This document shows, piece after piece, positions 1 to 64,000 of a stretch of DNA of 64,000 nucleotides (positions within the stretch are counted from its first letter, which is position 1; the number at the start of each line of letters is the position of its first letter). The stretch comes from a virus. A program made the translations under genes and the position numbers. The notes under the pieces are model-generated. The model made no database searches, was not told where the DNA came from, and saw only the letters and a program-made list of their open reading frames with translations. Location: the IMG/VR virus record IMGVR_UViG_3300037584_002838, positions 29,781 to 93,780 of that record. One strand, 5' to 3'.

Positions 1-778
1 TGTGAAGTCCTAAACAAATCTCCTTTACATTACGACCTTCATAAATTAAATTATGAAGTTGGTTAAGAGATTCATTTGGTTTTTTATCTAGTATTAGCAT
101 TAGTATTTTATTATATTCTTGTAGTGACGATTCTATTTGTTTTGATAGTGAATACCCCGATGATTTAGCGGCCTGTATTTCCGTAATCGCTCTACGCATA
201 TCACCGTCTAATGAATATATAAGCCGAGTCAAGTCCTCATCACTGAAAACTTCAACCTTTTCATTATGAAGTATTTCCTTGATTACATCTAAGATAACTT
301 CATTTGAAAGTGGCTTGAAATGATAGTTAGCACACCGGCTTTGTAGTGGATGGATAATCTTACTCTTATCATTACAAGTAATGATAAATCGTATATTGCT
401 TGAATATCTTTCCATAATTCTTTTCAGTGCGTTCTGTGCATCCTTCGTCATACCATCCATTTCATCTAACAGACATATTCTAAACGGTACATCTCCTATC
501 GTGCCGCTTTGTGCTACGGTTTTAATTGTAGTTCGTATCACTTCTAATCGTCTATCATCAGAAGCATTTACTTCTACAAAATTATCCTTAGCACCTTCAC
601 CAAGAATACTTCTTGCTAACGCTAAACCTGCGCCTGTTTTACCTGTACCGGCATTACCATAAAGCAATACATTAGGCATATTTTTTTCTTCTACCCAAAC
701 TTCCGCATCCATTACAAAGGCTTCTTGCCCCTTAATATCCCGCAGTGTTTTAGGTCTATATTTTTCAGTCCATAACAT
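1..778 (-). CDS. rfcS: Replication factor C small subunit (clamp loader); runs off the left edge of the window
   Basis: Manual translation from ATG at 778: MLWTEKYRPKTLRDIKGQ...LLYGNAGTGKT (Walker A)...EVNASDDR...LLDEMDGM (Walker B)...AQNALKRIME...LQSRC (SRC motif). Not in the ORF track because it is truncated. Confidence 0.95.
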   Translation of the reverse strand, partial: MLWTEKYRPKTLRDIKGQEAFVMDAEVWVEEKNMPNVLLYGNAGTGKTGAGLALARSILGEGAKDNFVEVNASDDRRLEVIRTTIKTVAQSGTIGDVPFRICLLDEMDGMTKDAQNALKRIMERYSSNIRFIITCNDKSKIIHPLQSRCANYHFKPLSNEVILDVIKEILHNEKVEVFSDEDLTRLIYSLDGDMRRAITEIQAAKSSGYSLSKQIESSLQEYNKILMLILDKKPNESLNQLHNLIYEGRNVKEICLGLH

Positions 779-1052
779 TTCCATTTCTCCTTATTTTTCT
801 ATTTTTATTTGCACGAATCTTTCTATCTTCGGTATTCCATGCAGTAATTATATCAAAAAATTGTTGATATAATTCAGCATCTATTAGATTTTGCATTATG
901 ATAAATCTTGATTCAGATATATCATTCTCCCAGAACTTCATTGACATGAAGTTTTTTGTTCTTGTTGTAGACATGCAAATATCTTTCGTTTTTGCCAATT
1001 CAATATCAAACAACTCTATTAACATTCTTTGTGTATCAATCATAATAATCAC
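765..1052 (-). CDS. Hypothetical protein
   Basis: Coupled ORF within the minus-strand operon. Confidence 0.6.
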   Translation of the reverse strand: MIIMIDTQRMLIELFDIELAKTKDICMSTTRTKNFMSMKFWENDISESRFIIMQNLIDAELYQQFFDIITAWNTEDRKIRANKNRKIRRNGNVMD

Positions 1053-1890
1053 TCAACATATTTATTTTTACTTTAATCGGTTCTGTTTTCTTTCTACGCT
1101 TCTTTTCGCCTAACATTAAAATCCTACAATCAGAATTATTGTATTTGGTTTTGGCGTATTTTACAAACTTATCATCTTGCTTTAACTGAAGGAAGATTCT
1201 TTTGTCTGCGTTTCTAATACCTATTCTTCTAAGAAGGCTCGGTATTTTAGAATAAGAACCACGCTTCGGCATATTTACTCTACCACGAACATTACCGCTA
1301 TGACAATACGCAAGTAATTCATAGAAGTAATCTTGACTCCATCTTCGCTTAACAACGCCATCAATAAATAGAATCTTATTCGGGTGAATGTTTTCAGCAA
1401 TCCATGAGAGTATTTGTGTATCTGATGGTTTGTTATGCTTCAATAATTCAGAAACTAATTCTCTATCAGTTTCCTTTAGGAACATACTAACTAATGAATA
1501 GGTATCTTTGTCTAAGGAAAATGGTTCAGCACTATGCGGTGCTATTTCCCTAATAGACTCAAAGAGATAGTTATGAGAACCGGCTCTTTTAATCTGACAC
1601 ATATTCTTGATTTGCTTAGGAACATCTTTCTCATTCAAAGAAGTAAGAATGATGTCACCCTTGTATCTTCTGATAACATTCAAAATAGAATCTGTCTTTG
1701 CTTTATACTGAACATCTTCTATTATGATACCATCCTCTTTGGGATGAGAACCTAAATCCTGTATGTTCATTTCATCAGCATACACTACCAAAGCATTAGG
1801 TAATATTTCTTTTGCCTTTGTTGTTTTTCCGGTTCCTGTTTTTCCTGTTATTAGTATTGGTCTTTTTTTATTCAAATTAGTCATTCCCAT
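1036..1890 (-). CDS. AAA+ ATPase, RFC large-subunit-like (shortened)
   Basis: Walker A GKTGTGKTT, Walker B-like IIIEDV, WIAEN helix typical of RFC-L collar; next to rfcS. Confidence 0.7.
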   Translation of the reverse strand: MGMTNLNKKRPILITGKTGTGKTTKAKEILPNALVVYADEMNIQDLGSHPKEDGIIIEDVQYKAKTDSILNVIRRYKGDIILTSLNEKDVPKQIKNMCQIKRAGSHNYLFESIREIAPHSAEPFSLDKDTYSLVSMFLKETDRELVSELLKHNKPSDTQILSWIAENIHPNKILFIDGVVKRRWSQDYFYELLAYCHSGNVRGRVNMPKRGSYSKIPSLLRRIGIRNADKRIFLQLKQDDKFVKYAKTKYNNSDCRILMLGEKKRRKKTEPIKVKINMLSDYYD

Positions 1891-2294
1891 TATATCAATC
1901 CCTTGATTGCAAAAAGATGCTCTAACCCCTCCAAAGTTAGATGCTCTCCATTTGAAACTATATCTATGGCATCTCTAAACTCCGGCCATAGGTTGTTTCT
2001 ATCCCAAACGCCTATATCAATAAGGCCATTTAGTTTGTAAATATTTTTAATTCCACCAATTCTAAGAATCGGTTTTGGTCTTGCCTTTGATTCTTCTAAA
2101 GCAAGTGAAGAAGTTATTTCGTGCTGAAGTAGGCTTCTTTTAATTGCTTTGAGAAACTTTTCTCTTCCTCGGATAATAACCTTCAATCTAACTCTATATC
2201 CTATGTTAGAATTATCATCTCTAATGATTTGTATTTCGGGTCTTGCTGAAGCAAGAAGAATACCTACGAGCATATCTTTACTATACATATTCAT
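1890..2294 (-). CDS. Degenerate single-motif LAGLIDADG endonuclease-like protein
   Basis: MLVGILLASA helix, GYRVRLKVII strand, C-terminal HLTLEGLEHL typical of I-CreI-like HEGs; catalytic acidic residue absent. Confidence 0.6.
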   Translation of the reverse strand: MNMYSKDMLVGILLASARPEIQIIRDDNSNIGYRVRLKVIIRGREKFLKAIKRSLLQHEITSSLALEESKARPKPILRIGGIKNIYKLNGLIDIGVWDRNNLWPEFRDAIDIVSNGEHLTLEGLEHLFAIKGLI

Positions 2295-2646
2295 CCCTCA
2301 CTACTCCACCAACAAACTTGTGTTTTAGTTTCAAATAGTCTAAACCTTCTGAAACTGTTTCAACAATCAAATCATGTAGGTTTGTATTATCTCCACGAAA
2401 AACAAGATTAACCTGTATTCCCCTAAATATACCTAAAGCATTTGCTAATTCTTCAGTGACTTTCTCTTCGATAAATAACATATTTGCATCTTCGCCTCTA
2501 TGCAACAATCTTAGAGATAGACCCTGTTGAATCATAACTAAATCAGTATCTTCAATAGGGCCATATACAATGAAAGAATACGATGTCACTTCTCCATAAT
2601 CTCTAATCCATTCTTGAACATGAGAATCTTGAAGCAACACAATCAC
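2281..2646 (-). CDS. Hypothetical protein
   Basis: Coupled ORF with GGTGA RBS. Confidence 0.7.
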   Translation of the reverse strand: MIVLLQDSHVQEWIRDYGEVTSYSFIVYGPIEDTDLVMIQQGLSLRLLHRGEDANMLFIEEKVTEELANALGIFRGIQVNLVFRGDNTNLHDLIVETVSEGLDYLKLKHKFVGGVVRDEYV

Positions 2647-3089
2647 CTTTCCTTAACATAGTCCTCTTGCATCGGCCACAAACCGTTAGGGTCTTGTTGT
2701 TGTCCCAACTGCCACCAATACAAATGTTGCGCTGAAATCTTCTTGTGATTGCGTTCTTTTGCATTCTCTTCAGCCCATGCGACCATATCAGAAATAGACG
2801 ATTCAATCCATTCATGCAACAGTGCCGAGAAGGTTCTACTTACCGGCATATCGGTTGTTGCTCTAACCAATTTATTCAGATGTATTCTTGAATAATTTTG
2901 TTTTATCTTTGGTTGTTCGGGAACATGAAAAACTCCTTCATCATCAAAGTAAGGCACTAACGCTAACTTGACTTTTTTAGGTCTACCTTGTTCATGTAAT
3001 ACATTTTTCAAATAAGCATATCCATCCTTAATATCAACACAAGTATATGTTTGATAATCCATTACTGTTAATGCACCCTTTTTAATCAA
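2643..3089 (-). CDS. Histone-fold protein with N-terminal extension
   Basis: C-terminal RIHLNKLVRATTDMPVSRTFSALLHEWIESSISDMVAWAEENAKERNHKKISAQHL fits the a1-L1-a2-L2-a3 histone-fold pattern (VS..., A...AK...RKT/KKI...DL). Confidence 0.6.
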   Translation of the reverse strand: MIKKGALTVMDYQTYTCVDIKDGYAYLKNVLHEQGRPKKVKLALVPYFDDEGVFHVPEQPKIKQNYSRIHLNKLVRATTDMPVSRTFSALLHEWIESSISDMVAWAEENAKERNHKKISAQHLYWWQLGQQQDPNGLWPMQEDYVKER

Positions 3090-3535
3090 GATTCATCACC
3101 TGTAATATCCCAATTATCTAATAGGCATTGTTTCAACAACTGAAGAATCACACTTTTTTCAGCACCATTCTCTAATTGAAGAATAGCCATATTGATAACT
3201 AACTGATGCCGAGTAACCTTTTCGTATTGTTTTGTTATATCATCTAACTTTTTGAAATGATTCTTTACATTTTCATCTACAACCAAGTTTAACTCTTTGG
3301 CAATTTTCTTCATTATTTCAAGTCGGCGCATTTCAGCATACTTTGGTATAGTCCTCGCCTCTATGTTGTAGAGTTGATGATACAATGCTCTCATTTTAGA
3401 AATACTAATTCTGCCTCTTTTCTTATACTCGCCTATCAGTTTTGCAGTTTGCTTTTTATTCAAGTCTTTAATCTTGAAAACATTACCTTTTGAATCTTCA
3501 ATATATCCTAATTCTGGTTTTCCGTGTTCTTCCAT
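3086..3535 (-). CDS. Hypothetical protein
   Basis: Coupled ORF. Confidence 0.7.
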   Translation of the reverse strand: MEEHGKPELGYIEDSKGNVFKIKDLNKKQTAKLIGEYKKRGRISISKMRALYHQLYNIEARTIPKYAEMRRLEIMKKIAKELNLVVDENVKNHFKKLDDITKQYEKVTRHQLVINMAILQLENGAEKSVILQLLKQCLLDNWDITGDES

Positions 3536-5073
3536 TATATCATCTCCATTACATCTTCTAATGTATTTATATCTGCTACAAACTTATCATCACGAATGCG
3601 AACAAGTCTTGGGAATCTTAATCCCCAATTGCCTTGTGCATCTTGTGTAATTAAATCAGCAGTTACTTCTAAAACCACTCTTGGTAGAAAATAGAATACT
3701 CCATCTTTGTGACTATCAACTTGCCTTCTCAATTCATTAGTTAATCTAACTAATTGTGAATCACTAAAGCCACTGCCGATAGAACCTAAATTAACATAGC
3801 CTCTATCTTCAGTCCTTACTCCTATTCCGTAAGAACCGAATACATTTGCTCTTTTGCCTTCTCCATATTTAGCATTCAGAATAACTACATCTAAGTTTAT
3901 TCTTGGTGGCTTATACTTAGCCCAACCAAGACTTCTCTTACCTGCTTCATAAGGTAAAGAAGCATCCTTAACTATAATACCCTCAAAGCCATCATTGATT
4001 GCTCTATTGTAAAACGCTAAGGTATCTCCACCTTCAGCCATTCTATGTGCTTGGTCGGGAAATGTCTTGATTGCTATTACTCTATCAGAATAAGGTAAAT
4101 CCATAATAGTGTCTTTACCATACTTTAGACAATCAAATATAACCCATTTGACCTTTACTTTCTCCCTTGCTTCTTCATGGTTTTTAGAGTGTACTCTTGT
4201 CGCCATTAGTTTATGTTCAGCAGGGGAACCATCTTCATTGATAGGATATATTTCTCCATCAAGAATACAAGTGTGAACATCATATTTTCTAACCTGCTCT
4301 ACTACATCTTGAAACTGCGGAGTAACTATCTTACCTTTACGATTGAAGATAATTACATTATCGCCTTCTTTGTGAATCTGATACCTATTACCATCATACT
4401 TGTAATCTACAATTCTATTTGTAGGCCATTTATTCATAGGTACTTCTTTCGCTAACATAGGCGCAACAAACGAACCATGTTCAAGATTCATTGGTGGTTC
4501 TGAATTAGTTTCATAATACATAGATACATTAGAAATAGAATTAAAGTTGCAATGCTTTTTTACATCTGCTAACTTTTTGTCATATGCCTTTGCTAATATC
4601 TTCTTTACCACACCTTCGTTAATTCCATTTCTAGGTGTTCTCAACCAATATCGAATAAACCACTTACATTCTAAAGCACCCATATTGAGAAAAGCATGTC
4701 TAATGATGTTAAATGAATTAGAGTCAATCCCACTGCAATCCATAGAAAGTAGCCCTAAGACGCTTTGCAATGTAATTTCTTCTTTATTCTCTGCGGAGGA
4801 ATCTAAATAATAAACGGCTTCTCCTAAATCATCATGTGCTGAACAAGCCATATCTAACTCATCATCATGGATATTATAGATATGACTAATCCATTTCTTA
4901 GCCTTCGCTAATCCTATATTGTTTGACGGAAACTCTTGTGATAAGATAGCAAATAGGCTACGCTTATCTTGAAAGTGTGTCAGTTCCGTTGTAATTCTCG
5001 CTACTTGTTGTGTTGGTGTTAGTCCGTCTGTGGACTCCAATAATCTTGCTAAACTCTTCATTGTCATTTTCAA
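3535..5073 (-). CDS. lig: ATP-dependent DNA ligase
   Basis: Motif I KYDGNR, III LDGEI, IIIa IFDCL, IV EGIIVK, V WAKYK, VI LRFPR..RIRDDK; N-terminal DNA-binding domain. Confidence 0.97.
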   Translation of the reverse strand: MKMTMKSLARLLESTDGLTPTQQVARITTELTHFQDKRSLFAILSQEFPSNNIGLAKAKKWISHIYNIHDDELDMACSAHDDLGEAVYYLDSSAENKEEITLQSVLGLLSMDCSGIDSNSFNIIRHAFLNMGALECKWFIRYWLRTPRNGINEGVVKKILAKAYDKKLADVKKHCNFNSISNVSMYYETNSEPPMNLEHGSFVAPMLAKEVPMNKWPTNRIVDYKYDGNRYQIHKEGDNVIIFNRKGKIVTPQFQDVVEQVRKYDVHTCILDGEIYPINEDGSPAEHKLMATRVHSKNHEEAREKVKVKWVIFDCLKYGKDTIMDLPYSDRVIAIKTFPDQAHRMAEGGDTLAFYNRAINDGFEGIIVKDASLPYEAGKRSLGWAKYKPPRINLDVVILNAKYGEGKRANVFGSYGIGVRTEDRGYVNLGSIGSGFSDSQLVRLTNELRRQVDSHKDGVFYFLPRVVLEVTADLITQDAQGNWGLRFPRLVRIRDDKFVADINTLEDVMEMI

Positions 5074-5200
5074 TCATCTCCATATTCATATTACATTTAA
5101 TTACTAATTCTTTAATTAGAAGGCTCATTTTACCGCCTTCTAAATTGACCGCATGTTTCCATAAATGGTTTGCGAGTCTATTCCATTCACTCTTCTTCAT
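4964..5200 (-). CDS. Hypothetical protein (3' end overlaps the ligase start)
   Basis: ORF coupled to upstream gene. Confidence 0.45.
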   Translation of the reverse strand: MKKSEWNRLANHLWKHAVNLEGGKMSLLIKELVIKCNMNMEMIENDNEEFSKIIGVHRRTNTNTTSSENYNGTDTLSR

Positions 5201-5555
5201 CGGGTACTGCCCCCTGTTCTATACTATTCATTAACCTAACAAAGTTAATCATCATAGTTTGAATCAAAGCCGCTTCTTCATCTTTATTCTGTTCCATCAA
5301 ACGATGTAACATATGAATCATAGAAGCCTGTGTAATGGCTGGTGCCATTCTTGCCAAGTTATCACTTTGATACATTTCCCAATACATCACAAATGATGCT
5401 CTTGGTAGAAACATACCGTTTCGCACTACTGCGAAGTTTTGTTCAAAATGGTCTAAAGCATTTGGATTTTTCTTAATCTTCTTCTTCATTCCTTTAGCCC
5501 ATTCAACAAATCTTTTGTCATTCGTTATATCCAAAAATATCTTATTCAAATTCAT
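5187..5555 (-). CDS. Hypothetical protein
   Basis: Coupled ORF (ATGA overlap). Confidence 0.7.
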   Translation of the reverse strand: MNLNKIFLDITNDKRFVEWAKGMKKKIKKNPNALDHFEQNFAVVRNGMFLPRASFVMYWEMYQSDNLARMAPAITQASMIHMLHRLMEQNKDEEAALIQTMMINFVRLMNSIEQGAVPDEEE

Positions 5556-5821
5556 TCTTCTTCGCCTCCATTTAATTCTAACATAGCAGTTAATATCACA
5601 TTCTGAAACTTATTCCAACATACATCAATATGTTCTTTTGTCACTCTTGAACCTCTACCATGTCTTGCAGGTACTTTCATATTCAACTCAACAAAAGAAG
5701 CCCATAAGTCTATTAATTCAGATGTCCTCTTACGATGCCTTCCTAAAGAACCCATTTCATACTGCCGCCATTCATTCGCCTTTCTTACGCTCTTTTTCAT
5801 TTGTACTTCGCTTATTCTCAT
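5552..5821 (-). CDS. Hypothetical protein
   Basis: Coupled ORF. Confidence 0.7.
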   Translation of the reverse strand: MRISEVQMKKSVRKANEWRQYEMGSLGRHRKRTSELIDLWASFVELNMKVPARHGRGSRVTKEHIDVCWNKFQNVILTAMLELNGGEEE

Positions 5822-6012
5822 TCTAATTCCCTCTTTAATATATTCATAAGGTTCCTCGCTTCTTCTATATTCAAACGAATACCTTTTGTTGGTTTGTCAT
5901 TCTTATGCCATCTAATATCAATGACTTCTATATTCCAATAGGTTCCTCTTTTGATTAGAACCTCATCAGTAGTATTTCTAACAATGCGTCCTTTTATTTC
6001 AAAATCACTCAC
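5818..6012 (-). CDS. PC4/YdbC-family ssDNA-binding protein
   Basis: IDIRWH..KPTKGIRLNIEE matches the PC4 signature DIR.W....PTKKGI.L. Confidence 0.8.
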   Translation of the reverse strand: MSDFEIKGRIVRNTTDEVLIKRGTYWNIEVIDIRWHKNDKPTKGIRLNIEEARNLMNILKRELE

Positions 6013-6406
6013 TGAACCATCCCTCCTTAAACTTAGTTAATTCTTTTCTTGAAGTAAAGTATCTTGGAGTGTCTAATTCATCTAAACGATTCACTACCCA
6101 ACAAGCACCACCTAAAGATGATACTTGCACTATTTCATATTGGCCTCCATTTACTTCGATTACTTCAATAGTATTTACTTCTGGTACTAAGCCGTATGTC
6201 TTAGTCACTTCATTAGCAACATCATGTATGTTCTCTACAACATACTTGATAATGTGCGCTCTTTGAATAGGTATCTTAGGTGCCACTTGGATAGATAATT
6301 TACCCGTCATTTTACAGACATGACACTTGTTTCCTTCACAAATAGGGCATTTAACTTCTGCCGCATGTGGGGCAGGTAAAGTCACAGTTACGGCTCTTTT
6401 CTTCAT
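6005..6406 (-). CDS. Zinc-finger protein (DnaJ-type CxxC/CxxCxxTG)
   Basis: CPICEGNKCHVCKMTG. Confidence 0.7.
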   Translation of the reverse strand: MKKRAVTVTLPAPHAAEVKCPICEGNKCHVCKMTGKLSIQVAPKIPIQRAHIIKYVVENIHDVANEVTKTYGLVPEVNTIEVIEVNGGQYEIVQVSSLGGACWVVNRLDELDTPRYFTSRKELTKFKEGWFSE

Positions 6407-6519
6407 TACTTCTCTCTCCTTTGTACTGCTAAGGTTCCGTCATCATTCTTAGTTAGAATTGTCATAGAACCATCTTCATAAACAATAGTCATTCTTACAA
6501 TAGTCTTGTCGTCAAACAT
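6406..6519 (-). CDS. 37-aa small protein
   Basis: Manual translation MFDDKTIVRMTIVYEDGSMTILTKNDDGTLAVQRREK; fills the gap with coupled start and stop. Confidence 0.6.
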   Translation of the reverse strand: MFDDKTIVRMTIVYEDGSMTILTKNDDGTLAVQRREK

Positions 6520-6521
6520 AT

Positions 6522-8042
6522 TCATTCCTCTCTCAAAACTGCTACCTCAGTAGTTAGGAAAAGTTTTGCTATTGACATAGCCGCAAGGAAACTATTCCTA
6601 GTTACCTTTACAGGGTCTACAATACCCAATTCAAACATATCTCCTACTTCACCGGTCATGGCATTAAGGGATTCATTCTCCTTTAGGATTCTGCACACAA
6701 TTTCTCCATCAACGCTACTATTTTCACATAGAGTTGCAAATGGAGAAAACAGTGATTCATAAACAATATGCTGTCCTTTCTTTGCCACATCTAAATAGTT
6801 CCTAGCATTAATAAGTGACTTACCACCACCAATAACAATACCTTCATCAAGTGCCGCTTTGGTAGCGTTAAGGGCATCATCAAGTCTTTCTTTGGTTTCA
6901 CGCATTTCCATCTCTGAAGATGCACCAACTTGAATAGTAGCAATACCACCATTCAATCTTGCAATACGCTTTTTGTATCGCATCTTGTCAAACTTGTCAT
7001 CTGATGATTCGTACAACTCTTTCAATGAAAATACTTTATGTTGTTTAGAATCTGAATCATCATTACCTCCACCAATAATAACTGTATTATCTTTAGAAAT
7101 AATTACCTTATCAGCAGTACCTAACTCATCTAATGTGGTCATTGATGGGTCGTCTTTGCTTTCCTCATTAAACATCTTTCCACCACAAACAGTTACAATG
7201 TCGTCTAACTCATCTAATTGAGCATCACCGAAGTTTGGTGCTTTTACTACTGCTACTTCAATTGTCTTTTGAAGTACATTCATAATCACATTACTTAATG
7301 CAGTACCTTCCATACCACGACAAATGATTACTAATGGCTTCTTATTCTTAGCACACAATTCTAGCAACGGCAGTATGTCTTGGAAATGTCTAATGTTTAG
7401 ATTAGATGAAAAGATAACGGGATTATCAAATGTTACTTTACCATCATCTCCATTACACATCATATGGCTTAGATAGCCTTCATCAAACTCCAAACCGCTT
7501 CTTGTAACTATTTGGGTTTTATGAGTTTTAGACTCTTCAACAGTAATGATACCATCACGCCCTACTGCACTTATAGCCTCTTGAATCAGAGAACCTAACT
7601 CATTATCATTATTAGCCGCAATAGTGGCAACATTCAGAATATCATCATCAAGAATAGGAGTCGCATTATCTATTAGATAAGAAGCAATAATTTCCTGTGC
7701 CTCTTCTAATTCATTCTGAAGGACTCTGATATTGTAATTCTCTTGTTTCTGAATATTTTCAACAAGTGCTTGAGCAATAATACAAGCAGTTGTTGTACCA
7801 TCACCGGAATTATCTTGTGCCTTACTTGCTAAGTTTTGAACCATCTGTACTCCCATCTGAACATATGGGTCATTACTTGATACATACTTAGTGATAGTAA
7901 CACCATCGTTAATTACAACAGGCGGATTACCTTGCAGAATTACCGTCTTTGCCTGTGGCCCTAATGTGGGCTTAACAGTATTTGCTACTAAATCAATTCC
8001 TTCTTTCAATTTCTGTTTTACTTCTTCTCCATTAATTATCAT
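6522..8042 (-). CDS. groEL: Group I chaperonin GroEL-like
   Basis: TLGP, NDGVTI, GDGTTTA, KAPNFGD, ERLDDALNATKAA, GIVDP motifs. Confidence 0.95.
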   Translation of the reverse strand: MIINGEEVKQKLKEGIDLVANTVKPTLGPQAKTVILQGNPPVVINDGVTITKYVSSNDPYVQMGVQMVQNLASKAQDNSGDGTTTACIIAQALVENIQKQENYNIRVLQNELEEAQEIIASYLIDNATPILDDDILNVATIAANNDNELGSLIQEAISAVGRDGIITVEESKTHKTQIVTRSGLEFDEGYLSHMMCNGDDGKVTFDNPVIFSSNLNIRHFQDILPLLELCAKNKKPLVIICRGMEGTALSNVIMNVLQKTIEVAVVKAPNFGDAQLDELDDIVTVCGGKMFNEESKDDPSMTTLDELGTADKVIISKDNTVIIGGGNDDSDSKQHKVFSLKELYESSDDKFDKMRYKKRIARLNGGIATIQVGASSEMEMRETKERLDDALNATKAALDEGIVIGGGKSLINARNYLDVAKKGQHIVYESLFSPFATLCENSSVDGEIVCRILKENESLNAMTGEVGDMFELGIVDPVKVTRNSFLAAMSIAKLFLTTEVAVLREE

Positions 8043-8257
8043 TTTACCACCGCCAAAATAAACTCATAAGGAATAAAGAGTAATTCATTTCTTTTAGTAT
8101 ATTCCCTCTTATCATTAAAGGCAACCACTTTACCATTCAGTGACTTGTCACATTGGCAATCAATCACTCTACCTTCGTTGGTGGCCTTAGTTAAGATACC
8201 GCTTTCGCTCTTTCTTTCTTCTATTTTCACAATTACATATTCTCCTACTGCTCTCAT
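8039..8257 (-). CDS. groES: Co-chaperonin GroES-like
   Basis: MRAVGEYVIVK...SESGIL mobile loop, C-terminal ILAVV; immediately upstream of groEL. Confidence 0.8.
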   Translation of the reverse strand: MRAVGEYVIVKIEERKSESGILTKATNEGRVIDCQCDKSLNGKVVAFNDKREYTKRNELLFIPYEFILAVVK

Positions 8258-8520
8258 TTTTTCACCTCAAACTTATTTTGTCTTGCTATTTGACAGCAAA
8301 CTCTAATTTTATCTGTTGAATGTAAAGTCCAAAATTCATTATCTTCCCAACCGAATTTTACTTCGATATATCTACATAACTCCTTTCTTGACATATTCTC
8401 AAAATCATCATCAATTTCTATTCCGAGAATAGGGCCACCTTCATTCTTTAGGAATGAATCGAGAATAACATAAACTCGACCCATACCGTTAATTGTTTTT
8501 CTAAGTAACCATTGAATCAT
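8254..8520 (-). CDS. Hypothetical protein
   Basis: Coupled ORF. Confidence 0.7.
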   Translation of the reverse strand: MIQWLLRKTINGMGRVYVILDSFLKNEGGPILGIEIDDDFENMSRKELCRYIEVKFGWEDNEFWTLHSTDKIRVCCQIARQNKFEVKK

Positions 8521-8795
8521 TCTTCCTCACCGTTGATATTAACCCATCCTTTATTCATATCTGTATCAATGAAAGTCCAAATATGGTTCTTATGAAACTC
8601 CATCAGGTCATTGTAGGAATTGCCTTTCTTACCATTAAACACACCTCTAACTTTAGATTCATTCTTATCTCTAGGATGCCTTTGCGAATGAAGTTTTCTT
8701 CTCATCCGTAAAGGCATTCTTTCAGAATCATTTAATGCCCTGTCATGGTATTTTCTCATAGTGCTTTGACCTGTCTTTATTCTTCTAATTCTCAT
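8517..8795 (-). CDS. Basic hypothetical protein
   Basis: Coupled ORF. Confidence 0.65.
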   Translation of the reverse strand: MRIRRIKTGQSTMRKYHDRALNDSERMPLRMRRKLHSQRHPRDKNESKVRGVFNGKKGNSYNDLMEFHKNHIWTFIDTDMNKGWVNINGEEE

Positions 8796-9283
8796 TCTTC
8801 TTCACTACTCCATGTTTGCAATCTATTAAATTCATAATTTTGGAATATATGCAAACTTCTAGGATTACCATTATGCCATGTACCATAATGACCTCTGCCA
8901 CCCAATACTACTGCATTCTGCATTAGCGGTTCCCAAATGGAAACTGTACTAATATCTGTACCGCTAAAATAAGCAGAACCGAATGGATGAGTATGAATCC
9001 AACATACAATAGGCAACTTCATACCAACAGGGTCTACCTTAAAATCAACATAACCTGCGGTTCCCGATGAAATATGTAAATTATCTTTAGCATCAATTAC
9101 TACTTGCACTTCAAGCCCATTTAAGACTTCAGTAGATGCAAACCAAATAGAATCCCAAAAACTCTTACAAGAGTAATCACCATCGTATGCTTCAGTTATA
9201 ATCTTATTAACCAAATCATCTTGCCATGTCTTTTTCCATATTGCTAATTCTTCTACTGCTTCTGTCCAATCAAAATCGCTCAT
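8792..9283 (-). CDS. JAB/MPN+ (JAMM) metalloprotease
   Basis: Upstream Glu (LEVQV) plus WIHTHPFGSAYFSGTD = HxH-x7-SxxD. Confidence 0.9.
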   Translation of the reverse strand: MSDFDWTEAVEELAIWKKTWQDDLVNKIITEAYDGDYSCKSFWDSIWFASTEVLNGLEVQVVIDAKDNLHISSGTAGYVDFKVDPVGMKLPIVCWIHTHPFGSAYFSGTDISTVSIWEPLMQNAVVLGGRGHYGTWHNGNPRSLHIFQNYEFNRLQTWSSEEE

Positions 9284-10272
9284 TGTTTCACTTCCATTTT
9301 CTCTAGTTTCTTCTTAGTCCTATCAATCTTCTTTTGAAGTTTCTTTGACTTTCTATCGCTTCTTCTATCTTTCCATCTTTGCAATAAAGACTTCTTTACA
9401 GGAAGCGATTGAGTTTTCATATCATTCTTGATTTCAGTAGCCCTTCTCATAATAGTTTCACTTGTATCATAATAAAAGTCATAATGCTTTTCTACATGCT
9501 TTGCTATTAACCAATAAGGGCGACCAAACTTCTGTCTTGCTTCATCAATAGTTAGACTATGCCACATAACCATAGCCTCTAATGATTCATTATAAGTCCA
9601 AGCCTTATGTGCATTAGGATAACTTACAGTTGCAATACCCATTGTTACAGGCTTTCCCTCTTCTTTGTGATTATTCACATATTCATTTCTTGTGCCGTTA
9701 AGGTTACGCTTACTCAAGACCCTATTCCAACGAGCGACAATAGCCTTGTATGTTCGACCCTTGAATAAAGTAGTAGGTGGATATGCGCCTTTAGTGGTTT
9801 TCCATTCAATAACAATATCATCTTCCTCAGAAGTCCATCTGTTGTTATTAGTCCTTTTAGGCGCAGACTTTTTCCTTCCTTTATAGGTGGTTCCTTCAGT
9901 CTTATTCGTATCTCCCTCTAAAGTTTCAATCATTTCCTTAGCCTGTTCTTTAGTAAAATCCCCCTTATTAGCAGAAGTAATTAGTTGATTAGTTAATCTT
10001 TCTAATTCCTTCTTAGTGCCATTCTTTAGAGTTAAAGCAGATATGTACTTGCATTGCTTTCTTGTAGCAGGGTCATTCTTCCAATGAGAAAAATTATCTT
10101 CAACCTTAACCTCATATTGATTCTGTATTCTAGTTATTGTTGCACGAAGATTAGCACCGCTTCTCTTTGGAAAGCCCGCCTCTACCATTTTATCAGCAAC
10201 CTTCGCCCAACTTAATCCTTCATTTCTGCATTTTATTGCAAATCCTATTTGTTCCGTAGTATATTTTTTCAT
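9280..10272 (-). CDS. Multi-domain DNA-binding protein with HTH and Myb/SANT-like repeats
   Basis: YTTEQI..GLSWAKVA; RWTSEEDDIV..GRTYKAIVARW; AWTYNES..FGRP. Confidence 0.55.
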   Translation of the reverse strand: MKKYTTEQIGFAIKCRNEGLSWAKVADKMVEAGFPKRSGANLRATITRIQNQYEVKVEDNFSHWKNDPATRKQCKYISALTLKNGTKKELERLTNQLITSANKGDFTKEQAKEMIETLEGDTNKTEGTTYKGRKKSAPKRTNNNRWTSEEDDIVIEWKTTKGAYPPTTLFKGRTYKAIVARWNRVLSKRNLNGTRNEYVNNHKEEGKPVTMGIATVSYPNAHKAWTYNESLEAMVMWHSLTIDEARQKFGRPYWLIAKHVEKHYDFYYDTSETIMRRATEIKNDMKTQSLPVKKSLLQRWKDRRSDRKSKKLQKKIDRTKKKLEKMEVKQ

Positions 10273-10284
10273 TTTTATTCCTCC

Positions 10285-10845
10285 TTATACATTTAACATC
10301 ATAAATGACTTTACTTGTTCGTCATTAAACCATCTTTGAATCCATTGTGCGCCAATACCGGCTATCGCAGTTTGCATGAAATGAACGCCAATATTGCTAC
10401 CATCCCATGAATCACCTTGACAAGAGAATGACCCCTCCGGCCCTGCTAATAATGTATCGTACATTTTAGGGTCAGCATCATAAGATACAAAAGCCGCATT
10501 ACGGCCTTGTGCCCTCAAGTCAAGCCACTTAATATCTGAATTGTATAGTGTCCTTCTAACTGATAAGTTATCAACACAACATACAACCAAATCATATCCT
10601 TGCATTTGTTTTGCAGTTAGTATAGGGAACTTAGAACCACCATTAATACTGCGATACCTATTTCCCATAACCGATGCTTTGTTTTCTCCTACATCTTCTT
10701 CACTAAAGTTTTGATACGGCAGATTCTTTGTTTCTACCTTATCGGGGTCTGCTACTGTAATAGCATATAATCCTACTTTATCCAATATAGGTACTAAGAA
10801 ACTCCCAATACCACCTACGCCTATAATTAATATTTTTCTTTTCAT
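10285..10845 (-). CDS. ThiF/MoeB/E1-like adenylating enzyme
   Basis: GVGGIG nucleotide-binding loop, DPDKVETKNLPYQ, CCVDN...R. Confidence 0.9.
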   Translation of the reverse strand: MKRKILIIGVGGIGSFLVPILDKVGLYAITVADPDKVETKNLPYQNFSEEDVGENKASVMGNRYRSINGGSKFPILTAKQMQGYDLVVCCVDNLSVRRTLYNSDIKWLDLRAQGRNAAFVSYDADPKMYDTLLAGPEGSFSCQGDSWDGSNIGVHFMQTAIAGIGAQWIQRWFNDEQVKSFMMLNV

Positions 10846-10857
10846 TTTTTATTCCTC

Positions 10858-10977
10858 CTAATAATGTTTATGACTTTGTTCGTTATAGCCGCAATTTTTA
10901 CATTGGACTCCTTCATAATTCTCTGTTTCCCATTCAAACATTGTTCCGTTACATCTTGGGCATGTATATTGTTTCAT
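10858..10977 (-). CDS. 39-aa zinc-ribbon protein
   Basis: Manual translation MKQYTCPRCNGTMFEWETENYEGVQCKNCGYNEQSHKHY. Confidence 0.7.
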   Translation of the reverse strand: MKQYTCPRCNGTMFEWETENYEGVQCKNCGYNEQSHKHY

Positions 10978-11609
10978 TCTAATCTCTCCAAATTTGCATT
11001 CCATCTTTTATTATACGAATCTATTTCTTGATTGTATTTTGTTTTGTAATGGTCTGTAGGCCACCATTCGGGCATTCTGCTTTTTCTCCATTCAGCAAAC
11101 TTCCATTTGCCTTCAAGATAATAATGACGATATTGAAGGATTACAAACTCCCACATATCTATATCATTATTGTAGTCTAATCTGTACTTATCATCCATAG
11201 CAATAGTTACGGGCGTAGCATCTTTCCATCTACCGTCATTTGATAGATATTGTGTTGTATCTAATATCCTCTCTTGCGAGCCATGCTTCTTTCCGTAACG
11301 ATGTGTATATTCGGTACAAAGAGCCAACCCATGCGTGTATAACCATGCAGTATTGTTAGGGTTCTGTCTAGCCCATATTGTTGAAGGATGATTCAACATA
11401 GCAGGTTTCATTAGATTTGAACCAATATCTCTATGAAATACTTTTAATTGAGCAAGTGTAGGTTCTTCATCATAATGCTCAATGTACTCAAAAAACAAAG
11501 CATTTGTATGTAACATTTGACAAGTTTCTGTTGGCATTTTAACCACATGCTTATCTAACATTTGAATTGCTGCTTCTGTTGGATTTCTTGATAATGCAAA
11601 TATATTCAT
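10974..11609 (-). CDS. Pyrimidine-dimer DNA glycosylase / T4 endonuclease V-like
   Basis: MNIF.L, DKHVVKM..ETCQML, HPSTIWAR, EYT.RYGK.H, YR.YY motifs. Confidence 0.85.
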   Translation of the reverse strand: MNIFALSRNPTEAAIQMLDKHVVKMPTETCQMLHTNALFFEYIEHYDEEPTLAQLKVFHRDIGSNLMKPAMLNHPSTIWARQNPNNTAWLYTHGLALCTEYTHRYGKKHGSQERILDTTQYLSNDGRWKDATPVTIAMDDKYRLDYNNDIDMWEFVILQYRHYYLEGKWKFAEWRKSRMPEWWPTDHYKTKYNQEIDSYNKRWNANLERLE

Positions 11610-11747
11610 TTGAATTTCCTCCTTGCTTCTTCATATATCTTAAACGAGTCTTTACGACCCAAAAGAGTTTGTTGCTTACAATACTCTTTTCTTTTATTAA
11701 TAGTAGTCACATAAGTATTTAGAAAATTCTTTTTCCAATATCTATGT

Positions 11748-12647
11748 TCACTCGTTGGTATTACATCTCTCATTCTTATTGTCATTTATATTCACTCCTT
11801 TTATTTCGGACATCTTATTATATCCTAGCATTTCTATTATTTTCTTACTTGTCTTTCCTATTGCAGACAAGGAAACATCAGTGCTTTCTGATATTTCTGA
11901 TTTAGTAATTCCTGTGTATCTACACATATTTACTGCTACCCAACATATACTTGAGTAGTATGCTCTTGGTTTATTGTAACAGTGATATTCAGTAATAGGT
12001 TCCATCTTCAACAGTAAATCAACTGCGTTAGAATAGAACATAATATCATCAGTTATTTTACTACAAGTTTGCTTGAGCAAAAAGGTAGGGTCGGCACCAT
12101 ACAAGATATTCTTATTCTTGAAATGATGAACCATTCTTTGAACCAACCTATTTACTATCTTAGTGGAACAAGAATACTCTGAACATAGTTTCTTCATTTC
12201 TATCGGAGTTCTATTCTCTTTGAGAACATAACATACAGTAGCAGTACATCTTGTTTCTAACTTAATGTTGCCAAACAAACCCTTTCTCTGCGCTTGCATG
12301 TAGCATTCTTCTACTCTATCCTTGAGAGGATGGTTTATCTGAATAGAAGATAATATCATATTACAGGTCTGTAATGCTTGAGTAATATGTCTTGGTATTG
12401 CTAAGTTATTTCCTCTAACATTAAACTTAGAAGAACCTTTGCCGCTAATTACAGAACCTAATTTGCCCCTATCGGCACTATGAGTAACATTGCCATCATC
12501 AACCATTCTTACAGTTTCCTCAAACAATTCTGTGACTACTACTAAACCACAATCACTGCATTCAGTTTCGCCCATTCTTTCGTTGTAATTAAATATCAGA
12601 CTTCCACATTCCACACATTTCATTTTCATTCCTCCCTTCATTTTCAT
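11748..12647 (-). CDS. tfb: Transcription initiation factor B (TFIIB/TFB) homolog; likely start at MKCVEC
   Basis: N-terminal Zn ribbon CVECGS...GETECSDCGLVV followed by two cyclin-like repeats. Confidence 0.85.
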   Translation of the reverse strand: MKMKGGMKMKCVECGSLIFNYNERMGETECSDCGLVVVTELFEETVRMVDDGNVTHSADRGKLGSVISGKGSSKFNVRGNNLAIPRHITQALQTCNMILSSIQINHPLKDRVEECYMQAQRKGLFGNIKLETRCTATVCYVLKENRTPIEMKKLCSEYSCSTKIVNRLVQRMVHHFKNKNILYGADPTFLLKQTCSKITDDIMFYSNAVDLLLKMEPITEYHCYNKPRAYYSSICWVAVNMCRYTGITKSEISESTDVSLSAIGKTSKKIIEMLGYNKMSEIKGVNINDNKNERCNTNE

Positions 12648-13944
12648 TTGTCTTAATGTAAGATTTGATAGTGCTGACTAATACTACTGTCATTGTGTCG
12701 TTTAACAGTGCTAATGCTCTTGCTACGAATTGGTCGCCAACAGAAGAACCTGCTGACATATTATCAATACATATTGGCCCTTTCCATCTTGGTTCATTAG
12801 TAGGTTTTTGTGGGATTTGTATAAGTTGGTTTAATACTGAGTCGGTTAAGCCCTCTCCCCCTGCTTTAAGATATGACTTTTTATCAACCACATCATCAAC
12901 AATCTCATATCCCGCATTCATCAATATCTCTCTATTATGCTCGACAGTTTCATTATATGAATCAATCCACTTTAATTCTGCTTGAGCGAACTCGGAATCG
13001 TTTTGATTGGTATTCCAAACAAAGGTAGATACTGCTTGAATATCGGACTTGAATTGGTTATCTGTTATCTTCCAATCCCAACCCTTTCCACGAATATACA
13101 TAGCATCGGGTTCACCCTCATCATTCCATTCTACCTTAATTCTGTCGGGGTATCTTTGTTCGACTTCCTTAACTAATTCTCTTGCTCTTTTCTCAACAAT
13201 GTCCTGTTGCCTATTTTGCTTCATAAACTCTTTCATAACCTTAATATCAGACATTTTAGGAGATACACCCATAGTTCTTTCATACAGGATTTCCGGTGAA
13301 GTAAAAGCCCACTTCTTGCTTCTTCTATGATTATGTAAGTAGAAGGAACAGAACGATTCTAACTCTTTAGAAGTTAGTGTTCCCCAAACACCATCAGCAA
13401 CTTCAATAGCGATTTCGTTATCTCCGATTTGTTGGCAGTTTAGCCTAACACTAACTTTATTGAAATCATCAAAGAAGTGATAAGGTACTCTATTCTCTAA
13501 ACAATATTTTACATCTTCCGGCAGTGACAATGAAGAATACAAAGATTTCATTAATTTACCCGCATCTTTTTCTGTAACTGACTTAAAAACTAATCTTCCT
13601 AAAGCAGAAGCAATAGTGTTCAAACTCTCACTTTTACCATTAAGACTCAATCTATTATTAGTTCTGCCAAGTGCTAGAAAACACCCACCAATATTAAGCA
13701 CCACTTGATAATCTCTATTCGGAAAATTCATGTATGTACCATGACTACTTCTTCGCCATCCCGAAGTAGTTCTCTTTAATTGACTTTTCATAAACTTAGA
13801 CAGTGCATCGTGAACAGGGTCTTTTGCATTCCTATTCCCCTGCAATGTAACCACGCCCGATATGACAACATCTCCTTCTATTTTTGTTTGCCAATATTTT
13901 CCACTATCATTCGGTTGTCTTATTCTTATTCTTAATTCTCCCAT
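12589..13944 (-). CDS. Hypothetical protein (451 aa)
   Basis: Long ORF with RBS; C-terminal YIRGK..WKI / ICID..GDQ..ARALALLND. Confidence 0.8.
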   Translation of the reverse strand: MGELRIRIRQPNDSGKYWQTKIEGDVVISGVVTLQGNRNAKDPVHDALSKFMKSQLKRTTSGWRRSSHGTYMNFPNRDYQVVLNIGGCFLALGRTNNRLSLNGKSESLNTIASALGRLVFKSVTEKDAGKLMKSLYSSLSLPEDVKYCLENRVPYHFFDDFNKVSVRLNCQQIGDNEIAIEVADGVWGTLTSKELESFCSFYLHNHRRSKKWAFTSPEILYERTMGVSPKMSDIKVMKEFMKQNRQQDIVEKRARELVKEVEQRYPDRIKVEWNDEGEPDAMYIRGKGWDWKITDNQFKSDIQAVSTFVWNTNQNDSEFAQAELKWIDSYNETVEHNREILMNAGYEIVDDVVDKKSYLKAGGEGLTDSVLNQLIQIPQKPTNEPRWKGPICIDNMSAGSSVGDQFVARALALLNDTMTVVLVSTIKSYIKTNENEGRNENEMCGMWKSDI

Positions 13945-14069
13945 TTTATCACATCATATATGTATTATCATCTAATTTTTCTAAACAGGCTAAATGAGCC
14001 TCTTTCTTCATTTCTTCGGGCAATAACAGTTGCCCTCCACAAATCCGACATTTGGTTGCTATTCTTTCT

Positions 14070-14438
14070 TTATACGACCAATGGCTCTTTGTGTATTCTG
14101 GATTCTTTTCCTTCATTATTCCACCTCTCTAATTTCGCACATACTTCACAATACTTATTACAATTTTTATCGTGGTAATACAAGGCATCAAGTCTTTCAT
14201 TGAAATGTTTTTTTGCAAACTTTCTGAAACCCATTTCAACGGCTTCATTATTTTCCCACAAAACTATTTTTAGACTTTGCCATAATCTAAATCGCTTATC
14301 CTTTTCTTCAGAAAGCGAATCACAAACATTGAATGTTTGTCTTAATCTTTTTCTTGCTTTTTTAGACCAATCGAAAGTTGTCACTACTCTTTTCATATCC
14401 TTATAGGACATATTGCGGAGTCGTGGCAACCTATACAT
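14070..14438 (-). CDS. Hypothetical protein
   Basis: GGTGA RBS; follows the RNR gene. Confidence 0.65.
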   Translation of the reverse strand: MYRLPRLRNMSYKDMKRVVTTFDWSKKARKRLRQTFNVCDSLSEEKDKRFRLWQSLKIVLWENNEAVEMGFRKFAKKHFNERLDALYYHDKNCNKYCEVCAKLERWNNEGKESRIHKEPLVV

Positions 14439-14446
14439 TATTTCAC

Positions 14447-16306
14447 CTATACTTCACAAGCACCGCCAGCACAAGCCAATTCGCCTGTTAAGTCGGTATT
14501 ATCTTCGGTTTCTAAAACCTGTGTTAAATCTATATTCTTTAGATTCTTAGACATAGTTAGATAAGTTTCCTCATCAATCGTTTCAAAGGGTGCCTGTTTG
14601 TATGTTCCTCCATCATAAGGCAATACAGACAGACCGTTGTAATAATGTCTATTCATCCAAAGCCATTCACCAACATCATCCCATTCATCATCTTTTACAG
14701 ATATTGTTGCTGAAACATTATGGGTATTCAGACCATCTACATGACCTGCTCTAACCCAACGAATACTGAAGTTTTTTACACGCTCTAATAAATCAAATAC
14801 TGATTCATGCCGTGTAATAGAACCGGCAGGTGATTTCTGCGGTATAGAAATAACTGCCTGTTCATCAGGATTAAAGTATTCATCTTCAACCAAGTCCGGT
14901 TGATTCTTTAGTAGATAAGAATATATTGCTTCATTCTTACCGACTCTAATCCTACGAATATAATAGTTATCATGCCAAGCATGAATACCACTACTTGTAC
15001 CTAATACAAGTGAAGTGGTTCCCGCAGGTTTTACACAAGTAATCCTTGCGGCGGGCTTTACTCCAATGAGTTTGGAAATATGCTTATTTTCCTGTTTAGC
15101 GGCAAATGCAGCCATTTCCAAATCTAAGCCTTCAACAACATTAGAAGCAATACCCGTCATAGATACACCAAGCAAAGAATCCTTTTCCGTATTCTTTCTC
15201 CATACTTCTCTAAGGTAATGAAAATCTGTATAACCTGCTTGCAATGTTCCTAAGAAAGAAGCGGCTCTTACCCTTGCTTCTAAATCGGCTTGGTCTTTTA
15301 CATCAGAAGCATTTACTTCTGTAAGATTACAAAACTGATATGGGCGAAGTGCTATTTCACAACAAGGATTAGTACCCCAATCTTTGTCATTACTAAAATA
15401 AACGGCTGGTTCGCCACTGCCACTATGTTGTATTCTTTCCCATAGACCCATAAAGAAGTTTTTAGTTACTCTATGTCTAAGAATAACTGCTGAATTATTT
15501 GCACGACCTCTTTGTGGATTATTTTCCCACCAATTACCGGACTTACAACTAATCATCTTTGAATCATCAGCACTGAATAAACTAATCATAGCGGCTCTAC
15601 GAATACCGCCTGCTAATACTGCATCTGCTAAATAACACATAATATCATGTGCTTCAATTGAATCTAATTTAGAGCCATTAGTTTTATTTTGGAGTATTCC
15701 TTCTATTTTAACTAAACATTCCCTTAATGGCTGAAAACCCGGTGCTTTACCGCCACTAGTCTTTAATAGCGTTCCTTTTGGTCTAATATCAGAATAATCA
15801 AAAATAGGACTACTACTCCTATTTCCGGTATAACACTCCAAAAGGATTTTAATTGAATCAGCCCATCCCTCGATAGAATCGCTAATAAGATACCTGCGTT
15901 TTCTTTCGGGATTAGGTTGTATGATTTCCGGTAATTCATCAATATGATGTCTTTGGACTGAATATCCAACCCCCGTTCCACCGAGAAGCAAGAACATAGC
16001 CTCGCTAAAAGATAAAATGGAATCAATAGGCATATAAGCACAATTATACACCCTATTTGGACTAATTTCAATAGGCTTGCCCCCAAATTGCATAGACCGC
16101 ATAGAAGGGAGGACTTTCTTTGTTTTGACATATCGCTCATATACTTCACCAATTTCTTTGGTTAATTCGGGATATTTCTTAATGTGCATATTTCTATTCC
16201 TTGTAACTATTTCATTCCAAGTTTCTCTTCTTTCGTGTGCAGGTAAATACCTTGCATACTTCATATGTACTGTAATATCCGATAATGTTTCAATTTCATT
16301 CGACAT
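14447..16306 (-). CDS. nrdJ: Class II (adenosylcobalamin) ribonucleotide reductase
   Basis: PSMR, YNC, GTGVG, GGIRR, TNPCCEI, FCNLTE, VKPAGT, C-terminal CAGGAC; no beta subunit nearby. Confidence 0.93.
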   Translation of the reverse strand: MSNEIETLSDITVHMKYARYLPAHERRETWNEIVTRNRNMHIKKYPELTKEIGEVYERYVKTKKVLPSMRSMQFGGKPIEISPNRVYNCAYMPIDSILSFSEAMFLLLGGTGVGYSVQRHHIDELPEIIQPNPERKRRYLISDSIEGWADSIKILLECYTGNRSSSPIFDYSDIRPKGTLLKTSGGKAPGFQPLRECLVKIEGILQNKTNGSKLDSIEAHDIMCYLADAVLAGGIRRAAMISLFSADDSKMISCKSGNWWENNPQRGRANNSAVILRHRVTKNFFMGLWERIQHSGSGEPAVYFSNDKDWGTNPCCEIALRPYQFCNLTEVNASDVKDQADLEARVRAASFLGTLQAGYTDFHYLREVWRKNTEKDSLLGVSMTGIASNVVEGLDLEMAAFAAKQENKHISKLIGVKPAARITCVKPAGTTSLVLGTSSGIHAWHDNYYIRRIRVGKNEAIYSYLLKNQPDLVEDEYFNPDEQAVISIPQKSPAGSITRHESVFDLLERVKNFSIRWVRAGHVDGLNTHNVSATISVKDDEWDDVGEWLWMNRHYYNGLSVLPYDGGTYKQAPFETIDEETYLTMSKNLKNIDLTQVLETEDNTDLTGELACAGGACEV

Positions 16307-16324
16307 TCTAAAACCTCATAACGC

Positions 16325-16370
16325 AAAAAAAAGGGGAGAGAACGGGTGCCCAAAAACCCGTTCTCCCCCC
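16325..16370 (-). terminator. Hairpin plus oligo-T terminator after the Ubl gene
   Basis: GAGAACGGGT/ACCCGTTCTC stem next to an A8 tract on the + strand. Confidence 0.7.
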
Positions 16371-16400
16371 AAAAGAGCAGACTAACTCTACTTAATGAAA

Positions 16401-16601
16401 TTAACCGCCTACAATAGCAGGTGTCAAATCCACCATTTCTACATCGTCCCAATTAACTTCGCTGATTGCTTCTCTTGCTACCAATTCACCGTTGATAAAT
16501 ACCCAATGAGTCGGGTGTGTATCAATCTGCTCGATAACTTCCTCAGAAGCCATAACCAATTCAGTATGTCCTGTTTCGTTCAAAATAGTAATCTTAATCA
16601 T
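16401..16601 (-). CDS. Ubiquitin-like (ThiS/MoaD/SAMP-type beta-grasp) protein
   Basis: 66 aa, VFINGE motif, ends LTPAIVGG. Confidence 0.9.
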   Translation of the reverse strand: MIKITILNETGHTELVMASEEVIEQIDTHPTHWVFINGELVAREAISEVNWDDVEMVDLTPAIVGG

Positions 16602-16618
16602 CCTATCATCTCCTTAAT

Positions 16619-16643
16619 CTCTCTATGTTCCCCCTCTATATAA
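16619..16643 (-). promoter_or_regulatory. TATA promoter TTATATA-N6-GAACATAGAGAG
   Basis: Identical 12-mer and spacing at 23123-23147. Confidence 0.7.
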
Positions 16644-16653
16644 GCCGAGTCCA

Positions 16654-16761
16654 TCATTCCCAACCACCGCCGTAATCATCGTCACCGAATAAACCGGCCA
16701 GCCATATAATCGGGAATGCGAAGAACGCCGCACCTATCAAACTTCCTAATAATCTAAACAT
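16654..16761 (-). CDS. 35-aa membrane peptide
   Basis: Manual translation MFRLLGSLIGAAFFAFPIIWLAGLFGDDDYGGGWE. Confidence 0.55.
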   Translation of the reverse strand: MFRLLGSLIGAAFFAFPIIWLAGLFGDDDYGGGWE

Positions 16762-18079
16762 TTTCATTTCTCTCCTTTAATTCTTTAATTTTTTCACTTG
16801 CTTTTTTTCTACTAATTCTTGGGCCTTCATAGCCTAAATCGGCTAAGTATTTCATTTGGGCTTCTGTCGCTGTTTTTGAAACAATCTCTCGTAATGTTTC
16901 TAATTGTCTATCTGACAAAGGTTTCTTGGTACGCATTTGATTCTTGATATTATTCAAGAAGTTTGCCTCCCATCTGCTTGTTGCTATTTCAACACCAAAT
17001 GGTTCAATACCGTAATACAAACACATTTGCCTAAACTCAGGACTATCATTATTATTTTTGAGATTCTGTCTAGCAATCTCAAATTCTTTTGCTTCTCTTT
17101 CCTCTCTTTGTCGCCTTAACTCTGCTTGTCTTTCACGCCTTTTTCTTTCGGCTTCTTCAGCCGCTATTCTACGCTTTTCAACATTTTCCGGTAGATTGTA
17201 AATACGCATTCTTTCGGCTTCTTCAGCCTCACGCCTTTCTCTTTCGATTCTTTCTCTTTCGAGTCTTTCCTCTCTTGCGATTCTTTGCCTTTCCATGCGC
17301 TCATTGTATTCGACAGTTGCTTTTCTCGCTTTAAGCATCATTCTATCGTACTTTTCTTTATACTCTAAAAGACACTTAGCATCAAAAATAATCATATCTT
17401 GCCATAACTTATCAGTTGGATAACCTCTTGTTCTTGACTGTGCTTTACTATTTTCGGGGTGTTCCCATCTCCAAACAATAGAAGCCATTTGATAATACCT
17501 ATCTGTTGGCTGATACTTTGATTTCTTTCTTAGATGTGCGCTGTAATGGTATTTTTTATCCGTGTAATCATAATACAAATGAGTATCACCCTTTACATTA
17601 AATAAAATATCAATCTCCTTGATTCTCTCATAGATGTCATTAAACATTTTACCGTTTTTGTGCATCCATGCTTCAGCAATCATGGTCTTGGTTCTTTCTT
17701 GAATCCAAGTATCTATTTCACCATCACTAATATCAGCAATATCTCTACCTGTTCTTACTGAAATCTCTTTCATAATAAGGTAAGTATTAATGTGGTCTGA
17801 ACCCACACATTCAGTATTGCCATTTTCTAAGTTTTGGATTTCAAAGTGATATACTACATTATGTCCACAAAGACATTTACTAACTCCTTGTTGTGAATTA
17901 GTAACCCATTCAGGCGCATCATCATTACCACCCCACCAAACGCTACCGGTAGCAATCCATTCTTCTTTAGCATCTTCATAGTTATCAGCAACGGATAATT
18001 CAACCATCCGTTCCATCAATTTTCTATCCCAATGCCCTGTTCCTAAACTTCTTTTTGCTACAATTGTTTCAGCCATCAT
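16754..18079 (-). CDS. Hypothetical protein with Cys/His metal motif and R/E-rich coiled coil
   Basis: KCLCGH...VGSDHI; long ER-rich helix; C-terminal ATEAQMKYL. Confidence 0.8.
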   Translation of the reverse strand: MMAETIVAKRSLGTGHWDRKLMERMVELSVADNYEDAKEEWIATGSVWWGGNDDAPEWVTNSQQGVSKCLCGHNVVYHFEIQNLENGNTECVGSDHINTYLIMKEISVRTGRDIADISDGEIDTWIQERTKTMIAEAWMHKNGKMFNDIYERIKEIDILFNVKGDTHLYYDYTDKKYHYSAHLRKKSKYQPTDRYYQMASIVWRWEHPENSKAQSRTRGYPTDKLWQDMIIFDAKCLLEYKEKYDRMMLKARKATVEYNERMERQRIAREERLERERIERERREAEEAERMRIYNLPENVEKRRIAAEEAERKRRERQAELRRQREEREAKEFEIARQNLKNNNDSPEFRQMCLYYGIEPFGVEIATSRWEANFLNNIKNQMRTKKPLSDRQLETLREIVSKTATEAQMKYLADLGYEGPRISRKKASEKIKELKERNENV

Positions 18080-18320
18080 TCATCATCTCCAAATCATCTA
18101 TCTCAAACCTGCGTTGTTCTTGTAGATAACCTGTAAGAATGGTATCAATCTTCTCCGGTAGATTATCAATTATACCGGCGATTAATCGTCTGTTAAGACT
18201 AATCCATATTCTATGATAGGTATTTAGTACAACTTTTGGTTCATCATTTTCATTCTGCGATATTACTATTGGCGGTAATTCCGCCGTATTTACTACTCTA
18301 AATTCTACATTAGTTTTCAT
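18069..18320 (-). CDS. Hypothetical protein
   Basis: Coupled ORF. Confidence 0.7.
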   Translation of the reverse strand: MKTNVEFRVVNTAELPPIVISQNENDEPKVVLNTYHRIWISLNRRLIAGIIDNLPEKIDTILTGYLQEQRRFEIDDLEMMNDG

Positions 18321-18623
18321 TCATATTCCCCCTGCTACTGCGAACAGACTTGCTATATTTTTGTGGGCTATAAACCCTTCAACAGTATGCAAATAATCCT
18401 GTGGATTATTGATGTATTTGCTGTGATTCACCAACACACTTGCTAAGGTTTGTGCTAACTTTTGGTTACTCAAACCTGAGAGTAACTTAGCCAATTCAAA
18501 GCCTAAGTGTTCTCTATAATTATCATCCATCATACAGGTAATACATTCCTTCTTAACCATACAATCGTGATGTTCGTCGGGTTCTATCACATACCCTTTA
18601 CCTTTACATTCTAAACATTCCAT
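18321..18623 (-). CDS. Zinc-finger protein
   Basis: CLECKGKG...CITC. Confidence 0.7.
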   Translation of the reverse strand: MECLECKGKGYVIEPDEHHDCMVKKECITCMMDDNYREHLGFELAKLLSGLSNQKLAQTLASVLVNHSKYINNPQDYLHTVEGFIAHKNIASLFAVAGGI

Positions 18624-18892
18624 CAGAAATCAGCCTCCAAATCAAAGTTTGGAATTGCTTTTTGAGTCCAATACTGATATGCCGCCATAGCAGTAATCAT
18701 TATTCTCCAATTAACAGTATTAGGATTGTAGACAAATGTTTTGTGAGCATTTGCCAATACTTCAATACACGCACACAATTTTTCATGCTTTATACCAGCA
18801 TCAATAGAATCATGCACAGTACCATATTCCTGTTCTAATAGATTTATAATAAACTCTTCTGTTGTCACTTCTTTATTCATATTTTCACTCAT
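18623..18892 (-). CDS. Hypothetical protein
   Basis: Coupled ORF. Confidence 0.65.
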   Translation of the reverse strand: MSENMNKEVTTEEFIINLLEQEYGTVHDSIDAGIKHEKLCACIEVLANAHKTFVYNPNTVNWRIMITAMAAYQYWTQKAIPNFDLEADF

Positions 18893-19116
18893 ACTGCTTC
18901 CTCTCCTTTTACTTCAAAAAACTCTTCTGAAGATACCCAATCACTGTAAGTTACTACAAGTGATTTTACATTGGCTTCCCAACGACCTTCATCATCTTCT
19001 TTTCTACTTACCCAAAATTGTTCTAAATCATTAAGACTATCAAACATAAACTCTGTGTATCTTGCTATTCTATTATCAGCATATATTGTATTTCCATAAC
19101 TTATATCTATATTCAT
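18889..19116 (-). CDS. Hypothetical protein
   Basis: Coupled ORF. Confidence 0.65.
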   Translation of the reverse strand: MNIDISYGNTIYADNRIARYTEFMFDSLNDLEQFWVSRKEDDEGRWEANVKSLVVTYSDWVSSEEFFEVKGEEAV

Positions 19117-19120
19117 ATTA

Positions 19121-19339
19121 TTATTCCTCCTTTTTTACAGGTGGTGGAATCCACCGTGAATTGTACTGAGCGTTATAATCTTCTAAACATGGCTCACACA
19201 ATTTGAAATCTATTACTACTTCATCATAAGTAGTCACCAAATCATATGACGCTCTTAAACCGCATTTAGCGCATTTTGGCACCGGTATTTCCGGTACTCT
19301 TTTTATTTTATTTCTTAACCAATTAAACATCTTAATCAC
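19121..19339 (-). CDS. Small zinc-finger protein
   Basis: CAKC...CEPC; GGTGA RBS. Confidence 0.65.
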   Translation of the reverse strand: MIKMFNWLRNKIKRVPEIPVPKCAKCGLRASYDLVTTYDEVVIDFKLCEPCLEDYNAQYNSRWIPPPVKKEE

Positions 19340-19343
19340 CTAA

Positions 19344-19684
19344 AGGTAGGGGAGAATAGGTTCATGGGTAACAAACCCCACTATTTCATGGCGAACCTGT
19401 AAATCTGCGTATTTACAAGCATGAACACACAACTTTTCCTATTTTTACTTGAAAAACCCCAGAATTGGAAAAAGGACTTATGCTTGCTCAAGATTATTTT
19501 TGTGAGAAGTTGAGATAACCATGCACCGGAAGTACATATTGAAAGTTATTCCTTCTCTAATCCTTTGCCAGCCAAAGATGAGTACCGCTAAGTAGCCCTT
19601 TTTTATTAGCAAACCGTTTCCACAAATCAGTTCGAGAGATAGGAGTAATAGCCCCCAAGACTATCACCAAGATTCTCTCTACCT
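19344..19684 (-). ncRNA. Putative ~340-nt structured non-coding RNA
   Basis: Gene-free gap closed by AGGTAGGGGAGAAT/ATTCTCTCTACCT; several internal helices that use G-U pairs on the minus strand. Confidence 0.6.
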
Positions 19685-19702
19685 AACCCTTTTCGTGTGG
19701 AA

Positions 19703-19846
19703 TCATATCTTTTGATAGGTGATAATACCCACCAACTTACCTCCTACACTTAATCTTATTACATCTTTTTTTATTTCTAAATTAGTAACATCATCAATAT
19801 ATTGTGATGCCCATTCAATCAAATATTCCTTGTGTAACTTTTGCAT
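19703..19846 (-). CDS. 47-aa small protein
   Basis: Manual translation MQKLHKEYLIEWASQY...; GAGGTGA RBS. Confidence 0.55.
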   Translation of the reverse strand: MQKLHKEYLIEWASQYIDDVTNLEIKKDVIRLSVGGKLVGIITYQKI

Positions 19847-19855
19847 TATATCACC

Positions 19856-20191
19856 TCAGAATGTTTTGCCGTGCATAAACTCACGACTTTCATTATATTC
19901 CATTTTAGCAACAATAGCACCTGCAACATCTAAATCTTTACCAAAGGCATAATCCATAATGCGAATTACTGCGTCTGCTAGTTCCTCTTCGAGATTACTA
20001 AACTCCATAATCTTATTTGAAGAAGGATTACCTTCACGCAAAGCCTCTAATGCTTCAGAAATCTCTGCATGAATCAGAGCCATTCTTTCACCATCATTTA
20101 CTTCTTCTTTCCAAAAACCGTGATTAACTGCATTCCTGTAAATCTTCTTTGCCTTCTTATTCCATTCCTTTTCAAAACTCAAATTCTTCAC
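19856..20191 (-). CDS. MazG-like NTP pyrophosphohydrolase
   Basis: LIHAEISEALEA...EEELADAVIR..D...KMEYNESR. Confidence 0.88.
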   Translation of the reverse strand: MKNLSFEKEWNKKAKKIYRNAVNHGFWKEEVNDGERMALIHAEISEALEALREGNPSSNKIMEFSNLEEELADAVIRIMDYAFGKDLDVAGAIVAKMEYNESREFMHGKTF

Positions 20192-20417
20192 CTCTTTTAA
20201 TTGCTAACTTTTCTAATTTAGCCACATGCTTTTTTGGTGCATGTCTTTTTGCCACAACTTGAATCATTGACTTGCAAGTATGTTCTGCTACCGGAATAAC
20301 AGTTGAACAATCAGGACATACCGGCTTTTTTGTTTTATCGCACCTCGTCACTGATTTGTTTTTACCACAGAAATTACAAGTTTCCTTTTTAGTTTCCATA
20401 TTCTTTAATCCTACCAT
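20172..20417 (-). CDS. Small zinc-finger protein
   Basis: CNFC, CD, CPDC. Confidence 0.65.
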   Translation of the reverse strand: MVGLKNMETKKETCNFCGKNKSVTRCDKTKKPVCPDCSTVIPVAEHTCKSMIQVVAKRHAPKKHVAKLEKLAIKRGEEFEF

Positions 20418-20419
20418 AT

Positions 20420-20560
20420 TTATTCCTCCTTACAAATACATCTTGCTTCTAAAGTGCGCTTTGCATCAACAAAATCAACACTACTATGAATATTGTATTT
20501 TGCCGTTGCTTCACAGCCATTACATCTCATTAACATTATTCTTACTTCTCTTCCATTCAT
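20420..20560 (-). CDS. 46-aa Cys-containing protein
   Basis: Manual translation MNGREVRIMLMRCNGC...CICKEE; coupled. Confidence 0.5.
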   Translation of the reverse strand: MNGREVRIMLMRCNGCEATAKYNIHSSVDFVDAKRTLEARCICKEE

Positions 20561-20757
20561 CTAAAATCACCACTTAGAAACTTGTTCGCCCAATCGGAAT
20601 ATCGAGAGAATACAGTAATATCATCACTACTGATTCCCTCGATATTCGTTTCGGGGTCTGTTAGGAATATAACCCTTCTTCGGTCATTGTGCCAAAGGAC
20701 TTCTTTAGTTACACTCCATTCATCTAACGCTTTTGTCATTATCATATACTTATTCAT
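20557..20757 (-). CDS. Hypothetical protein
   Basis: ORF following the helicase. Confidence 0.6.
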   Translation of the reverse strand: MNKYMIMTKALDEWSVTKEVLWHNDRRRVIFLTDPETNIEGISSDDITVFSRYSDWANKFLSGDFR

Positions 20758-20761
20758 ATTA

Positions 20762-22195
20762 TCAACTCTTTGGTCTTGGCCCGCAATAGAATAGATTCTT
20801 CTTTGCTCTAGTAATCGCTACATAGCAAATATTTCTTTCTTCTTTAGGATTTGTAGCCTTTGGATGCGGCATCCTCTCAGTGGCTAAGATATATACATTG
20901 TCAGCCTCAAGACCTTTAGCCTTGTGAACAGTAGACAACATAATCTCTCCTTTGTCATTGTTATCGAATACTCTCTTGATTTCATTTACAATTCCACCAA
21001 CAGTAGTAGCCATAGTAGAGAAAATCTTCAGACATTCAAACTTATCTTCAAGGTTGTTTGCTTGATTGATTTTATCAGCCGCAACCAACTTATCGTAAGT
21101 AAATCTGAAGTCCTGTGTAAGTAAATCTCTAAACTCTTCAGCACCCATATTATCATTCTTGGTAATCTTTCTAACACCATTGATTAGTCCTTTAGTCATA
21201 TCACGACCAAGAACATATGCTGATTTGCCTTGCAGAATCAAATCGTAAAACGCTGAAACTAGAGGCGCATTGTATCTACATAGAACCATGTCACCCTCTT
21301 GAGGATTAAACGGTGCATTTTCAACAACCATTCCAGCATCAGCAGTAGAAGGACAACTAAAGTTTTTGACATATCTATTTGCTTCAGAAACAACATTCTT
21401 AGGACATCTCCAAGTTAGACTTAGAGAAAAACGCTTGATTTCTTTATCGCCTTTTTCTAATCTCTTAACAAATATGTCCATTGAATTAGAATCTGCGCCT
21501 CGGAATCCGTAAATCGCTTGATTTGGGTCGCCCACAATAATACACCTGCCGTTTCCAACACATCTTGAAATCAACTCTCTTTGCATTTCATTGAAGTCTT
21601 GTGCTTCATCAACAAATAGAGTATCAAAGGTAGGTAATGGCATATTTAATACCAAAGGTAGCCAAATCATATCATCAAAATCAATCAATGAAGTATTCTG
21701 CTTGCATTGATTCAAGATTGCTGGAATACTATCAATTGCTATTAACTCTTCACGGTCTGAATTAAACTCGATATTGTATTCATCAATTAGTGAATAAATA
21801 CCTTTTGTGTCCTTTTCATCAATCATGGAACCTTTAATTAAACTAATCAACTTAATTAGTGGTTGAGCATAAAAGTCACGACCAAGTATATCATCAATAA
21901 TATTCTTAACTTTGAAGTTATTGACTTTTGTTCTAATACCTGCGGCTCTTAATGCAGCAAAGCCCAATGCGTGAAATGTTTTTACTTCTACATCATCCGG
22001 TAGTCTTTCTGCTAATTCTAACTGAATAGATTTGTTAAATGCTAAGAATGCTTTCTTTACACCACTATCTCTATTTGCGCCCTCTACAATTGTGAATGTT
22101 TTACCAACACCTGCGCCAGCATTAACTATAATGTGACCTGTGCCGTTTTGGATTTCATCCCATATTGCGTCTTGTTCTTTTGTTCCTGTTACCAT
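20762..22195 (-). CDS. uvrD: UvrD/Rep superfamily 1 helicase
   Basis: AGAGVGKT, TFHALG, VDEAQD, VGDPNQAIYGFRGA, STVHKAKGLE, YVAITRAK. Confidence 0.95.
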   Translation of the reverse strand: MVTGTKEQDAIWDEIQNGTGHIIVNAGAGVGKTFTIVEGANRDSGVKKAFLAFNKSIQLELAERLPDDVEVKTFHALGFAALRAAGIRTKVNNFKVKNIIDDILGRDFYAQPLIKLISLIKGSMIDEKDTKGIYSLIDEYNIEFNSDREELIAIDSIPAILNQCKQNTSLIDFDDMIWLPLVLNMPLPTFDTLFVDEAQDFNEMQRELISRCVGNGRCIIVGDPNQAIYGFRGADSNSMDIFVKRLEKGDKEIKRFSLSLTWRCPKNVVSEANRYVKNFSCPSTADAGMVVENAPFNPQEGDMVLCRYNAPLVSAFYDLILQGKSAYVLGRDMTKGLINGVRKITKNDNMGAEEFRDLLTQDFRFTYDKLVAADKINQANNLEDKFECLKIFSTMATTVGGIVNEIKRVFDNNDKGEIMLSTVHKAKGLEADNVYILATERMPHPKATNPKEERNICYVAITRAKKNLFYCGPRPKS

Positions 22196-22233
22196 TTTTA
22201 TTCCTCATTTTTATTTTTATTGCTTTTTGGAAA

Positions 22234-22420
22234 GGCCACTTTCTCAGTAGGCCGAATCGTGTAATTTTTTACACTTGAATAGGTGGGAGAAGGAGAACGA
22301 TAAATTTGTTTAATTAAACGGTTATATCAATACCTCTTTTGTAGCCCTTGTTCTCAACTTCTCCCGTTGTTGATGAAAAGCATCACAATTATGTGTGAAA
22401 CCCCAATAACACACGATTAC
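22234..22420 (-). ncRNA. Structured leader or small RNA upstream of the helicase operon
   Basis: Closing stem AATCGTGT/ACACGATT, inner GGGAGAAG-GAGAAC/GTTCTC-CTTCTCCC; TATA at ~22450. Confidence 0.45.
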
Positions 22421-22528
22421 TTCTTCACCGGTACTATGGGGTGGGGGAGTATATAAGGGGGTGGAAGGTCGGGCGACCCCCTCTGATTGAGTAAGAAATG
22501 TCTAACAATAGGGCTACAATCTACAATT

Positions 22529-22567
22529 AAAAAAAGCCCCTCACCGGTACGAATACCGATGGGGGGC
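22529..22567 (-). terminator. Hairpin (UUCG loop) plus oligo-T terminator
   Basis: GCCCC..CGGTA CGAA TACCG..GGGGC after an A-tract. Confidence 0.65.
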
Positions 22568-22608
22568 AAAGTCCCGTTAGGGCGAAACAATACTGTCAAA
22601 AGACAATA

Positions 22609-23085
22609 TCATTCTTCAGTATCAGAACCAAGAAGTGACTCTATTGAGCCATCCCAAGCACCGGTCTTGAACTGCTTTGAAAGAGCATTTCGCACCTTCT
22701 TAGATTGTGCCTTAGCATAATCTTCAGCCGATTCAAAAGTTCCGCCGCCGGACTTAGCGTGTTTTAGCGTAACTGCGCTAATAACGCCATCGTAGTTGTA
22801 ATACGCCATAGACGCTTCTTCTACAACATTACAAATCCTGTCAATTGCCACTCTAATAGCGGCAGGTACAGCACTTCTTTGTCCTCTTCGCCCAAGTGGA
22901 GAACCGTCACGACCTTTCAGTAATGCCTTTAGAGCATTAGCCGCCGCTTCTCTTTCATTTGGGTTATCCTGTCCGACTTGAAGATGCAATTCAACAACTT
23001 GTTTCAAAGCACCATCAAGGCTTTCATCTGCATTTAGGTAATCTGTGACCTCGATAACGAGGCTATCCCACTTTACTTCATCCAT
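22609..23085 (-). CDS. Cassette-family protein, paralog 1 (start MDEVKW)
   Basis: Shares KW..., ER, SP..RRG, H.KSGG and WDG motifs with the 26917 and 28561 genes. Confidence 0.85.
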   Translation of the reverse strand: MDEVKWDSLVIEVTDYLNADESLDGALKQVVELHLQVGQDNPNEREAAANALKALLKGRDGSPLGRRGQRSAVPAAIRVAIDRICNVVEEASMAYYNYDGVISAVTLKHAKSGGGTFESAEDYAKAQSKKVRNALSKQFKTGAWDGSIESLLGSDTEE

Positions 23086-23122
23086 ATTCTCATATCCTAG
23101 CCCCCGACTTAGGGGGCACAAA

Positions 23123-23147
23123 CTCTCTATGTTCTACCCATATATAA
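23123..23147 (-). promoter_or_regulatory. TATA promoter TTATATA-N6-GAACATAGAGAG
   Basis: Duplicate of 16619-16643. Confidence 0.7.
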
Positions 23148-23149
23148 AG

Positions 23150-23750
23150 GGAGGGAAATGCTTTTTCTGACAATAGATTCCATTTTGAAAGTGCCTGAAA
23201 TCGAGGGTTTATGTTTTTAATACTAAATTAATTGCTTATTTTCAACGGTGGAAAGATTATTCCACCGGAATAAAAAACGGAAAAAAAATCCATCAAGAAA
23301 CTAAAGGTTTGTGCAACATAGCCCTGAAGATTCTTAGGGTTTTGACATTATTCCATTATTCCACTGTAAATACCCCCCCCACTCTCTCTATAAATCTGAC
23401 ATAGCCCTAAAGAAACAAAGGGGAAGTGCAAGGGGGTGTGTGAGATAGTATTAGAATAGAATAGAATAATAGAATAATAGAATATTATTAAAACTAAGGG
23501 GTTGTGTTACACAACCCTCCAATTTCTCAAAATCTATTCCACTATGGGGTGGAAACTTCAGTGGAAACATCTTTTGGATTATATATTATATTGTATAACA
23601 TATGTATATGGTATGACTATAACTTATATTATACGGTCAATTGAAAGCCATACTTAGAAACATAGTTATTCTATGGTGGTTAAAAATTAGTACCAAACAA
23701 TCGCTCGATAAGACTATTGTTCTTGGTTATTCCTGCTTTGTCAAACGGAA
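23150..23750. other. Non-coding repeat-rich AT-rich region, candidate replication origin
   Basis: (TAGAA/TAATAGAA)n at 23452-23485, many TTCCA/TGGAA, hairpin GGGTTGTGT-T-ACACAACCC, AT tract 23578-23632; near the strand switch. Confidence 0.4.
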
Positions 23751-23758
23751 TAACCTTG

Positions 23759-23799
23759 AAAAAAAGGAGGCAAATGGGGTTTTACCCCCATTTACCTCC
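23759..23799 (-). terminator. Hairpin plus oligo-T terminator
   Basis: GGAGG.AAATGGGG/CCCCATTT.CCTCC after an A-tract. Confidence 0.7.
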
Positions 23800-23827
23800 G
23801 AAATACCCGTCGTATAACATCACCTCC

Positions 23828-24007
23828 TTAGAATACTTCATATTCGTCGACTAATATCTCTCTGTATGTTTTGCTTCTTTCTTTGATTAGGTAGCACTTT
23901 TTACACCAATCCGTGTGTACTAATGTTACTATGTTATCATATCCATCATAGAAATAAGTAATTTTAGGCGCATAACGCTTCCAATGATGTTGGCATTTTT
24001 TTGTCAT
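23828..24007 (-). CDS. 59-aa Cys/His protein
   Basis: Manual translation MTKKCQHHW...WCKKC...; coupled start. Confidence 0.6.
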   Translation of the reverse strand: MTKKCQHHWKRYAPKITYFYDGYDNIVTLVHTDWCKKCYLIKERSKTYREILVDEYEVF

Positions 24008-24189
24008 TCTTCTTCATCTCCAAATATGGCGGGTTTGACATCTGAAATTGGGTGACTCTCAATTTTGTAGCCGCCTAACACTAAATTAACCATTTGCATG
24101 TTTAGCATGAATTTCATGTCCTCTTTGTTATCAGCCCAAAAATGAGCGACCTTGCCTATTATAATAAAATCAGTTCTTCCTTTTGGCAT
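24004..24189 (-). CDS. Hypothetical protein (start MPKGRT)
   Basis: GGAGG RBS before the internal ATG of the track ORF. Confidence 0.6.
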   Translation of the reverse strand: MPKGRTDFIIIGKVAHFWADNKEDMKFMLNMQMVNLVLGGYKIESHPISDVKPAIFGDEEE

Positions 24190-24191
24190 AC

Positions 24192-24554
24192 TTATTCCTC
24201 CTTTTCTTCCTCTTCTTTGGGCCATAGTGGTTCCCCTGTAATGATGGACTTGAAATTAGGGTCGAAACCTTGACTGATGACCAATAACTGTGTTAATTTG
24301 TCATTTTCAAGCAATATCTCTTTGATGTATTCTTCTATCTCTTCAAATTGAGAAAAGTCCATCTCGTAGCCTATTCCGGTTTCGCCTATCCATTCAATAT
24401 AATTGAATATATTATCAAAGTCCTCCATAGTTTTAGGAACATACTGCAATCCTCCTGAAGTTTCTCTCATATGTTCCTCATTGTCCCTACAATAGCAGTT
24501 TAGGGTTCTAGTGCATTTTGGGCATTCTGTTTTAATTCCGAAGTTAATACTCAT
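24192..24554 (-). CDS. Zinc-finger-containing protein (start MSINFG)
   Basis: AGGTGA RBS; CPKC..CYC; the upstream extension in the track crosses regulatory hairpins. Confidence 0.65.
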   Translation of the reverse strand: MSINFGIKTECPKCTRTLNCYCRDNEEHMRETSGGLQYVPKTMEDFDNIFNYIEWIGETGIGYEMDFSQFEEIEEYIKEILLENDKLTQLLVISQGFDPNFKSIITGEPLWPKEEEEKEE

Positions 24555-24667
24555 TCTTTTCACCTTTTTTCTTATTAATAGTGGCCCGTTCAAATAATTC
24601 CGGTTATTTTCCGTGATTTCCCGATTATTTCCCGAACTGTTATTATCCAAAATACGGGTATATACAG

Positions 24668-24726
24668 GGTAGTCAAAGTAACTACCATATGGTTTGGTAG
24701 TGTTCTTTGAAGGAACGGTACGAACC
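24668..24726. repeat. Dyad hairpin site 1 (CCATATGG core 24685-24692)
   Basis: GGTAGT-CAAAGTA-ACTACC ATAT GGTT...CTTTG...AACC. Confidence 0.85.
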
Positions 24727-24728
24727 AT

Positions 24729-24779
24729 AAAAAAATGAAGATTGATGGAGGGCCAATGTAAGTCACCCTCCATCAATCT
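24729..24779 (-). terminator. Long 3' hairpin with loop CCAATGTAAGTCA plus oligo-T
   Basis: 14-bp perfect stem AGATTGATGGAGGG/CCCTCCATCAATCT. Confidence 0.75.
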
Positions 24780-24790
24780 CAAGCACCTAT

Positions 24791-25075
24791 TCAAACAGGT
24801 GCCTCATCCAAATATGCTCTGAGTTCTCTCAGTTGCTCATAGTGTGCATCCTTCCTGAGTATTCCTTGACATGCAAAGTACAGTAAGTGCATGTTGTTGT
24901 CTAAAGCATCTTGAAATTCTTCTTCAGTCATTTCCAACTCAATCCAATAAAACTCGTAATTTTGCATGAATGAGTTGATGATGTGCGCTCTGCGGTCTAG
25001 TTTTGCTTGGCGCATTAACTCCATAACATTCACTTCTTCTTCAGTAGGCTCAGATGGCATTTTTTTTCTGCTCAT
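24791..25075 (-). CDS. Cassette gene, hypothetical
   Basis: Single ORF between sites 1 and 2 with own TATA and terminator. Confidence 0.75.
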   Translation of the reverse strand: MSRKKMPSEPTEEEVNVMELMRQAKLDRRAHIINSFMQNYEFYWIELEMTEEEFQDALDNNMHLLYFACQGILRKDAHYEQLRELRAYLDEAPV

Positions 25076-25102
25076 ACTAATATGGAATAATTCAGGATAT
25101 AA

Positions 25103-25161
25103 GGTAACATCAAAGTTAATGTTACCATATGGTTGTAATCACTTTGAATAGCATTACAACC
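25103..25161. repeat. Dyad hairpin site 2 (core 25125-25132)
   Basis: GGTAACAT-CAAAGTTA-ATGTTACC ATAT GGTTGTAAT-CACTTTGAATAGC-ATTACAACC. Confidence 0.9.
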
Positions 25162-25174
25162 CTCAAAAAAAATA

Positions 25175-25617
25175 ATGAAAAAACGCCGCCTACTTTGAAT
25201 CTCGGACTCACAACGCTCAATTGCAGGGGCTTTAGCATACTTTGTTTTCACCTTGAACCGGTATTGGTGTTGCTGGTATGCTAATTCCTATGAGCGAATA
25301 ACTGCCTTTTTCGTTTCGGCTTTGTTTCTTCATATGAGAATGTGAAGTGGTGAATTGGATTGAGTACCAATAACAATGATAGGATTCACTCCCACTGAGT
25401 TAGCAACGCTCACATTTCATATATGAGCCATTGTACCACGATTATCCATGTCATCAGTTAATGACATCCCTTTTGAGGTTGAAGGACTTTCTTAGAGGTT
25501 ATTGCTCACCCATACGGGCATTACACTAACATAAGCCGAAACTACTCGGAACCGTGTGCGTTATCCCCGTCACAAAAGGATATTCCGCCATCACCGTGTC
25601 GAGGTGCCCCCCGACAT
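25175..25617 (-). ncRNA. Putative ~440-nt highly structured non-coding RNA cassette
   Basis: No ORF of 60 aa or more; TATA at ~25640, oligo-T end at ~25165-25182; nested helices GTTTCGGCTT/AAGCCGAAAC, TTAGCATAC/GTATGCTAA, CGCTCA/TGAGCG, ATGTCAT/ATGACAT; G-U pairs on the minus strand. Confidence 0.7.
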
Positions 25618-25645
25618 TAATTTATGACGGTAATGGGATATATAG

Positions 25646-25686
25646 GGTATTCAAAGTTAATACCATATGGTTGTACTTTGAAAACC
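25646..25686. repeat. Dyad hairpin site 3 (core 25663-25670)
   Basis: GGTATT-CAAAGTT-AATACC ATAT GGTT-GTACTTTGAA-AACC; divergent TATA boxes on both sides. Confidence 0.9.
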
Positions 25687-25704
25687 CTATTATAACCCCT
25701 TATA

Positions 25705-26190
25705 ATGGGTATTAACATGGTAAAAGTAGAAGTAACAACTAATCCACATATACACGACGATAACACAGTACAAAAAACAACTACTTTCAGTTGCGAAACG
25801 AAAGAAGAGTTTGTTAAGATGTGGGAAGATAGAAAATACAGTCCAAAGTCAAGGAATATTAATTGGTCTGCAAATATTGACACACTTCAAATAATGGCTA
25901 AAGAATGGATTGATTTCAAAGATGTCCTATTCCCTCCTGAAGTTGAAGAGTACATACCTACTGAAGTTGATAAGAGGGCGGCTAAGATTTTTCAAATCGA
26001 AACATGGATGGAAAACAACCCTCAATTTCACGAAACCGAGAATTGGCCTATTATTGAGTATTGTATTGAGAGGATGAATGTAGTCGGACACACCAATCCT
26101 GAATTGTTTGATAATATAATGGCTCTATTCATTCTTAATTCAAGACATTACAACCCTGCATGTTTTTACAGGGGGGATGAAGAAGAATGA
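25705..26190 (+). CDS. Cassette gene, hypothetical
   Basis: ORF after site 3 with TATA. Confidence 0.8.
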   Translation: MGINMVKVEVTTNPHIHDDNTVQKTTTFSCETKEEFVKMWEDRKYSPKSRNINWSANIDTLQIMAKEWIDFKDVLFPPEVEEYIPTEVDKRAAKIFQIETWMENNPQFHETENWPIIEYCIERMNVVGHTNPELFDNIMALFILNSRHYNPACFYRGDEEE

Positions 26191-26318
26191 GTTGCTATGA
26201 CTGTGGAAGTAATAAACTAGAGATTGAAGAGAGTTATACAGGCACTTGGTTCATTTGCTGTAAAGAATGCAAATGGGTCGAGATATACGATTTGTATAAA
26301 GCAGATAATGTTGAGTAA
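26187..26318 (+). CDS. 43-aa zinc-ribbon protein
   Basis: Manual translation MSCYDCGSNKLEIEESYTGTWFICCKECKWVEIYDLYKADNVE; ATGA coupling. Confidence 0.7.
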   Translation: MSCYDCGSNKLEIEESYTGTWFICCKECKWVEIYDLYKADNVE

Positions 26319-26354
26319 AGGGGATTGGGGCTTTCGCCCCATCCTCTTTTTTTT
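26319..26354 (+). terminator. Hairpin plus oligo-T terminator
   Basis: GGGGC-TTTC-GCCCC extended stem followed by T8. Confidence 0.75.
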
Positions 26355-26361
26355 GGAACAG

Positions 26362-26416
26362 GGTATTTCAAAGTACATACCATATGGTTTGAGATACTTT
26401 GAATAATTCTCAAACC
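26362..26416. repeat. Dyad hairpin site 4 (core 26380-26387)
   Basis: GGTAT..CAAAGT..ATACC ATAT GGTTTGAGA-TACTTTGAATAAT-TCTCAAACC. Confidence 0.9.
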
Positions 26417-26419
26417 CCT

Positions 26420-26469
26420 AAAAAAAATGAAAACCGGATAGGGGCCAATGTAAGTCACCCCTATCCGGT
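26420..26469 (-). terminator. Long 3' hairpin with loop CCAATGTAAGTCA plus oligo-T
   Basis: 12-bp stem ACCGGATAGGGG/CCCCTATCCGGT. Confidence 0.75.
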
Positions 26470-26481
26470 AATGAATCCAAC

Positions 26482-26742
26482 TCACTTGTCGGATTCAGTA
26501 ATCAATGAGCGAATCTTCTTCGCTTCAGTCTTAAATGCCTTGATTGCTGGCATTACTTGACCTAATACTCTGAAGTTGCAAGTGCCGTCTAAATCGAGCC
26601 TATCGACTCTTAGACCGTATCTGCTGTTCATTCTAGCCAAGAATCTGAGGATTCTTGGTGCTTCTTGTGCTGCTTGTCCACAAAACTCGGCATTTATGCT
26701 ACCGTGCCCTGTTTCAATATCTACATTTACATTTAATGACAT
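26482..26742 (-). CDS. Cassette gene, hypothetical
   Basis: Single ORF between sites 4 and 5; GAGGTG RBS. Confidence 0.75.
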   Translation of the reverse strand: MSLNVNVDIETGHGSINAEFCGQAAQEAPRILRFLARMNSRYGLRVDRLDLDGTCNFRVLGQVMPAIKAFKTEAKKIRSLITESDK

Positions 26743-26787
26743 ATTTACACCTCTTGGTACTATTATGAGATATTAGTGCTTATATCG

Positions 26788-26843
26788 GGGCTTCAAAGTT
26801 AAGCCCATATGGTTGTAACTTTGTTCATGCGAAGCACTTGACC
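26788..26843. repeat. Dyad hairpin site 5 (core 26805-26812)
   Basis: GGGCTT-CAAAGTT-AAGCCC ATAT GGTT..ACTTTG..TGCGAAGCA..GACC. Confidence 0.85.
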
Positions 26844-26916
26844 CTATATAGGCAATTGGACTCGATATTAGTACCTCAAGGGGATTGAGGATAATAACGG
26901 AGAATAGGTGATTACT

Positions 26917-27432
26917 ATGATTATGGACGAAGATAAGTGGACTGAAAGGTCACAAGAAATAAGAGCATGGCTTGAGCATAACGACGCTGGCGCAATGAAC
27001 GCACTAATTGAGCAGACATTGAATGCTGGTGATGCGGCAAGTAGTGATGATGAGAGAAACCGTTTTTGGGAAGCAGTGAGAGCAATTTGCAAAACACTGC
27101 CAAACAGCCCAATCAAGAAAGGTCGTGGCTCAACATTAGAACCTGCAATCCAAGCCTGTGTGGATGGTGTAGTGAATCGCATTCAAAATGCCTTTGCAAC
27201 CATTTCTGACTCAGAATTGATACTCGAAGTAATGCTACCACACGGTAAGACCGGTGGCGCATACGCTGACATTAACGCATTCTCTAAGGATATGGCAATG
27301 AAGGCACAAAGAGTCCTAAAGGCGGCATTGAAAGATGGTCGTTGGAACGGACAAATGACTGAAGATAACTTGACCGGTTTAACTCCACCTGTCAAGGAAT
27401 CTGACAGTGAATCTACGGAGGAAACTGTCTGA
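26917..27432 (+). CDS. Cassette-family protein, paralog 2
   Basis: GGTGA RBS; RFWEAVRAICKTLPNSPIKKGRGS shared exactly with the 28561 gene. Confidence 0.88.
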   Translation: MIMDEDKWTERSQEIRAWLEHNDAGAMNALIEQTLNAGDAASSDDERNRFWEAVRAICKTLPNSPIKKGRGSTLEPAIQACVDGVVNRIQNAFATISDSELILEVMLPHGKTGGAYADINAFSKDMAMKAQRVLKAALKDGRWNGQMTEDNLTGLTPPVKESDSESTEETV

Positions 27433-27538
27433 TGTTATCCGCAATCCCCTTGTAGGCCCATTACATTCATTTCGGCGGGCAACTCATACCAATTAAAATT
27501 AGAATACCTGAATTGTGTCAATGTGTAAGCCGGTAAAT

Positions 27539-27600
27539 CGCATGAGAATTAAGCAGAAGATGAAACCTCGCTTAATTCTCATGCGGTGGCCCTTTTTTTT
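27539..27600 (+). terminator. 16-bp hairpin plus oligo-T
   Basis: CGCATGAGAATTAAGC/GCTTAATTCTCATGCG followed by T8. Confidence 0.75.
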
Positions 27601-27606
27601 ATTCAG

Positions 27607-27674
27607 GGTTGTGACAAATGCTACGCATTATCCAAAGTGTGTCACAACCATATGGTTTGCTTTGCGACAAAACC
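27607..27674. repeat. Dyad hairpin site 6 (core 27648-27655)
   Basis: GGTTGTGACA-[AATGC tac GCATT]-ATCCAAAGTG-TGTCACAACC ATAT GGTTT-GCTTTGCGACA-AAACC. Confidence 0.9.
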
Positions 27675-27685
27675 CGATAGTCATT

Positions 27686-27733
27686 AAAAAAAAGAAAAAG
27701 GGGGAAAACGCCATTTTTCTAGCGTTTCCCCCC
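27686..27733 (-). terminator. Hairpin plus oligo-T
   Basis: GGGGGAAAACGC/GCGTTTCCCCC after A-tracts. Confidence 0.65.
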
Positions 27734-27742
27734 GATTTCTAC

Positions 27743-28339
27743 TCATTCACGGTCAAACTCGTACATATCAGTCATTTTCCGTGGCTGGATAGGGTGAAAT
27801 TCACCAATATACTTGATACCTTCACTTGTACCGTCCCAAATACCGTTCTTCAGAGAATGAACCAATTTCTTCTCTAATTTGTCACAATACCTGTTTAACC
27901 ATCTATCGAACAATATCGCCTCGTCCCAATCTTGTGTATCAAAGTCGTTTATTTTTCTACGGTTTATGATAAACGGATTAAAGCCTAAACTGTGTAAATT
28001 GATATTTGCCCATGACTCCATTGATTCTCTGAATTGATGAATCATACCATCAATAGTGGCTTTAACATCTGATGGAATAATGGTTCTTCTTCTAGTTACC
28101 AAATAATCGTATGGTGTTGCTTTCATTAGGCTTTTTAGAGCAAGCCAATTACATTGGACTTCATAATCCACTCTTCTCGGCCATTCAACCATACTATTCA
28201 ATGAATGTTGAAGCATTGTCATTAAGGTCAGAACTAATTCTACCCTCCATGCTTGTATTTCATCGAATAGTCCTGTTTTGTGAGCATGGGCTAATGCGTC
28301 TATCTTTTTCATCAGTGCTTGCGGCGTTATATTCTTCAT
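27743..28339 (-). CDS. Cassette-family protein, divergent paralog 3
   Basis: W.A.KSLMK..P, P.DVKATIDG and LKNGIWDGT align with family motifs. Confidence 0.75.
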   Translation of the reverse strand: MKNITPQALMKKIDALAHAHKTGLFDEIQAWRVELVLTLMTMLQHSLNSMVEWPRRVDYEVQCNWLALKSLMKATPYDYLVTRRRTIIPSDVKATIDGMIHQFRESMESWANINLHSLGFNPFIINRRKINDFDTQDWDEAILFDRWLNRYCDKLEKKLVHSLKNGIWDGTSEGIKYIGEFHPIQPRKMTDMYEFDRE

Positions 28340-28378
28340 AATACTCCCTTAGTAATATGGAAAAAATCGTCTTATTAG

Positions 28379-28449
28379 GGTAGTTCAAAGTACACTACCA
28401 TATGGTAATAAAATATTTATGAAATAAATACGCTTTGGTTTTTACTACC
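28379..28449. repeat. Dyad hairpin site 7 (core 28398-28405)
   Basis: GGTAGT-TCAAAGTAC-ACTACC ATAT GGTAATAAAA-[TATTTAT gaa ATAAATA]-CGCTTTGG-TTTTACTACC. Confidence 0.9.
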
Positions 28450-28451
28450 AT

Positions 28452-28529
28452 AAAAAATAAGACTACAAAGCGGCACAAACTAAAATCAGAATTGTAATTG
28501 GTATTTTTATTTTAGTTTGTACCGCTTTG
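28452..28529 (-). terminator. Long hairpin plus oligo-T
   Basis: CAAAGCGG.ACAAACTAAAAT/ATTTTAGTTTGT.CCGCTTTG. Confidence 0.65.
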
Positions 28530-28560
28530 GGTGAATATAAGGCTACGGGGGAAATCCGCA

Positions 28561-29049
28561 TCATTCTTCTTCTTCAGCCTCCATGCCGAAGTTTTGTGTA
28601 GTTAAACCGGTACGAGTACCGTCCCACACATTATCTTTCAAACGCCTCTTGAGCGAGTTCACAATAGTAGAAGCCATGTATGCTGAATACTCATCAGCAT
28701 CACTGAATAGGCCTCCGCCGGATTTACCGTGCTTAGTTAGTAACATCGAAATGTTACCAGAAGCAAAAAAATCAGATGCGGCTTGTGAAACTTCATCTGA
28801 TATTGAGTCTAGTACGGCTTGAATCTCAGGTGGAAGTTGGGAACCTCTACCTTTCTTAATTGGTGAATTAGGCAAGGTCTTACAAATAGCCCTTACTGCT
28901 TCCCAAAATCTATCTCTTTCTTCATCACTTGAAGCAACTTTACCCGCTTCAAGAGTTTGAATAATCAAGTCATTCATAGCACCTGCATCATTTTCCTTTA
29001 ACCATGATTCAATCATAGTTACCTTTTCTGTCCATTTTGTCATATCCAT
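28561..29049 (-). CDS. Cassette-family protein, paralog 4 (start MDMTKW)
   Basis: Close paralog of the 26917 gene. Confidence 0.88.
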   Translation of the reverse strand: MDMTKWTEKVTMIESWLKENDAGAMNDLIIQTLEAGKVASSDEERDRFWEAVRAICKTLPNSPIKKGRGSQLPPEIQAVLDSISDEVSQAASDFFASGNISMLLTKHGKSGGGLFSDADEYSAYMASTIVNSLKRRLKDNVWDGTRTGLTTQNFGMEAEEEE

Positions 29050-29117
29050 AGTAATCAACTCCTTTGAATAATGCTTCATTCCCCCGAAGCACTCATATGC
29101 TCTCTGTTAGGGTATAA

Positions 29118-29350
29118 GGTAGGACATTTCATTCGCCAAAGTGCGCCTACCATATGGTTGTGTAGTAATTCATCTATATAGATGGGCTTGTATTAAAATA
29201 CGATGTAAGATTACAATATTAAAAGATAACACTTTAATTGAGTTGAAGGGATTATTTAGATGATTTTTGCTTGTGTTCGATTAAATCTATATATTCTAAA
29301 TTGATTCTATATAGACCCATATAGTAGATTATACAACCATATGGCTTTGT
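29118..29350. repeat. Dyad sites 8 and 9 (cores 29150-29157 and 29337-29344) enclosing a gene-free inverted-repeat element
   Basis: GGTAGG..CAAAGT..CCTACC ATAT GG; CCATATGGTTGTGTAGT pairs with ATTATACAACCATATGG; GGCTTTG after core 9. Confidence 0.75.
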
Positions 29351-29497
29351 CCAAATTTTTATTTTAGTGTATTAACATTAAAATGCCTGCTTTTATGTAT
29401 AAATCATCGAATATTAGCATTTGAATATTAAAGATTTCGCCATTAGGCCGCCATTATTATGTACTATGGCATACTCGGTTAATACGGGATAAGGATA

Positions 29498-29725
29498 ATG
29501 ACGGCTGAAACTGTTGATGATATACTAAGTGGTATCATCAGCATTATTGCAGAACTAAGTAAGGATATTAAATCAAATACAAGCAAAAAGAATATACAAA
29601 CAAGCCAAGATAATAAGGTTAAATTAAAAGAAATAGCCAAAAAACTTAAATCAATTAAAACTAAATTAATAGACTTATATCAACCAAAGAAAACAATTCA
29701 AACTACATTAGATATTAATGAATAA
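29498..29725 (+). CDS. Small Lys-rich coiled-coil protein
   Basis: ORF with AGGA RBS; low complexity. Confidence 0.45.
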   Translation: MTAETVDDILSGIISIIAELSKDIKSNTSKKNIQTSQDNKVKLKEIAKKLKSIKTKLIDLYQPKKTIQTTLDINE

Positions 29726-29856
29726 TTAAATGTTATATTTTTATCGTGGGAATAATAAAGTTAATAAAAAAATGCTGACGCTAGTACCAAAAAAATTCCG
29801 CCACAATTTTTCAAAAACAAATTCTATTTTAAGCAATTAACAGGAAAAGGGTTATT

Positions 29857-30171
29857 ATGACATGGAAAGATGTGTTAAAGTTTGATAGAGCCAAAATGAG
29901 GCAAAGGGCAGAAAGAGAAGAAAAGGAAATTGATGATTTATCACCACACCAATATTCTGGTGCTAAAAAAGACCAAATGAGCCTACTTGCTAGTATAAAG
30001 CGTACAGAAGAAGAACAAGACCATTTAGATAGTCGAAAAGACAAAAGAAGAAAAATGGGTCTTAAAGGTAATGAGTCCTTTCCTAGAAAAAGAAGGAAAC
30101 ATAGGGGAGGAAGAGGTCGATTAGGAGATACAAAACTACTTCCTATACCTAAAGGAAAAAGAGGTAATTAA
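29857..30171 (+). CDS. Basic protein with MTWKDVLK tag
   Basis: N-terminal family motif. Confidence 0.75.
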   Translation: MTWKDVLKFDRAKMRQRAEREEKEIDDLSPHQYSGAKKDQMSLLASIKRTEEEQDHLDSRKDKRRKMGLKGNESFPRKRRKHRGGRGRLGDTKLLPIPKGKRGN

Positions 30172-30172
30172 T

Positions 30173-30583
30173 ATGACTTGGAAAGATATATTAAAACAAA
30201 AAATCCCAACGCAACAACCACAAGGATTTCCAATAGAAGGGAAAATTCATGTATATGACCCAAATATAGGAGATAGTGATAGTTATTGGCTAACATTTTA
30301 CAGTAACGATTGGGATGATGGTCTTGAAATACGAAAAAGAGAAAATTCTCAGTTTCAAAAAGAGGTTGTGGAAAAACATCCTAATTCCCCTCTTGTAGCA
30401 TTTTTTAATAAATTTGCTAAGTTTAGAAGAAGAGTGTCTAAACCAGATGATAAATATGACTTTGATATTACTGATATTCAAATGATTAAAGAACCAAAAC
30501 CACAAGAAATAAAATCAGTAGCAAAAAGTATGGGTCTAAAACTTCATATTAACCCTACTAATATAGATGAGGATGAGTATTGA
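30173..30583 (+). CDS. Protein with MTWKDILK tag
   Basis: N-terminal family motif. Confidence 0.8.
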   Translation: MTWKDILKQKIPTQQPQGFPIEGKIHVYDPNIGDSDSYWLTFYSNDWDDGLEIRKRENSQFQKEVVEKHPNSPLVAFFNKFAKFRRRVSKPDDKYDFDITDIQMIKEPKPQEIKSVAKSMGLKLHINPTNIDEDEY

Positions 30584-30609
30584 AGAACTAATGTATTACG
30601 GTGATTAAT

Positions 30610-30717
30610 ATGACTCGATGCAAATTACTTGACACTTGGTTTGATGCTAAGTCTAAGGAATTAGATAAGGCAGAAAAAGAGAAGAATAAAGATTTGATAA
30701 CAGGTGAGAAGAAATGA
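30610..30717 (+). CDS. 35-aa small protein
   Basis: GGTGA RBS; MTRCKLLDTWFDAKSKELDKAEKEKNKDLITGEKK; coupled to next gene. Confidence 0.55.
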   Translation: MTRCKLLDTWFDAKSKELDKAEKEKNKDLITGEKK

Positions 30718-31040
30718 GTTGGGAAGATATAATGAAAAAAGACTATGTAAATGTAGATGAAGAATTAGAAGATTTAGAAAATCAAGTAGAAGAGTATGAG
30801 CGATTAGCACTCGCTCTCGGTCAAATAGCACAAGTCGCAATAAAAGGTCATATCTATGCTAAAATGCCTGAAGATAAAAGAGAAGTATTCGATAAAGCAG
30901 TAAAGGGAATGAAAGAGATGAAAGAACAAGCCGAAAAAGCCAAAAAAGCATATAATGACGCAATAAAAAATATGGCTGAACTATTGGGTACAGAAAATAC
31001 TGCTAAAGATGTAAAAGACTTTATTTCGGAAAATATGTGA
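30714..31040 (+). CDS. Coiled-coil protein with MSWEDIMK tag
   Basis: N-terminal family motif. Confidence 0.8.
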   Translation: MSWEDIMKKDYVNVDEELEDLENQVEEYERLALALGQIAQVAIKGHIYAKMPEDKREVFDKAVKGMKEMKEQAEKAKKAYNDAIKNMAELLGTENTAKDVKDFISENM

Positions 31041-31049
31041 GATGATATT

Positions 31050-31340
31050 ATGGTTTGGGAAGATGTAATTAGAAAGAGTTTTTTATCAGTAGATAGAGAT
31101 GGTATGATTACTTTATCGCAACAATATAAAGGGGCGAATAAAACAAAATATTCAAGAGAAATGATTAATCACGCACTTAGGCAATTAGGACTTACTTACG
31201 AACAGGCAAATATGAATACTGAAAGTGCAGGGTTATTAGAAATATATCTTAATCGTGGAAATAGTTACTATGCCTATAATCGTAAACAACGAATGAATAT
31301 TATGCGACAAGCCGGTGCGCCATTTTTACAGGATGATTAA
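31050..31340 (+). CDS. Protein with MVWEDVIRK tag
   Basis: N-terminal family motif. Confidence 0.75.
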   Translation: MVWEDVIRKSFLSVDRDGMITLSQQYKGANKTKYSREMINHALRQLGLTYEQANMNTESAGLLEIYLNRGNSYYAYNRKQRMNIMRQAGAPFLQDD

Positions 31341-31341
31341 T

Positions 31342-31710
31342 ATGACATGGTTCGATGTAGTTAAGATTCTAACTCCAAGACAGTTCCTTGAGTCTTTAGA
31401 GATAGATGGTATCATTAAAGGTAAAGCCGGTAAATATGGTACTAACATGGAATTAGTTAGTGATGATATTATTGTCAAGATTAGACAGGACAAGTATGGG
31501 ATGAACAGTGTTAATGTTAATGAAAAGAGGTTTGCATCCCATGACCTAAATAAGATATTAGTAGCGGTAAAGAAGGAATTGAAAGAAGATTCTTATACCG
31601 ATGCTTTACTAAGAGAAGATGGGATAGTGGATTCCGGCAAGGCCGGCATCATTAATATGAGATATTCACCAAAAAAGGAGGATGAAGAAGATGGCGAAGA
31701 AAAAGACTGA
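31342..31710 (+). CDS. Protein with MTWFDVVK tag
   Basis: Internal ATG gives the family motif. Confidence 0.75.
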   Translation: MTWFDVVKILTPRQFLESLEIDGIIKGKAGKYGTNMELVSDDIIVKIRQDKYGMNSVNVNEKRFASHDLNKILVAVKKELKEDSYTDALLREDGIVDSGKAGIINMRYSPKKEDEEDGEEKD

Positions 31711-32800
31711 GAAGAGTCCCTCGGGGGATGGCTATGGTAATACCATAGAATCAGAACCCTTGACATTTAGAAAAGCATACTTAGAGTGGGAAAATAAGTG
31801 TAAGGGTATCAGTGCTAAAGAGATACAATCAGAGGGTAGAAAGGGAGTAAGAAGTGTTCCGCCTAATTTGTTTGAGCAGATTCAAGAGCATGTAACGGCG
31901 GCATTTAGACGACCCGAATCAAGCAATGACGGTACTAAAGGTGCCTATGTTTTGATAGAGGATATAATTAAAGCACTCAAAGATGATAAGTTGTTTTTGG
32001 AAAATGAAAGAGATAATCTTGAAAAGTTCCAGAAAGATATGGGAGTATTCCTCAAGGCTAACAGTAAATTAAATCCAAGTAATATTGAGTTTAATAGACC
32101 AAAATCATACGATGTAGTGAACGGCAAAGTAGTCAATGAAAGTGAAGATACAGTGTCTATTTATGGACATTATGTTGATGATTATTTTGTGGCTAAATAT
32201 CCGAAGAAGAAGTATGAGGTAAATACAGAGTGGTTTAACAGAAATAAAAATACATCTAATCCGCCATACAAACAAGCATTGTTTGGTGATGGCGATTTAC
32301 TTGGAAAAGGTGAAGGCCTTTTAGATGTAATAGAATTAGCATTAAAAGAGTTAGATGAGAAGGCTATCGAACTTTATACTATTGGAATTAAAAGAGCATC
32401 TGCTTTAGCAAGACTACCTTCGGTTCAATCATGGGTTAGACGCAATATCACAAAGAAGCAATTCTATCCTTCTAATAGTGGTAAAATTAATTTGGGCCAA
32501 ATAAGTCAAGCATTGCTAACCGTAGAGTTTCCTATCAAAAACGACATAGAGCAAAGAATAGTAACTATGGCCGCTACGAATAAAGACATTGAGTTTGCTC
32601 AGAAAATAGAGAGATTCAAAATCGGGAGAATAAGTAATCAAGTTATGGCTACTCTCATTAGAGAAGTAATCGCAAGAGGTAAGAAAGAATATATTGAAGT
32701 CAAGAACGGCTACTACTTACAGTTAAGGGGATTATCCGACCCTCCTTCTGAAACATGGAAAGAAATCAAAAAGAGTTGGATGCAACATTTATGGGCGTGA
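31682..32800 (+). CDS. Hypothetical late protein (372 aa)
   Basis: Long ORF; ends ...IKKSWMQHLWA. Confidence 0.8.
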   Translation: MKKMAKKKTEKSPSGDGYGNTIESEPLTFRKAYLEWENKCKGISAKEIQSEGRKGVRSVPPNLFEQIQEHVTAAFRRPESSNDGTKGAYVLIEDIIKALKDDKLFLENERDNLEKFQKDMGVFLKANSKLNPSNIEFNRPKSYDVVNGKVVNESEDTVSIYGHYVDDYFVAKYPKKKYEVNTEWFNRNKNTSNPPYKQALFGDGDLLGKGEGLLDVIELALKELDEKAIELYTIGIKRASALARLPSVQSWVRRNITKKQFYPSNSGKINLGQISQALLTVEFPIKNDIEQRIVTMAATNKDIEFAQKIERFKIGRISNQVMATLIREVIARGKKEYIEVKNGYYLQLRGLSDPPSETWKEIKKSWMQHLWA

Positions 32801-32804
32801 TTAA

Positions 32805-33188
32805 ATGACTTGGGAAGATATAATTAAAGTTGGATATATTCCATCAGATGCAAAAGAAAGAAGCGCACCGACAATAAATTGGATGGATGCTTTTCATAAG
32901 TATGGATTCGATGATGGAGAAGAAAATAATGGACAAACAGAAGAGATTGCTGACTTTTTATCTAAAAACGGTTATAAAACACAATTGATTGAAGCCGGAG
33001 GACATAATACCTATATTAAATGGGTAGTGAAAGAACCGGAAAAGTATCAACATAGATTATATGAATATCCTACCGATAGTCGTAGGCATAGAGATGCCCC
33101 ATCAAGAGATAGTTTTGATAAAGAGTTATTGAAACTATTAGATGGTAAATATGGTAAATCAATGAAGTCCAAAGGTGTCAAAGGGTGA
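32805..33188 (+). CDS. Protein with MTWEDIIK tag
   Basis: N-terminal family motif. Confidence 0.8.
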   Translation: MTWEDIIKVGYIPSDAKERSAPTINWMDAFHKYGFDDGEENNGQTEEIADFLSKNGYKTQLIEAGGHNTYIKWVVKEPEKYQHRLYEYPTDSRRHRDAPSRDSFDKELLKLLDGKYGKSMKSKGVKG

Positions 33189-33192
33189 TTAA

Positions 33193-33849
33193 ATGATAAC
33201 CCGTAAAAGATGCGCTCTTTGTCAGCATGAAGATAGAGAAGAAATGGAAGCCGCATTAGAAGGCGGTTTTATTTCATGTGATGATTTAGATAAAAGAGAA
33301 GGTTGGAGAAGCGGTACTGCCGCACAACACATGAGAAATCATATGGGAGATTACACAAATAGCAGTAATCCCAAATGTAAATTATGCACAGACCCAATGA
33401 GGAAGCATTACGAAGAAGCACTTTCAAACGGAAATATAACTGCTGATGGTGTTTCACAGGCTCTCGGTGTCACTAAAGAGCAGGTGCAAAGACACATGAA
33501 GCACCACTTAGCACCGTTGGTTCAGCAATCTGCCGCCAGCATTATAGCGAAAAAGGAAGTAAATGAAATTGAATTGCTAAGTGCTAACATACAAAGGCTT
33601 GATACGAAGTTAGATGAGTTATTCAGAAATACAGAATTAGAGCCAAGAGAGATAGATAGCCTAACTAAACTTGCAAAAGAAGTTAGAGAGAGTTTGAAGT
33701 ATCTTATGGAGTTTAAGGGTAAATTGGTTCACAAGCGACAAGATACAATTATTGTCGCACAAATGCAAATTGTTCAAGAAGTGCTTGCACAGAACAATCC
33801 TGAGATTTGGCTTGATATTAAGAAAAGAATGCAGGAGAAATTACAATGA
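33193..33849 (+). CDS. Candidate terminase small subunit (two CxxC..HxxxH HTH/Zn modules plus coiled coil)
   Basis: CALC...HMRNH and CKLC...HMKHH, then an oligomerisation helix; upstream of TerL. Confidence 0.55.
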   Translation: MITRKRCALCQHEDREEMEAALEGGFISCDDLDKREGWRSGTAAQHMRNHMGDYTNSSNPKCKLCTDPMRKHYEEALSNGNITADGVSQALGVTKEQVQRHMKHHLAPLVQQSAASIIAKKEVNEIELLSANIQRLDTKLDELFRNTELEPREIDSLTKLAKEVRESLKYLMEFKGKLVHKRQDTIIVAQMQIVQEVLAQNNPEIWLDIKKRMQEKLQ

Positions 33850-34297
33850 GTTGGCAAAAAATATTGAAAGAAACAAGAGTAAGTGGAGGCGGTAGTTTAG
33901 ACCTACGAGATGGTAAAGAACTTATTACTGAAAACTTAGATATTACTATTGAATTAAAAGAAGTTTCTGGTGATTTTACAAGAAAGCCTCGCTCTTATGG
34001 TGGGGATATAGTATCAGATAGATACAAACCTAATGTCGGATTCACAGAATTTGGTTCATATGAATATGCTTTTTTACCTAAACTAAAAGGATATGCTGAA
34101 TTATATGATGGAGATATATTGATACAGAAATTCAAGGCGGAGGAAATCGAGGTTTTCTTTGAAGGGGGTTCTTTCAAAAATATTAAAACATTCCCTGTTC
34201 CAATCACCTTTACTGCTGAATTAGATTATGATGATACACCTATTATTTACATCACTATGCAGGTTGCTTAATTACAGGAGAAATTACAATGAGTTGG
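33832..34297 (+). repeat. Exact 23-bp direct repeat CAGGAGAAATTACAATGAGTTGG at 33832-33854 and 34275-34297
   Basis: Read directly; brackets the 33846 gene. Confidence 0.9.
33846..34271 (+). CDS. Protein with MSWQKILK tag
   Basis: N-terminal family motif. Confidence 0.8.
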   Translation: MSWQKILKETRVSGGGSLDLRDGKELITENLDITIELKEVSGDFTRKPRSYGGDIVSDRYKPNVGFTEFGSYEYAFLPKLKGYAELYDGDILIQKFKAEEIEVFFEGGSFKNIKTFPVPITFTAELDYDDTPIIYITMQVA

Positions 34298-34729
34298 TTT
34301 AGCATACTAAAAATATCCACAGAAGAGGCTATTAGTGATGCTAAACGCTTTGCCCCTGAGATGATAGAAGAAGGGAAGAAATTAAACCAAGAAGAAAAAG
34401 AAAGAAATGAAAAACTTCAATGGGAAAAGTTTCAACCCAACCTTAAAAAAATAATTAATATATTCCAAGAATGGTTAAATAAAACTCCTAAAGATGCCTA
34501 TTCAAAAGCGGGATATAGACAAATTAATTATGGACATAAATGGCAAGAAACTTTGGAAGATATAGAATATCTTATTAAGTTTATGCCATACTCTAATTTT
34601 GAAGCGTTTGATAGAATGTATCAAGATGCTATTTGGCATTTCAAAAATTGGCCCTACAAACAAAACTTGCATATTGGCAACGATAAGGTTAAGGAAATTG
34701 AAAGATTAAGACAAGAGGGATTACAATAG
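34289..34729 (+). CDS. Protein with MSWFSILK tag
   Basis: N-terminal family motif. Confidence 0.8.
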   Translation: MSWFSILKISTEEAISDAKRFAPEMIEEGKKLNQEEKERNEKLQWEKFQPNLKKIINIFQEWLNKTPKDAYSKAGYRQINYGHKWQETLEDIEYLIKFMPYSNFEAFDRMYQDAIWHFKNWPYKQNLHIGNDKVKEIERLRQEGLQ

Positions 34730-34737
34730 GTGATTCT

Positions 34738-36798
34738 ATGGTAAGACAGTGGCCGGATAATTATTTGGGTTTATTTATCATATTATCTAATGATGAAGCC
34801 ACTGAACAAATGCTTGAAATCAAAAGACCTGATTCTGGACAAAGTACAGAAATGGACTTTATTAATAAGTTTGTAAATGAAATGAATGAGTTTGTCCGTG
34901 TTGATGATATTTCTGATGATTTTGACACTGAAGAATATATGAAGGAAAAAGGTGCCGGAACATTACTAAGTAGACTTAGTGGATTAAGAGAAAAAATCAC
35001 ATTTTTAGACACAATAGAAGGTAATATCGTAAAACTTGTTCAAGAAGTTAAAGGAAGAAGAGGTCGAAGCAAGTTAGATGTGCTAATTTCCGATATTTTA
35101 CAAGAAAAAGACGATGTTAAGGCCAATCTTGTTAAATTACAGAAAATTATTCCTAATCTAAACAAACAACAAATGAAAGATTTTCGAAGAAATAACTTAA
35201 ATAAGCGAAATACACAAAAATTAATCGAAATCTACTCAAAAAACCAAGATAAACTAACTGAAGATGACTTCAATGACGAAGAAAAAGTCAATATAGACCA
35301 ATCTTTACTAAAAGTTAGTGCATTAGCAAGTAAATTCGATAATAATGAGTTAAAATCCATTAAACAAGGTGCAAAAAAGATGGGTTTTAAGGTAAAATTA
35401 GAGAAAAATAGAATAATTATGCTAAAAATACTTGCATCAAGAGTTGCTAAGAGCAAAGAAGCGAGAGAAGCGATTTTAAGGGCATCAGTTGGTGATTTAT
35501 TTTCAAAGGAAAGGGGTGGAAAAGCCGCAGATATTAAAATAATCATAGACCATTCAGATATTAGGAATCTTTTGATAGAAAAAGACAAGGTTCTTAGAGA
35601 TATTGCTTCAACAGAGTCCATTTTAGAAGAACAGGGAAGCACATTAGTAGCGGAAGAAACTATTGATGAAGATAGGCTTGAAGATTATATCAAATTGATT
35701 AAGCGTGGACTTTTGAAGCCCACTGCTACAAAGGCATTGACTGATTTTGAGTTAAATGGAACTTCATTATATGAAAAAGTCTTTGATGGCAATTCTGCAA
35801 AAAAGAACCATAATATGTCACCATACTTGGCTAAAGTATTAACAGGTTCAAGTGACAATCCTTTTGATGAGGCTATGGATAATAATGCTAAAGAAAGCGT
35901 ACTGCCCGAAAGAACATTTAGAGAATATGTATCACAAAGAGATGGTTGGAGAGAATCATACAAGGGTCAAAGAACACCCGACCAATTAGGAAAAGATACT
36001 GCGGCAGGTAAAAACTACTTTGATGAATATAATAAATTAATCGAAGGCGGTACTGCGGGAGTGATTAGCAAACATCTTGCTGACTTTTTGGTAACAAGAA
36101 ATGTCATAACAGAAGAAGAAAGAGATGGCTTCGATATAGTAAATAAGGACTCTAAACCAAGTCACCAATTGTTAGTAATGAAAAATATTGGAAAAGCAAA
36201 AGTAAGTAAAATCTTCAAGGATAGTGAAGGTAGGTCATTCCAAAGAAGATACGCAAAATGGTTAGAAAGTAATAATCTAACTGATAATCGTCAAGGCAAA
36301 TTAGACAGGTTTAGAAAAGATGTAAATGTTGAAGGAATTGATTTCAGCAAGGAGTCAAAAGCGGTGGCGGCTATTTATTCTATTCTAATGAAGGAACCTT
36401 TGTTAGCCTTCTTTGGTTCAAGAACCGAACTTAAAAATATGTTTAGAGCATTTAACATAAACAATGGACTGAAGGTATATTATCACATTATTAGTCTTAT
36501 GACTAATGTAGATTTGAAGTCCGAAGTACAAAAGATAGACTCAATGGTAGATAGAAAGGAGGGGGAGAAACCTTCATTAGATAATAATTCCTCCCTTCTT
36601 GCATCGGTTAAGGCTCTTGCTGACAAACTCAACACGGGCCTAGCCGAATTTAAGAAGTCTTTTACAGAAGCGTTAAAGCAAAGATTGAAGGATATAGAGG
36701 AAGAACCTAAAAATTATCTTGTTATACATAAGAATGATGATATTAAAAAACTATTAGTTGCTTCTAATTTAATGAATGAAAAGGTGGTTGAAGAATGA
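34738..36798 (+). CDS. Large helical protein (686 aa), possible internal virion protein
   Basis: Long ORF in the late operon; no catalytic motif recognised. Confidence 0.8.
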   Translation: MVRQWPDNYLGLFIILSNDEATEQMLEIKRPDSGQSTEMDFINKFVNEMNEFVRVDDISDDFDTEEYMKEKGAGTLLSRLSGLREKITFLDTIEGNIVKLVQEVKGRRGRSKLDVLISDILQEKDDVKANLVKLQKIIPNLNKQQMKDFRRNNLNKRNTQKLIEIYSKNQDKLTEDDFNDEEKVNIDQSLLKVSALASKFDNNELKSIKQGAKKMGFKVKLEKNRIIMLKILASRVAKSKEAREAILRASVGDLFSKERGGKAADIKIIIDHSDIRNLLIEKDKVLRDIASTESILEEQGSTLVAEETIDEDRLEDYIKLIKRGLLKPTATKALTDFELNGTSLYEKVFDGNSAKKNHNMSPYLAKVLTGSSDNPFDEAMDNNAKESVLPERTFREYVSQRDGWRESYKGQRTPDQLGKDTAAGKNYFDEYNKLIEGGTAGVISKHLADFLVTRNVITEEERDGFDIVNKDSKPSHQLLVMKNIGKAKVSKIFKDSEGRSFQRRYAKWLESNNLTDNRQGKLDRFRKDVNVEGIDFSKESKAVAAIYSILMKEPLLAFFGSRTELKNMFRAFNINNGLKVYYHIISLMTNVDLKSEVQKIDSMVDRKEGEKPSLDNNSSLLASVKALADKLNTGLAEFKKSFTEALKQRLKDIEEEPKNYLVIHKNDDIKKLLVASNLMNEKVVEE

Positions 36799-39332
36799 TT
36801 TTAGACAATCATACAAAAGATTCTAAGAAAGTGTTAGAAGCACTTGAAAATAAATTCAAAGAATATAATGTTGGTAATAACCAAGCCAAAAGAAAACAGG
36901 CTATTGAAAATATGGAGGACTTTATTTTTGACCTTGTTGAAGATAATACTAAAGATTTAGATGATAGCATCGTTGATGATATTGTAGAAGAATTAGAAGA
37001 ATATCTTATGGGTTTGAAACCTACGGAAAAGGTTTCCGGCGTTGGAGAACAAGCCGCCGAGTTTTTACAAAGGCTACCACTAAGCAACATATTGTATGAA
37101 GGAACGCCCATTGCTGGACAAAAGAATATCCTTTTAACAAAAGGATTTAATGCAAATGCTATTTCTGTTAAAGAAGGAAGAACTGTAAAGATAGACAGGT
37201 TAGAAACCAACATCAAAGAAACAAAAAAGGATATGAAGTCCCTTGAAGAAACAATGGGTGCCAAACCTATTCAAACTCATGTATTCACTAATCTAAGGAA
37301 TATGACAAAAAGAATCCGTACAGTGATGAAAGAAGGCACAAGAGAATATAAGGTGTCTAAGTTTGAATTACACTTAGATAAGATATTTGGAACTGAAACA
37401 GGGAAATTCAAAGACTTAAAAGAAAGAGAGGCTACTTATCAATATTGGTCTGAAATTAAAGATGAAGAAGATAAGATGATTAAAAGTCTAAAAGAACTCT
37501 TAACTACACTAAAAGAAGTAAAAACTAAGGGAGAAAAAGAACATAAAGCCATTAGTGAGTTTGTTAATTTTGTTGAAAAGAATATTGACAAACTAACTTA
37601 TATTGAGATGTTTGAGCCGGTGTCTGATTCTTTAGAAGATATAGAAGTGAGAGCAGTAAAAATACTGAAAGACTTTGCTGAAGTCTACGGTATTAATATG
37701 AGTATGACAGGTCAAGAAGAAGGACTACAAACTCAATATGAAGATGATGAACCTTCTGATGATGAAGATGAGGAAAAGCCCACAAGTGCGGGTGAAGGAG
37801 ATACAATTAATCCTCAAGCCAAAGAGTCAATAGCGGAACTTGAACAAAACCTATCAGATGAACAGGAGTTTGACCCTCTTGGACTATTGGTTTTGAAAGA
37901 AGATTTAGGTGCCTTTGCCGCAATATATGGTGAAGTAGAGGAATTGAAATCTTTTGTTAGGGATAAAAAAGAACGATTTATTTTAGACCAAGACGATGAA
38001 GAAGCCGTCTTTGAAACCTTTGTTGATAAGATTGAAGCAGTTGAACAGTATGTAGATGAATCAGTGTTCAGAGAAAAAACATTCCCACTACCTATCTTTG
38101 CCGCAAATCTTCCGGCTCTTAGAATACACTACAAAAAAGTAGGTTCGGAAATAAATGTAAGAACACAAAACATAGACAGGTTCTTGGAATTATTTGTAAA
38201 TCTAATAGAAAATGACAAGACTCTATTCCCGCAAGATGTAGGATTACAAATGGCTGGCGCAGGTTCGGGGCCATTAAGCGAACAGTTGAAACTACCTGCG
38301 GGTAAAAGCGGAAAGAAGCCAAGTCCTAAAAGACAGTTTAGATACCTAAATACTGTTATTGGTGCAAAGGGTAGTCTAAGAGAGAACTTCTCACTCAGTA
38401 CAAAACTTGATAATAAGATAGCGGAACAAATTGATGTTCTTATCAAGCCGATGGTTGAGATTTACTTAGGGCCACAATTTACTATTCATTCAGCAGGTAT
38501 GGATTTACCATTTACAGACAATGCCGCTATGAGAATTATTTCATCATACAAGGACTTGGATGCTAAGTATATTAATTACCAAGCACTAAATAAAAAGTTC
38601 GCTAAATATGGAGAATCGTTAATTACTGATAGAGAAGCAAAAAGACTGTTGGAGTTCACTAATCTTTTGGCGAAGGGAGATACTATACAGAATCTAAATA
38701 CATTAGAGGAAAAAGGTGCAAACTTTGTCAAGGGAGTATATAGAATATTCAAAGATATAGATGAAGAAACTAAAAGCAAGACGGCTAATAATGCACTTAA
38801 AGACAGAATCCATAGAGAAGTCGCTTCGCTAATAGGTTCAATAAAAATACTTTCTGATGATAAAGAGGATAGGCCGTTCCTTGTCGGGGCTAACTACAAG
38901 AAAACGATTAAGCCACTTGAAGAATACTCAAACTTAGGTGTAGATAGAGTTGGTGAAATTACTGCTATTAGGTCTTTATCACAATTGATAGGAAGCAGTA
39001 AAGGAGAGGCTATCATAGATAGTGACATTGGAGAAAAGTTAGTGGCCGACTTTAGAACCTTAGCAAAGAGCGAAATTAATGATAAACTATTGGCGGTACA
39101 TGATAGTATTAGGCTACTAAAGAAGCAACCTATTTACCATTCATTCAAGAGGCTGGATGATGTAGACCACTTGGATTCTATGATTTCTAAGATGGAAAAG
39201 GACTACAACTTGGATATTTCAGCCAGCGAAATAACCGGTATTGTCAATACAATCAATTCATTTGATAGTATCAGCAAAGCATACGGAATTAGTTCAGAGC
39301 ATGTGTATGTGATTAAGGCTAACTTTAGGTGA
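36795..39332 (+). CDS. Large acidic protein (845 aa), possible internal virion protein
   Basis: Long ORF; no catalytic motif recognised. Confidence 0.8.
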   Translation: MILDNHTKDSKKVLEALENKFKEYNVGNNQAKRKQAIENMEDFIFDLVEDNTKDLDDSIVDDIVEELEEYLMGLKPTEKVSGVGEQAAEFLQRLPLSNILYEGTPIAGQKNILLTKGFNANAISVKEGRTVKIDRLETNIKETKKDMKSLEETMGAKPIQTHVFTNLRNMTKRIRTVMKEGTREYKVSKFELHLDKIFGTETGKFKDLKEREATYQYWSEIKDEEDKMIKSLKELLTTLKEVKTKGEKEHKAISEFVNFVEKNIDKLTYIEMFEPVSDSLEDIEVRAVKILKDFAEVYGINMSMTGQEEGLQTQYEDDEPSDDEDEEKPTSAGEGDTINPQAKESIAELEQNLSDEQEFDPLGLLVLKEDLGAFAAIYGEVEELKSFVRDKKERFILDQDDEEAVFETFVDKIEAVEQYVDESVFREKTFPLPIFAANLPALRIHYKKVGSEINVRTQNIDRFLELFVNLIENDKTLFPQDVGLQMAGAGSGPLSEQLKLPAGKSGKKPSPKRQFRYLNTVIGAKGSLRENFSLSTKLDNKIAEQIDVLIKPMVEIYLGPQFTIHSAGMDLPFTDNAAMRIISSYKDLDAKYINYQALNKKFAKYGESLITDREAKRLLEFTNLLAKGDTIQNLNTLEEKGANFVKGVYRIFKDIDEETKSKTANNALKDRIHREVASLIGSIKILSDDKEDRPFLVGANYKKTIKPLEEYSNLGVDRVGEITAIRSLSQLIGSSKGEAIIDSDIGEKLVADFRTLAKSEINDKLLAVHDSIRLLKKQPIYHSFKRLDDVDHLDSMISKMEKDYNLDISASEITGIVNTINSFDSISKAYGISSEHVYVIKANFR

Positions 39333-39853
39333 GAAATATGGCAGAAAAAATTCCCCCCGAAGAACTTTCTTTTGAAGAGATGTCTGAAAAAAAGGCCATT
39401 AAAGCCTTTCAAGATGACGGCTATTTTAATTATGTAAAAAGACAAATGAGATATGGTAAATTCTTACCTAGAGATTCTATATGGGCTACTGCCCCCGCTA
39501 CCATGTTTGTTGCTTTTTATGAGAATAAACCTGTAGGGGTTATTGGTTTTGCTGAACACAAAGGCGCACTTTTAATGGCAGGAACTCATGTTAGAGATGA
39601 ATATAGGGGAAGAGGCTTATCTAGTATTTTATTAGAAAAGTTATTAGAAGAAAAAGGAACTAAAACATTGTATGCTAATCCAGTTTCGGAAAGATTTGCT
39701 AACACATTAAAAAAATATGGATTCAAAGATATGGTAATAGAGAGTCTACCTAAAGATATACAAGAAGAACTTGAAGGAGTCAATTATCCCGAACAACTAC
39801 AAAAATGGGTCAAACACGAAATGACTTGGTTTATGTTGTTAAAGAAACGGTGA
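39329..39853 (+). CDS. GNAT-family acetyltransferase
   Basis: Motif A HVRDEYRGRGLS; LKKYGF. Confidence 0.85.
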   Translation: MRNMAEKIPPEELSFEEMSEKKAIKAFQDDGYFNYVKRQMRYGKFLPRDSIWATAPATMFVAFYENKPVGVIGFAEHKGALLMAGTHVRDEYRGRGLSSILLEKLLEEKGTKTLYANPVSERFANTLKKYGFKDMVIESLPKDIQEELEGVNYPEQLQKWVKHEMTWFMLLKKR

Positions 39854-39857
39854 TAAT

Positions 39858-41288
39858 ATGGAAATAGAAACCTTCAATTTTGAACATCAGATGGATATGG
39901 AGTTATCCCGTAACTCCTTTCCATACTTCTTTCAGAATGTATTAGGTTTCGATTTTCCGTCTTATATTCAAGAGTGGCATGAGTTGATGAATGAAACTCA
40001 AAGAACAGTAATCATTTGTAGTCGTGACCACGGTAAATCCGTATTTATGCACAGTTGGGTAGTGTGGAAGTTAATTTTTGAAAAGCCTCCATATCAAATG
40101 CTATACATATCTTCTAACCAAAAGCAGACATTGGTTCACATGAGAGATATTGATAAGATGTTCACCCATCCTATGCTTAAAAGGTTCAAACCTGCAAGGG
40201 GTTGGGCTATTGGTAACATTACATTAACTAACGGTAATCAAATCTTAGAGCGTTCAGTTGGTTCACAGATTCGTGGATTACACCCTCAAGAAATAGTAAT
40301 TGATGACCCTTTGAAAGAGTTTAGTATGACAGGGATTCAAAAGGTTACAGATTGGTTTTATGGAGATATGATTCCTACTTTACATCACACTGCATCACTT
40401 AGGGTTATTGGTACTCCATTCAGTTATACAGATATTTACCAACAGTTATCGGAAAATGACGCATATACTGTTAGAACATATCCATGCCTTAATTCTTTGA
40501 ATGAACCCTTATGGCCGGACAGATGGAATTATGAAGCACTAATGGCGAGAAAGGCTGAAGTTGGTTCACTAATGTTCACAAGGGAATATATGTGTGTTCC
40601 GATATCGACGGGTACTTCTCTATTCAATCCTGAATACTTAGACAAGGCTAAGAATAAAGATTATGTTTTGAAACCACAAAGGCGTGAGGGCTTCAAGTAT
40701 TATGTTGGAGTAGACCCTGCTATTTCTACTGATGGAGATTATAATGTAATTACTGTATTAGAAGTAGACGAACATGACAATAAGACAGTAGTATTTGTAG
40801 ACCGTTGTAAGAATGTTGAGTTTAGAGAGAATATAGAAAAGGTTCGGCTAATAGGAAAAATGTTCCATCCCGAAGTAGTCCTCTTTGAAACAAACACCTT
40901 TGCTAAATCATTTACACAGGAGTTAAGGAATGTGTCTGATTTGAATGTGCATGATTTTAATACAACGAGAAAGAAGAAGGAAGAGATTATTCTTAGTTTG
41001 CAAATGAACTTTGAAAACGAAAAGATTCGTTTGCCTTATGGTAATGAAGAAAGCCGAAGAGTTACAGGTACACTGATAGAAGAATTGTCAATGTTTGCTA
41101 TTACTGAAAGAGGCAAGTTTGAGGGTATTGGCGCACATGACGATATGGTGATGAGCCTTGCATTAGCAAATGCGGCAACACATACTATGAGTGAAACATT
41201 CATACTCTTAGACGATATGGGAATATTTGAGCCGGTGCAAACTAACAAGTATGCAAGGCAGAACGGTTTTATTGGTATGAACTTCTGA
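39858..41288 (+). CDS. terL: Terminase large subunit
   Basis: SRDHGKS (Walker A), IVIDD (Walker B), VIGTP, VGVDPA and HDDMVMSLALA (RNase H-like nuclease). Confidence 0.93.
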   Translation: MEIETFNFEHQMDMELSRNSFPYFFQNVLGFDFPSYIQEWHELMNETQRTVIICSRDHGKSVFMHSWVVWKLIFEKPPYQMLYISSNQKQTLVHMRDIDKMFTHPMLKRFKPARGWAIGNITLTNGNQILERSVGSQIRGLHPQEIVIDDPLKEFSMTGIQKVTDWFYGDMIPTLHHTASLRVIGTPFSYTDIYQQLSENDAYTVRTYPCLNSLNEPLWPDRWNYEALMARKAEVGSLMFTREYMCVPISTGTSLFNPEYLDKAKNKDYVLKPQRREGFKYYVGVDPAISTDGDYNVITVLEVDEHDNKTVVFVDRCKNVEFRENIEKVRLIGKMFHPEVVLFETNTFAKSFTQELRNVSDLNVHDFNTTRKKKEEIILSLQMNFENEKIRLPYGNEESRRVTGTLIEELSMFAITERGKFEGIGAHDDMVMSLALANAATHTMSETFILLDDMGIFEPVQTNKYARQNGFIGMNF

Positions 41289-41297
41289 GGTGATTAA

Positions 41298-42659
41298 ATG
41301 ACTACTCCTACTCCTGAAGAATATGAAGATGCCGAAGAAGCAATGGGTCAATTAGCAGAGTTAGGAAGGAAACAAAAAGAAGAACAGACTAAGGCTGAAC
41401 AGGCTTTAGGTACTAGATTAAAAAGTATTAATGATTATGTCATGTCCGACTATGAAGCCATTACTACTCTATCTAAGAATCTAAACATTAATGCTACTGA
41501 TGCGAGAAAGCGTCTTGATACATTCCCTTCAGAATACATAGTTGATGGACAGACTATTCCCGACTTGGTAAAAAAAATGCGTAAAGCAAGAAGAAGTCTA
41601 AAGGGAGAATCAAGAACAAGAATGTCTAAATCAATTGATACTGTTATTGAAGGATATGGTGAACACATTCACAAGTGTATTAATTCTATTTATTGGATTA
41701 GCCCATACAAAGTTCCATTACTTAAAATGAGATTTACAGAAAAGGATTTATCAAAACTCAATAAGATTACAGATGTTAAGAAAAGAAGAGTTGTTGTTGA
41801 TTCTCTTTGTAAATTATGGGAAATTGATTTGAAGAAAGAAAATATGGCATATAGTAAAGAATATGCTAAATTAGAAAAAGATTCAAGAATTGCTAAGAAA
41901 GAGTTTAGGCAAGAAATAAAAAGTATTACCGACCAATCTCTAATTAAATCAAAGAAAGAAAAGTCATTAGACTTTATTATGAAGGCAGTATGCGAAAATC
42001 CGGGAATTGGATTAGGTCAGATACATGATTCAATGCCAACTAATTTACACAAAATAAACTCAACCAGCACTATTTCTAAAATGATTAATAAGTTGGAAAT
42101 AGGAAGTTCTAATGGCGGTTATTATAAATTACCCAACGAATTAAAGAAAAATGTTTGGGCTTATACTGCGGCATTTATTGATTCAGATGGTTACATTACT
42201 ATGGATAGAAACCATAATCCAAGAGTAGGTTTAGTAGCAACAGGAGAAAGAGGGAAGGTATTCATGAATGAAATGCACAAGTCTATTGGGTTTGGTAAGT
42301 TACATTTAGACCAAAAATCTCCACAAGATACAAGGCCGGTAAATCGTCTTAATTTCTATTCACAAGATGATGTGCATAATCTATTGACAAAATGTTTGCC
42401 TCATTTTAGAATGAAAAAAGGTAATGCTGAATTGTTGTTAGAATTAATCCGTATGAAGAAGTCATACAAGAAGGCTGATTGGTACAAAGGTAGATGTGAA
42501 GAGATATTCAAATTAATGAAGTGGGAAAATCACAAAGACCATGTTGGGTTTGATTTCCTAAAAGAAGGTATATATGTTGATGATATTGCTAAGTTACAAG
42601 GTAACTGTAAGATGTCCGTTATGGATGAATTAGAAGGTATTGGGGGCATGATAGTATGA
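41298..42659 (+). CDS. Protein with C-terminal LAGLIDADG endonuclease domain
   Basis: AYTAAFIDSDGYI motif, GFGKL, LLTKCLPHFRMKK; N-terminal helical and wHTH-like region. Confidence 0.8.
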   Translation: MTTPTPEEYEDAEEAMGQLAELGRKQKEEQTKAEQALGTRLKSINDYVMSDYEAITTLSKNLNINATDARKRLDTFPSEYIVDGQTIPDLVKKMRKARRSLKGESRTRMSKSIDTVIEGYGEHIHKCINSIYWISPYKVPLLKMRFTEKDLSKLNKITDVKKRRVVVDSLCKLWEIDLKKENMAYSKEYAKLEKDSRIAKKEFRQEIKSITDQSLIKSKKEKSLDFIMKAVCENPGIGLGQIHDSMPTNLHKINSTSTISKMINKLEIGSSNGGYYKLPNELKKNVWAYTAAFIDSDGYITMDRNHNPRVGLVATGERGKVFMNEMHKSIGFGKLHLDQKSPQDTRPVNRLNFYSQDDVHNLLTKCLPHFRMKKGNAELLLELIRMKKSYKKADWYKGRCEEIFKLMKWENHKDHVGFDFLKEGIYVDDIAKLQGNCKMSVMDELEGIGGMIV

Positions 42660-42868
42660 CATGGGAAGATATTATTCACAAGAAAGGAAAAGCCCGAAGA
42701 AAAAAGGGTTCTAAGCGTTATAAGAAAAAGAAAGCAAAGCGAAAAGATGCTTGTTATTCAAAGGTTAGAAGCAGATATGATGTTTGGCCTTCGGCTTATG
42801 CTTCGGGTGCTTTAGTTAGATGTCGTAAAGTTGGTGCCGCTAATTGGGGCAATAAATCTAAGAAGTGA
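42656..42868 (+). CDS. Basic protein with MTWEDIIHK tag
   Basis: DACYSKVRSRYDVWPSAYASGALVRCRK. Confidence 0.8.
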   Translation: MTWEDIIHKKGKARRKKGSKRYKKKKAKRKDACYSKVRSRYDVWPSAYASGALVRCRKVGAANWGNKSKK

Positions 42869-42873
42869 TTAAT

Positions 42874-43149
42874 ATGACATGGCAAGAAGTATTGAAACGC
42901 AAATTAACTGCGAAGCCTTCTTCTGAAACAAGCCTTAGAGATTGGTTTGGCCGTAAAGGTGCTAAAGGAAGTAAAGGCGGTTGGGTTGATTGTAATACTT
43001 GCCGTAAAGATAAAAAAACAGGTAGAAAAAAATGTAGTGCCTGTGGTCGTGGTAGTAGGGAAAAGCGTTCTAAATATCCTTCTTGTAGACCTACACCTTC
43101 TGCTTGCGGGCAAAAAGGTAAAGGTAAATCGTGGGGGAAAAAGAGTTAA
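42874..43149 (+). CDS. Basic Cys-containing protein with MTWQEVLK tag
   Basis: SLRDWF..GGWVDC..CGR..KYPSCRP. Confidence 0.8.
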   Translation: MTWQEVLKRKLTAKPSSETSLRDWFGRKGAKGSKGGWVDCNTCRKDKKTGRKKCSACGRGSREKRSKYPSCRPTPSACGQKGKGKSWGKKS

Positions 43150-43487
43150 TGTGGCAAAATATTCTAAAAAAAGACCCGAAGAAAGGTACGGGTAAAAAGC
43201 CAAAAGGTTCTGATAGAAGATTATACACTGATGAAAACCCAAAAGACACTGTTTCCGTTAAGTTTAAGACCGCAGGTGATGTGAGAGAAACATTCAGTAG
43301 TTCAGCATTCAAATCTAAGCCACATAAAAGACAATCACAAATAATCAATTTAGTTGAGCAAAGAGCAAGAGTAGCGGCTAAAAGAGCAAAAAATCCAGAA
43401 ACAAAAAAGAGATTAAACGCTGCACACAAAGTTGCTTTAGCAAGAAAAGAATCAAGTAAAAGAAAAACAAAGAGGATGAAAGCATGA
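43149..43487 (+). CDS. Basic protein with MWQNILK tag
   Basis: GTGKKPKGSDRRLYTDENPKDTV. Confidence 0.8.
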   Translation: MWQNILKKDPKKGTGKKPKGSDRRLYTDENPKDTVSVKFKTAGDVRETFSSSAFKSKPHKRQSQIINLVEQRARVAAKRAKNPETKKRLNAAHKVALARKESSKRKTKRMKA

Positions 43488-43879
43488 GTTGGAAAGATAT
43501 TCTAAAGACAGAAAAAGCCCATTGCAGTTCAGAAAAAACAGATGAAGAACCTATCATTGAAAAAATACCGGACTTATCCGGTGATGGTAAAGTAACTCAA
43601 AAAGATGTTTTAATCGGTAGAGGCGTATATGACAAGAAAGGAAATAAAGTCAAGAAGGCTAAAGCCGGAGGAATCAGAGGACTTATTCTAAGAGAAATAC
43701 AGAAAGAAGGCGGTGCTTTGGGTTATAGTCACCTAAATAAAAAATTCAAACAACTTAACCCTTCTCAAATAAAAGGCGAAGTAATGGCTTTAGTCGAGGA
43801 TGGAAAAGCATACATTCACGGAGATGGAGATATTATTTCTATTAAAAAACCAAGTAAGGGGAGAGGATTTACTGCATGA
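43484..43879 (+). CDS. Protein with MSWKDILK tag and EF-hand-like loop
   Basis: DLSGDGKVTQKD. Confidence 0.75.
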   Translation: MSWKDILKTEKAHCSSEKTDEEPIIEKIPDLSGDGKVTQKDVLIGRGVYDKKGNKVKKAKAGGIRGLILREIQKEGGALGYSHLNKKFKQLNPSQIKGEVMALVEDGKAYIHGDGDIISIKKPSKGRGFTA

Positions 43880-44277
43880 GTTGGGAAATAATTTTGAAAC
43901 AATTGGTTTGTCCTAGAGCAACACAGGATTTGATGCTCAACACTAAAAATAGAGATGCCGCAGTAAAAAATCCAAATATTAGATATGGGCCACTTAATCT
44001 TGAAGATGAAAAGTATTGGGAAGAATATGCTAAAAGGTGGAATACTACTGCTGATGTAGCAAAGGAATCTAATTGCAGTAATTGTATTGCATTTGACATA
44101 TCTCCAAGAATGGATGAATGTATGCCTTTAACTACTGATGAAGATGGGCGTTTGGGCTATTGTTGGATGCACCACTTCAAATGCCATTCAGCAAGGTCTT
44201 GTTACACTTGGGCTAAGGGTGGCCCAATTGATGATGATAAAACTTCTAAAGAAAATCAGATGAGGGGAGAAAAGTGA
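43876..44277 (+). CDS. Cys-rich protein with MSWEIILK tag
   Basis: CPRATQD, CSNC, GYC..HHFKC...SC..W. Confidence 0.8.
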   Translation: MSWEIILKQLVCPRATQDLMLNTKNRDAAVKNPNIRYGPLNLEDEKYWEEYAKRWNTTADVAKESNCSNCIAFDISPRMDECMPLTTDEDGRLGYCWMHHFKCHSARSCYTWAKGGPIDDDKTSKENQMRGEK

Positions 44278-44627
44278 CTTGGGAAGATATTCTGAAAAAG
44301 AAACCCAAGAGTGCAAAGTCAAGAGCCTTAGAAAGAGCCAAAAAGAAAGGACTTAAAGGCCTAAACAAGCCTCAGAGATTAAGTGATGATTCAGACAAAT
44401 CTCATCATGTTATGGCTTTTGAAGGTAAAAAGGCCAAGTATATCAAGTTTGGACAAAAGGGAGTTAAAACAAATCAAACTGCTGGACAAAGAAAAGCATT
44501 CAAAAGTAGGCATAAGAAAAATATCAAGCGTGGTAAAATGTCTGCCGCTTATTGGGCTGATAAAGTAAAGTGGAGTCCAAGTAAAACCAAAGAAAAAAAG
44601 AACAAGAAATGGCGCAAAGGAAGTTGA
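44274..44627 (+). CDS. Basic protein with MTWEDILK tag
   Basis: NKPQR, IKFGQKG, FKSRH, SAAYWADKVKW. Confidence 0.8.
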   Translation: MTWEDILKKKPKSAKSRALERAKKKGLKGLNKPQRLSDDSDKSHHVMAFEGKKAKYIKFGQKGVKTNQTAGQRKAFKSRHKKNIKRGKMSAAYWADKVKWSPSKTKEKKNKKWRKGS

Positions 44628-44631
44628 TATT

Positions 44632-45102
44632 GTGTCGTGGATTGATTTGCTAAAGGCTGATTTTGTTGTTAAAACAAATTACCCCGAAGCGGATTTTTGG
44701 CTACAAAAAAGAGGCTCTGAACAGAATGTTGGAAAACCCATGAGAAAATTTAGTGAGGTTCAAGGAAAATACAACATAGGAATTAAAGTGCCGGAAGGAA
44801 TGAATAAAGAATATGTATATGCACAATTGGCGAGATTGTTTAGAAAAGGATATTGGCAAACACATTCTTATGGTACTCTTAATTTACAACATATCAGAAC
44901 AGACGATGTTAAGAAGATACTACAATCTTTTGAAGATAAAGCAGATTACAAAGATGTTACATCAGATAAAATAGAAAAGATGTATGATAAATGGTTAAAA
45001 GACTCTAAATTAATTAGTCAATTGCTTATGTCAAGTAACTCTCTAATTAGAGAAGGTCGAGAAATTAAAAGGTTCTTAGAAAAAATGGAGGGGATGAGAT
45101 GA
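44632..45102 (+). CDS. Protein with (M)SWIDLLK tag
   Basis: PEADFWLQKRGS..VGKP; GTLNLQHIRTDDVKKI. Confidence 0.75.
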   Translation: MSWIDLLKADFVVKTNYPEADFWLQKRGSEQNVGKPMRKFSEVQGKYNIGIKVPEGMNKEYVYAQLARLFRKGYWQTHSYGTLNLQHIRTDDVKKILQSFEDKADYKDVTSDKIEKMYDKWLKDSKLISQLLMSSNSLIREGREIKRFLEKMEGMR

Positions 45103-45233
45103 ATTATTGTGGAATATGCTATACTACACCCAACCCTCGACCCTTTGGTTTCTGTGAGAAATGTTGGGTAAAATACGGTTGCCCGAAGCCTATGAAAGCA
45201 TTCATAAGAGAAGGCAATCGTAAGAAGCAGTAG
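45099..45233 (+). CDS. 44-aa zinc-finger protein
   Basis: Manual translation MNYCGICYTTPNPRPFGFCEKCWVKYGCPKP... Confidence 0.55.
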   Translation: MNYCGICYTTPNPRPFGFCEKCWVKYGCPKPMKAFIREGNRKKQ

Positions 45234-45244
45234 GGGGTTCATAT

Positions 45245-46882
45245 ATGGCTGAAAAAAAGCGCAGATTTTCTTTTACTAATTTGTTTAGGCGTTCTACTCC
45301 TAAACCTGCTGATAGGCAGATATTCAACATGGGTATTCAAGAAAGACAGAATAACTACATGATGACAGCACCTATCATTTATTCTATGGTTCAACAATCA
45401 GTTATTGTTAGAACCTGTATTACTCAATTAAAACAAGAAGTATATCGAAGAGGATATACTTGGGAAAAGGCCTTTGAGTCTATTTGTAATAGTTGTGGAA
45501 AAAAACACCAAAGACCTGTTGCCGCATGTTCAAGATGTGGTTCAGAAAATTTGAAACTGCCCGATGTAAAGCAATTAGAATATGCTGAGAAGTTTTTGGA
45601 AGGGTATGTTAATCCATCAGAACAGTTATTCATTGATGTGCTAAAGGAATTAGAAGATGATTTGAATACTATGGATGATGCGTATATTGTTCTTGTTAAG
45701 GAATACTTTATTGATGGTAACGGACAAATAAGAATGCACCGTATCAAAGAAATATTCAGAGGCGACCCTGTAACTATGTTCATCTATGCAGATGAAGATG
45801 GTGTAAAAGGAACCAAAGGATTTACTTGTATTAATCATAGAGATGTTCTACATACAGAACCGCATCATACTTGTGAACACTGTGGAGGAAATACTTATCC
45901 CGTTCATTATGTCAATAGAGCAAATGGTGACGACCAATACTTCTTAGAGGGAGAAGTATTACATTTCAGTAAGTATAGTCCAAGTAGACTCTATGGTTTC
46001 TCTCCTGTTATCACACTATACAATCACATTATGACTCTTATTGCTATGGAGAATTATGTCAATTCAGCATATACTAAGAGTAGAATGCCAAGAGGATTGC
46101 TGGCAGTACAAACACGCAACATGGACTCAATGAGAGCATTTTGGCGTGGTGTAAAAGAGAAGATGGAATCAGACCCACACTTTATTCCTGTTATGGGTAT
46201 TGAAGCAGAAGGCGGTAAAGGTGCCGTAGAGTGGATTAAGTTTATGGATAGTCTAAAGGAAATGGATTACATTTCCGTAAAGGATGATTTGAGAGATAGG
46301 ATTTCAGCATTCTATGGTGTGAGTAAAGTATTCATGGCCGATAATACTACAAGTGGCGGTTTGAATAATGAAGGTATGCAAATCTTAGTTACTAATCGTG
46401 CAGTGCAAATGGCTCAGAATGTGTATAATAATTATGTATTCCCTTACTTAGTTAAACAATTTGGAATCACAGATTGGGTTCTTAAATTACCGCCATCCGA
46501 AGAAGAAGATGAAATCGCTGAGTTGAGAAAAAGAGAGATAGAAGTCAATATTGCGGCTTCAATCAAAAACTTAGGCTTTGAAGTAGAAATGGATGAAGAT
46601 GGTAACTTTACCTTTGAAAAACCGGAACCGGTTGAAGAAGAACAGCCAGCAGAAGAAGGCCAAGTAGAGAATGACCCATTAGCAGGTTCTAATTTAGACC
46701 AAAGGGATTTAGATGAACAAGCAAGACAATTTGCTCAAGGTGGAGGAAAACCACAGGAAAACCCACCAGCCACAAGGAATAAAGCCCGAAACGAAGTAGG
46801 GCCGGATAAGCGTATGACAGGATTACCAGCAGAAGCAGGTAATCAAAATGTAGATTCAAGAACTGAAAGGAGAGTTGGTTGA
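45245..46882 (+). CDS. Portal protein with Zn-ribbon insertions
   Basis: EVLHF..YGFSPV, N.Y...RMPRGLL, ISAFYGV; position between TerL and protease. Confidence 0.88.
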   Translation: MAEKKRRFSFTNLFRRSTPKPADRQIFNMGIQERQNNYMMTAPIIYSMVQQSVIVRTCITQLKQEVYRRGYTWEKAFESICNSCGKKHQRPVAACSRCGSENLKLPDVKQLEYAEKFLEGYVNPSEQLFIDVLKELEDDLNTMDDAYIVLVKEYFIDGNGQIRMHRIKEIFRGDPVTMFIYADEDGVKGTKGFTCINHRDVLHTEPHHTCEHCGGNTYPVHYVNRANGDDQYFLEGEVLHFSKYSPSRLYGFSPVITLYNHIMTLIAMENYVNSAYTKSRMPRGLLAVQTRNMDSMRAFWRGVKEKMESDPHFIPVMGIEAEGGKGAVEWIKFMDSLKEMDYISVKDDLRDRISAFYGVSKVFMADNTTSGGLNNEGMQILVTNRAVQMAQNVYNNYVFPYLVKQFGITDWVLKLPPSEEEDEIAELRKREIEVNIAASIKNLGFEVEMDEDGNFTFEKPEPVEEEQPAEEGQVENDPLAGSNLDQRDLDEQARQFAQGGGKPQENPPATRNKARNEVGPDKRMTGLPAEAGNQNVDSRTERRVG

Positions 46883-47111
46883 TATGACAGAAGATTTGAA
46901 ACAAAAAGAAATGAGATTGAAAAAAGAACTAGCAAAGGTTAGAAGTCAAAATGCGGCTGATAACCGAAAAGCAACAGTTAGTAGAGATTACTCTATTGGT
47001 GGACTACCACCGGACACTACGCATAAATCAATTAATGCGTCTAATGATGTTCCCGATGTAGTTTTGCTACCTTCTAAGAAAAGAGGAAAGAGGGAAAACA
47101 TTCCGTTCTGA
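46875..47111 (+). CDS. Hypothetical protein
   Basis: Coupled ORF. Confidence 0.65.
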   Translation: MVDMTEDLKQKEMRLKKELAKVRSQNAADNRKATVSRDYSIGGLPPDTTHKSINASNDVPDVVLLPSKKRGKRENIPF

Positions 47112-47121
47112 AGGTGATATA

Positions 47122-50100
47122 ATGTCATCTTGGAAGTCCATTATAGCAGGTCGTGAAAACGATGTCTATTTTCTACTAAAGGAATTAGTAGAAGATAGAG
47201 AAATAGCGAAGGCTATTGGTGATTTCAAAGGAGTATCTGGCCCGAATAAAAAACAAGAGGATGAGCGTAGTCTTAAAGAAAGACTCAAAGACTTTTCTAA
47301 AGGTAGGGTCGAGCAAAGAGAAAAAATAGAAAGAGCATTTGAATTATCAGAAAAGGCCATAAAGGAAAATGATAGTAAGGATGCTTCTGAATATATAAAA
47401 GAGTTATTTGTTTCAAAAGAGGGCTTTACTCAATTCGATAAAGAGATTTATGAAAGCATTAAAAATGTAATGGACACAAAGAAATATGAAACTAATATTG
47501 ATGTAAGTGATAAAGATAAAGAAATACTTGCTAATTATGGGCGGCAAGCAGTACGGGATTTTATTGAAGGGCAGATAGAGTCCTCTTTAGGTTTAATTGA
47601 ACCTAAAGAAGTTGATTATGAACAAAAAATAAAAGAAAGAGAAGTCGAGTATAAAAATGCGCGTGATAATGCTAAAGAAGAAGGTAAAAAATTAGATAAA
47701 CAAATAAAGTTTATGGAGTCTGTATTAGGTGGTAAAAAGGTAAGATTGAGCGAAGTCGCTGAAGTATTAGAATTACCTATGAGAACAAGAAATGTTTCTT
47801 TAGAACAAAGAAGAAAACTACAAGACGATATTCAAAGAAGAGAAAATAGACTAAAATCTATTAAATTAGAAATAAAACGAAATAAAGAAGAACTTAAATC
47901 ATTGGAAGAATCAATGAAGGCTAAAGGAAAAGAGGCTGGATATTATGCTCTGCCTAAAAATAAAAAGGAAGCAGAAAAAAAGAAAGCCATATTAACTAAA
48001 GAATCGAATAGATTAGATAAAGAATTAAAAGAAATTAAAGCAGATGAAATAGAAAAAGATAAAAAAGAATTAAATTCTTTGAAGTTAGAATCACAAAAAA
48101 GTATGAAATTAGAAACTATTCAAAATGAAAAAGGATTCAAAAATGAATTAAAATCTCTCAAGAGAAAAAAACAAGGATTATCTTCTAAAGAAGAAGTCGC
48201 TAAAGACAAACTCAATAGCCTTCTTAGAATGGCATCCGTTGAAACGGATAAAGAAGAGTTTAGGGATATATTTGAATCTCTTGAAGATTATGGTAAGTCA
48301 GCAGTAAAGGACACTATTAAAGAAGTACAAAACCTTTCCAAAGATGAACTAAATAGAAAAATAAGAGATTCAAAATTAAAAATAATTGCCTCAGATAAAA
48401 AGAGTGCATTGGAGTCCTTTGATGAAACTACTGAATTAGTAAAAGTAAGAATAGAAAATATATTTAGTCAAAAAGAAAAAGATAAATTAATAGCCACAGG
48501 TAAAGAAGAAAGACCACAGGCAAAAGAAAGTGTTGCTTTCTCTGAAATATTTGGTGAAATAGAAGGAAAAACTTCTTTGAAAACTATTAAAGAATTACTT
48601 AATGAAGAAGGATTTAAGCAGTATCTTAGTGTATTAGATAAGAAAATAGTAATAGAGGGAGAAAAGATAGGTGCCTACAAAAAAATGACCGCTAAACAAA
48701 AGAATAATTTTATTCTTGATAACATGCCTAAGTTTAAGGAATACTACACTAGGCTAATGAGGGTATTAGATGATTTAGAGGCAAAGACACCTACTGAAGA
48801 TAAAAAGATTACAAAAATCAAAAAACTAATGGCTAAGTTACAAAGCAGATTCAAAATGACTAAAGAGGAAAGGGAAAAGCGTAAAAAGTCACCTCTTAGA
48901 TATGGCGCACAAAAAACTGCTGACTTTGAAGGTAAAAGCAAAGCCGGTATAAAGCAGGTTGTTAAAGAGCAATTAGCCGCAGAAGAAAAAATGCTATATG
49001 GCTACTTCTTTGAAAGAGCAAGGGTTGATAGTGCAAAAAAGCAAGAAGCACTACTAACAAGTGATGTTGGTGCCCAAACAAGAAAGTTTTGGAATGACTT
49101 ATCTTCAAACATGGATGCGTTTTCTAAAGCGTCGTCAAACTATCAAAATGAAGATGACTTTGTAAAAGCAATACAATCTTTCATTGGTAAAAATAATCTG
49201 CATGTAATAGATATTCTTAACTTAATGGGAACTAAGAGAAATAATAAAATTAGAAGTGATATACTTACTTCTATACAAAGCAACAAACTTTATCAGGATT
49301 TGACAAGGGCTAAGAAAGAAGCACCTACTCGATACAAAAAAGAAACTCTTGAGCAAAAAATTGCAAGACAGAAAAGAGAAGGGAAACAGGAGAAGAAGAT
49401 ACCTAAGAAGTATGAGCCGGATAAGAGGTATGAACCAAAAGACCCACGATTCCCAGAAAAAGAATCTATGTTAAAATCCGAAAAAGAGTCTGATGAGAAA
49501 GTGATAGATTCTATAAAGTGGGGCAAATTAAAATTAGAAGATGCAGTTAAATTAGCAAATGACATTAAGGCCGCTAAAGATTCTGATGATTTCGATACAA
49601 GTAACAAAAGACTACATACCTTCTTTACAAAAGAAAAGGGTAAAGAAGATAAGAATAGATTCTTCGCCTTCGTTGATGTAAATAGCAAGGCCGAAGTAGT
49701 TGTTAGAGGATTTTCCTACAAAAAAGGAGATAAAGGCTACAATGAAATAGAAAAGGCCGCAGACAGTATTCTCAAAAACTTAGAGAAAGAAGTTACCTTT
49801 GAAGGACAGGAAATGACAATACTTGAAGTAATTAATAGAATATCAAGAAACACTTTCAAATACAAAGCCGGTAGAGTAGATTCTGACACGAAGGATGCGG
49901 TAAGAGAACAGTTTGGAAAACTTGTTGAAGAAGCAATTAAGAATGTTAAGATGAAAAAATCCGAGCAATTCAGAATACCAAAGTTTTTCAAATCAAGAGT
50001 TAAAGAAGATACTAAAGTGTTTAGAAATGACTTAATGAAAATATTCCTACCGCTTAAAGGTAAATACGCATCAGACTACAATGCAATCACTAGAGAATAT

Positions 50101-50682
50101 AAGTCTTTAGTTGAAATTGATAATAGAATCTTTTTGGGTGCCGAAAAATTGCAAGAAATAATATTTGATGTTTATGAAAAAATAAATAGTACGGCTAAAG
50201 TAGAACCTAAAGAAAAAGATATTGATACAAGAGCAGGGGAAATGACTTACGCAGGTTCTCTTTATGCAAAGAAAAATGCACAGTTAAAAAGATTACTTAA
50301 TGCTTTGAAGAACTTTTGGGAAAATACTGACGCAAAATTAGATGCTAAATCAAAAACATTGTCGGATTATGAACGAAGGATGAACGAAAAGATAGAGTCA
50401 TTATCACAAATGGAAGATATTGATAGTCCTAAAGGAAAGGCTATCGAAAAAGTTATTGGCATAATGAAAGATTTTGCTGATAGAATAAATGAAGAAAGAA
50501 AAGAATATACTGATTCCCGAAGCAAAGAAGAACAAATATTAATGGACAAAATAATTAAAGTCCGTGAAGATATAACTAAAGAAATAGCCGAAAATAAGCG
50601 TCTAATAGAGGCTATGGAAAGCGGTGAAGGAAAAAGAACTAAAAGAGGAATCAAAGTACCTGCAAAGGAGGAAGATGAATGA
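47122..50682 (+). CDS. Very large Lys/Glu-rich coiled-coil protein (1186 aa)
   Basis: Long ORF; starts MSSWKSII. Confidence 0.85.
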   Translation: MSSWKSIIAGRENDVYFLLKELVEDREIAKAIGDFKGVSGPNKKQEDERSLKERLKDFSKGRVEQREKIERAFELSEKAIKENDSKDASEYIKELFVSKEGFTQFDKEIYESIKNVMDTKKYETNIDVSDKDKEILANYGRQAVRDFIEGQIESSLGLIEPKEVDYEQKIKEREVEYKNARDNAKEEGKKLDKQIKFMESVLGGKKVRLSEVAEVLELPMRTRNVSLEQRRKLQDDIQRRENRLKSIKLEIKRNKEELKSLEESMKAKGKEAGYYALPKNKKEAEKKKAILTKESNRLDKELKEIKADEIEKDKKELNSLKLESQKSMKLETIQNEKGFKNELKSLKRKKQGLSSKEEVAKDKLNSLLRMASVETDKEEFRDIFESLEDYGKSAVKDTIKEVQNLSKDELNRKIRDSKLKIIASDKKSALESFDETTELVKVRIENIFSQKEKDKLIATGKEERPQAKESVAFSEIFGEIEGKTSLKTIKELLNEEGFKQYLSVLDKKIVIEGEKIGAYKKMTAKQKNNFILDNMPKFKEYYTRLMRVLDDLEAKTPTEDKKITKIKKLMAKLQSRFKMTKEEREKRKKSPLRYGAQKTADFEGKSKAGIKQVVKEQLAAEEKMLYGYFFERARVDSAKKQEALLTSDVGAQTRKFWNDLSSNMDAFSKASSNYQNEDDFVKAIQSFIGKNNLHVIDILNLMGTKRNNKIRSDILTSIQSNKLYQDLTRAKKEAPTRYKKETLEQKIARQKREGKQEKKIPKKYEPDKRYEPKDPRFPEKESMLKSEKESDEKVIDSIKWGKLKLEDAVKLANDIKAAKDSDDFDTSNKRLHTFFTKEKGKEDKNRFFAFVDVNSKAEVVVRGFSYKKGDKGYNEIEKAADSILKNLEKEVTFEGQEMTILEVINRISRNTFKYKAGRVDSDTKDAVREQFGKLVEEAIKNVKMKKSEQFRIPKFFKSRVKEDTKVFRNDLMKIFLPLKGKYASDYNAITREYKSLVEIDNRIFLGAEKLQEIIFDVYEKINSTAKVEPKEKDIDTRAGEMTYAGSLYAKKNAQLKRLLNALKNFWENTDAKLDAKSKTLSDYERRMNEKIESLSQMEDIDSPKGKAIEKVIGIMKDFADRINEERKEYTDSRSKEEQILMDKIIKVREDITKEIAENKRLIEAMESGEGKRTKRGIKVPAKEEDE

Positions 50683-51041
50683 CATGGGATTTTTATGATA
50701 ATGGCGAAGAGTTTATTCTAAAAGCCAAAAAAGAAGAACCAAAAACTATTCTAAATAGTTTAGATAAAAAGCAGACAAAAAAACTCAAAAAGACATTACA
50801 GGCGGCTGAACCAACGGAGTTTTTCGGCCAAGACTTTACAAAGATGGGTGACTTGATTGATGTCCTCAAAGACTTAGACCTTACTAAATCAGATAAAAAA
50901 CTAAATAAGCGTATGAAGAGTATGGATGAGCGCAACCTTGATATTATAGCCACCGCTACCAAACTTCGTAAGGACTACGAAACCTTGTATCGACAACTTC
51001 GGGAAATGGTATATCCAAAGAAAAAGGGTGATTCAAAATGA
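50679..51041 (+). CDS. Hypothetical protein (MTW start)
   Basis: Coupled ORF. Confidence 0.75.
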   Translation: MTWDFYDNGEEFILKAKKEEPKTILNSLDKKQTKKLKKTLQAAEPTEFFGQDFTKMGDLIDVLKDLDLTKSDKKLNKRMKSMDERNLDIIATATKLRKDYETLYRQLREMVYPKKKGDSK

Positions 51042-51262
51042 CTTGGTGGAACATAATCAAATCAAGAGGAATAAGCAGTGGTGGCGGAAAAAAGCCACCA
51101 CCGAGAAAGCCATCTAAGAAAAAAGGCGGTAGAACCATACAGGGCGGTACTTATGAAGCGGCTATGAATAATCTATCATTAGAATATTCCAAAGGTAAAA
51201 TGACTGTTAATCAGTATGTTCGTGAAAAGAAAAAGATTCAAAAGAAGTTTGGGAAGGATTAA
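51038..51262 (+). CDS. Basic protein with MTWWNIIK tag
   Basis: N-terminal family motif. Confidence 0.7.
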   Translation: MTWWNIIKSRGISSGGGKKPPPRKPSKKKGGRTIQGGTYEAAMNNLSLEYSKGKMTVNQYVREKKKIQKKFGKD

Positions 51263-51263
51263 A

Positions 51264-51503
51264 ATGACAGAAGTAAATGAAGATGTATTGGCTATACTAA
51301 AAGCCCTAACAGAAAAAATAGAGCAGTTGGAACAAACTGTTTATAATAATGATAATCTATTGATGAAGTCCGGTCTTGTTGTAGCAACAAGTCCAAGTCC
51401 AAAAATGAATAATACAATAGGTGCATCAACAGGAATCGGAGATGTTTCTAATATGGAATGGTCTGATATTCATAAGATGGTTGAAAAGATAGGTGGACAA
51501 TAA
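51264..51503 (+). CDS. Small protein ending in scaffold-like motif MEWSDIHKMV
   Basis: C-terminus nearly identical to the protease/scaffold C-terminus. Confidence 0.8.
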   Translation: MTEVNEDVLAILKALTEKIEQLEQTVYNNDNLLMKSGLVVATSPSPKMNNTIGASTGIGDVSNMEWSDIHKMVEKIGGQ

Positions 51504-51739
51504 TGCCAGAAAGAGTAACTAAAGAGGAAAGGCTTGTTAGCCTTGCTATCGAAAAAGCAAGAAAGGTAAAGCAAGAATTGAACGCTAGAAATGTAGAACC
51601 TACTCAAGTTAGGGTTATAGAAACAGACCCCGAACCTGTAAAGATAAAAAGACCTAAAGCAGTTAATGTAAAACCAAAAAACCAAACACAAAAGAAAGAA
51701 GGATATGGTCTTGGTGGAGAAACTACTGAACATAGGTGA
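51503..51739 (+). CDS. Hypothetical protein
   Basis: Coupled ORF. Confidence 0.7.
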   Translation: MPERVTKEERLVSLAIEKARKVKQELNARNVEPTQVRVIETDPEPVKIKRPKAVNVKPKNQTQKKEGYGLGGETTEHR

Positions 51740-51745
51740 TGTTCT

Positions 51746-54283
51746 ATGCCTAAATCCGGCCTTCTATTTGAGAAGGGTAAAGCCTCTAATGAAATCCTTC
51801 AATGTTTTGAAAGAGTAAGGGTCGCTTATCTTTCTGCAAGAACCGACCCTAAAGAGTACGGTTCAAAATGGAGAAGTGCCGTTGAATATCTTAGAGATAA
51901 CTATGATGATTCAGATGAGTTTGGAGAAGAGTTGAAAAAGTACATTGATTCCAAAGATTTAGAAAATGAGGATGCTTTAGATGTTACTACCACTATTGCT
52001 GAAAAAGTGTATGAATCAGTAAAAAGAATGAGATATGCTTCTGAACAAGTTTCTGACCCTTTCTCTAAAAACTTCAAGGATAATGTTCTTGAAGCATTAT
52101 TAGAATCACCCGAAACAATGGTTAAATTCGTGCATTATGCTATGAGGAATGATAATAAGGCACTTAATCCATCCATTTACAGCGTTAAAGACATGGAACC
52201 TGACACCATTACAGACGGTCTTATGGGTCTTGACCTAGAAGTGGAGGATATACCCCTGTATATTATCGAACACTATGGGGATGGAAAAGACTCAAAGAAG
52301 GTAGAAAAGAAAGTAAAGGCCGCACTTAATATGTTGGAGTTACTCTTCTTTTCCAAGCATAGCGAAGAAGAATGGGAAGAGTTAGAAGATATTGATATGG
52401 AAGTAGAAACACCCAAAAAGATGATACAGAAGTCTGAAACACAGAAGGGTAAAACTGATTTCATAACACCTAACAAACCTATGTATAGAATATTTGATAT
52501 TGATGATATTAGTGAATTGAAAGGTTTTAGTGGAGAATGGGTTGTTCAAGAAAAGTATGATGGTATGAGAATACAACTTCATAAAATAGATAATAACATT
52601 AAGGTATATTCTTACAACGAAAAAGACATTACCGATAAATGTAAAGACATAGTAGATGCTCTAAAGAAGAAGCATTTTGGTGATTGTATATTAGATGGCG
52701 AATTGATACTGTTTGATGGTGAAGATGCACTACATAGAGCAGATACAATCGCTCATGTGTTTAAGGGCAAATATCCTGATGCTAAACTAAAAGCACATAT
52801 GTTTGACATTATGCGACACAATGAGAAGTCTGTTGCTGATGAACCATTAAGTGATAGAATGAATATTATGTTTAATAATTATTCAGTGCATTCTACCGAA
52901 TACCTAAACTTCCCTTCAAAGAAAGATACTCGTATGGCCGATTCAATTAAGGACATAGAAAACTATTCAAAAGAAATTATGGATATGCCGACTTCTGAAG
53001 GTGTAGTAATTAAAGATGCTACTTCTACTTATTATATAGGAACACGAAAGAATCCTAAATGGATTAAGTGGAAAAAGTTTGTTGATTTAGATGTTATTGT
53101 ATTAGATAAGAAGAGAACAAAAAGTAATCTTTACTCTTATACTCTTGGTATTGACATTGGCCCAACTGAAGAAGAGGCTAAACATATCAAAGAATTAGAC
53201 GGTAAAAAGTACATGAATGTCGGAAAGGCACTTAATACTAAAATTGCCGTTGATGTCGGAGATATTATTAGAGTTAAAGTAGATGAAGTAAAGAAGAAAG
53301 GAGAAGTATATTCCCTTTATTCAGCCAAAGTAATAGAAGTACCGGAGGTTGAAATGCCGGATAAATTAGTTACATTAGAGATGTTATCAAAAGATACAAA
53401 GAAATCTCTTAACTATGATGTAAAAGCATTAGAGAAAGGAGTATCTATTACTGATTATATTCATGGAGAAGCCAATATTATTATTAAATCTGATATGGAT
53501 GGGTTTACTATTTACGGTTCTGAAGAAAACAATCTAATGTTTAAGAATGCCCTTGCTAATTTAGATGATTGGAAGCAACAGGCAGAAAGTATAATGAAAA
53601 CTAAACAAAGTATATTAGCAAATGAAATATTAAATTTTTTAGATGACGGCCCTAAACCAATTAAAAAATTACATGAGCATTTATTAAAAGAAGTTAAGTC
53701 TGAATATGAAGATATAATTTTAGATAAAAATAAAAACTTAAAAGATTGGGCTAAAAATAGAGATGGTATAGAATATAATCCTAAAACGAAAGAACTGTTC
53801 CGTGACCCCTCTAAAGTACAAAAAGAGCCAGAAATACTGAAAGCATACAAAACTCCTAAAAAATATCAAGAAGGTAACTTTAAGATATATTTAAGAGATG
53901 ATGAAAACTTAAATTTAGTAATTAAGTTAGAAGATGAAACTATCAATTGGCTTATTGATTTAGAAAAAGACGACGATATATTTAGATTATTTGGAAAGGC
54001 TAACAAATATCCTGCCCAAGTAGCACAGAACATATCCAAGAAAAAAGTTATTGATTCCGGTAAAATCAGATTAGGTGTTCAGAAAACAGGCTACCATGAA
54101 TACTTCTTAGAGGGTAATAAGTTTGAAACTAAGATGCACTTCCGAGTAATTGAAACGGATGATAAGACAATGTGGTTGGCATGGACGGGCTATAAACAGA
54201 AACCTGCTGATAAAGAAGGTGATTCCGGTTTATGGAATATCAGCGAAGATAGGTACTCAAAACTATCATTGCCGAAGAAATAA
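51746..54283 (+). CDS. Multidomain ATP-dependent ligase in the head module
   Basis: QEKYDGMR, LDGEL, MFDIM, EGVVIK, WIKWKK, OB-like region; extra N- and C-terminal domains. Confidence 0.88.
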   Translation: MPKSGLLFEKGKASNEILQCFERVRVAYLSARTDPKEYGSKWRSAVEYLRDNYDDSDEFGEELKKYIDSKDLENEDALDVTTTIAEKVYESVKRMRYASEQVSDPFSKNFKDNVLEALLESPETMVKFVHYAMRNDNKALNPSIYSVKDMEPDTITDGLMGLDLEVEDIPLYIIEHYGDGKDSKKVEKKVKAALNMLELLFFSKHSEEEWEELEDIDMEVETPKKMIQKSETQKGKTDFITPNKPMYRIFDIDDISELKGFSGEWVVQEKYDGMRIQLHKIDNNIKVYSYNEKDITDKCKDIVDALKKKHFGDCILDGELILFDGEDALHRADTIAHVFKGKYPDAKLKAHMFDIMRHNEKSVADEPLSDRMNIMFNNYSVHSTEYLNFPSKKDTRMADSIKDIENYSKEIMDMPTSEGVVIKDATSTYYIGTRKNPKWIKWKKFVDLDVIVLDKKRTKSNLYSYTLGIDIGPTEEEAKHIKELDGKKYMNVGKALNTKIAVDVGDIIRVKVDEVKKKGEVYSLYSAKVIEVPEVEMPDKLVTLEMLSKDTKKSLNYDVKALEKGVSITDYIHGEANIIIKSDMDGFTIYGSEENNLMFKNALANLDDWKQQAESIMKTKQSILANEILNFLDDGPKPIKKLHEHLLKEVKSEYEDIILDKNKNLKDWAKNRDGIEYNPKTKELFRDPSKVQKEPEILKAYKTPKKYQEGNFKIYLRDDENLNLVIKLEDETINWLIDLEKDDDIFRLFGKANKYPAQVAQNISKKKVIDSGKIRLGVQKTGYHEYFLEGNKFETKMHFRVIETDDKTMWLAWTGYKQKPADKEGDSGLWNISEDRYSKLSLPKK

Positions 54284-54329
54284 CCGATTTTATTATATAG
54301 TTAAAGAAGTACAAGGAAGGTTGAAAGAC

Positions 54330-55568
54330 ATGAGCATAAGTGTCATGGCAACAAGGAATGATGATTTTCATATTCTAAAAAGCCAAGACGATTTGATGAT
54401 AGGGGGATATGCAAGTATTGAAGTCGTGGATAAACAAAACGATTTAATTACACTAAAAGCATTACAAACCGCCGTTAAAAAATTCATGGAAGATAAAAAG
54501 TTCAGAAATGTAATGACAAATCATTCAAATGTTCAAGTCGGAGAAGTTGTAGACTCTTATAGAGATAAAAGTGGAAAACTATGGAAATCAGAAGTAGATG
54601 ATGTAGGGTTCTTTGTAGTAATTAAATTAAGAGATGACATAGAAAAAGCCAAAGAGGTTGGAAGAGGTATTCGCAAAGGCACATTAAGGTCTTTTAGCAT
54701 AGGTGGACAAGCATTACAAAAAGTAAAGAAAAGCCACGGTGAATTAGGGGAGTATAACGAGATAAGCAAATTAGAACTCCATGAAGTAACAATATGTGAA
54801 AAAGGCATTAATCCCGAAGCGAAGTTTGATATTCTGAAACAAGATATTGGAGATGAAAAAATGAGTGATAAACTTGAAAAAGCACTTGACGAACTTGATG
54901 TTCTTTTGAAAGAAGTTGAGATGTTAAGAGAGGGCGAGGAAGTTGAATCGGCTGAATACGCCGATGAGGGTTCTGATATGGAACAAGCAGATGACATGAT
55001 GGAACAAGCAGATGAAATGATGGAAAGAGCCGATGATGATGAAGGTGATAAAGATAAAGAAGCAGGTGACTATGATAGGGAAATGACTTCTGATAAGGCA
55101 TACCTTCGTACTCTTGATGGTGCTGGAAACCAAATTGGTGAACCAGCAGATAGAATCGTTATTAACAACGGAAAGCCAACTTCTTCCGATATGCCGGTAG
55201 TAAAGGCATTTGGAAACAATGAATTTGATACACTAAACCTATCAAATGCAAACATTGAGAAGGCTTACGAAGCATTCCGTCAAGAACAACTTGAAGCACT
55301 TGCATACGATAACCTACGAAAGTCCTTTGAAACTCGTTTTGAGTCAGAAGTGGCAAACCGTGAGAATGTTCTAGCAAAGGCTAACTATGACGCACAGGCT
55401 GAAATTGCTTCCATGAAGGAAGAGTTTAGCGAATTGAGAAAATCTCTTACTGCTGAAAAGGAAACTATCCTAAAGGCACAAGAAGAGTCAGTAATTAAGA
55501 TGCCAAGTATTGATGATATTGCATCAATGGATTGGTCTGATATTCACAAAATGGTGAACAATATTTAA
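54330..55568 (+). CDS. HK97-type prohead protease fused to scaffold
   Basis: GYAS..VVDKQND, MTNH, LRSFSIGG, LHEVTIC..GINPEA; coiled-coil C-terminus; TATA at ~54290. Confidence 0.92.
   Translation: MSISVMATRNDDFHILKSQDDLMIGGYASIEVVDKQNDLITLKALQTAVKKFMEDKKFRNVMTNHSNVQVGEVVDSYRDKSGKLWKSEVDDVGFFVVIKLRDDIEKAKEVGRGIRKGTLRSFSIGGQALQKVKKSHGELGEYNEISKLELHEVTICEKGINPEAKFDILKQDIGDEKMSDKLEKALDELDVLLKEVEMLREGEEVESAEYADEGSDMEQADDMMEQADEMMERADDDEGDKDKEAGDYDREMTSDKAYLRTLDGAGNQIGEPADRIVINNGKPTSSDMPVVKAFGNNEFDTLNLSNANIEKAYEAFRQEQLEALAYDNLRKSFETRFESEVANRENVLAKANYDAQAEIASMKEEFSELRKSLTAEKETILKAQEESVIKMPSIDDIASMDWSDIHKMVNNI
54978..55040 (+). repeat. Three 21-bp tandem repeats coding MEQADDM
   Basis: ATGGAACAAGCAGATGACATG x~3. 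Confidence 0.8.
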
Positions 55569-55578
55569 GGTGATTAAG

Positions 55579-56913
55579 ATGGTAGGATATATTAACACAA
55601 TTGCAGATTTAGAAGCACAAACATACGGAATGAATCTACCTGCTGGTAATGCTTTGCTAAAGCAAGCCGGTATGGTTGGTGGAATACACACAGGACATGA
55701 CGGTTCTCCGTCATTTAGCGGTTCAGCCGTTTCTGATGTATCAGCACTATACAATGTCGTTTATGGACAAAAGGTTTGGTCTATGCTAAACCGTGAAGTA
55801 AATGCACTTTCAATGATTTCAAAGAGGCCATACACTTCAAGCGGTTGGAGAGTATTAAAGAGCAGACCTGCGGGTGGCTCTGGTAATCTCTTTACAGTTG
55901 ATAAAGCAGATGTTTCCCTAACATTGGGAGAATTGGGTTCAGACACACCAAGAGCAGATTCTATTGGTGGTGTTCCTGAAAATGCTGGTCTTTCAACTGC
56001 ACAAGATGGATTGGGGCCAATTGCACCAACTTATGCTCAATTGAACATGAGTCCTAAAGTAGTTGCTCATCAATTTGATTTCAGTGAGTTGGCTATGGAA
56101 ATGGCACAGATTGACGATGGAATTGGCGATATTAGAGCGCAAATGCGTGAAGATATGGGTAAGCACCATGCAGAAGTACAGAACAAGATGCTTGTTATGC
56201 CACTAGAGTTTTATGGTGAAGCAACACTATTGCCTAACATTGGTAACAACTATACTTCTCTGTTGAAGGTTATTACTTCAAAGTCTGAATTAGACCTAAT
56301 GGATGCACAATCTTCTCTAATGACAGATGGTGCTACTGCAACAAATGTAAGCCACATTTACGGTACAAACCGTGATAGTGCTTCATTCCTTGATGCTGAA
56401 GTTGATGAAGGTACAACTTATGCGGCAACAGGAGTTAGGTCACTAACTCTAACTTTGCTAAATAACATGGTTCGCAATCTAAGACTTGCTGGTGGTTCAC
56501 CAAAGGTTATTCTAACCGGATATGATACCATTCAAGCAATTGCAGACCTATTGCAAAGCCAAGAGAGATTTATGGATAGAAAGGAAATTGTTCCAACAGT
56601 AAACGGTGTTCGTGGAACAAAGGGTCAAGAAGTAGGATTTAGAGTAGCAACATACTACGATATTCCGCTAATTCCTGTAAAGGACATGACTCAAACCGGA
56701 CTTGCATCAACTAAACTATCAGACCTATTGTTCCTTGATACAGACCATCTATGGTTGTCTGTTATGAAGCCAACTCAATACTTTGAGGATGGAATCGCTA
56801 ATGGAAACCCATTCGGGGTAGGAACACTTGGAAACCGTGCATTGTACCGTACTATCGGTGAAGTCGGTTGTTCGTTCTTCAAGGGTCAAGGAAAGATTAC
56901 CAACATACAGTGA
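55579..56913 (+). CDS. Major capsid protein (HK97 fold)
   Basis: Directly after the protease; ~445 aa; G.PENA, PK.VAH.F..SEL, YYDIPLIP, LFLDT patterns. Confidence 0.88.
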   Translation: MVGYINTIADLEAQTYGMNLPAGNALLKQAGMVGGIHTGHDGSPSFSGSAVSDVSALYNVVYGQKVWSMLNREVNALSMISKRPYTSSGWRVLKSRPAGGSGNLFTVDKADVSLTLGELGSDTPRADSIGGVPENAGLSTAQDGLGPIAPTYAQLNMSPKVVAHQFDFSELAMEMAQIDDGIGDIRAQMREDMGKHHAEVQNKMLVMPLEFYGEATLLPNIGNNYTSLLKVITSKSELDLMDAQSSLMTDGATATNVSHIYGTNRDSASFLDAEVDEGTTYAATGVRSLTLTLLNNMVRNLRLAGGSPKVILTGYDTIQAIADLLQSQERFMDRKEIVPTVNGVRGTKGQEVGFRVATYYDIPLIPVKDMTQTGLASTKLSDLLFLDTDHLWLSVMKPTQYFEDGIANGNPFGVGTLGNRALYRTIGEVGCSFFKGQGKITNIQ

Positions 56914-56934
56914 GGAAATAAGGAGAGGATATAT

Positions 56935-57198
56935 ATGGCATTTGCAACAGTTATACACTTAGAAATGAACTTAGAAGGAAACAGAAGGATAGTTTGTGGT
57001 CAAACTACCACTGATAGCACAGACGGAAATATTGAAACAGGGCTTTCAAGCGTTGATTCTCTATTATTTACCCATAAGGGTTCTGCTGAAGAAGCGGCGG
57101 CGGCAGTTATTAATGCTGATTTGCCACTTGCAAGCGGTAATGTAGCAATACATTGTGTTAGCGGTGATGTAGTTTATTTCATGGCAATCGGACAGTGA
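56935..57198 (+). CDS. Small virion structural protein
   Basis: Beta-rich; follows the MCP. Confidence 0.7.
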   Translation: MAFATVIHLEMNLEGNRRIVCGQTTTDSTDGNIETGLSSVDSLLFTHKGSAEEAAAAVINADLPLASGNVAIHCVSGDVVYFMAIGQ

Positions 57199-57208
57199 GG
57201 CGATTTAA

Positions 57209-57571
57209 TTGACAGTAACTATTTTAGCCGACCATAAAGGCGTTGCTCGACCAAGAGTACACGGTGACGAATATGTGGTTGATGCAACAGTTAATGTTGA
57301 ACCGCATGTAGCGGCAGGTTTCCCAATATCAGCAAGTGATTTAGGACTTTCAAGAATCACTGCGGTACATATTACAGGAGTAGAAAAGTTTGATACCTTT
57401 CTCCCGCAAATATTGATAGGTGCTAGTGATGGCTCTTATCTTGCGGTAGATGGTAGTTCATCTACTTCTACATTCCAAATAGTAGTAACAGATTTAGATG
57501 GCTCAAACGCTTCTGCTTCTGATGCTGATGATGTTGGAATGGTACGAATTAGAGCATACGGATTGATTTGA
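57209..57571 (+). CDS. Putative head decoration protein
   Basis: GFPISASDLGLSRI..., C-terminal VRIRAYG. Confidence 0.65.
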   Translation: MTVTILADHKGVARPRVHGDEYVVDATVNVEPHVAAGFPISASDLGLSRITAVHITGVEKFDTFLPQILIGASDGSYLAVDGSSSTSTFQIVVTDLDGSNASASDADDVGMVRIRAYGLI

Positions 57572-57581
57572 GGTGAATTAG

Positions 57582-57920
57582 TTGGTTAAACTTAAACTAA
57601 CACCTAATTCAACAATGGGTCTTTTGAAAGTTACGCCAACACAGGAAATCACAAGAGAAAAAGAAATAGAAGTTAGCGTTGTCTTTGCGATTAATCGCAT
57701 TGGCGACCCTAACTATCTATTTACTTTTGAAGAATGTGACCGTTCTGAGTTGGAAAACGCTGATGAAAAGTTATTGGCGAGTGCTTCTATTGGTCTAAAA
57801 AGAGAATTAACCGCAAAGGATTTAGTTGATACTCTACTACCAAAGAAAGTAGTGCCAAAGAAAACTACACCAAAGAAAACTACGAAGAAGGCTAATAAGT
57901 CCTCTCTATCTACTGAATAA
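57582..57920 (+). CDS. Hypothetical protein with PKK repeats
   Basis: GAGGTGA RBS. Confidence 0.7.
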   Translation: MVKLKLTPNSTMGLLKVTPTQEITREKEIEVSVVFAINRIGDPNYLFTFEECDRSELENADEKLLASASIGLKRELTAKDLVDTLLPKKVVPKKTTPKKTTKKANKSSLSTE

Positions 57921-57975
57921 TATCGGTAGTATTAATAGAGAGGCGTAGCCTCCCTCAAGTGAAACAGGTGATATT

Positions 57976-58275
57976 ATGGGTATTGCATGCAGGTCAAGTG
58001 GCGTATTAGGTGCAAGTAAATTAATTGTTACAGGAAGAACAAAATTAGTTAGCATTCATGCGGCTCTTTTTGTTACCGGCGGTGACGCAGTAACTATTAA
58101 TGTGTTCGATGGAACCGATAATACAGGCACTAAAATAGCAATGATTTCAAGTGCGACTAACGGTTATCACAACTTAGAATATGATATGCACGGAGTTTTG
58201 TGCAATACAGGATTATTCTTAGAAGTGGCCGAAGCAGGTTCATCCACGGTCAATGTTTCTATTGAGTTTAACTGA
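57976..58275 (+). CDS. Small beta-rich structural protein
   Basis: GGTGA RBS; GVLCNTGLFLEV. Confidence 0.7.
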   Translation: MGIACRSSGVLGASKLIVTGRTKLVSIHAALFVTGGDAVTINVFDGTDNTGTKIAMISSATNGYHNLEYDMHGVLCNTGLFLEVAEAGSSTVNVSIEFN

Positions 58276-58284
58276 GGTGGTTAA

Positions 58285-58674
58285 ATGGCGGCATTAAACC
58301 AAGATACAAGACTAATTATGACTATACTATTCGTTGGTACTGTTAGCGGTGCTAATGTATATTTTTATGCTAACTACGGAGTTAATTTCCCATACACCAC
58401 ATTGGCCCATGCAACCTTGTTTGGTCTAATTACTGTTGGTGGAATCATGTGTCTAAAGGCTATCTTTGATTTATCACTTAATGATAAGATAGAATTGAGA
58501 TTGTTAGATAGAAGAATCAATGCTTATTGGGAACGCAGAGCGAGAGATGAGCAACAAAGACAAAAACTTACAGAAACTATGAAGCAATACAATACTAATG
58601 TTATTGCACCAAGCACCACAATGTACGAAACAGAAAATACAATCTCAAATGATTTTTTGGCTAAGTTACAATGA
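58285..58674 (+). CDS. Two-TM membrane protein with coiled tail
   Basis: Hydrophobic segments at aa ~10-30 and ~40-62. Confidence 0.75.
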   Translation: MAALNQDTRLIMTILFVGTVSGANVYFYANYGVNFPYTTLAHATLFGLITVGGIMCLKAIFDLSLNDKIELRLLDRRINAYWERRARDEQQRQKLTETMKQYNTNVIAPSTTMYETENTISNDFLAKLQ

Positions 58675-58683
58675 GGTGATTAA

Positions 58684-58899
58684 ATGTTTAATGACATAAT
58701 GGGTTTTACAGAAACCGACTATGTTTATAATCAAAGCAGGGCGCATTCTGCTGATATGTTTTTTATGAAAATGAGAATGTGGTTTTGGGTCACTTGTGCC
58801 TCTCTATCATTTTTCTTTTTGGGAAACATAATGGGAGTTTTTGACATAAATGTTGTTGGTTGGTTAGTAGACAACCTTTGGCATTCTTGGGAGGTTTAA
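58684..58899 (+). CDS. Single-TM membrane protein
   Basis: MWFWVTCASLSFFFLGNIMGVF. Confidence 0.7.
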   Translation: MFNDIMGFTETDYVYNQSRAHSADMFFMKMRMWFWVTCASLSFFFLGNIMGVFDINVVGWLVDNLWHSWEV

Positions 58900-58901
58900 T
58901 C

Positions 58902-59564
58902 TTGTCAGTAATGACAGGATTTGCTATTCTTGTTGGAGAAGCAATGATAGGTTTTTGGAAAAAAATACATGCAATTAATTTCGGTGTTTATGGGGCGACA
59001 ATGGTAGGTAAAACAACATTAAGCCACCAATTAAGAACGAGGGGAGAAGTACAACAAATCAATGAAAGGACTGTTGGGTTACATAGACCAACAAGAAAAA
59101 CAATTAAGATAGATGGAGATATGCACACTATAAGAAGTTCTGATATAGGGGGAGAAGCGATATATTGGAAAGAATGGGCTAAAGACATGAGAATAAGAAA
59201 ACCAAAATATATTATTTTTATGATAGACCATAGACATTTAGATAGTGGAGTTAATTTAGACCATCAAGTAGCGTGGAAGTTTTTAGTTGATGTTATTATT
59301 AATGATAGATGGCCCAACGGTAAAAAGAAAAAAGAAAAAGATTATCCTTTAGCAGTAGGAATATGGGCTAATAAATATGACATATGGGGAGAGAAACATA
59401 AATCAGAAAAATCAATTGAGAAGCATGAGATTTTTGAACCTTTCAAATACGGTATGAGGCAATTAAATGATAAAGGAATACCATGCTTCAAATATATAGT
59501 TTCAGCAAAATCAGACCCCGAAATGGTGTATAAAGGAATCACTACAATGATAAAAGATTATTGA
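58902..59564 (+). CDS. Small Ras-superfamily (Arf/Rab-like) GTPase with hydrophobic N-terminus
   Basis: G1 GATMVGKTT, G2 RTVG, G3 DIGG, G4 NKYD, G5 SAK. Confidence 0.88.
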   Translation: MSVMTGFAILVGEAMIGFWKKIHAINFGVYGATMVGKTTLSHQLRTRGEVQQINERTVGLHRPTRKTIKIDGDMHTIRSSDIGGEAIYWKEWAKDMRIRKPKYIIFMIDHRHLDSGVNLDHQVAWKFLVDVIINDRWPNGKKKKEKDYPLAVGIWANKYDIWGEKHKSEKSIEKHEIFEPFKYGMRQLNDKGIPCFKYIVSAKSDPEMVYKGITTMIKDY

Positions 59565-59573
59565 GGAATAAAT

Positions 59574-60248
59574 ATGGCATATCAACAACCGAACCTAATA
59601 GGAACTAATGTTTCAATAACACCCACTTCAAGCAACCCAAGTCAAATGCAAGCATTCTCTTTGAATAAGTTTTTACCTAAACTACAACAGTTTAGAGCAG
59701 GTGGAAATATAACGGAATACAAATATGATGCTATTAAACCTAAAAAGCAATTAAAAGAAATAAAAAAGATTCTATTACCGGAAAAGAAAAGTTTTCTGAA
59801 AGTAAAGTATGGTAATAAGTTTAATTTTAAGGATATTTGTGTTGTTTGCGGTACACACCATGTTTGGGAATCGGGAGATTTTCTAAGACCCCCTATCCCT
59901 TTAGATAAAGTAACAAAGGGTAGACCGATGAGAGGAACATATTGTCCTAAACACGCAGGTATTCATAAACAAATGGAAATGCTTCAACAGCAGATTCTTG
60001 CTGATGAACACGGAATAGATTTCAAAGCCTTCATTCCTAAAATCAAAACCCCTCAAATTATGAAAGGAGGGCCATTAACTACATTGAGTAAAAAAGATGT
60101 TGTTAGTTTAACTTCAACCGGATGGGTTATAAAGCCGCCCACCTTGACAGACAATGAAACGACTATGGCGGAGATAGTTCGCTTAGTCACAGAGATAGGT
60201 TTATCCACAGAAAGACTCAACCATTTATTAGGTAAAGGAGAGGAATAA
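59574..60248 (+). CDS. Zinc-binding hypothetical protein
   Basis: CVVCGTHH...YCPKH. Confidence 0.75.
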   Translation: MAYQQPNLIGTNVSITPTSSNPSQMQAFSLNKFLPKLQQFRAGGNITEYKYDAIKPKKQLKEIKKILLPEKKSFLKVKYGNKFNFKDICVVCGTHHVWESGDFLRPPIPLDKVTKGRPMRGTYCPKHAGIHKQMEMLQQQILADEHGIDFKAFIPKIKTPQIMKGGPLTTLSKKDVVSLTSTGWVIKPPTLTDNETTMAEIVRLVTEIGLSTERLNHLLGKGEE

Positions 60249-60249
60249 G

Positions 60250-60900
60250 ATGGCATTTGGAACAAGCAATAAAGCAGTATTGGGTGCAGTACAAGCACAA
60301 GGCGACCAGCAATTTAAGAATGTGAGTAACTTACTTTCACTACAAGAAAATCATGTTGAAGAGTTTTTTCAATATCACGGAGAAATGTTCTTTGCTGCTG
60401 TGGAAAAACTTTTAGAAGATGTAATAGAAAGGTCAGTTAGTCAAATGCTAACCAAATTAGTTTTTGTTCAAGATTCTACTTCCGGTACTATGAAGTTACA
60501 ATCCGGTTCTTTAGCAGAATTTGAAAAGATTACACAAGAAAATATTGATTTAGATTTAACAAGACTATTAGATTCAGCAATTAATACAGAAGTCATTAAT
60601 CAAAGAAAAATGGCAAAACAGCAATACCTAGAATCTCAAGGGTTCTCGACACCAAATGCACAGGTTTCTGCTGGTGCGGCTATCGCTGGCGTAACAGGCA
60701 ATATGCAACAGTATAACCAAATGAATAACGCAGTAAATAACGGTTCGGGCTATCCTATTCCTCCTAATGGAACAGACGGATATGGTAGACCATATTGGAT
60801 TGATGCTAACGGTCAAATGTCATATGAGCCACCACAAAGCGGTTTAGGATTAGGTTCAGCAATACAAAAAGGTGCTGCTTGGGCTAAATGGTTAATGTGA
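60250..60900 (+). CDS. Hypothetical protein with amphipathic C-terminus
   Basis: Gln/Asn/Gly-rich; ends GLGSAIQKGAAWAKWLM. Confidence 0.78.
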   Translation: MAFGTSNKAVLGAVQAQGDQQFKNVSNLLSLQENHVEEFFQYHGEMFFAAVEKLLEDVIERSVSQMLTKLVFVQDSTSGTMKLQSGSLAEFEKITQENIDLDLTRLLDSAINTEVINQRKMAKQQYLESQGFSTPNAQVSAGAAIAGVTGNMQQYNQMNNAVNNGSGYPIPPNGTDGYGRPYWIDANGQMSYEPPQSGLGLGSAIQKGAAWAKWLM

Positions 60901-60911
60901 GTTGATTTATA

Positions 60912-62864
60912 TTGAAACTGTTTTATCAGCGAACCGGCAGAAGTGCCGAATGGAATGAAGATACTGCTAAAACAGAGTTTTTGTATTTTATTTTTCAAGA
61001 CTACATCACTACTAAACAAAAGAATATTTCTGAGATAGATGAGTTTATCGAAGAGATGGCTGATGTTAATGAGGAAAAAGAGTTTATGAAAGATGGCTTT
61101 AATAAGACCGAGTTTGATAACATAAACCAAACGGCTATAACAGACATCGAAAGTGAAAAAATAAGTGAATTGAAAGTCTTAGGTAATAAAGAAGAGATTT
61201 TTCAAACGGCTCTCAAGTTTGTTGGTGATTCTACCATAAAAGATGCGGCTAATAAACTCAATCTACAAAGTAAATTAAAAATCACTTCTGATTTTGATAA
61301 AGAAGTGTATGCTAAAAAAGGATGGACAAATGAATACGGGTCTTATTTTTCCAAAGTCTTTGATACCATGAAAAAGGATGAAAAGACTAAAGAGAATCGT
61401 GATAGAAAGGTAGAAACTAAAACATTTACTCTTAATGAAGATAAAGTAGAGGGTAACTTAACTAAAGTTAAGAAGTTAAAAGAAGCAGGTTTTCAATTTA
61501 TTACAAAAGAAACTGTTGGTACTAAAAAGGAAACCGGTGAAACCACAGGTGGAACCGGAATGGGTGATATGAAGTATTCAAGAACAAGAGCAGTTACAAG
61601 AAACTTCGGCACTGTTCAACAAGGTATTCTTGATATGGATGAATTAGCGACTTTTTATGAACAAAAAATCCTTCCTACAAAAAGAGTTCCTGAAGGTGGT
61701 AAAGGATTAGATTGGAAATATGAAACTGTTGATTTACAATATGTTATTCAAAGACTTCTTTATTATGCGGGGGAGTTTAAGGATGCTAAAGGTAAAGCAA
61801 CAGTAAAAGGATTAAAACTACCAAGATTAGATGCCGAAGCACAAAGAGCAGGTGCTGAAAGGTCAAGAAGAAGAAGGGGAGTAGGTAAAGAGGGGCCATT
61901 ACGGAACCCCGATAAATTTAAGATAGATGTAGACCCTTCTATGATTGCTTCTGTAATATCCAAAAAAAGGAATATAAAAGCAATACAAAACATATTTGAC
62001 GATATAGAAAAAATAGTCGAATTGGGTCAAAAGGGTAAAAAATTAACTAAAACTGATTTAGACAAAATCCATAAAGACATTGCTAAAGTACAAGAAGATA
62101 TGGAAAAACTTTATCCTGAAGATTTCAATTATCCGGCATATGCACAACCTAAAGAAGATGGAGATAAAAGAGCAAGATATGGTTTTAATGGATATATTTA
62201 CATTTTTAATGCGGCTTCAAAGAAATTAGCACAAGAGTATGGTAGTAAATATCATAAAATAATTGTTGGGCTTGAAGAAAAAGGAGAAAAGAAAACAATA
62301 AAGGCATTCAAAGAACGGCAATTTGAATTATACAACGGTAGTGTTAATCACTTTTTGGCATGGGCGACAAAGGGATTAGACGCACTTGTATTGACATATA
62401 TTGAAGCAATACAAGAATATGGTAGACAGGTTCTTGCGGCATTAGAAGAGGCCGCAGGTATTAGATATAAACAAGACCTAAAGGCAAAAGAAGCATGGAA
62501 TGAACCCGAAAAATGGTTAAAAACCCAATTGACAGGTATATTGAATGACATGCAACATTTGTATGTAGTCACATTAGTTGTATCAAAAACTACAAAGGAT
62601 GAAAATGTTTCATATAGAGTTGATAAATGGAATGTAAAACCAAGATATGATTTACTTCCTCCCGCTATTCAAAGATATACTTCTATGCCAGCACAAAAAT
62701 TAGGTGGCGGTTCTTTTGTTTCTGATGAACAAATGGGTGCAAAACCAAAACAAAGAAAGTACATTAGAGCCGAAGAACAGGTAGATTATCAAACTCAAAA
62801 GAAAGTTTCTGTATTTGCTAAAACTATTCTTAGAAGATTAAATGAAATAAGGAGTGTGATTTGA
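60912..62864 (+). CDS. Large hypothetical protein (650 aa)
   Basis: Long ORF. Confidence 0.78.
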   Translation: MKLFYQRTGRSAEWNEDTAKTEFLYFIFQDYITTKQKNISEIDEFIEEMADVNEEKEFMKDGFNKTEFDNINQTAITDIESEKISELKVLGNKEEIFQTALKFVGDSTIKDAANKLNLQSKLKITSDFDKEVYAKKGWTNEYGSYFSKVFDTMKKDEKTKENRDRKVETKTFTLNEDKVEGNLTKVKKLKEAGFQFITKETVGTKKETGETTGGTGMGDMKYSRTRAVTRNFGTVQQGILDMDELATFYEQKILPTKRVPEGGKGLDWKYETVDLQYVIQRLLYYAGEFKDAKGKATVKGLKLPRLDAEAQRAGAERSRRRRGVGKEGPLRNPDKFKIDVDPSMIASVISKKRNIKAIQNIFDDIEKIVELGQKGKKLTKTDLDKIHKDIAKVQEDMEKLYPEDFNYPAYAQPKEDGDKRARYGFNGYIYIFNAASKKLAQEYGSKYHKIIVGLEEKGEKKTIKAFKERQFELYNGSVNHFLAWATKGLDALVLTYIEAIQEYGRQVLAALEEAAGIRYKQDLKAKEAWNEPEKWLKTQLTGILNDMQHLYVVTLVVSKTTKDENVSYRVDKWNVKPRYDLLPPAIQRYTSMPAQKLGGGSFVSDEQMGAKPKQRKYIRAEEQVDYQTQKKVSVFAKTILRRLNEIRSVI

Positions 62865-62865
62865 A

Positions 62866-63984
62866 ATGCCTGTAGCGTCCTCCCCAAGTGATTACACTGC
62901 AATCAATGTTGATTATTCAACAGGTCAAGGTTTCTATACAGATAAGAATGCCGTTTCGGATATGTTACAGATACCAGCATTCTCTTCTTCTACTTATCCA
63001 ACTCAAGCACAAATTGGTTCTATTATTAAAAACATAGAAGGTATTGTTGATGATAAAGTAAAAAGGTCATATAGACCGATTATTTACGAAAACGAGTTCC
63101 ATAACTTTGAGTTTATTCGCCATCCTATGCAATCCTATTATGGGGGCTATGTTGGTTTTATTCAATTAGATGTGCTTAAACTAAGAAAGGTTATTTCACT
63201 GCAAGTTTGGCAAGGTAATCAATATCAAGAATTAGCATCAGCACAAGCAAGTATTTCATTAAATTCAACAGGATATAACAACCTAAGAAGTATTACTTTG
63301 CAATTGCCAAATAGCGGAGATTCTTGGGTTTTATATCATCACGCAGAAGGCTCATTAGCCGCACATAACACATTCCACAATGGCTTCGGTTCTAAGACAA
63401 CTGCACAGGAAATATGTCATTTAATCAATGAAGAATACCCTGCGAGAACGGCACAATTTACAGGGGCTACAAGAGATAAAGTATTGACTTCTTCACCTAA
63501 TGGATTAAACATCAGTGACTTCTTTTATGCAAGTACAGACCCCGATGATAGTAATAAGATAAATATTTCAAGTCTTTTAGCAGGTGAAGATGGTTCTGCT
63601 TGTACTCTTACAATAGCAGATAAAGCCGGACAAGATTCAAGCACTACATCAACAGCATTTACAGATATGCAAGATATGAAGCGTCTTGGTTCATTTTGGT
63701 CTATTGGTGATGAAGGTAGAATCTTCTTCCTTAGAGATTATCCTTATCATACACAAAACTCAATCATTGTAACTTATATTGCAGGTAGTGGAAGAGTACC
63801 TTCTGCTATTCATAAAGCGACTACTATGTTAGTGGCGGCTGAAATAATACGGCATGACGACCAAAGTATATTAATTGCTGAAACAGGTAGTAATATAAGT
63901 ACAAAGGAAAAGTATGATATATTGGTAAAAGAAGCCAATGATATATTAAGCGGTAAAGGCGATATGGTGTTCTTATTGGATTAG
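62866..63984 (+). CDS. Head-tail adaptor/neck protein with insertion domain
   Basis: YTD...VSDML, IIVTYIAG..RVPSAIHKATTMLVAA typical of gp6/gp15-like adaptors. Confidence 0.7.
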   Translation: MPVASSPSDYTAINVDYSTGQGFYTDKNAVSDMLQIPAFSSSTYPTQAQIGSIIKNIEGIVDDKVKRSYRPIIYENEFHNFEFIRHPMQSYYGGYVGFIQLDVLKLRKVISLQVWQGNQYQELASAQASISLNSTGYNNLRSITLQLPNSGDSWVLYHHAEGSLAAHNTFHNGFGSKTTAQEICHLINEEYPARTAQFTGATRDKVLTSSPNGLNISDFFYASTDPDDSNKINISSLLAGEDGSACTLTIADKAGQDSSTTSTAFTDMQDMKRLGSFWSIGDEGRIFFLRDYPYHTQNSIIVTYIAGSGRVPSAIHKATTMLVAAEIIRHDDQSILIAETGSNISTKEKYDILVKEANDILSGKGDMVFLLD

Positions 63985-64000
63985 GTGATAATATGACTTG

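Follow-up and report, generated by a model that had tools for sequence, protein, structure and literature searches.

Gene cassettes and palindromic sites at the locus

The window, as we call the whole 64-kb stretch of viral DNA that was analyzed, is colinear with a complete contig of 96,234 bases and, judged by its gene content, belongs to a group-B-type magrovirus, an archaeal virus of the ocean. Pfam scans recovered the gene set of magrovirus group B (Philosof et al, 2017; PMC5434244): two ATP-dependent ligases (one per gene block), ribonucleotide reductase, a chaperonin, a split family-B polymerase, and halovirus-like head genes. In group-B-type magroviruses, an array of gene cassettes (24667–29352 in the window) punctuated by the palindrome CCATATGG separates the replication block from the structural block. 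This core occurs exactly nine times in the window, at 24685, 25125, 25663, 26380, 26805, 27648, 28398, 29150, and 29337, in exact agreement with the count of the earlier note, against a shuffle expectation of 0.84 and a largest shuffled count of 4. All nine copies fall inside 4.7 kb, and none was found in the remainder of the window.

At sites 1 to 7, the core joins two hairpins in the order GG-stem, CAAAG loop, stem-CC, ATAT, GG-stem, CTTTG loop, stem-CC. The earlier note had described twin hairpins at all seven. Both arms are present at each, and the twin hairpin is the predicted minimum-energy DNA fold at sites 1, 2, 4, 6, and 7 (z of −2.9 to −4.7), whereas at sites 3 and 5 the folding predictions slightly favor a competing structure in which the CAAAG and CTTTG loops pair with each other. 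The stem sequences quoted in that note are correct, as are its cassette orientations (−, −, +, −, +, −, −).

Site 1 (24667–24726; core 24685–24692; z −3.9) lies at a promoter–terminator junction and has a left arm GGTAGT/ACTACC with a CAAAG loop and a long right arm with a CTTTG tip. Cassette 1 (24727–25102, − strand) holds a 94-residue open reading frame (ORF; 24791–25075) without a match in Pfam and PHROG searches, a terminator hairpin (24741–24781) with a T-run, and a TATA box at ~25091–25097. Site 2 (25103–25161; z −4.7) has arms GGTAACAT/ATGTTACC and GGTTGTAAT/ATTACAACC. Cassette 2 (25162–25644, − strand), with a T-run at 25165–25172 and a TATA box at 25640–25648, contains no ORF and may encode a non-coding RNA; partial homologs occupy site-bounded gaps in relatives L149, L222, and L212. 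Site 3 (25645–25697) is a divergent promoter–promoter junction, where the TATA-like TATTATAA overlaps the right arm in its 3' strand. Cassette 3 (25698–26360, + strand) carries a 161-residue ORF (25705–26190) and a 43-residue zinc-ribbon ORF (26187–26318), followed by a terminator hairpin and T-run; the zinc-ribbon ORF has a 94% identical counterpart in L132, where the preceding gene differs.

Site 4 (26361–26416; z −2.9) is a convergent terminator–terminator junction with a TATA box on neither side, and cassette 4 (26417–26786, − strand) holds an 86-residue ORF (26482–26742) of family F172, which takes another array position in L183. Site 5 (26787–26843), at a divergent junction, has a left arm GGGCTT/AAGCCC and leads into cassette 5 (26844–27606, + strand), with a 174-residue ORF (26908–27432) of family F0. 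Site 6 (27607–27674; z −3.5), at a convergent junction, has a left arm GGTTGTGACA/TGTCACAACC with an inner mini-hairpin. The 198-residue ORF (27743–28339; family F131) of cassette 6 (27675–28378, − strand) identifies a unit that is present in L152 and absent from L132 and L180. Site 7 (28379–28449; z −3.1) combines a left arm GGTAGT/ACTACC with a long right arm that is tipped by CTTTG and contains an inner hairpin. Cassette 7 (28450–29117, − strand) holds a 172-residue ORF (28561–29079), an F0 paralog whose protein is 50% identical to that of cassette 5, with the two genes on opposite strands. Site 8 (29118–29167) has a left arm GGTAGG/CCTACC with a CAAAG loop and lacks a canonical right arm. 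Site 9 (29330–29352) is a stemless end-site, ACAACC-ATAT-GGCTTTGTCC, whose sequence is conserved at the array's right edge both in the window and in L132, L180, L183, L152, and L161.

Paired stems and transcription context

Across the window and its relatives, the core is unchanged in 242 of 246 sites, and the loop tips follow the consensus R-C-TTT-G-Y, in which R and Y covary. The spacing from loop motif to core ranges from 0 to 27 nt. The arms diverge outside the core and loop tips, so any two sites have only ~10 bp of identity in common, which is little for ordinary homologous recombination, above all for inversion. Watson-Crick stems of at least 5 bp are found in 43% of arms as they stand, compared with 11% when arms are cross-paired between sites. 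In a covariance-model alignment of 150 arms, 92.7% of cells are paired versus 75.5% in shuffles, a value reached by 0 of 500 shuffles; double-change cells number 213 versus 76 in shuffles, and all four pair types are in use at stem positions 4 to 6. The stem covariation noticed at the locus is therefore significant in a larger alignment, and selection acts on site structure and site sequence alike. The idea that the two loops kiss finds support no further than the common 5-mer.

Each cassette in the window has its own TATA box and oligo-T terminator. TATA-like boxes, already noticed next to the sites, adjoin the promoter-side arms, runs of 7 to 8 T come before the terminator-side arms, and the window sites fall outside the transcription units. 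In some lineages, UUCG-like tetraloop hairpins adjoin the arms. These hairpins, together with the identical hairpin-AUAU-hairpin that either strand would yield, are what an RNA-level element would predict, namely a transcript-processing or stabilizing structure that reads the same in both directions. We regard that reading, also raised in the earlier note, as extremely unlikely because the window sites lie between oligo-T terminators and TATA boxes: the terminator-side arms are all past the oligo-T run and the promoter-side arms all upstream of the TATA box. Moreover, divergent junctions would go untranscribed, and the whole window has no match in Rfam 15 at gathering score.

The main rival to a recombination function is a regulatory boundary element. 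Here a viral or host DNA-binding protein would recognize CCATATGG and the loop tips and insulate early-gene units, perhaps by blocking read-through or by timed repression or activation beside the TATA boxes, with shuffling a by-product of short-homology or microhomology recombination between copies. Promoter-side flanks have the consensus Y-T-A-T-A and are TATA-like in 56 of 108 cases, the window sites come right after terminator runs, one viral protein has a TFIIB-type zinc ribbon, and the core and loop are invariant over a deep clade (down to 57% helicase identity), which fits a protein-binding site. T4-type phages also link composite regulatory motifs with modular shuffling (Arbiol et al, 2010, PMC2839356; Comeau et al, 2014, PMC4122927), and the recombinase searches described below came back empty. 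However, the sites occur at all junction types (promoter–terminator, 87; terminator–promoter, 75; divergent and terminatorless, 82; convergent and promoterless, 47) and are thus tied neither to promoters nor to terminators. The variable loop-to-core spacing, with stems that nevertheless stay paired by compensatory changes, speaks for a folded form over a duplex operator. In addition, ~10 bp of identity is scant for homologous recombination, and even more so for inversion, although inversions are frequent and exact. On balance, we judge a purely regulatory role unlikely, but a serious competitor.

Cassette shuffling at the core

Among the helicase relatives fetched in a scan of viral contigs, 43 each have one array of 4 to 13 sites upstream of the helicase; helicase relatives at 34–39% identity have zero sites. 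Five near-complete relatives each have a single array and otherwise 0 to 1 stray cores, and the stray cores examined in fetched loci are inside ORFs and without hairpins. The elements are short, palindromic, intergenic, and multi-copy, as a selfish repeat of REP/BIME or MITE type would be if it spread into the gaps of a tolerant region, with the cassettes not the mobile unit. That explanation is very unlikely given that the elements are confined to one array, with the other intergenic gaps of relative genomes of 84–103 kb free of twin hairpins, that no arrays were seen in the cellular genomes in which they were looked for, and that no Y1 HUH transposase (PF01797) was detected in five near-complete genomes, whereas the control genomes gave matches. 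Furthermore, arms co-segregate with the adjoining cassette, and the two arms of a site differ in history.

The relatives keep neither gene order nor gene orientation across the sites. Among cassette families shared across 48 arrays, orientation differs in 113 of 295 pairwise comparisons and the right-hand neighbor is common to both arrays in 18 of 161, with the comparisons in both counts being non-independent events. Homology-block ends cluster at core positions 7 to 10, with almost none in the near arm, and homology stops exactly at the far edge of the core. Cassette 5 and its two arms (26805–27655) are inverted core-to-core in L132 and L180, with homology ending at both cores and flanks that are 81% identical in the relatives. 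Comparison of L149 with L228 reveals a cassette replacement and an insertion between sites, and in L154 and L187, which are 96% identical, identity restarts at TACC|ATATGG. Breakpoints, including those of the core-to-core inversion, thus coincide with CCATATGG at single-base resolution. Judged by these alignments, units are swapped, lost, gained, and flipped between relatives exactly at the predicted folded palindromic signal. A folded palindromic signal that fences each gene unit in this way has not been described before. The earlier note had proposed that cassettes recombine at these boundaries, and three tests set in advance to refute the idea, on gene order and orientation, breakpoint position, and stem covariation, all favored it.

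Other observations count against reading the sites as recombination sites. Not every breakpoint between relatives falls at a site, some being at gene borders elsewhere, and relative L391 has lost nearly all sites, with site 9 as its sole remaining perfect core, yet retains small genes at the array locus. The absence of any recombinase of a known family also weighs against this reading. A six-frame search of five near-complete relatives for tyrosine recombinases (PF00589) gave zero matches at E ≤ 0.1, whereas 14 of 14 control genomes matched, and serine recombinases of the resolvase/invertase type (PF00239) gave zero in five near-complete genomes. The failure of the earlier note to recognize a recombinase extends to the whole proteome: the Pfam scan found no tyrosine recombinase, no Rep or HUH protein was listed, and no Hjc is encoded. 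The virus does encode ERCC4-type and PD-(D/E)XK nucleases in addition to its two ligases.

We also considered that the sites are replication signals, with unwinding or priming near an origin where strand bias switches and hairpins forming on the displaced strand. The array sits at the cumulative GC skew minimum, where the two gene blocks diverge, and on the strand running 5' to 3' away from the hinge, on both sides, G.T mismatches outnumber A.C mismatches by 32 to 8. If a fork opened at the hinge, this strand would be its lagging-strand template. But nine to thirteen gene-spaced sites, free to vary in number and spacing, are unlike any known origin, gene orientation explains the skew switch equally well, and breakpoints at the sites would be left unexplained, making this a highly improbable account.

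Proposed recombination sites and comparison with known systems

From the sequence comparisons, we propose that the CCATATGG twin hairpins are probably DNA-level boundary recombination sites of the gene-cassette array, with a probability of about 0.6. Each cassette is framed by two arms, and between them lie, in order, a TATA promoter of its own, either one or two small genes or an RNA, and an oligo-T terminator. Junctions between cassettes would be newly made within the 8-bp palindrome of the core, the ATAT hinge being the simplest point, so that each arm moves together with its cassette, and because the core is identical on both strands, a cassette could be joined in either orientation. Joining at cores could result in cassette gain, loss, replacement, translocation, or inversion. 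The arms may act as extruded or single-stranded DNA hairpins, with a protein reading the C-TTT-G tips and GG:CC bases and with breakage and rejoining at the hinge. The enzyme might be a viral protein outside the recognized recombinase families or host machinery; one possible route is structure-specific cutting, for example by the ERCC4-type or PD-(D/E)XK nuclease, followed by sealing by a viral ligase through the self-complementary hinge.

Several known systems share parts of this arrangement. In the T-shaped inverted terminal repeat of adeno-associated virus, two small hairpins are adjacent, and the Rep protein contacts a CTTTG tip. The magrovirus sites resemble it in having adjacent small hairpins with complementary AAA and TTT tips, a structural resemblance only, but they have no enclosing third stem and are internal to a ~95-kb double-stranded DNA genome. 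REP/BIME elements with their RAYT proteins and the hairpin ends of IS200/IS605 are likewise intergenic hairpins with a short conserved motif that are recognized in folded form. However, those elements come with a Y1 transposase, which the magrovirus lacks, and they are genome-dispersed and strand-specific, whereas the magrovirus has one array of symmetric sites. Serine-recombinase invertible segments differ in the resolvase/invertase gene, absent here.

The promoter-early stem-loop (PeSL) regulatory cassettes of T4-type phages (Arbiol et al, 2010; Comeau et al, 2014) are similar in that a large tailed virus has a hyperplastic region whose small, non-essential genes are set apart by short conserved stem-loop motifs; between close relatives, these motifs mark where indels and replacements join, and every gene unit has a promoter and terminator of its own. 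The PeSL itself, in contrast, is a sequence-conserved sigma-70 promoter and terminator stem-loop, with exchange ascribed to homologous recombination. Another mark of PeSL cassettes is that exchange between adjacent motifs gives mini-circles. The magrovirus element is a third component between terminator and promoter that exists without either (at the convergent and divergent junctions counted above), and forms a two-fold symmetric hairpin pair around an invariant 8-bp palindrome. Its stems are conserved in pairing and not in sequence, inversions are common, and the host is archaeal.

As in integrons, there is a cassette array with content that varies between relatives and junctions at the sites, site structure is conserved rather than sequence, crossover falls at a fixed short core, and a distinct sequence-conserved site (site 9 here, attI in the integron) marks one array end. 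Unlike integrons, no IntI-type tyrosine recombinase lies beside the array. The attC site is a single imperfect hairpin with R''-L''/L'-R' boxes and extrahelical bases, whereas the magrovirus site has two hairpins around CC-ATAT-GG, and each magrovirus cassette bears two half-sites. Integron cassettes are mostly promoterless and co-oriented behind a common promoter, whereas magrovirus cassettes have their own promoter and terminator and mixed orientation. More tentatively, and at somewhat less than even odds, magroviruses may carry a dedicated cassette integration and inversion system in which a viral or Poseidoniales-host protein from outside the known recombinase families recognizes the C-TTT-G-tipped hairpins and breaks and reseals the DNA in the ATAT hinge, with site 9 as the fixed entry site. 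If so, this dedicated magrovirus system would be the archaeal-virus counterpart of the integron, differently built.

The virus and the layout of its array

The window encodes a terminase, a portal protein, a prohead protease, and an SU10-type capsid protein, as well as two ATP-dependent ligases, a ribonucleotide reductase, a Cpn60-type chaperonin, ThiF/JAB proteins, and a UvrD helicase. For the missing part of the genome, a colinear complete relative provides a split family-B polymerase, a clamp loader, an ERCC4-HhH nuclease, a PD-(D/E)XK nuclease, and a flap nuclease. This gene set is the same as that of the group B magroviruses (Philosof et al, 2017; PMC5434244). The array of sites and cassettes is positioned at a switch of GC skew and gene direction, between the "replicative" and "structural" blocks of group B magroviruses. 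No tRNA and no Rfam match was found in the window, and megablast of positions 20000-32000 against 50,697 phage records gave no match.

The core palindrome of the sites, CCATATGG, occurs nine times in the window, always within 24685-29344, compared with a mean of 0.84 and a maximum of 4 occurrences in dinucleotide-preserving shuffles, and its one-mismatch variants are at chance level outside the array. Outside the array (window positions 1-24600 and 29400-64000), 6-bp palindromes are strongly avoided, with observed (expected) counts of 0 (16) for GAATTC, 1 (29) for GATATC, 1 (12) for TCATGA, 0 (9) for GTATAC, 0 (7) for CCATGG, and 0 (6) for GGTACC. This deficit looks like restriction avoidance, and because of it the nine copies of an 8-bp palindrome stand out even more.

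The twin-hairpin layout that the earlier note had read from the sequence was borne out: a left stem runs from GG to the CC of the core and carries CAAAG(T) in its loop, the central ATAT serves as a hinge, and a right hairpin starts from the GG of the core and carries CTTTG in its loop. Single-stranded DNA folding predicts the twin hairpin as the minimum-energy structure of sites 1, 2, 4, 6, and 7 (z -2.9 to -4.7), while at sites 3 and 5 a competing loop-with-loop pairing is predicted to fold slightly better. Site 8 has a left arm only and site 9 is stemless. One unit occupies each interval between sites in the window, in the orientations -,-,+,-,+,-,- that had also been described. Runs of 7-8 T on the gene's strand lie directly before the arm on the gene-end side, and TATA-like boxes lie directly outside the arm on the gene-start side; the convergent sites 4 and 6 have no TATA, and the divergent sites 3 and 5 have TATA on both flanks. 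A degenerate site was looked for to the left of site 1 and was not found.

At the other edge of the array, the end-site at 29337-29344 and the right-hand ends of six loci fetched from related virus contigs (L132, L180, L183, L152, L161, and L391) share a distinct stemless form with a conserved sequence, TATACAACC-ATAT-GGCTTTGTCC followed by a T-rich stretch. This form always adjoins the first gene of the structural arm and could serve as a fixed point of entry. Between sites 8 and 9, an AT-rich gap (29158-29330) contains repeated palindromes of the CTATATAGA type, and TCTATAGA is present 6-8 times in loci L370 and L400; these palindromes may be a second signal at the array edge, possibly a promoter or an origin. 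Two terminator hairpins, at 24741-24781 and 26437-26472, differ in their stems and have an identical loop, GGCCAATGTAAGTCACC, making them a second element that conserves structure and loop, and a similar loop, GATGTAAGTCA, follows a site in L183. In some lineages, a small hairpin of the CCC-TTCG-GGG tetraloop type abuts the outer end of the arm on the gene-end side and shares its G's with that end (3540-3580, 4230-4270, and 4700-4735 in L173; ~3500 and ~3820 in L228). The cassette at 25162-25644 has no ORF and holds a candidate non-coding RNA on the minus strand; sequences partially homologous to it at the nucleotide level are present in L149 (4512-4669, likewise a gap between sites without an ORF), L222, and L212.

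Distribution and conservation of the sites

A search pattern for full sites, consisting of CAAAGT, a gap, CCATATGG, a second gap, and CTTTG, matches more than 100 IMG/VR contigs at up to ten positions apiece, many of these contigs having lengths of 90-97 kb, and at least three cores are present in 74 fetched loci. Five relatives rated 91-100% complete by CheckV each have a single cluster of 6-8 sites in 3.4-4.1 kb and 0-1 further cores elsewhere; the stray cores that were checked in fetched loci are internal to ORFs and lack hairpins. When the neighbouring UvrD helicase was used as the starting point, 4-13 sites were found upstream in 43 fetched relatives, down to 57% protein identity, and none were found with helicase homologues at 34-39% identity. 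The helicase relatives without sites have an upstream flank that is too short, with the sole exception of L391, which retains only the end-site of the site 9 type and decayed cores such as CCATATGC, and in which the small genes are nearly all co-oriented. Decayed sites in this locus (3799-4017 and 6967-7082) include a hairpin followed by CCATATGC-TTTG, and at one place CCATATG provides the ATG of the next ORF. A host origin of the sites was also considered and rejected on the matches listed from 596 billion bases of cellular genomes. Among these there were scattered singles in unrelated taxa and no arrays, and the one archaeal match (L234) has neither hairpins nor homology.

The stems of the arms vary in sequence and remain paired. 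In 553 distinct arms with CTTTG, the arm's own 5' strand contains a perfect Watson-Crick partner of at least 5 bp in 43% of cases, compared with 11% for a 5' strand taken from another site, and where a stem of at least 4 bp was found, CTTTG is in the loop in 377 of 382 arms. MAFFT alignment of whole sites or arms does not bring the 3' stem strands into register, and a covariance model of one arm was therefore built from a fixed-geometry seed of 13 arms with identical geometry; it collected 177 arms, of which the best 150 were scored. In these best 150 arms, paired cells make up 92.7% compared with 75.5% in shuffles, cells changed on both sides number 213 compared with 76, and the covariation score is 0.384 compared with 0.110, in an alignment that is fitted to the model and so biased towards it, with the independent test of own and foreign stems giving a concordant result. 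None of 500 shuffles reached the paired, double-change, or covariation values, and controls with slid partners were far lower. The stem covariation claimed earlier is thus significant, and at stem positions 4-6 the pairs UA, AU, GC, and CG all occur.

The tip of the loop is conserved as R-C-TTT-G-Y, a C:G-closed TTT triloop atop a short distal stem, and its R and Y covary (A:T 182, G:C 119; 323 Watson-Crick pairs compared with 198 expected). Of 246 cores flanked by CAAAG and CTTTG, 242 read CCATATGG. Internal stem mismatches, read on the strand running 5'->3' away from the hinge, are G.T in 32 cases and A.C in 8, which suggests that each arm has been selected to fold on this strand, symmetrically on both sides. 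The proposal that the two loops kiss gained no support, as the flanks of CAAAG and CTTTG are no more complementary than chance (101 compared with 94.5, and 66 compared with 62). Loop kissing or a single long central hairpin, the alternative fold predicted at sites 3 and 5, was accordingly rejected as the selected structure.

Exchange and inversion of cassettes between relatives

The flanks of L132 and L180 have 81-92% nucleotide identity with the window, but most of their cassettes differ, two cassettes of the window are absent, and the cassette with a gene of family F0 is oppositely oriented. The reverse complement of window positions 26740-27720 aligns core to core with L132 7790-8780, with similarity lost beyond both cores and the arm with an inner mini-hairpin nearly identical. 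In an all-against-all comparison, 99 of 450 homology blocks start no more than 20 nt past a core, compared with ~19 expected. At single-base resolution, block ends are most frequent at core positions 7-10, so that the homology takes in CCATATGG and one or two further bases, and almost none are in the near arm. Therefore, the arm stays with its own cassette and the crossover is in the core. Closely related pairs show the same kinds of change: between L149 and L228 (~89% identical), one cassette has been replaced and another inserted between sites, and between L154 and L187 (96% identical), ~130 nt of lost identity ends where identity resumes at TACC|ATATGG.

In 48 arrays whose direction was set by their flanks, the families of cassette genes are found in either orientation (for example, 11:5 for F1, 10:3 for F6, and 36:19 for F0). 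For shared families other than F0, orientation differs in 113 of 295 pairwise comparisons and the right-hand neighbours have a family in common in 18 of 161, both being counts of pairs rather than of independent events. Some breakpoints are away from sites; for example, a small zinc-ribbon gene (26187-26318) is common to the window and L132, and the preceding gene is different. Plasticity is likewise seen at the start of the structural arm, which lacks CCATATGG, at 29879-30602 and 31071-31341 compared with L152; in this comparison with a relative 92% identical, a segment of ~720 bases is replaced and a 96-aa ORF (31050-31340) is absent.

Nature of the sites and their significance

Distinct canonical sites fall into all four classes of junction between promoter (P) and terminator (T) sides, with 87 P|T, 75 T|P, 82 P|P, and 47 T|T. 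The element is thus present with or without a neighbouring promoter or terminator, and it is not part of either; P|P outnumbers T|T to the extent expected from a single net divergence in each array. Arms in the window are located beyond the oligo-T run and 5' of the TATA box and do not belong to the transcription units, and the sites probably do not act as RNA. A regulatory role is possible. The consensus just outside promoter-side arms is Y-T-A-T-A, so that the arm is contiguous with the promoter, and the sites could be protein-bound regulatory boundary elements, with recombination among their many copies as a by-product, as has likewise been proposed for the promoter-early stem-loop (PeSL) cassettes of T4-type phages (PMC2839356, PMC4122927). 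We consider this explanation, the principal rival, rather unlikely. It differs from the one that we favor mainly in what selection maintains and not in the observed pattern.

The favored explanation, to which we assign a probability of roughly 0.6, is that these are DNA-level boundary sites of cassettes, at which DNA is broken and rejoined. It best accommodates the invariant palindromic core, the structure-conserved arms with their invariant tip, the single array per genome, the independence from promoters and terminators, and the exact exchange and inversion of cassettes from core to core. With a self-complementary hinge and core, any pair of half-sites could be joined either way round, which matches the near-random orientation of the cassettes. 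The arm sequences differ, and two sites consequently share only ~10 bp and a 5-nt loop motif, which disfavors ordinary homologous recombination as the main route. This small shared identity would favor either a specific protein or breakage triggered by structure, with rejoining through the palindromic hinge. In the second route, the structure-specific nucleases and two ligases of the virus could supply the activities.

In agreement with the earlier note, no recombinase is recognisable: Pfam scans of all ORFs of at least 75 aa in the window and the missing third of the genome found no integrase, resolvase, transposase, or Rep. Five near-complete relatives were also searched in six frames with the Phage_integrase, Resolvase, Y1_Tnp, and Hjc profiles; nothing was found at E<=0.1, with matches in control genomes. 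The commonest cassette gene family, F0, has 95 members in 75 array-bearing sequences (74 loci and the window). It encodes a helical protein of ~160-210 aa with an acidic C-terminal tail, and is often present in more than one copy per array and in both orientations; in the genomes inspected, one copy lies next to the UvrD helicase and not in the array. The window has three paralogues, at 22609-23121(-), 26908-27432(+), and 28561-29079(-). F0 was evaluated as a candidate recombinase and is not regarded as the enzyme. It has no sequence match in Pfam, PHROG, or PDB and no usable match in the protein atlas, and its predicted fold is an all-helical bundle (pLDDT 88.5) with only generic three-helix structural matches (Z <=8.3 over 59-71 residues). 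Foldseek gave nothing at E<=0.001 and weak Cas1 matches with a probability of at most 0.13. Conservation of D, E, or H reaches 90% at no position, and no catalytic-type residues are kept.

Integrons and PeSLs already provide examples of cassette arrays that are shuffled at structured or regulatory motifs, but the magrovirus array fails the defining features of both. The magrovirus literature that we searched does not mention palindromes, hairpins, cassettes, or intergenic repeats, and a text search of the literature for CCATATGG returned unrelated papers only. To judge from this search, the array is the first of its kind for an archaeal virus, and a dedicated enzyme, if one exists, would make it a categorically new system.

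Both the magroviruses, which are among the most abundant archaeal viruses in the surface ocean, and their hosts are uncultured. The array points to an archaeal recombination or boundary mechanism that operates without any recognised recombinase. An enzyme, if found, would represent a new structure-specific DNA-joining activity; if there is none, the array would be a clean natural case of hairpin-triggered breakage and palindromic rejoining shaping a viral genome. In this single, sharply bounded array, swapping, inversion, and replacement of small genes with no known function take place at a defined 8-bp point. The array therefore marks the place of fast-evolving magrovirus genes, probably for host take-over or counter-defence, and the site provides a simple sequence rule with which such genes can be found and catalogued in metagenomes.

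Follow-up and report, generated by a model that had tools for sequence, protein, structure and literature searches.

The window analyzed here, a stretch of 64,000 nucleotides from IMG/VR virus record IMGVR_UViG_3300037584_002838 (positions 29,781 to 93,780 of that record), encodes a GroEL-type chaperonin, a ribonucleotide reductase, a UvrD-like helicase, and a portal protein, and each of its gene arms contains an ATP-dependent ligase domain (3535-5073 and 51746-54283). Neither tRNA nor tmRNA was found in the window; its relatives, which are 90-96 kb long, carry tRNA-Leu(UAA) and tRNA-Arg(UCU). Group B magroviruses, which were assigned without culture to Marine Group II archaea, possess a GroEL-type chaperonin, a ribonucleotide reductase, two ATP-dependent ligases (one of them in the structural arm), tRNA-Leu, and tRNA-Arg (PMC5434244). 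Thus, the gene content points to a group-B-type magrovirus, for which the archaeal host is a deduction in the literature itself.

One cassette of this genome, at positions 25175-25617, lies between two CCATATGG twin-hairpin sites and contains no ORF of more than 59 amino acids. Along the minus strand, the order of elements is a TATA-like box (UAUAUAU, 25638-25645), a spacer of ~22 nt, a hairpin from 25616, ~430 nt of helices, a T6 run (25178-25183), a T8 run (25165-25172), and the next site. An earlier note had described in this place a large structured noncoding RNA that fills one cassette on the minus strand with a TATA box and an oligo-T end, and this description was borne out, the box and both T runs being read directly. 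An AACCnUAUA box was located 22-25 nt (ungapped) before P1, the first helix of the RNA, in 19 of 20 relatives; a CCATATGG site was located ~45 nt upstream of P1 in every relative; and T-rich tails after H1, a closing helix at the 3' end, were observed in relatives too. Oligo-T termination is established for archaea in general, and a leaderless layout is common in them. The position of the box predicts an RNA start at ~25615-25617, and we inferred that the box is a working archaeal promoter and that transcription would run from ~25617 to the T6/T8 runs, the likely transcript end, so that the RNA would be made on its own and not as a gene leader.

On the other side, site 3 (25646-25700, repeat families D1/D3) is followed by a divergent gene of 161 amino acids (25705-26190, plus strand), which was kept beside the RNA in window-type relatives; this one site serves both the RNA and the divergent gene. 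The cassette sites (25075-25160 and 25631-25717 in the window) resemble archaeal promoters, with a TATA-like box after the outer hairpin and a leaderless ATG ~24 nt farther on. In addition, a repeat (D9) was observed as two 40-nt stretches that are 80% alike (24729-24768 and 26421-26460); each copy forms a hairpin with a differing stem and the same loop, CCAATGTAAGTCA, just past the A-run adjoining a cassette site.

A scan of the whole window against Rfam at the curated gathering thresholds gave no match. In a sensitive Rfam scan of 24700-26000, manA (RF01745) matched 25344-25616 on the minus strand (50.4 bits, E 1.3e-11), and the match spanned all 192 model positions (1-192) with two large insertions of 60 and 46 nt. 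No other Rfam family matched the RNA stretch, either at E-values up to 10 or at the gathering score; weak microRNA and snoRNA matches in the sensitive scan had scores far under their cut-offs and were rejected. The gathering score of manA is 55.2 bits, and both the window (50.4 bits) and six relatives (41.9-53.3 bits with cmscan) score below it, so that strict Rfam membership, defined by a score above the cut-off, does not hold. Over the full model, the E-values nevertheless lie between 1e-7 and 1e-11 and indicate manA homology, and the subfamily would be missed by routine annotation because it scores just under the cut-off.

The reverse comparison was made with R1, a covariance model built from 17 magrovirus RNA sequences only. 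R1 detected exactly the manA elements of the cyanophages P-SSM2 (27.9 bits) and P-SSM4 (27.5 bits), with the next best match at 8.9 bits; the same elements score 182 and 184 bits with the Rfam manA model. R1 also detected four further canonical manA copies in marine contigs (20.6-38.5 bits), and it scored the matching region of the window at 233 bits. Since each model detects the members of the other, the homology holds in both directions. By this comparison, the 5' 273 nt of the RNA (25344-25616, hereafter domain A) are an expanded member or close relative of manA, and the earlier proposal of a new viral class of noncoding RNA was not upheld. We regard the RNA as a real, stand-alone, expanded two-domain variant of manA on this comparative evidence. 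With it, the family reaches viruses assigned to marine archaea, beyond the cyanophages.

The likeness extends to architecture. The helix order is that of manA, with a 5' hairpin, a closing helix, a hairpin with a GAAUA/UAA internal loop, a three-hairpin domain with the GUNGUG loop, a long hairpin, a GGUA...AAUCC hairpin, and then a CCCACC-like tail; the complete helix set and the junction nucleotides (GAAUA, UAA, the GUNGUG loop, GGUA..AAUCC, and the C-rich tail) are all present. Two hairpins of the earlier note, UGUCGGGG/CCUCGACA at the 5' end and AUCCUU/GGGGAU, turned out to be helices of this manA fold. The marine viral setting and the complementary P5 and P7 loops (GUGGUG and ACCA in cyanophages) are also common to both. 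Differences were likewise observed: domain A is ~273 nt long compared with ~190 nt for manA, through the 60- and 46-nt expansions; a 160-nt domain B, absent from canonical manA, is joined to it; and it occurs in viruses assigned to archaea, whereas canonical manA occurs in cyanophages or gamma-proteobacteria.

To collect relatives, the nearby helicase gene was used to retrieve 80 viral contigs, and the RNA was identified in 20 of these by nhmmer and the covariance model; a metagenome pattern scan gave six additional RNA-bearing relatives. Eight of the 23 pattern matches in viral contigs, which neither manA nor R1 matched, were set aside as chance. Searched as DNA against isolated phages, the RNA and its surroundings gave no match, and the nearest helicases among isolated phages are only ~34% identical. 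One magrovirus-type contig with the RNA (L115, NZ_NZTP01000027.1; 283.8 bits with R1) was placed in an 'Altibacter' genome bin; binning of viral contigs is unreliable, and this placement is a caution about the host, which remains putative. Canonical manA (182 bits) was observed in a contig labeled as an archaeal genome bin (L109, PADI01000053.1), and the isolate assembly of Nonlabens xiamenensis (L111, NZ_RMVE01000006.1) includes a 188-kb contig of cyanophage-like look that carries manA and PhotoRC-II RNAs. All three placements are probably binning or contamination artefacts. In P-SSM4, a hypothetical ORF of 57 amino acids (PSSM4_169.1, L107:1556-1729) lies almost wholly inside the manA RNA (locus 1501-1686) and is probably a spurious gene call.

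The fold was examined by energy and by covariation. The minus strand folded at -131.6 kcal/mol with a z-score of -2.62, only 1 of 100 dinucleotide shuffles being as good, which agrees with the earlier expectation of better-than-shuffled folding; the plus strand was not better than its shuffles (z -1.17). The many G-U pairs, which occur on one strand only, identify the minus strand as the RNA strand. When the manA-derived structure was applied to 17 relatives aligned with MAFFT, 81% of cells were standard pairs, compared with 41-50% when the 3' partners were slid by 1-3 columns. Both sides had changed in 44 of 67 base pairs, so that the covarying homologs sought earlier were found, and none of 500 shuffles reached the observed score. 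Pairing was 82-98%, and most pairs covaried, in the domain stem, in the P7 and last hairpins, and in the long hairpin including both of its sub-hairpins; RNAalifold without guidance recovered the same architecture. Low counts for P1 and the closing helix were due to a one-column register slip in the alignment; the closing helix was recovered in a scan for covarying stacks (GGUGA/UCACC versus GGGAU/AUCCC). Thus, the covariation among relatives showed that the fold is held by selection. Two long-range helices of the earlier note were not supported; in each, one arm is part of a covarying local helix, and its proposed partner does not change along with it. For GUUUCGGCUU/AAGCCGAAAC, the 5' arm belongs to the local P5/P6 region and changes in relatives, whereas the 3' arm is invariant. 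The helix UCAUAU..AAUGUGA/UCACAUU..AUAUGA has as its competitor a local hairpin with 95% pairing among relatives.

These data also bear on whether the stretch functions as an RNA at all. It could instead be an AT-rich spacer with structure by chance, a gene for a 33-amino-acid protein (25232-25333, minus strand), or a DNA-level element near the strand switch; short ORFs are present, the stretch lies in the zone where the gene arms diverge, and a z-score of -2.6 is modest. Against this stand the conservation of the RNA in more than 25 contigs with compensatory changes and the homology to manA in both directions. Moreover, the 33-amino-acid ATG ORF was not conserved, as it stops after 10 codons in L049 and most other relatives have no ATG there. 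We give a nonfunctional stretch next to no weight.

The arrangement of neighboring genes bears on whether the RNA is a leader or a unit of its own. manA was described as a probable riboswitch with a complex junction and conserved nucleotides, found ahead of mannose, nucleotide, chaperone, and photosynthesis genes (Weinberg et al. 2010; PMC2864571), and Rfam files it as cis-regulatory. A cis-acting leader or riboswitch could therefore be considered, in which domain A would be the ligand sensor and read-through into the gene at 24791-25075 (minus strand) would be gated by domain B together with the T runs; the T runs do lie between the RNA and this ORF, and an ORF on the same strand follows the RNA in ~17 of 20 relatives. 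However, manA lies in the 5' UTR, whereas the RNA of the window has its own TATA-like box and terminator, and the gene behind it varies. At least five unrelated families (F1, F2, F8, F40, and F41) occupy this position, in L025 and L016 the gene runs opposite to the RNA, and the 94-amino-acid gene of the window was present in only one of its closest RNA relatives (L120) and absent from three (L119, L121, and L125) that kept the RNA. There is thus no single conserved class of downstream gene, as would be found with a riboswitch. A full cassette site with its own TATA-like box also intervenes before the next gene, and in the protein cassettes flanking the RNA, the ATG lies ~24 nt past a box of the same kind, a leaderless layout; in several relatives, a further RNA module intervenes as well. 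We consider cis control of the downstream gene decidedly unlikely and reject it for this genome.

In addition, the orientation of the RNA with respect to the helicase gene varies, only 15 of the 37 related loci with enough flanking DNA have the RNA, and the genomes closest by helicase (L002-L004) carry the most divergent RNA copies. Taken together, the box at a fixed distance, the T runs, the varying downstream genes, both orientations, and the patchy presence lead us to read the RNA as its own unit; a movable cassette encoding an RNA fits this layout, and a leader does not. Such a stand-alone RNA argues against cis gene control as the general role of manA, and the presence of the RNA in viruses of two host domains implies that its target or mode of action is independent of host-specific gene-expression machinery. 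A candidate protein partner, F2 (~90 amino acids), was located within ~2.3 kb of the RNA in 12 of 20 relatives and was rejected, the 94-amino-acid neighbor in the window being unrelated to it. In all relatives, by far the commonest cassette genes near the RNA are F1 paralogues of ~160-200 amino acids (22609-23121, 26908-27432, and 28561-29079 in the window), with 44 members in 20 loci and no Pfam match.

Domain A is an expanded manA-type core composed of the 5' hairpin, the closing helix, and four branches. P1 (UGUCGGGG-GGCA-CCUCGACA, 25597-25616, minus strand, as are all parts of the RNA) has a stem that varies between subfamilies. The P5 hairpin (25536-25549) bears the loop GUAGUU (25540-25545), which is the 'GUGGUG' loop of manA, and the P7 hairpin (25448-25467), with 5 of 7 stem pairs changed on both sides, bears the loop UAACUG (25455-25460). 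These two loops are complementary and predicted to pair: in the window, UAGUU (25540-25544) is complementary to AACUG (25455-25459), and magroviruses present the loop pairs UAGUU/AACUG (the window), UGGUG/UACCA, UUGUG/UACAA or CACAA, and UAGUG/UACUA. In 20 sequences, 92% of cells in this loop helix paired, and the middle pair was AU in eight, GC in six, and UA in three. A test of the longest complementary run in cognate versus noncognate loops gave 4.7 versus 4.2, as G-U pairs make it too permissive, and the in-register pair count was used instead. By this covariation, the P5-P7 loop contact is under selection; a contact within one molecule and a contact between molecules are not separable by covariation alone. 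To our knowledge, this is the first covariation support for the contact, since the normally invariant GUGGUG loop here varies together with its partner.

Other contacts were sought in the same core. Contacts of the L8-L9' type and GNRA-receptor contacts were not found, and the scan for covarying stacks gave only P5-P7 and a new nested helix, GUCC/GGAU. P6 is expanded, and none of its apical loops (GUAU, UAAU, AAGU, and others) is of the GNRA type, whereas canonical manA has GAAA, GCAA, or GCGA at this place. Pseudoknot pairing of the GUNGUG loop with the CCCACC tail was rejected, because the loop varies and the tail does not. Two higher-GC members (L039:2918-3207 and L098:9097-9393, both minus strand) carry the identical sequence UUAGCG in both the P5 and P7 loops, which is not complementary and fits the P5-P7 contact poorly; these members may have adopted a different contact solution. 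The L098 RNA has no domain B.

Domain B (25175-25333) follows the linker ACUUCACAUUCUCAU (25334-25348), which was conserved in the alignments, and no Rfam match was found for it. It forms a conserved rod closed by two helices. H1 (AUGAAGAAAC/GUUUUUUCAU, 25324-25333/25175-25184) has outer pairs that covary in RNAalifold with 13 relatives, and H2 (25318-25320/25188-25190), which lies past a 3x3 internal loop, reads GCC/GGC in the window, GGC/GCC in L019, and GGU/ACC in L004. A kink-turn or bulge-helix-bulge at this closure was rejected, as the sequences misfit both consensuses by eye. The same domain B fold was predicted for L119, L120, and L121, and the interior differs between subtypes. In metagenome relatives of the window subtype, both flanks of domain B are letter-identical and the inner helices were swapped for other complementary sequences. 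In particular, CGCUCA/UGAGCG and UUAGCAUAC/GUAUGCUAA, which the earlier note had paired, are both present in the minimum-energy fold, and the second is replaced by complementary sequences in L120 and L121, with GCAUAUC/GAUAUGC or CUGAA/UUCAG in its place among the window-subtype relatives.

The tip of domain B is a 13-nt apical loop above the stem CACC/GGUG, and this loop contains the palindrome ACCGGU (25257-25262). The palindrome was kept in an apical loop of 11-13 nt in L120 and L121, even though the closing stem in L121 is AUCCUCU/AGAGGAU. A perfect central palindrome was observed in all 13 B domains examined, with 11 different sequences in 11 lineages: ACCGGU (window), ACUAGU, GCUAGC, UCUAGA, GCCAUGGC, GGUAUACC, GGCAUGCC, UGGUAUACCA, AUUGGCGCGCCAAU, CCUAGG, and CCAUGG. 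A six-base palindrome in the B domain of the window is expected by chance (p 0.51); at the family level, the p value was ~0.004 (11 lineages combined). In many relatives, the palindrome forms a short hairpin with a self-complementary 4-nt loop and no large loop. The HIV-1 DIS is a palindromic kissing-loop dimerization site, and the tip of domain B, a putative contact of this kind, resembles it in having a 6-nt self-complementary sequence kept in an 11-13-nt apical loop above a changing stem.

Domain B also contains three CAAAG cores, compared with 0.35 expected (P ~0.006). One of these, AUUCAAAGUA (25191-25200), is an exact copy of the cassette-site loop at 26395-26404, as had been noted earlier. 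AUUCAAAGUA was invariant only within the window subtype, whose flanks are themselves invariant, and other subtypes read AUGGAGUAGG; most relatives keep two CAAAG cores, AACAAAGCC and, in ~6 of 13, AACAAAGUA. The motifs of domain B do not track the difference between CAAAGU and CAAAGC in the sites of their own genomes, and the motifs suggest at most a weak link of domain B to the cassette sites, for which the earlier note had speculated about a guide or decoy role.

The RNA could accordingly be viewed as a trans-acting monomer that binds a small molecule or protein, as an aptamer-like sponge or a decoy, for example for a factor recognizing the CAAAG loop, with no self-assembly. The stand-alone layout would suit action in trans, the three CAAAG cores with one in an exact 10-nt copy of the site loop would suit a decoy, and the complex junction for which manA was rated a riboswitch candidate keeps its conserved nucleotides here. 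Nevertheless, no ligand or protein partner is known, the search of literature later than Weinberg et al. having given no manA ligand, and no neighboring protein gene was conserved family-wide, F2 being often near the RNA and absent beside that of the window. The site-like 10-mer was not kept outside the window subtype, the motifs ignore the CAAAGU/CAAAGC difference, and the apical palindromes would be left unexplained. We regard a monomeric binder as rather unlikely.

A mechanism based on loop contacts is suggested by the assembly of manA itself. In vitro, manA RNAs of less than 200 nt are reported to assemble into decamers, octamers, and an icosahedral cage of 60 subunits, built from pentamers via the intermolecular kissing loops L5-L7', L8-L9', and L3-L8' together with a GNRA-receptor contact, L6-P6' (Ren et al. 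2026 preprint, 10.64898/2026.07.01.735769). Judged by helix order and by the sixth helix, which bears a GNRA loop in canonical manA, L5 corresponds to the GUGGUG loop and L7 to that of the hairpin after the next (..ACCA.. in the cyanophage copies), an equivalence to the preprint numbering that we deduced. The RNA of the window belongs to the same core fold family, and under this putative equivalence, the L5-L7' complementarity is present and covarying. The assemblies of Ren et al. were of RNAs shorter than 200 nt in vitro, whereas the form described here is larger and has two domains. GOLLD, ROOL, and OLE are large ornate stand-alone RNAs, often phage-borne, that self-assemble into homo-oligomers without protein (Nature 2025, PMC12286853); the RNA of the window is much smaller and matches them in neither sequence nor structure.

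We read the locus as a stand-alone gene for a ~440-nt two-domain RNA in a group-B-type magrovirus; in our analysis, self-assembly is the most likely mechanism, at about an even chance of being correct. Copies of the RNA would bind each other, as the shorter manA RNAs do in vitro; the contact of the P5 loop with the P7 loop would join subunits as in the manA pentamers; a twofold contact would come from the palindrome with which domain B is tipped; and infected cells would thereby contain an oligomer or shell of defined size made of RNA only. A bolder form, which we hold to be improbable, is that the manA core gives a fivefold and the palindrome of domain B a twofold contact, so that the 440-nt transcript builds a closed RNA-only shell in the archaeal cell, with the CAAAG motifs tying the shell to a site-reading factor. 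If this is true, a natural RNA cage would for the first time be linked to a virus of archaea, and the cage would carry its own adaptor domain. Proposed in 2010 as a riboswitch candidate, manA has remained an orphan, and the idea of self-assembly becomes testable on a natural and larger member of the family. Three points are new here: the P5 and P7 loops covary, domain B is described together with its conserved palindromic tip, and a cis leader is rejected for this genome.

Further modules were observed in relatives. A small hairpin is inserted between the core and domain B in many of them (L016, L018, L091, L100, and others; e.g., L016:7085-7120, minus strand) and is absent from the window and L049. 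Its loop region contains the conserved sequence GGCCAUAA, in which UGGCCA is a palindrome, and its stem covaries (CAAUGG/CCAUUG, CUAUGG/CCAUAG, and UUGGU/ACCAA). A third conserved RNA module, absent from the window and with no Rfam match at E-values up to 0.1, was located on the minus strand at L028:4540-4720, L027:6385-6565, and L091:5440-5620, and also downstream of domain B in L047 and L017. This module starts with UGCCCUUAAGCGA..GAAAGCGAUGAUAGAGGC, followed by a hairpin whose stem covaries and whose large, conserved loop ends in UUUUCCCUG; a GCCCC/GGGGU hairpin comes next. The module is placed directly after the core or after domain B. The linker ACAUUCC(U/C)AU recurs ahead of each module.

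Follow-up and report, generated by a model that had tools for sequence, protein, structure and literature searches.

The window, by which we mean the whole 64,000-nucleotide stretch of viral DNA analysed, comes from an ocean archaeal virus (a magrovirus) in which roughly one late gene in four encodes a related eight-residue peptide, here called the tag, at one end of its product. The gene content resembles that of the group B-like magroviruses, with a halovirus-like major capsid protein (MCP), portal and protease, a GroEL-type chaperonin, RNR and, inside the structural module, a second ATP-dependent ligase; complete relatives measure 91-96 kb. Group B was described as having genomes of about 90-100 kb with a second ligase in the structural module (Philosof et al., 2017; PMC5434244). 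The magrovirus literature examined does not mention the tag. Its consensus, M-x-W-x-x-[IV]-[LI]-K, opens 16 plus-strand genes of the window (Table 1), 14 of which start with ATG and two with GTG. A strict DNA pattern for the tag gave nine matches, all nine on the plus strand, against 0.05 expected from shuffles. Every N-terminus listed in the sequence-only reading was located, 16 being clear and one, on the 1186-aa protein, weak; orthologues of the latter begin MSWKAVLA, VSYSEILRK or MMHRIILK. A further MTW start suspected at 63993 is unreadable in the window, and although a relative (L010) does have MTWNWYDIEK there, this is a variant rather than the canonical tag. The same reading noted that the early minus strand is free of tags and this holds, as no real early-strand gene of the window carries the motif.

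Table 1. Tagged genes, head genes and carriers of related terminal motifs in the window
Coordinates	Strand	Product	Length (aa)	Terminal motif	Remarks
29857..30171	+	tagged	104	MTWKDVLK	pI 10.5
30173..30583	+	tagged	136	MTWKDILK	
30714..31040	+	tagged	108	MSWEDIMK	acidic, helical
31050..31340	+	tagged	96	MVWEDVIRK	
31342..31710	+	tagged	122	MTWFDVVK	
31682..32800	+	372-aa protein	372	TWKEIKK (32753-32773)	C-terminal, loose
32805..33188	+	tagged	127	MTWEDIIK	
33193..33849	+	conserved core protein	218	IWLDIKK (33805-33825)	C-terminal, loose
33846..34271	+	tagged	141	MSWQKILK	
34289..34729	+	tagged	146	MSWFSILK	
39329..39853	+	GNAT acetyltransferase		MTWFMLLKKR (39821-39850)	C-terminal tag
39858..41288	+	large terminase			no tag
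42656..42868	+	tagged	70	MTWEDIIHK	pI 10.7
42874..43149	+	tagged	91	MTWQEVLK	basic, Cys-rich; relative of 42656
43149..43487	+	tagged	112	MWQNILK	pI 11.0
43484..43879	+	tagged	131	MSWKDILK	
43876..44277	+	tagged	133	MSWEIILK	Cys-rich conserved body
44274..44627	+	tagged	117	(V)TWEDILK	GTG start; pI 10.7
44632..45102	+	tagged	156	(V)SWIDLLK	GTG start
45245..46882	+	portal protein			no tag
47122..50682	+	protein 3' of portal	1186	MSSWKSII	degenerate tag
50679..51041	+	conserved protein	120	MTWDFY...EFILK	stretched variant
51038..51262	+	tagged	74	MTWWNIIK	pI 10.5
51264..51503	+	mini-scaffold	79	MEWSDIHKMVEKIGGQ (51453-51500)	C-terminal, scaffold-type
54330..55568	+	S78 prohead protease fused to acidic/coiled-coil scaffold region		MDWSDIHKMVNNI (55527-55565)	C-terminal
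55579..56913	+	major capsid protein (HK97-type)			presumed receptor

Behind the tag the proteins have little in common. Their bodies had been described as unrelated, and by BLAST they are, with the exception that the products of 42656 and 42874 form one family; the BLAST family of the 43484 protein numbers 45 members in related loci. Tagged proteins are soluble and mostly basic, with a median pI of 9.5 where untagged small late ORFs have 6.7; transmembrane-like segments occur in 0.3% of the tagged and 16% of the untagged set, and almost all tagged proteins are without known domains. The few domains that were recognised are those of a CCA/poly-A nucleotidyltransferase, a pentapeptide-repeat protein, PAP2 and GNAT, and it is plausible that these could act early in infection; the genes themselves are expressed late.

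The motif was also followed across related genomes. About 4 Mb of related contigs yielded 863 unique tagged proteins in 369 BLAST families, and these lie on the late strand: tagged ORFs on the late and early strands number 347 and 0 in 2.2 Mb, and 561 and 2 in the loci found by pattern. In one complete 90.9-kb genome, tags are present on 17 of 75 late genes and on none of 76 early genes (Fisher p = 2e-6); they cluster inside and beside the head-gene block, and none was found among the tail genes of that genome.

Two properties of the tag bear on what selection acts upon. Codon use within it roughly matches that of the gene bodies, with all six leucine and all three isoleucine codons represented and serine encoded by both AGY and TCN, and conservation ends abruptly after the lysine. 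Because synonymous codons are used so freely, these data support selection of the tag as a peptide and speak against purely nucleotide-level conservation, which had been named as a way in which the proposal might fail. The tag also appears to be portable to either terminus. Among the late ORFs of the window the motif is found at 5 of 920 C-terminal positions and at 4 of 10,170 interior ones; the C-terminal copies reported earlier on the protease-scaffold, the 51264 protein (MEWSDIHKMV) and the GNAT were all recovered, and two further loose C-terminal motifs lie on the 31682 and 33193 proteins. Copies of the I-L-K type, without Met, end the GNAT and other proteins, and GNAT relatives retain W-x-x-[VI]-L-[KR] at this position.

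The C-terminal copies on the assembly proteins are of a related but distinct type. No part of the protease-scaffold is better conserved than its ending, M-[DES]-W-x-D-I-H, and this motif also ends a conserved mini-scaffold of about 80 residues, helical in its N-terminal part, with homologues in 112 stop-to-stop ORFs of related loci; in the window, the two proteins share the ending M-[DE]-W-S-D-I-H-K-M-V. It had been suggested that tags and scaffold C-terminus carry the same motif. They are similar, but they differ consistently, I-L-K in the tags against I-H-(K/N)-[ML]-[VA] in the scaffold tails, and among some 400 N-terminal tags from clade A a single one has the I-H form. Neither motif varies between the clades sampled. 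In distant lineages that are without N-terminal tags the scaffold or protease still ends in W-x-x-[IV]-H, and the scaffold-type motif predates the tag system and is more widely distributed. The consistent difference between the two means that a common receptor is not required. Neither motif occurs in HVTV-1, a cultured relative among the haloviruses, and its virion data are therefore not transferable.

On balance, we favour a reading of the tag as a procapsid address, comparable to the capsid targeting sequence (CTS) of T4 and mimicking the scaffold tail, because the peptide is similar to the conserved end of the head scaffold that the virus itself encodes. Its most likely role is to bring small proteins, a set that changes quickly, into the capsid. 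The tag is a short amphipathic helix whose W, I and L share a face, and during head assembly it would dock at the site used by the scaffold tail, most likely on the inner face of the MCP or else on the scaffold core, such that the procapsid would retain any protein that bears it at its N- or C-terminus. The cargo would be made up largely of small, soluble, lysine-rich, domain-less proteins together with a few enzymes such as the GNAT; it would remain associated with the DNA and probably be carried with it into the next host, as T4 internal proteins are, and the head protease may cut off the tag after the lysine. Binding, packaging, cleavage and delivery of the tagged proteins are steps that we infer from sequence. 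A bolder version, which we put forward tentatively and consider somewhat short of probable, has the eight-residue mimic loading hundreds of fast-evolving families (GNAT, CCA-adding-type nucleotidyltransferase and pentapeptide-repeat protein among them), the S78 protease cutting after Lys, and the cargo, once injected into Marine Group II archaea, serving as a first-strike kit for takeover or anti-defence.

The loose C-terminal carriers encoded at 31682 and 33193 are awkward for the address reading. In the 33193 protein, a long coiled coil accompanies two Cys/His plus helix modules. This protein is possibly a regulator or else a small terminase, whose place of action would lie outside the capsid. 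Its motif, and the copy on the GNAT whose gene adjoins that of the large terminase, would suit a docking motif for some other late-phase hub, be it portal, terminase, chaperone or assembly factory, the likeness to the scaffold tail then reflecting a shared partner other than the MCP; short linear motifs at the termini of many proteins are indeed typical of hub binding. We nevertheless regard this as unlikely: portal and terminase have few sites for the roughly 20 tagged species per genome, tags are concentrated around the head genes, and scaffold and protease must sit inside the procapsid, the extreme C-terminus being the classic capsid-binding site established for HK97 gp4, P22 gp8 and herpesvirus UL26/UL26.5. 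Decidedly improbable, in our judgement, is that the peptide is no address at all but a propeptide or substrate site of the S78 head protease, cut after hydrophobic-hydrophobic-Lys. In favour of such sites, [IVLM][IL]K occurs six times in the protease-scaffold against 1.3 expected, NPEA[KR]FDILK is invariant behind the protease domain, and GNALLK-QAG, located around MCP residue 30, does not vary in two clades. However, it is not obvious why eight residues should be removed if the peptide does not also target, a cut at C-terminal copies two to four residues from the end would remove almost nothing, and the cargo bodies are not specifically depleted of the site, [IL][IL]K being no more depleted there than in early proteins. 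The cleavage and address readings are in any case compatible, the T4 CTS being an example of both. The tag is also nearly identical to ALWKDILK, the conserved N-terminus of the membrane-active frog dermaseptins, and many tagged proteins are cationic, as might be expected of an amphipathic helix that brings late proteins to the host membrane. This seems very improbable, since eight conserved residues with three hydrophobic side chains are too short for stable membrane binding, transmembrane segments are almost absent from the tagged proteins, and the same motif class ends a scaffold and a protease that have no membrane role; dermaseptins need about 27-34 residues and the likeness is limited to the one stretch, so a dermaseptin-like peptide was rejected. 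Finally, a translation-initiation or recombination-boundary element would account for the overlap with start codons and for the Shine-Dalgarno-like GGTGAT upstream, but is hardly credible given that codon usage had already largely refuted it and that C-terminal copies exist without a start codon.

If the tag is indeed a procapsid address, archaeal viruses that are among the most abundant in surface ocean waters transport a large and rapidly changing protein payload. It would be a likely reservoir in which to search for functions of archaeal anti-defence and host takeover, and the host group is not yet culturable. The tag provides a sequence rule for picking candidate virion cargo among unannotated genes (369 families in this sample alone). 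It would be among the shortest portable capsid-loading tags known to us, and an eight-residue peptide that apparently functions at either end would, paired with an HK97-type shell, offer a compact means of filling capsid-like particles with proteins. It would be the first such system in archaeal viruses, and loading logic of the T4 style would have arisen independently through copying of a scaffold tail, both the protease family and the tag being different.

A close parallel is found in the T-even phages, whose internal proteins are a diverse set with only the CTS in common; in T4, this sequence places them in the prohead, and infection then delivers them to the host along with the DNA (PMC3012670). 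As in IPI-III, Alt and the polymorphic T-even loci, a short N-terminal peptide is the sole common part of diverse, small, lysine-rich proteins. There is no sequence likeness, however: magrovirus tags end in I-L-K and are without the L/I-x-E site, the protease is a Peptidase_S78 of HK97 type rather than gp21, and the tag, which also occurs C-terminally, would mimic a scaffold tail. The host, moreover, is an archaeon, and the families are far more numerous (369 in the sample). Encapsulins, whose shell has the HK97 fold, and microcompartments likewise use short N- or C-terminal peptides to send unrelated cargo to the shell lumen, but an encapsulin-type system was rejected in view of the different motif and the portal, terminase and tail-region genes of a true virus, in which the cargo would be co-packaged with DNA. 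With HK97 gp4, UL26/UL26.5 and P22 gp8, the magrovirus protease-scaffold shares the placing of its most conserved motif at the extreme C-terminus, and a separate scaffold-like protein that ends in the same motif recalls UL26 and UL26.5, which have a common MCP-binding end. GFP is encapsidated when joined to part of HK97 gp4, the head protease (PMC11626933). In those systems the tails serve assembly proteins or engineers, whereas the magrovirus look-alike has apparently spread in nature to hundreds of accessory proteins, mostly at their N-termini.

The eight-residue peptide M-x-W-x-x-[IV]-[LI]-K carried by late-gene products of this magrovirus is a terminal motif, used at both N- and C-termini. 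Every N-terminus listed in the sequence-only reading was found in the window at its given coordinate, with GTG as the start codon of two of the tagged genes (44274 and 44632; genes are named by their start coordinates) and with the second residue missing from the tag of 43149. Two of the proposed carriers need qualification. The case for 47122 is weak, its orthologues having a degenerate version of the tag, and the gene thought to begin with MTW at 63993 runs past the window edge. A relative has the variant MTWNWYDIEK there, and a similar start is likely at 63993; it resembles the stretched tag MTWD[FY]Y...E[FI][IT][LI]K, with about 8 residues between the MTW and ILK halves, that opens a conserved 120-aa protein (50679-51041; 110 homologous ORFs in related loci). 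A strict DNA pattern for the tag has 9 matches, every one on the plus strand, against 0.05 expected, and none of the genuine early-strand genes of the window carries the motif, as had been noted. In the window's late proteins it lies at the N-terminus or in the last 25 residues, the sole other match being inside the major capsid protein (MCP). Relatives conserve the C-terminal copy of the GNAT protein in the form W-x-x-[VI]-L-[KR], which lacks the Met, and similar ends are found on other proteins (e.g. GGWRRVLKKA and KKWFEVLKTG); the loose C-terminal copies on 31682 and 33193 may be coincidence.

Genes in the window form two divergent blocks, the main features of which are collected in the table.

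Main features of the two gene blocks in the window
Feature	Position	Strand	Remarks
Minus-strand block	1 to about 29,400	-	ATP-dependent DNA ligase, Cpn60 chaperonin, ribonucleotide reductase, UvrD-type helicase
Large terminase	39858	+	Plus-strand block
HNH-like protein	41298	+	Plus-strand block
Portal	45245	+	Plus-strand block
Second ligase, 845 aa ORF	51746-54283	+	Structural module
S78 prohead protease fused to scaffold-like region	True start about 54330 (most likely); ORF end 55568	+	
HK97-type major capsid protein	55579-56913	+	

The longest protease ORF (54150-55568) overlaps the structural-module ligase ORF, and the protease start is most likely the one used in relatives (MSISVMATR...). 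The gene content, with a GroEL-type chaperonin, RNR and two ligases, one of them within the structural module, fits the gene set by which group B magroviruses, infecting Marine Group II archaea, were described (PMC5434244). By protease, the closest cultured relatives are the haloarchaeal siphoviruses HVTV-1 and HCTV-1/5. IMG/VR holds at least about 600 MCP relatives, and complete genomes of relatives measure 91-96 kb.

Enrichment of the motif in related genomes had been proposed as a check, and the tags proved to be numerous there and essentially confined to one strand. Across 160 loci around MCP and portal (2.2 Mb), all 347 tagged ORFs lie on the structural strand; the same tags occur in a second clade of related loci, whose MCP is about 62% identical. 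A narrow DNA pattern recovered more than 119 additional stretches from IMG/VR, the loci of which (GC 0.29-0.47) carry 561 tags on one strand versus 2 on the other. One complete 90.9-kb genome with terminal repeats has N-terminal tags in 12 and C-terminal motifs in 5 of its 75 late genes, and the motif in none of its 76 early genes; the motif-bearing genes span the late block from its start to just beyond the MCP, with none among the tail genes. In lineages with MCPs 40-47% identical, gathered as loci related to representative MCPs, N-terminal tags were not found within 10 kb of the MCP.

Selection acts on the peptide and not on the nucleotides. The 293 distinct tags collected from relatives draw on all six Leu and all three Ile codons at near gene-body proportions, and encode Ser by AGY as well as TCN; the near-fixed positions are W, I/V, L/I and K, and conservation ends directly after K. 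Purely nucleotide-level conservation, which the sequence-only reading had set against its own proposal, is rejected on the strength of this codon usage inside the tags. Joining of the C-terminal tags to the next gene by stop read-through or frameshift (GNAT to TerL, protease to MCP) is made unlikely both by inconsistent frame offsets (+1, +1, -1) and by the retention of the GNAT motif as protein in relatives.

The protease-scaffold ends in a related motif, M-[DE]-W-S-D-I-H-K-M-V in the window's clade and M-S-W-[GD]-D-I-H-[NS]-L-[AV] in the second clade. The same tail closes 51264, a separate 80-residue protein with a helical N-terminal part and 112 related ORFs, and this sharing of one tail recalls herpesvirus UL26/UL26.5, where the MCP-binding end is common to protease and scaffold. 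Distant lineages still have, directly upstream of the MCP, a protein ending in W-x-x-[IV]-H, which makes the scaffold-type motif an old one with a probably central part in assembly. In the distant, low-GC locus L161, two small proteins whose genes (6708-7157 and 9523-9918) precede that of the MCP end in DWNEFHGF and SWQDIHFMARGGK, and the scaffold-type tail is thus on more than one protein in that lineage too. Neither the tag nor the scaffold-type tail was found in the cultured halovirus relative HVTV-1. The tag had been equated with the scaffold C-terminal motif, and the two do share M-x-W-x-D-I, but the tag has L-K in the place of the scaffold's H-(K/N), and among about 400 N-terminal tags in clade A a single one is of the I-H type; they are sister motifs rather than one. 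Both are invariant across the clades compared, so there is no co-variation between them to read.

All loci together yield 863 unique tagged proteins, which fall into 369 BLAST families. They are short (median 117 aa), with a median pI of 9.5 versus 6.7 for untagged small late ORFs and TM-like segments in 0.3% versus 16%. The claim that the bodies behind the tags are unrelated stands by BLAST, with no mutual similarity in the window except that 42656 and 42874 do match each other. Among 100 family representatives, Pfam found domains in a handful only, these being tagged CCA/poly-A nucleotidyltransferase, pentapeptide-repeat, PAP2 phosphatase and GNAT proteins of relatives; for the window's own tagged proteins, Pfam and PHROGs gave no family above cut-offs. 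An AlphaFold model of the tagged 43876 family reached pLDDT 40, too low to tell if tag and body are structurally separate. The 1186-aa product of 47122 (47122-50682), which lies between portal and protease and bears the degenerate tag, has no Pfam or PHROG match and is possibly a large protein internal to the head or ejected from it; the protein at the equivalent position in HVTV-1 (1313 aa) is annotated 'zeta toxin'. The 33193 protein (33193-33849), with the C-terminal end IWLDIKK, is a strongly conserved core protein with 909 database matches, the best 120 of which are at least 81% identical. Its AlphaFold model (pLDDT 65) combines a pair of small modules, each of Cys/His plus helix, with a long coiled coil. 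Foldseek of this model against the PDB gave no significant match, and the protein may act as a small terminase or as a late regulator.

Sequences ending in hydrophobic-hydrophobic-Lys also recur in the head proteins. The pattern [IVLM][IL]K occurs 6 times in the protease-scaffold versus 1.3 expected (about 4.5-fold over-represented). NPEA[KR]FDILK, just past the protease domain, is invariant, as is GNALLK-QAG in the MCP N-terminal arm near residue 30 (about 24-32) in both clades, and both are candidate Lys-specific maturation cleavage sites. We hypothesise that cleavage may likewise occur after the K of the tag. Exposure of the cargo to a Lys-specific protease could show as a shortage of [IL][IL]K in the protein bodies, but the ratio there (0.76) is close to that of early proteins (0.81) and does not discriminate.

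To judge from these patterns, the tag is most likely an address for the procapsid that makes use of scaffold-tail docking. It would dock where the scaffold tail docks during head assembly, and its carriers would be trapped in the assembling head and remain with the DNA, with the MCP, the scaffold core or another partner as possible receptor. The late-made basic proteins, GNAT, tRNA-type nucleotidyltransferase and pentapeptide-repeat protein would then be packaged for the next infection, in which case their late expression makes sense.

The magrovirus literature that we checked does not mention the motif, and a literal search for the peptide matched only dermaseptins. The tag is almost identical to ALWKDILK, the conserved N-terminus of these frog antimicrobial peptides, probably through convergence on a Trp-anchored amphipathic helix. 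The logic proposed for the magrovirus tag is that of the T4 capsid targeting sequence (CTS). The internal proteins of T-even phages are diverse and have only the CTS in common, and their lysines touch the packaged DNA (PMC3012670); similarly, a segment of the HK97 protease takes GFP into capsids (PMC11626933). CTS-like loading is itself known, and what would be new is a version in an archaeal virus with an S78 protease, a tag that is used at either terminus and its proposed origin in the scaffold tail.
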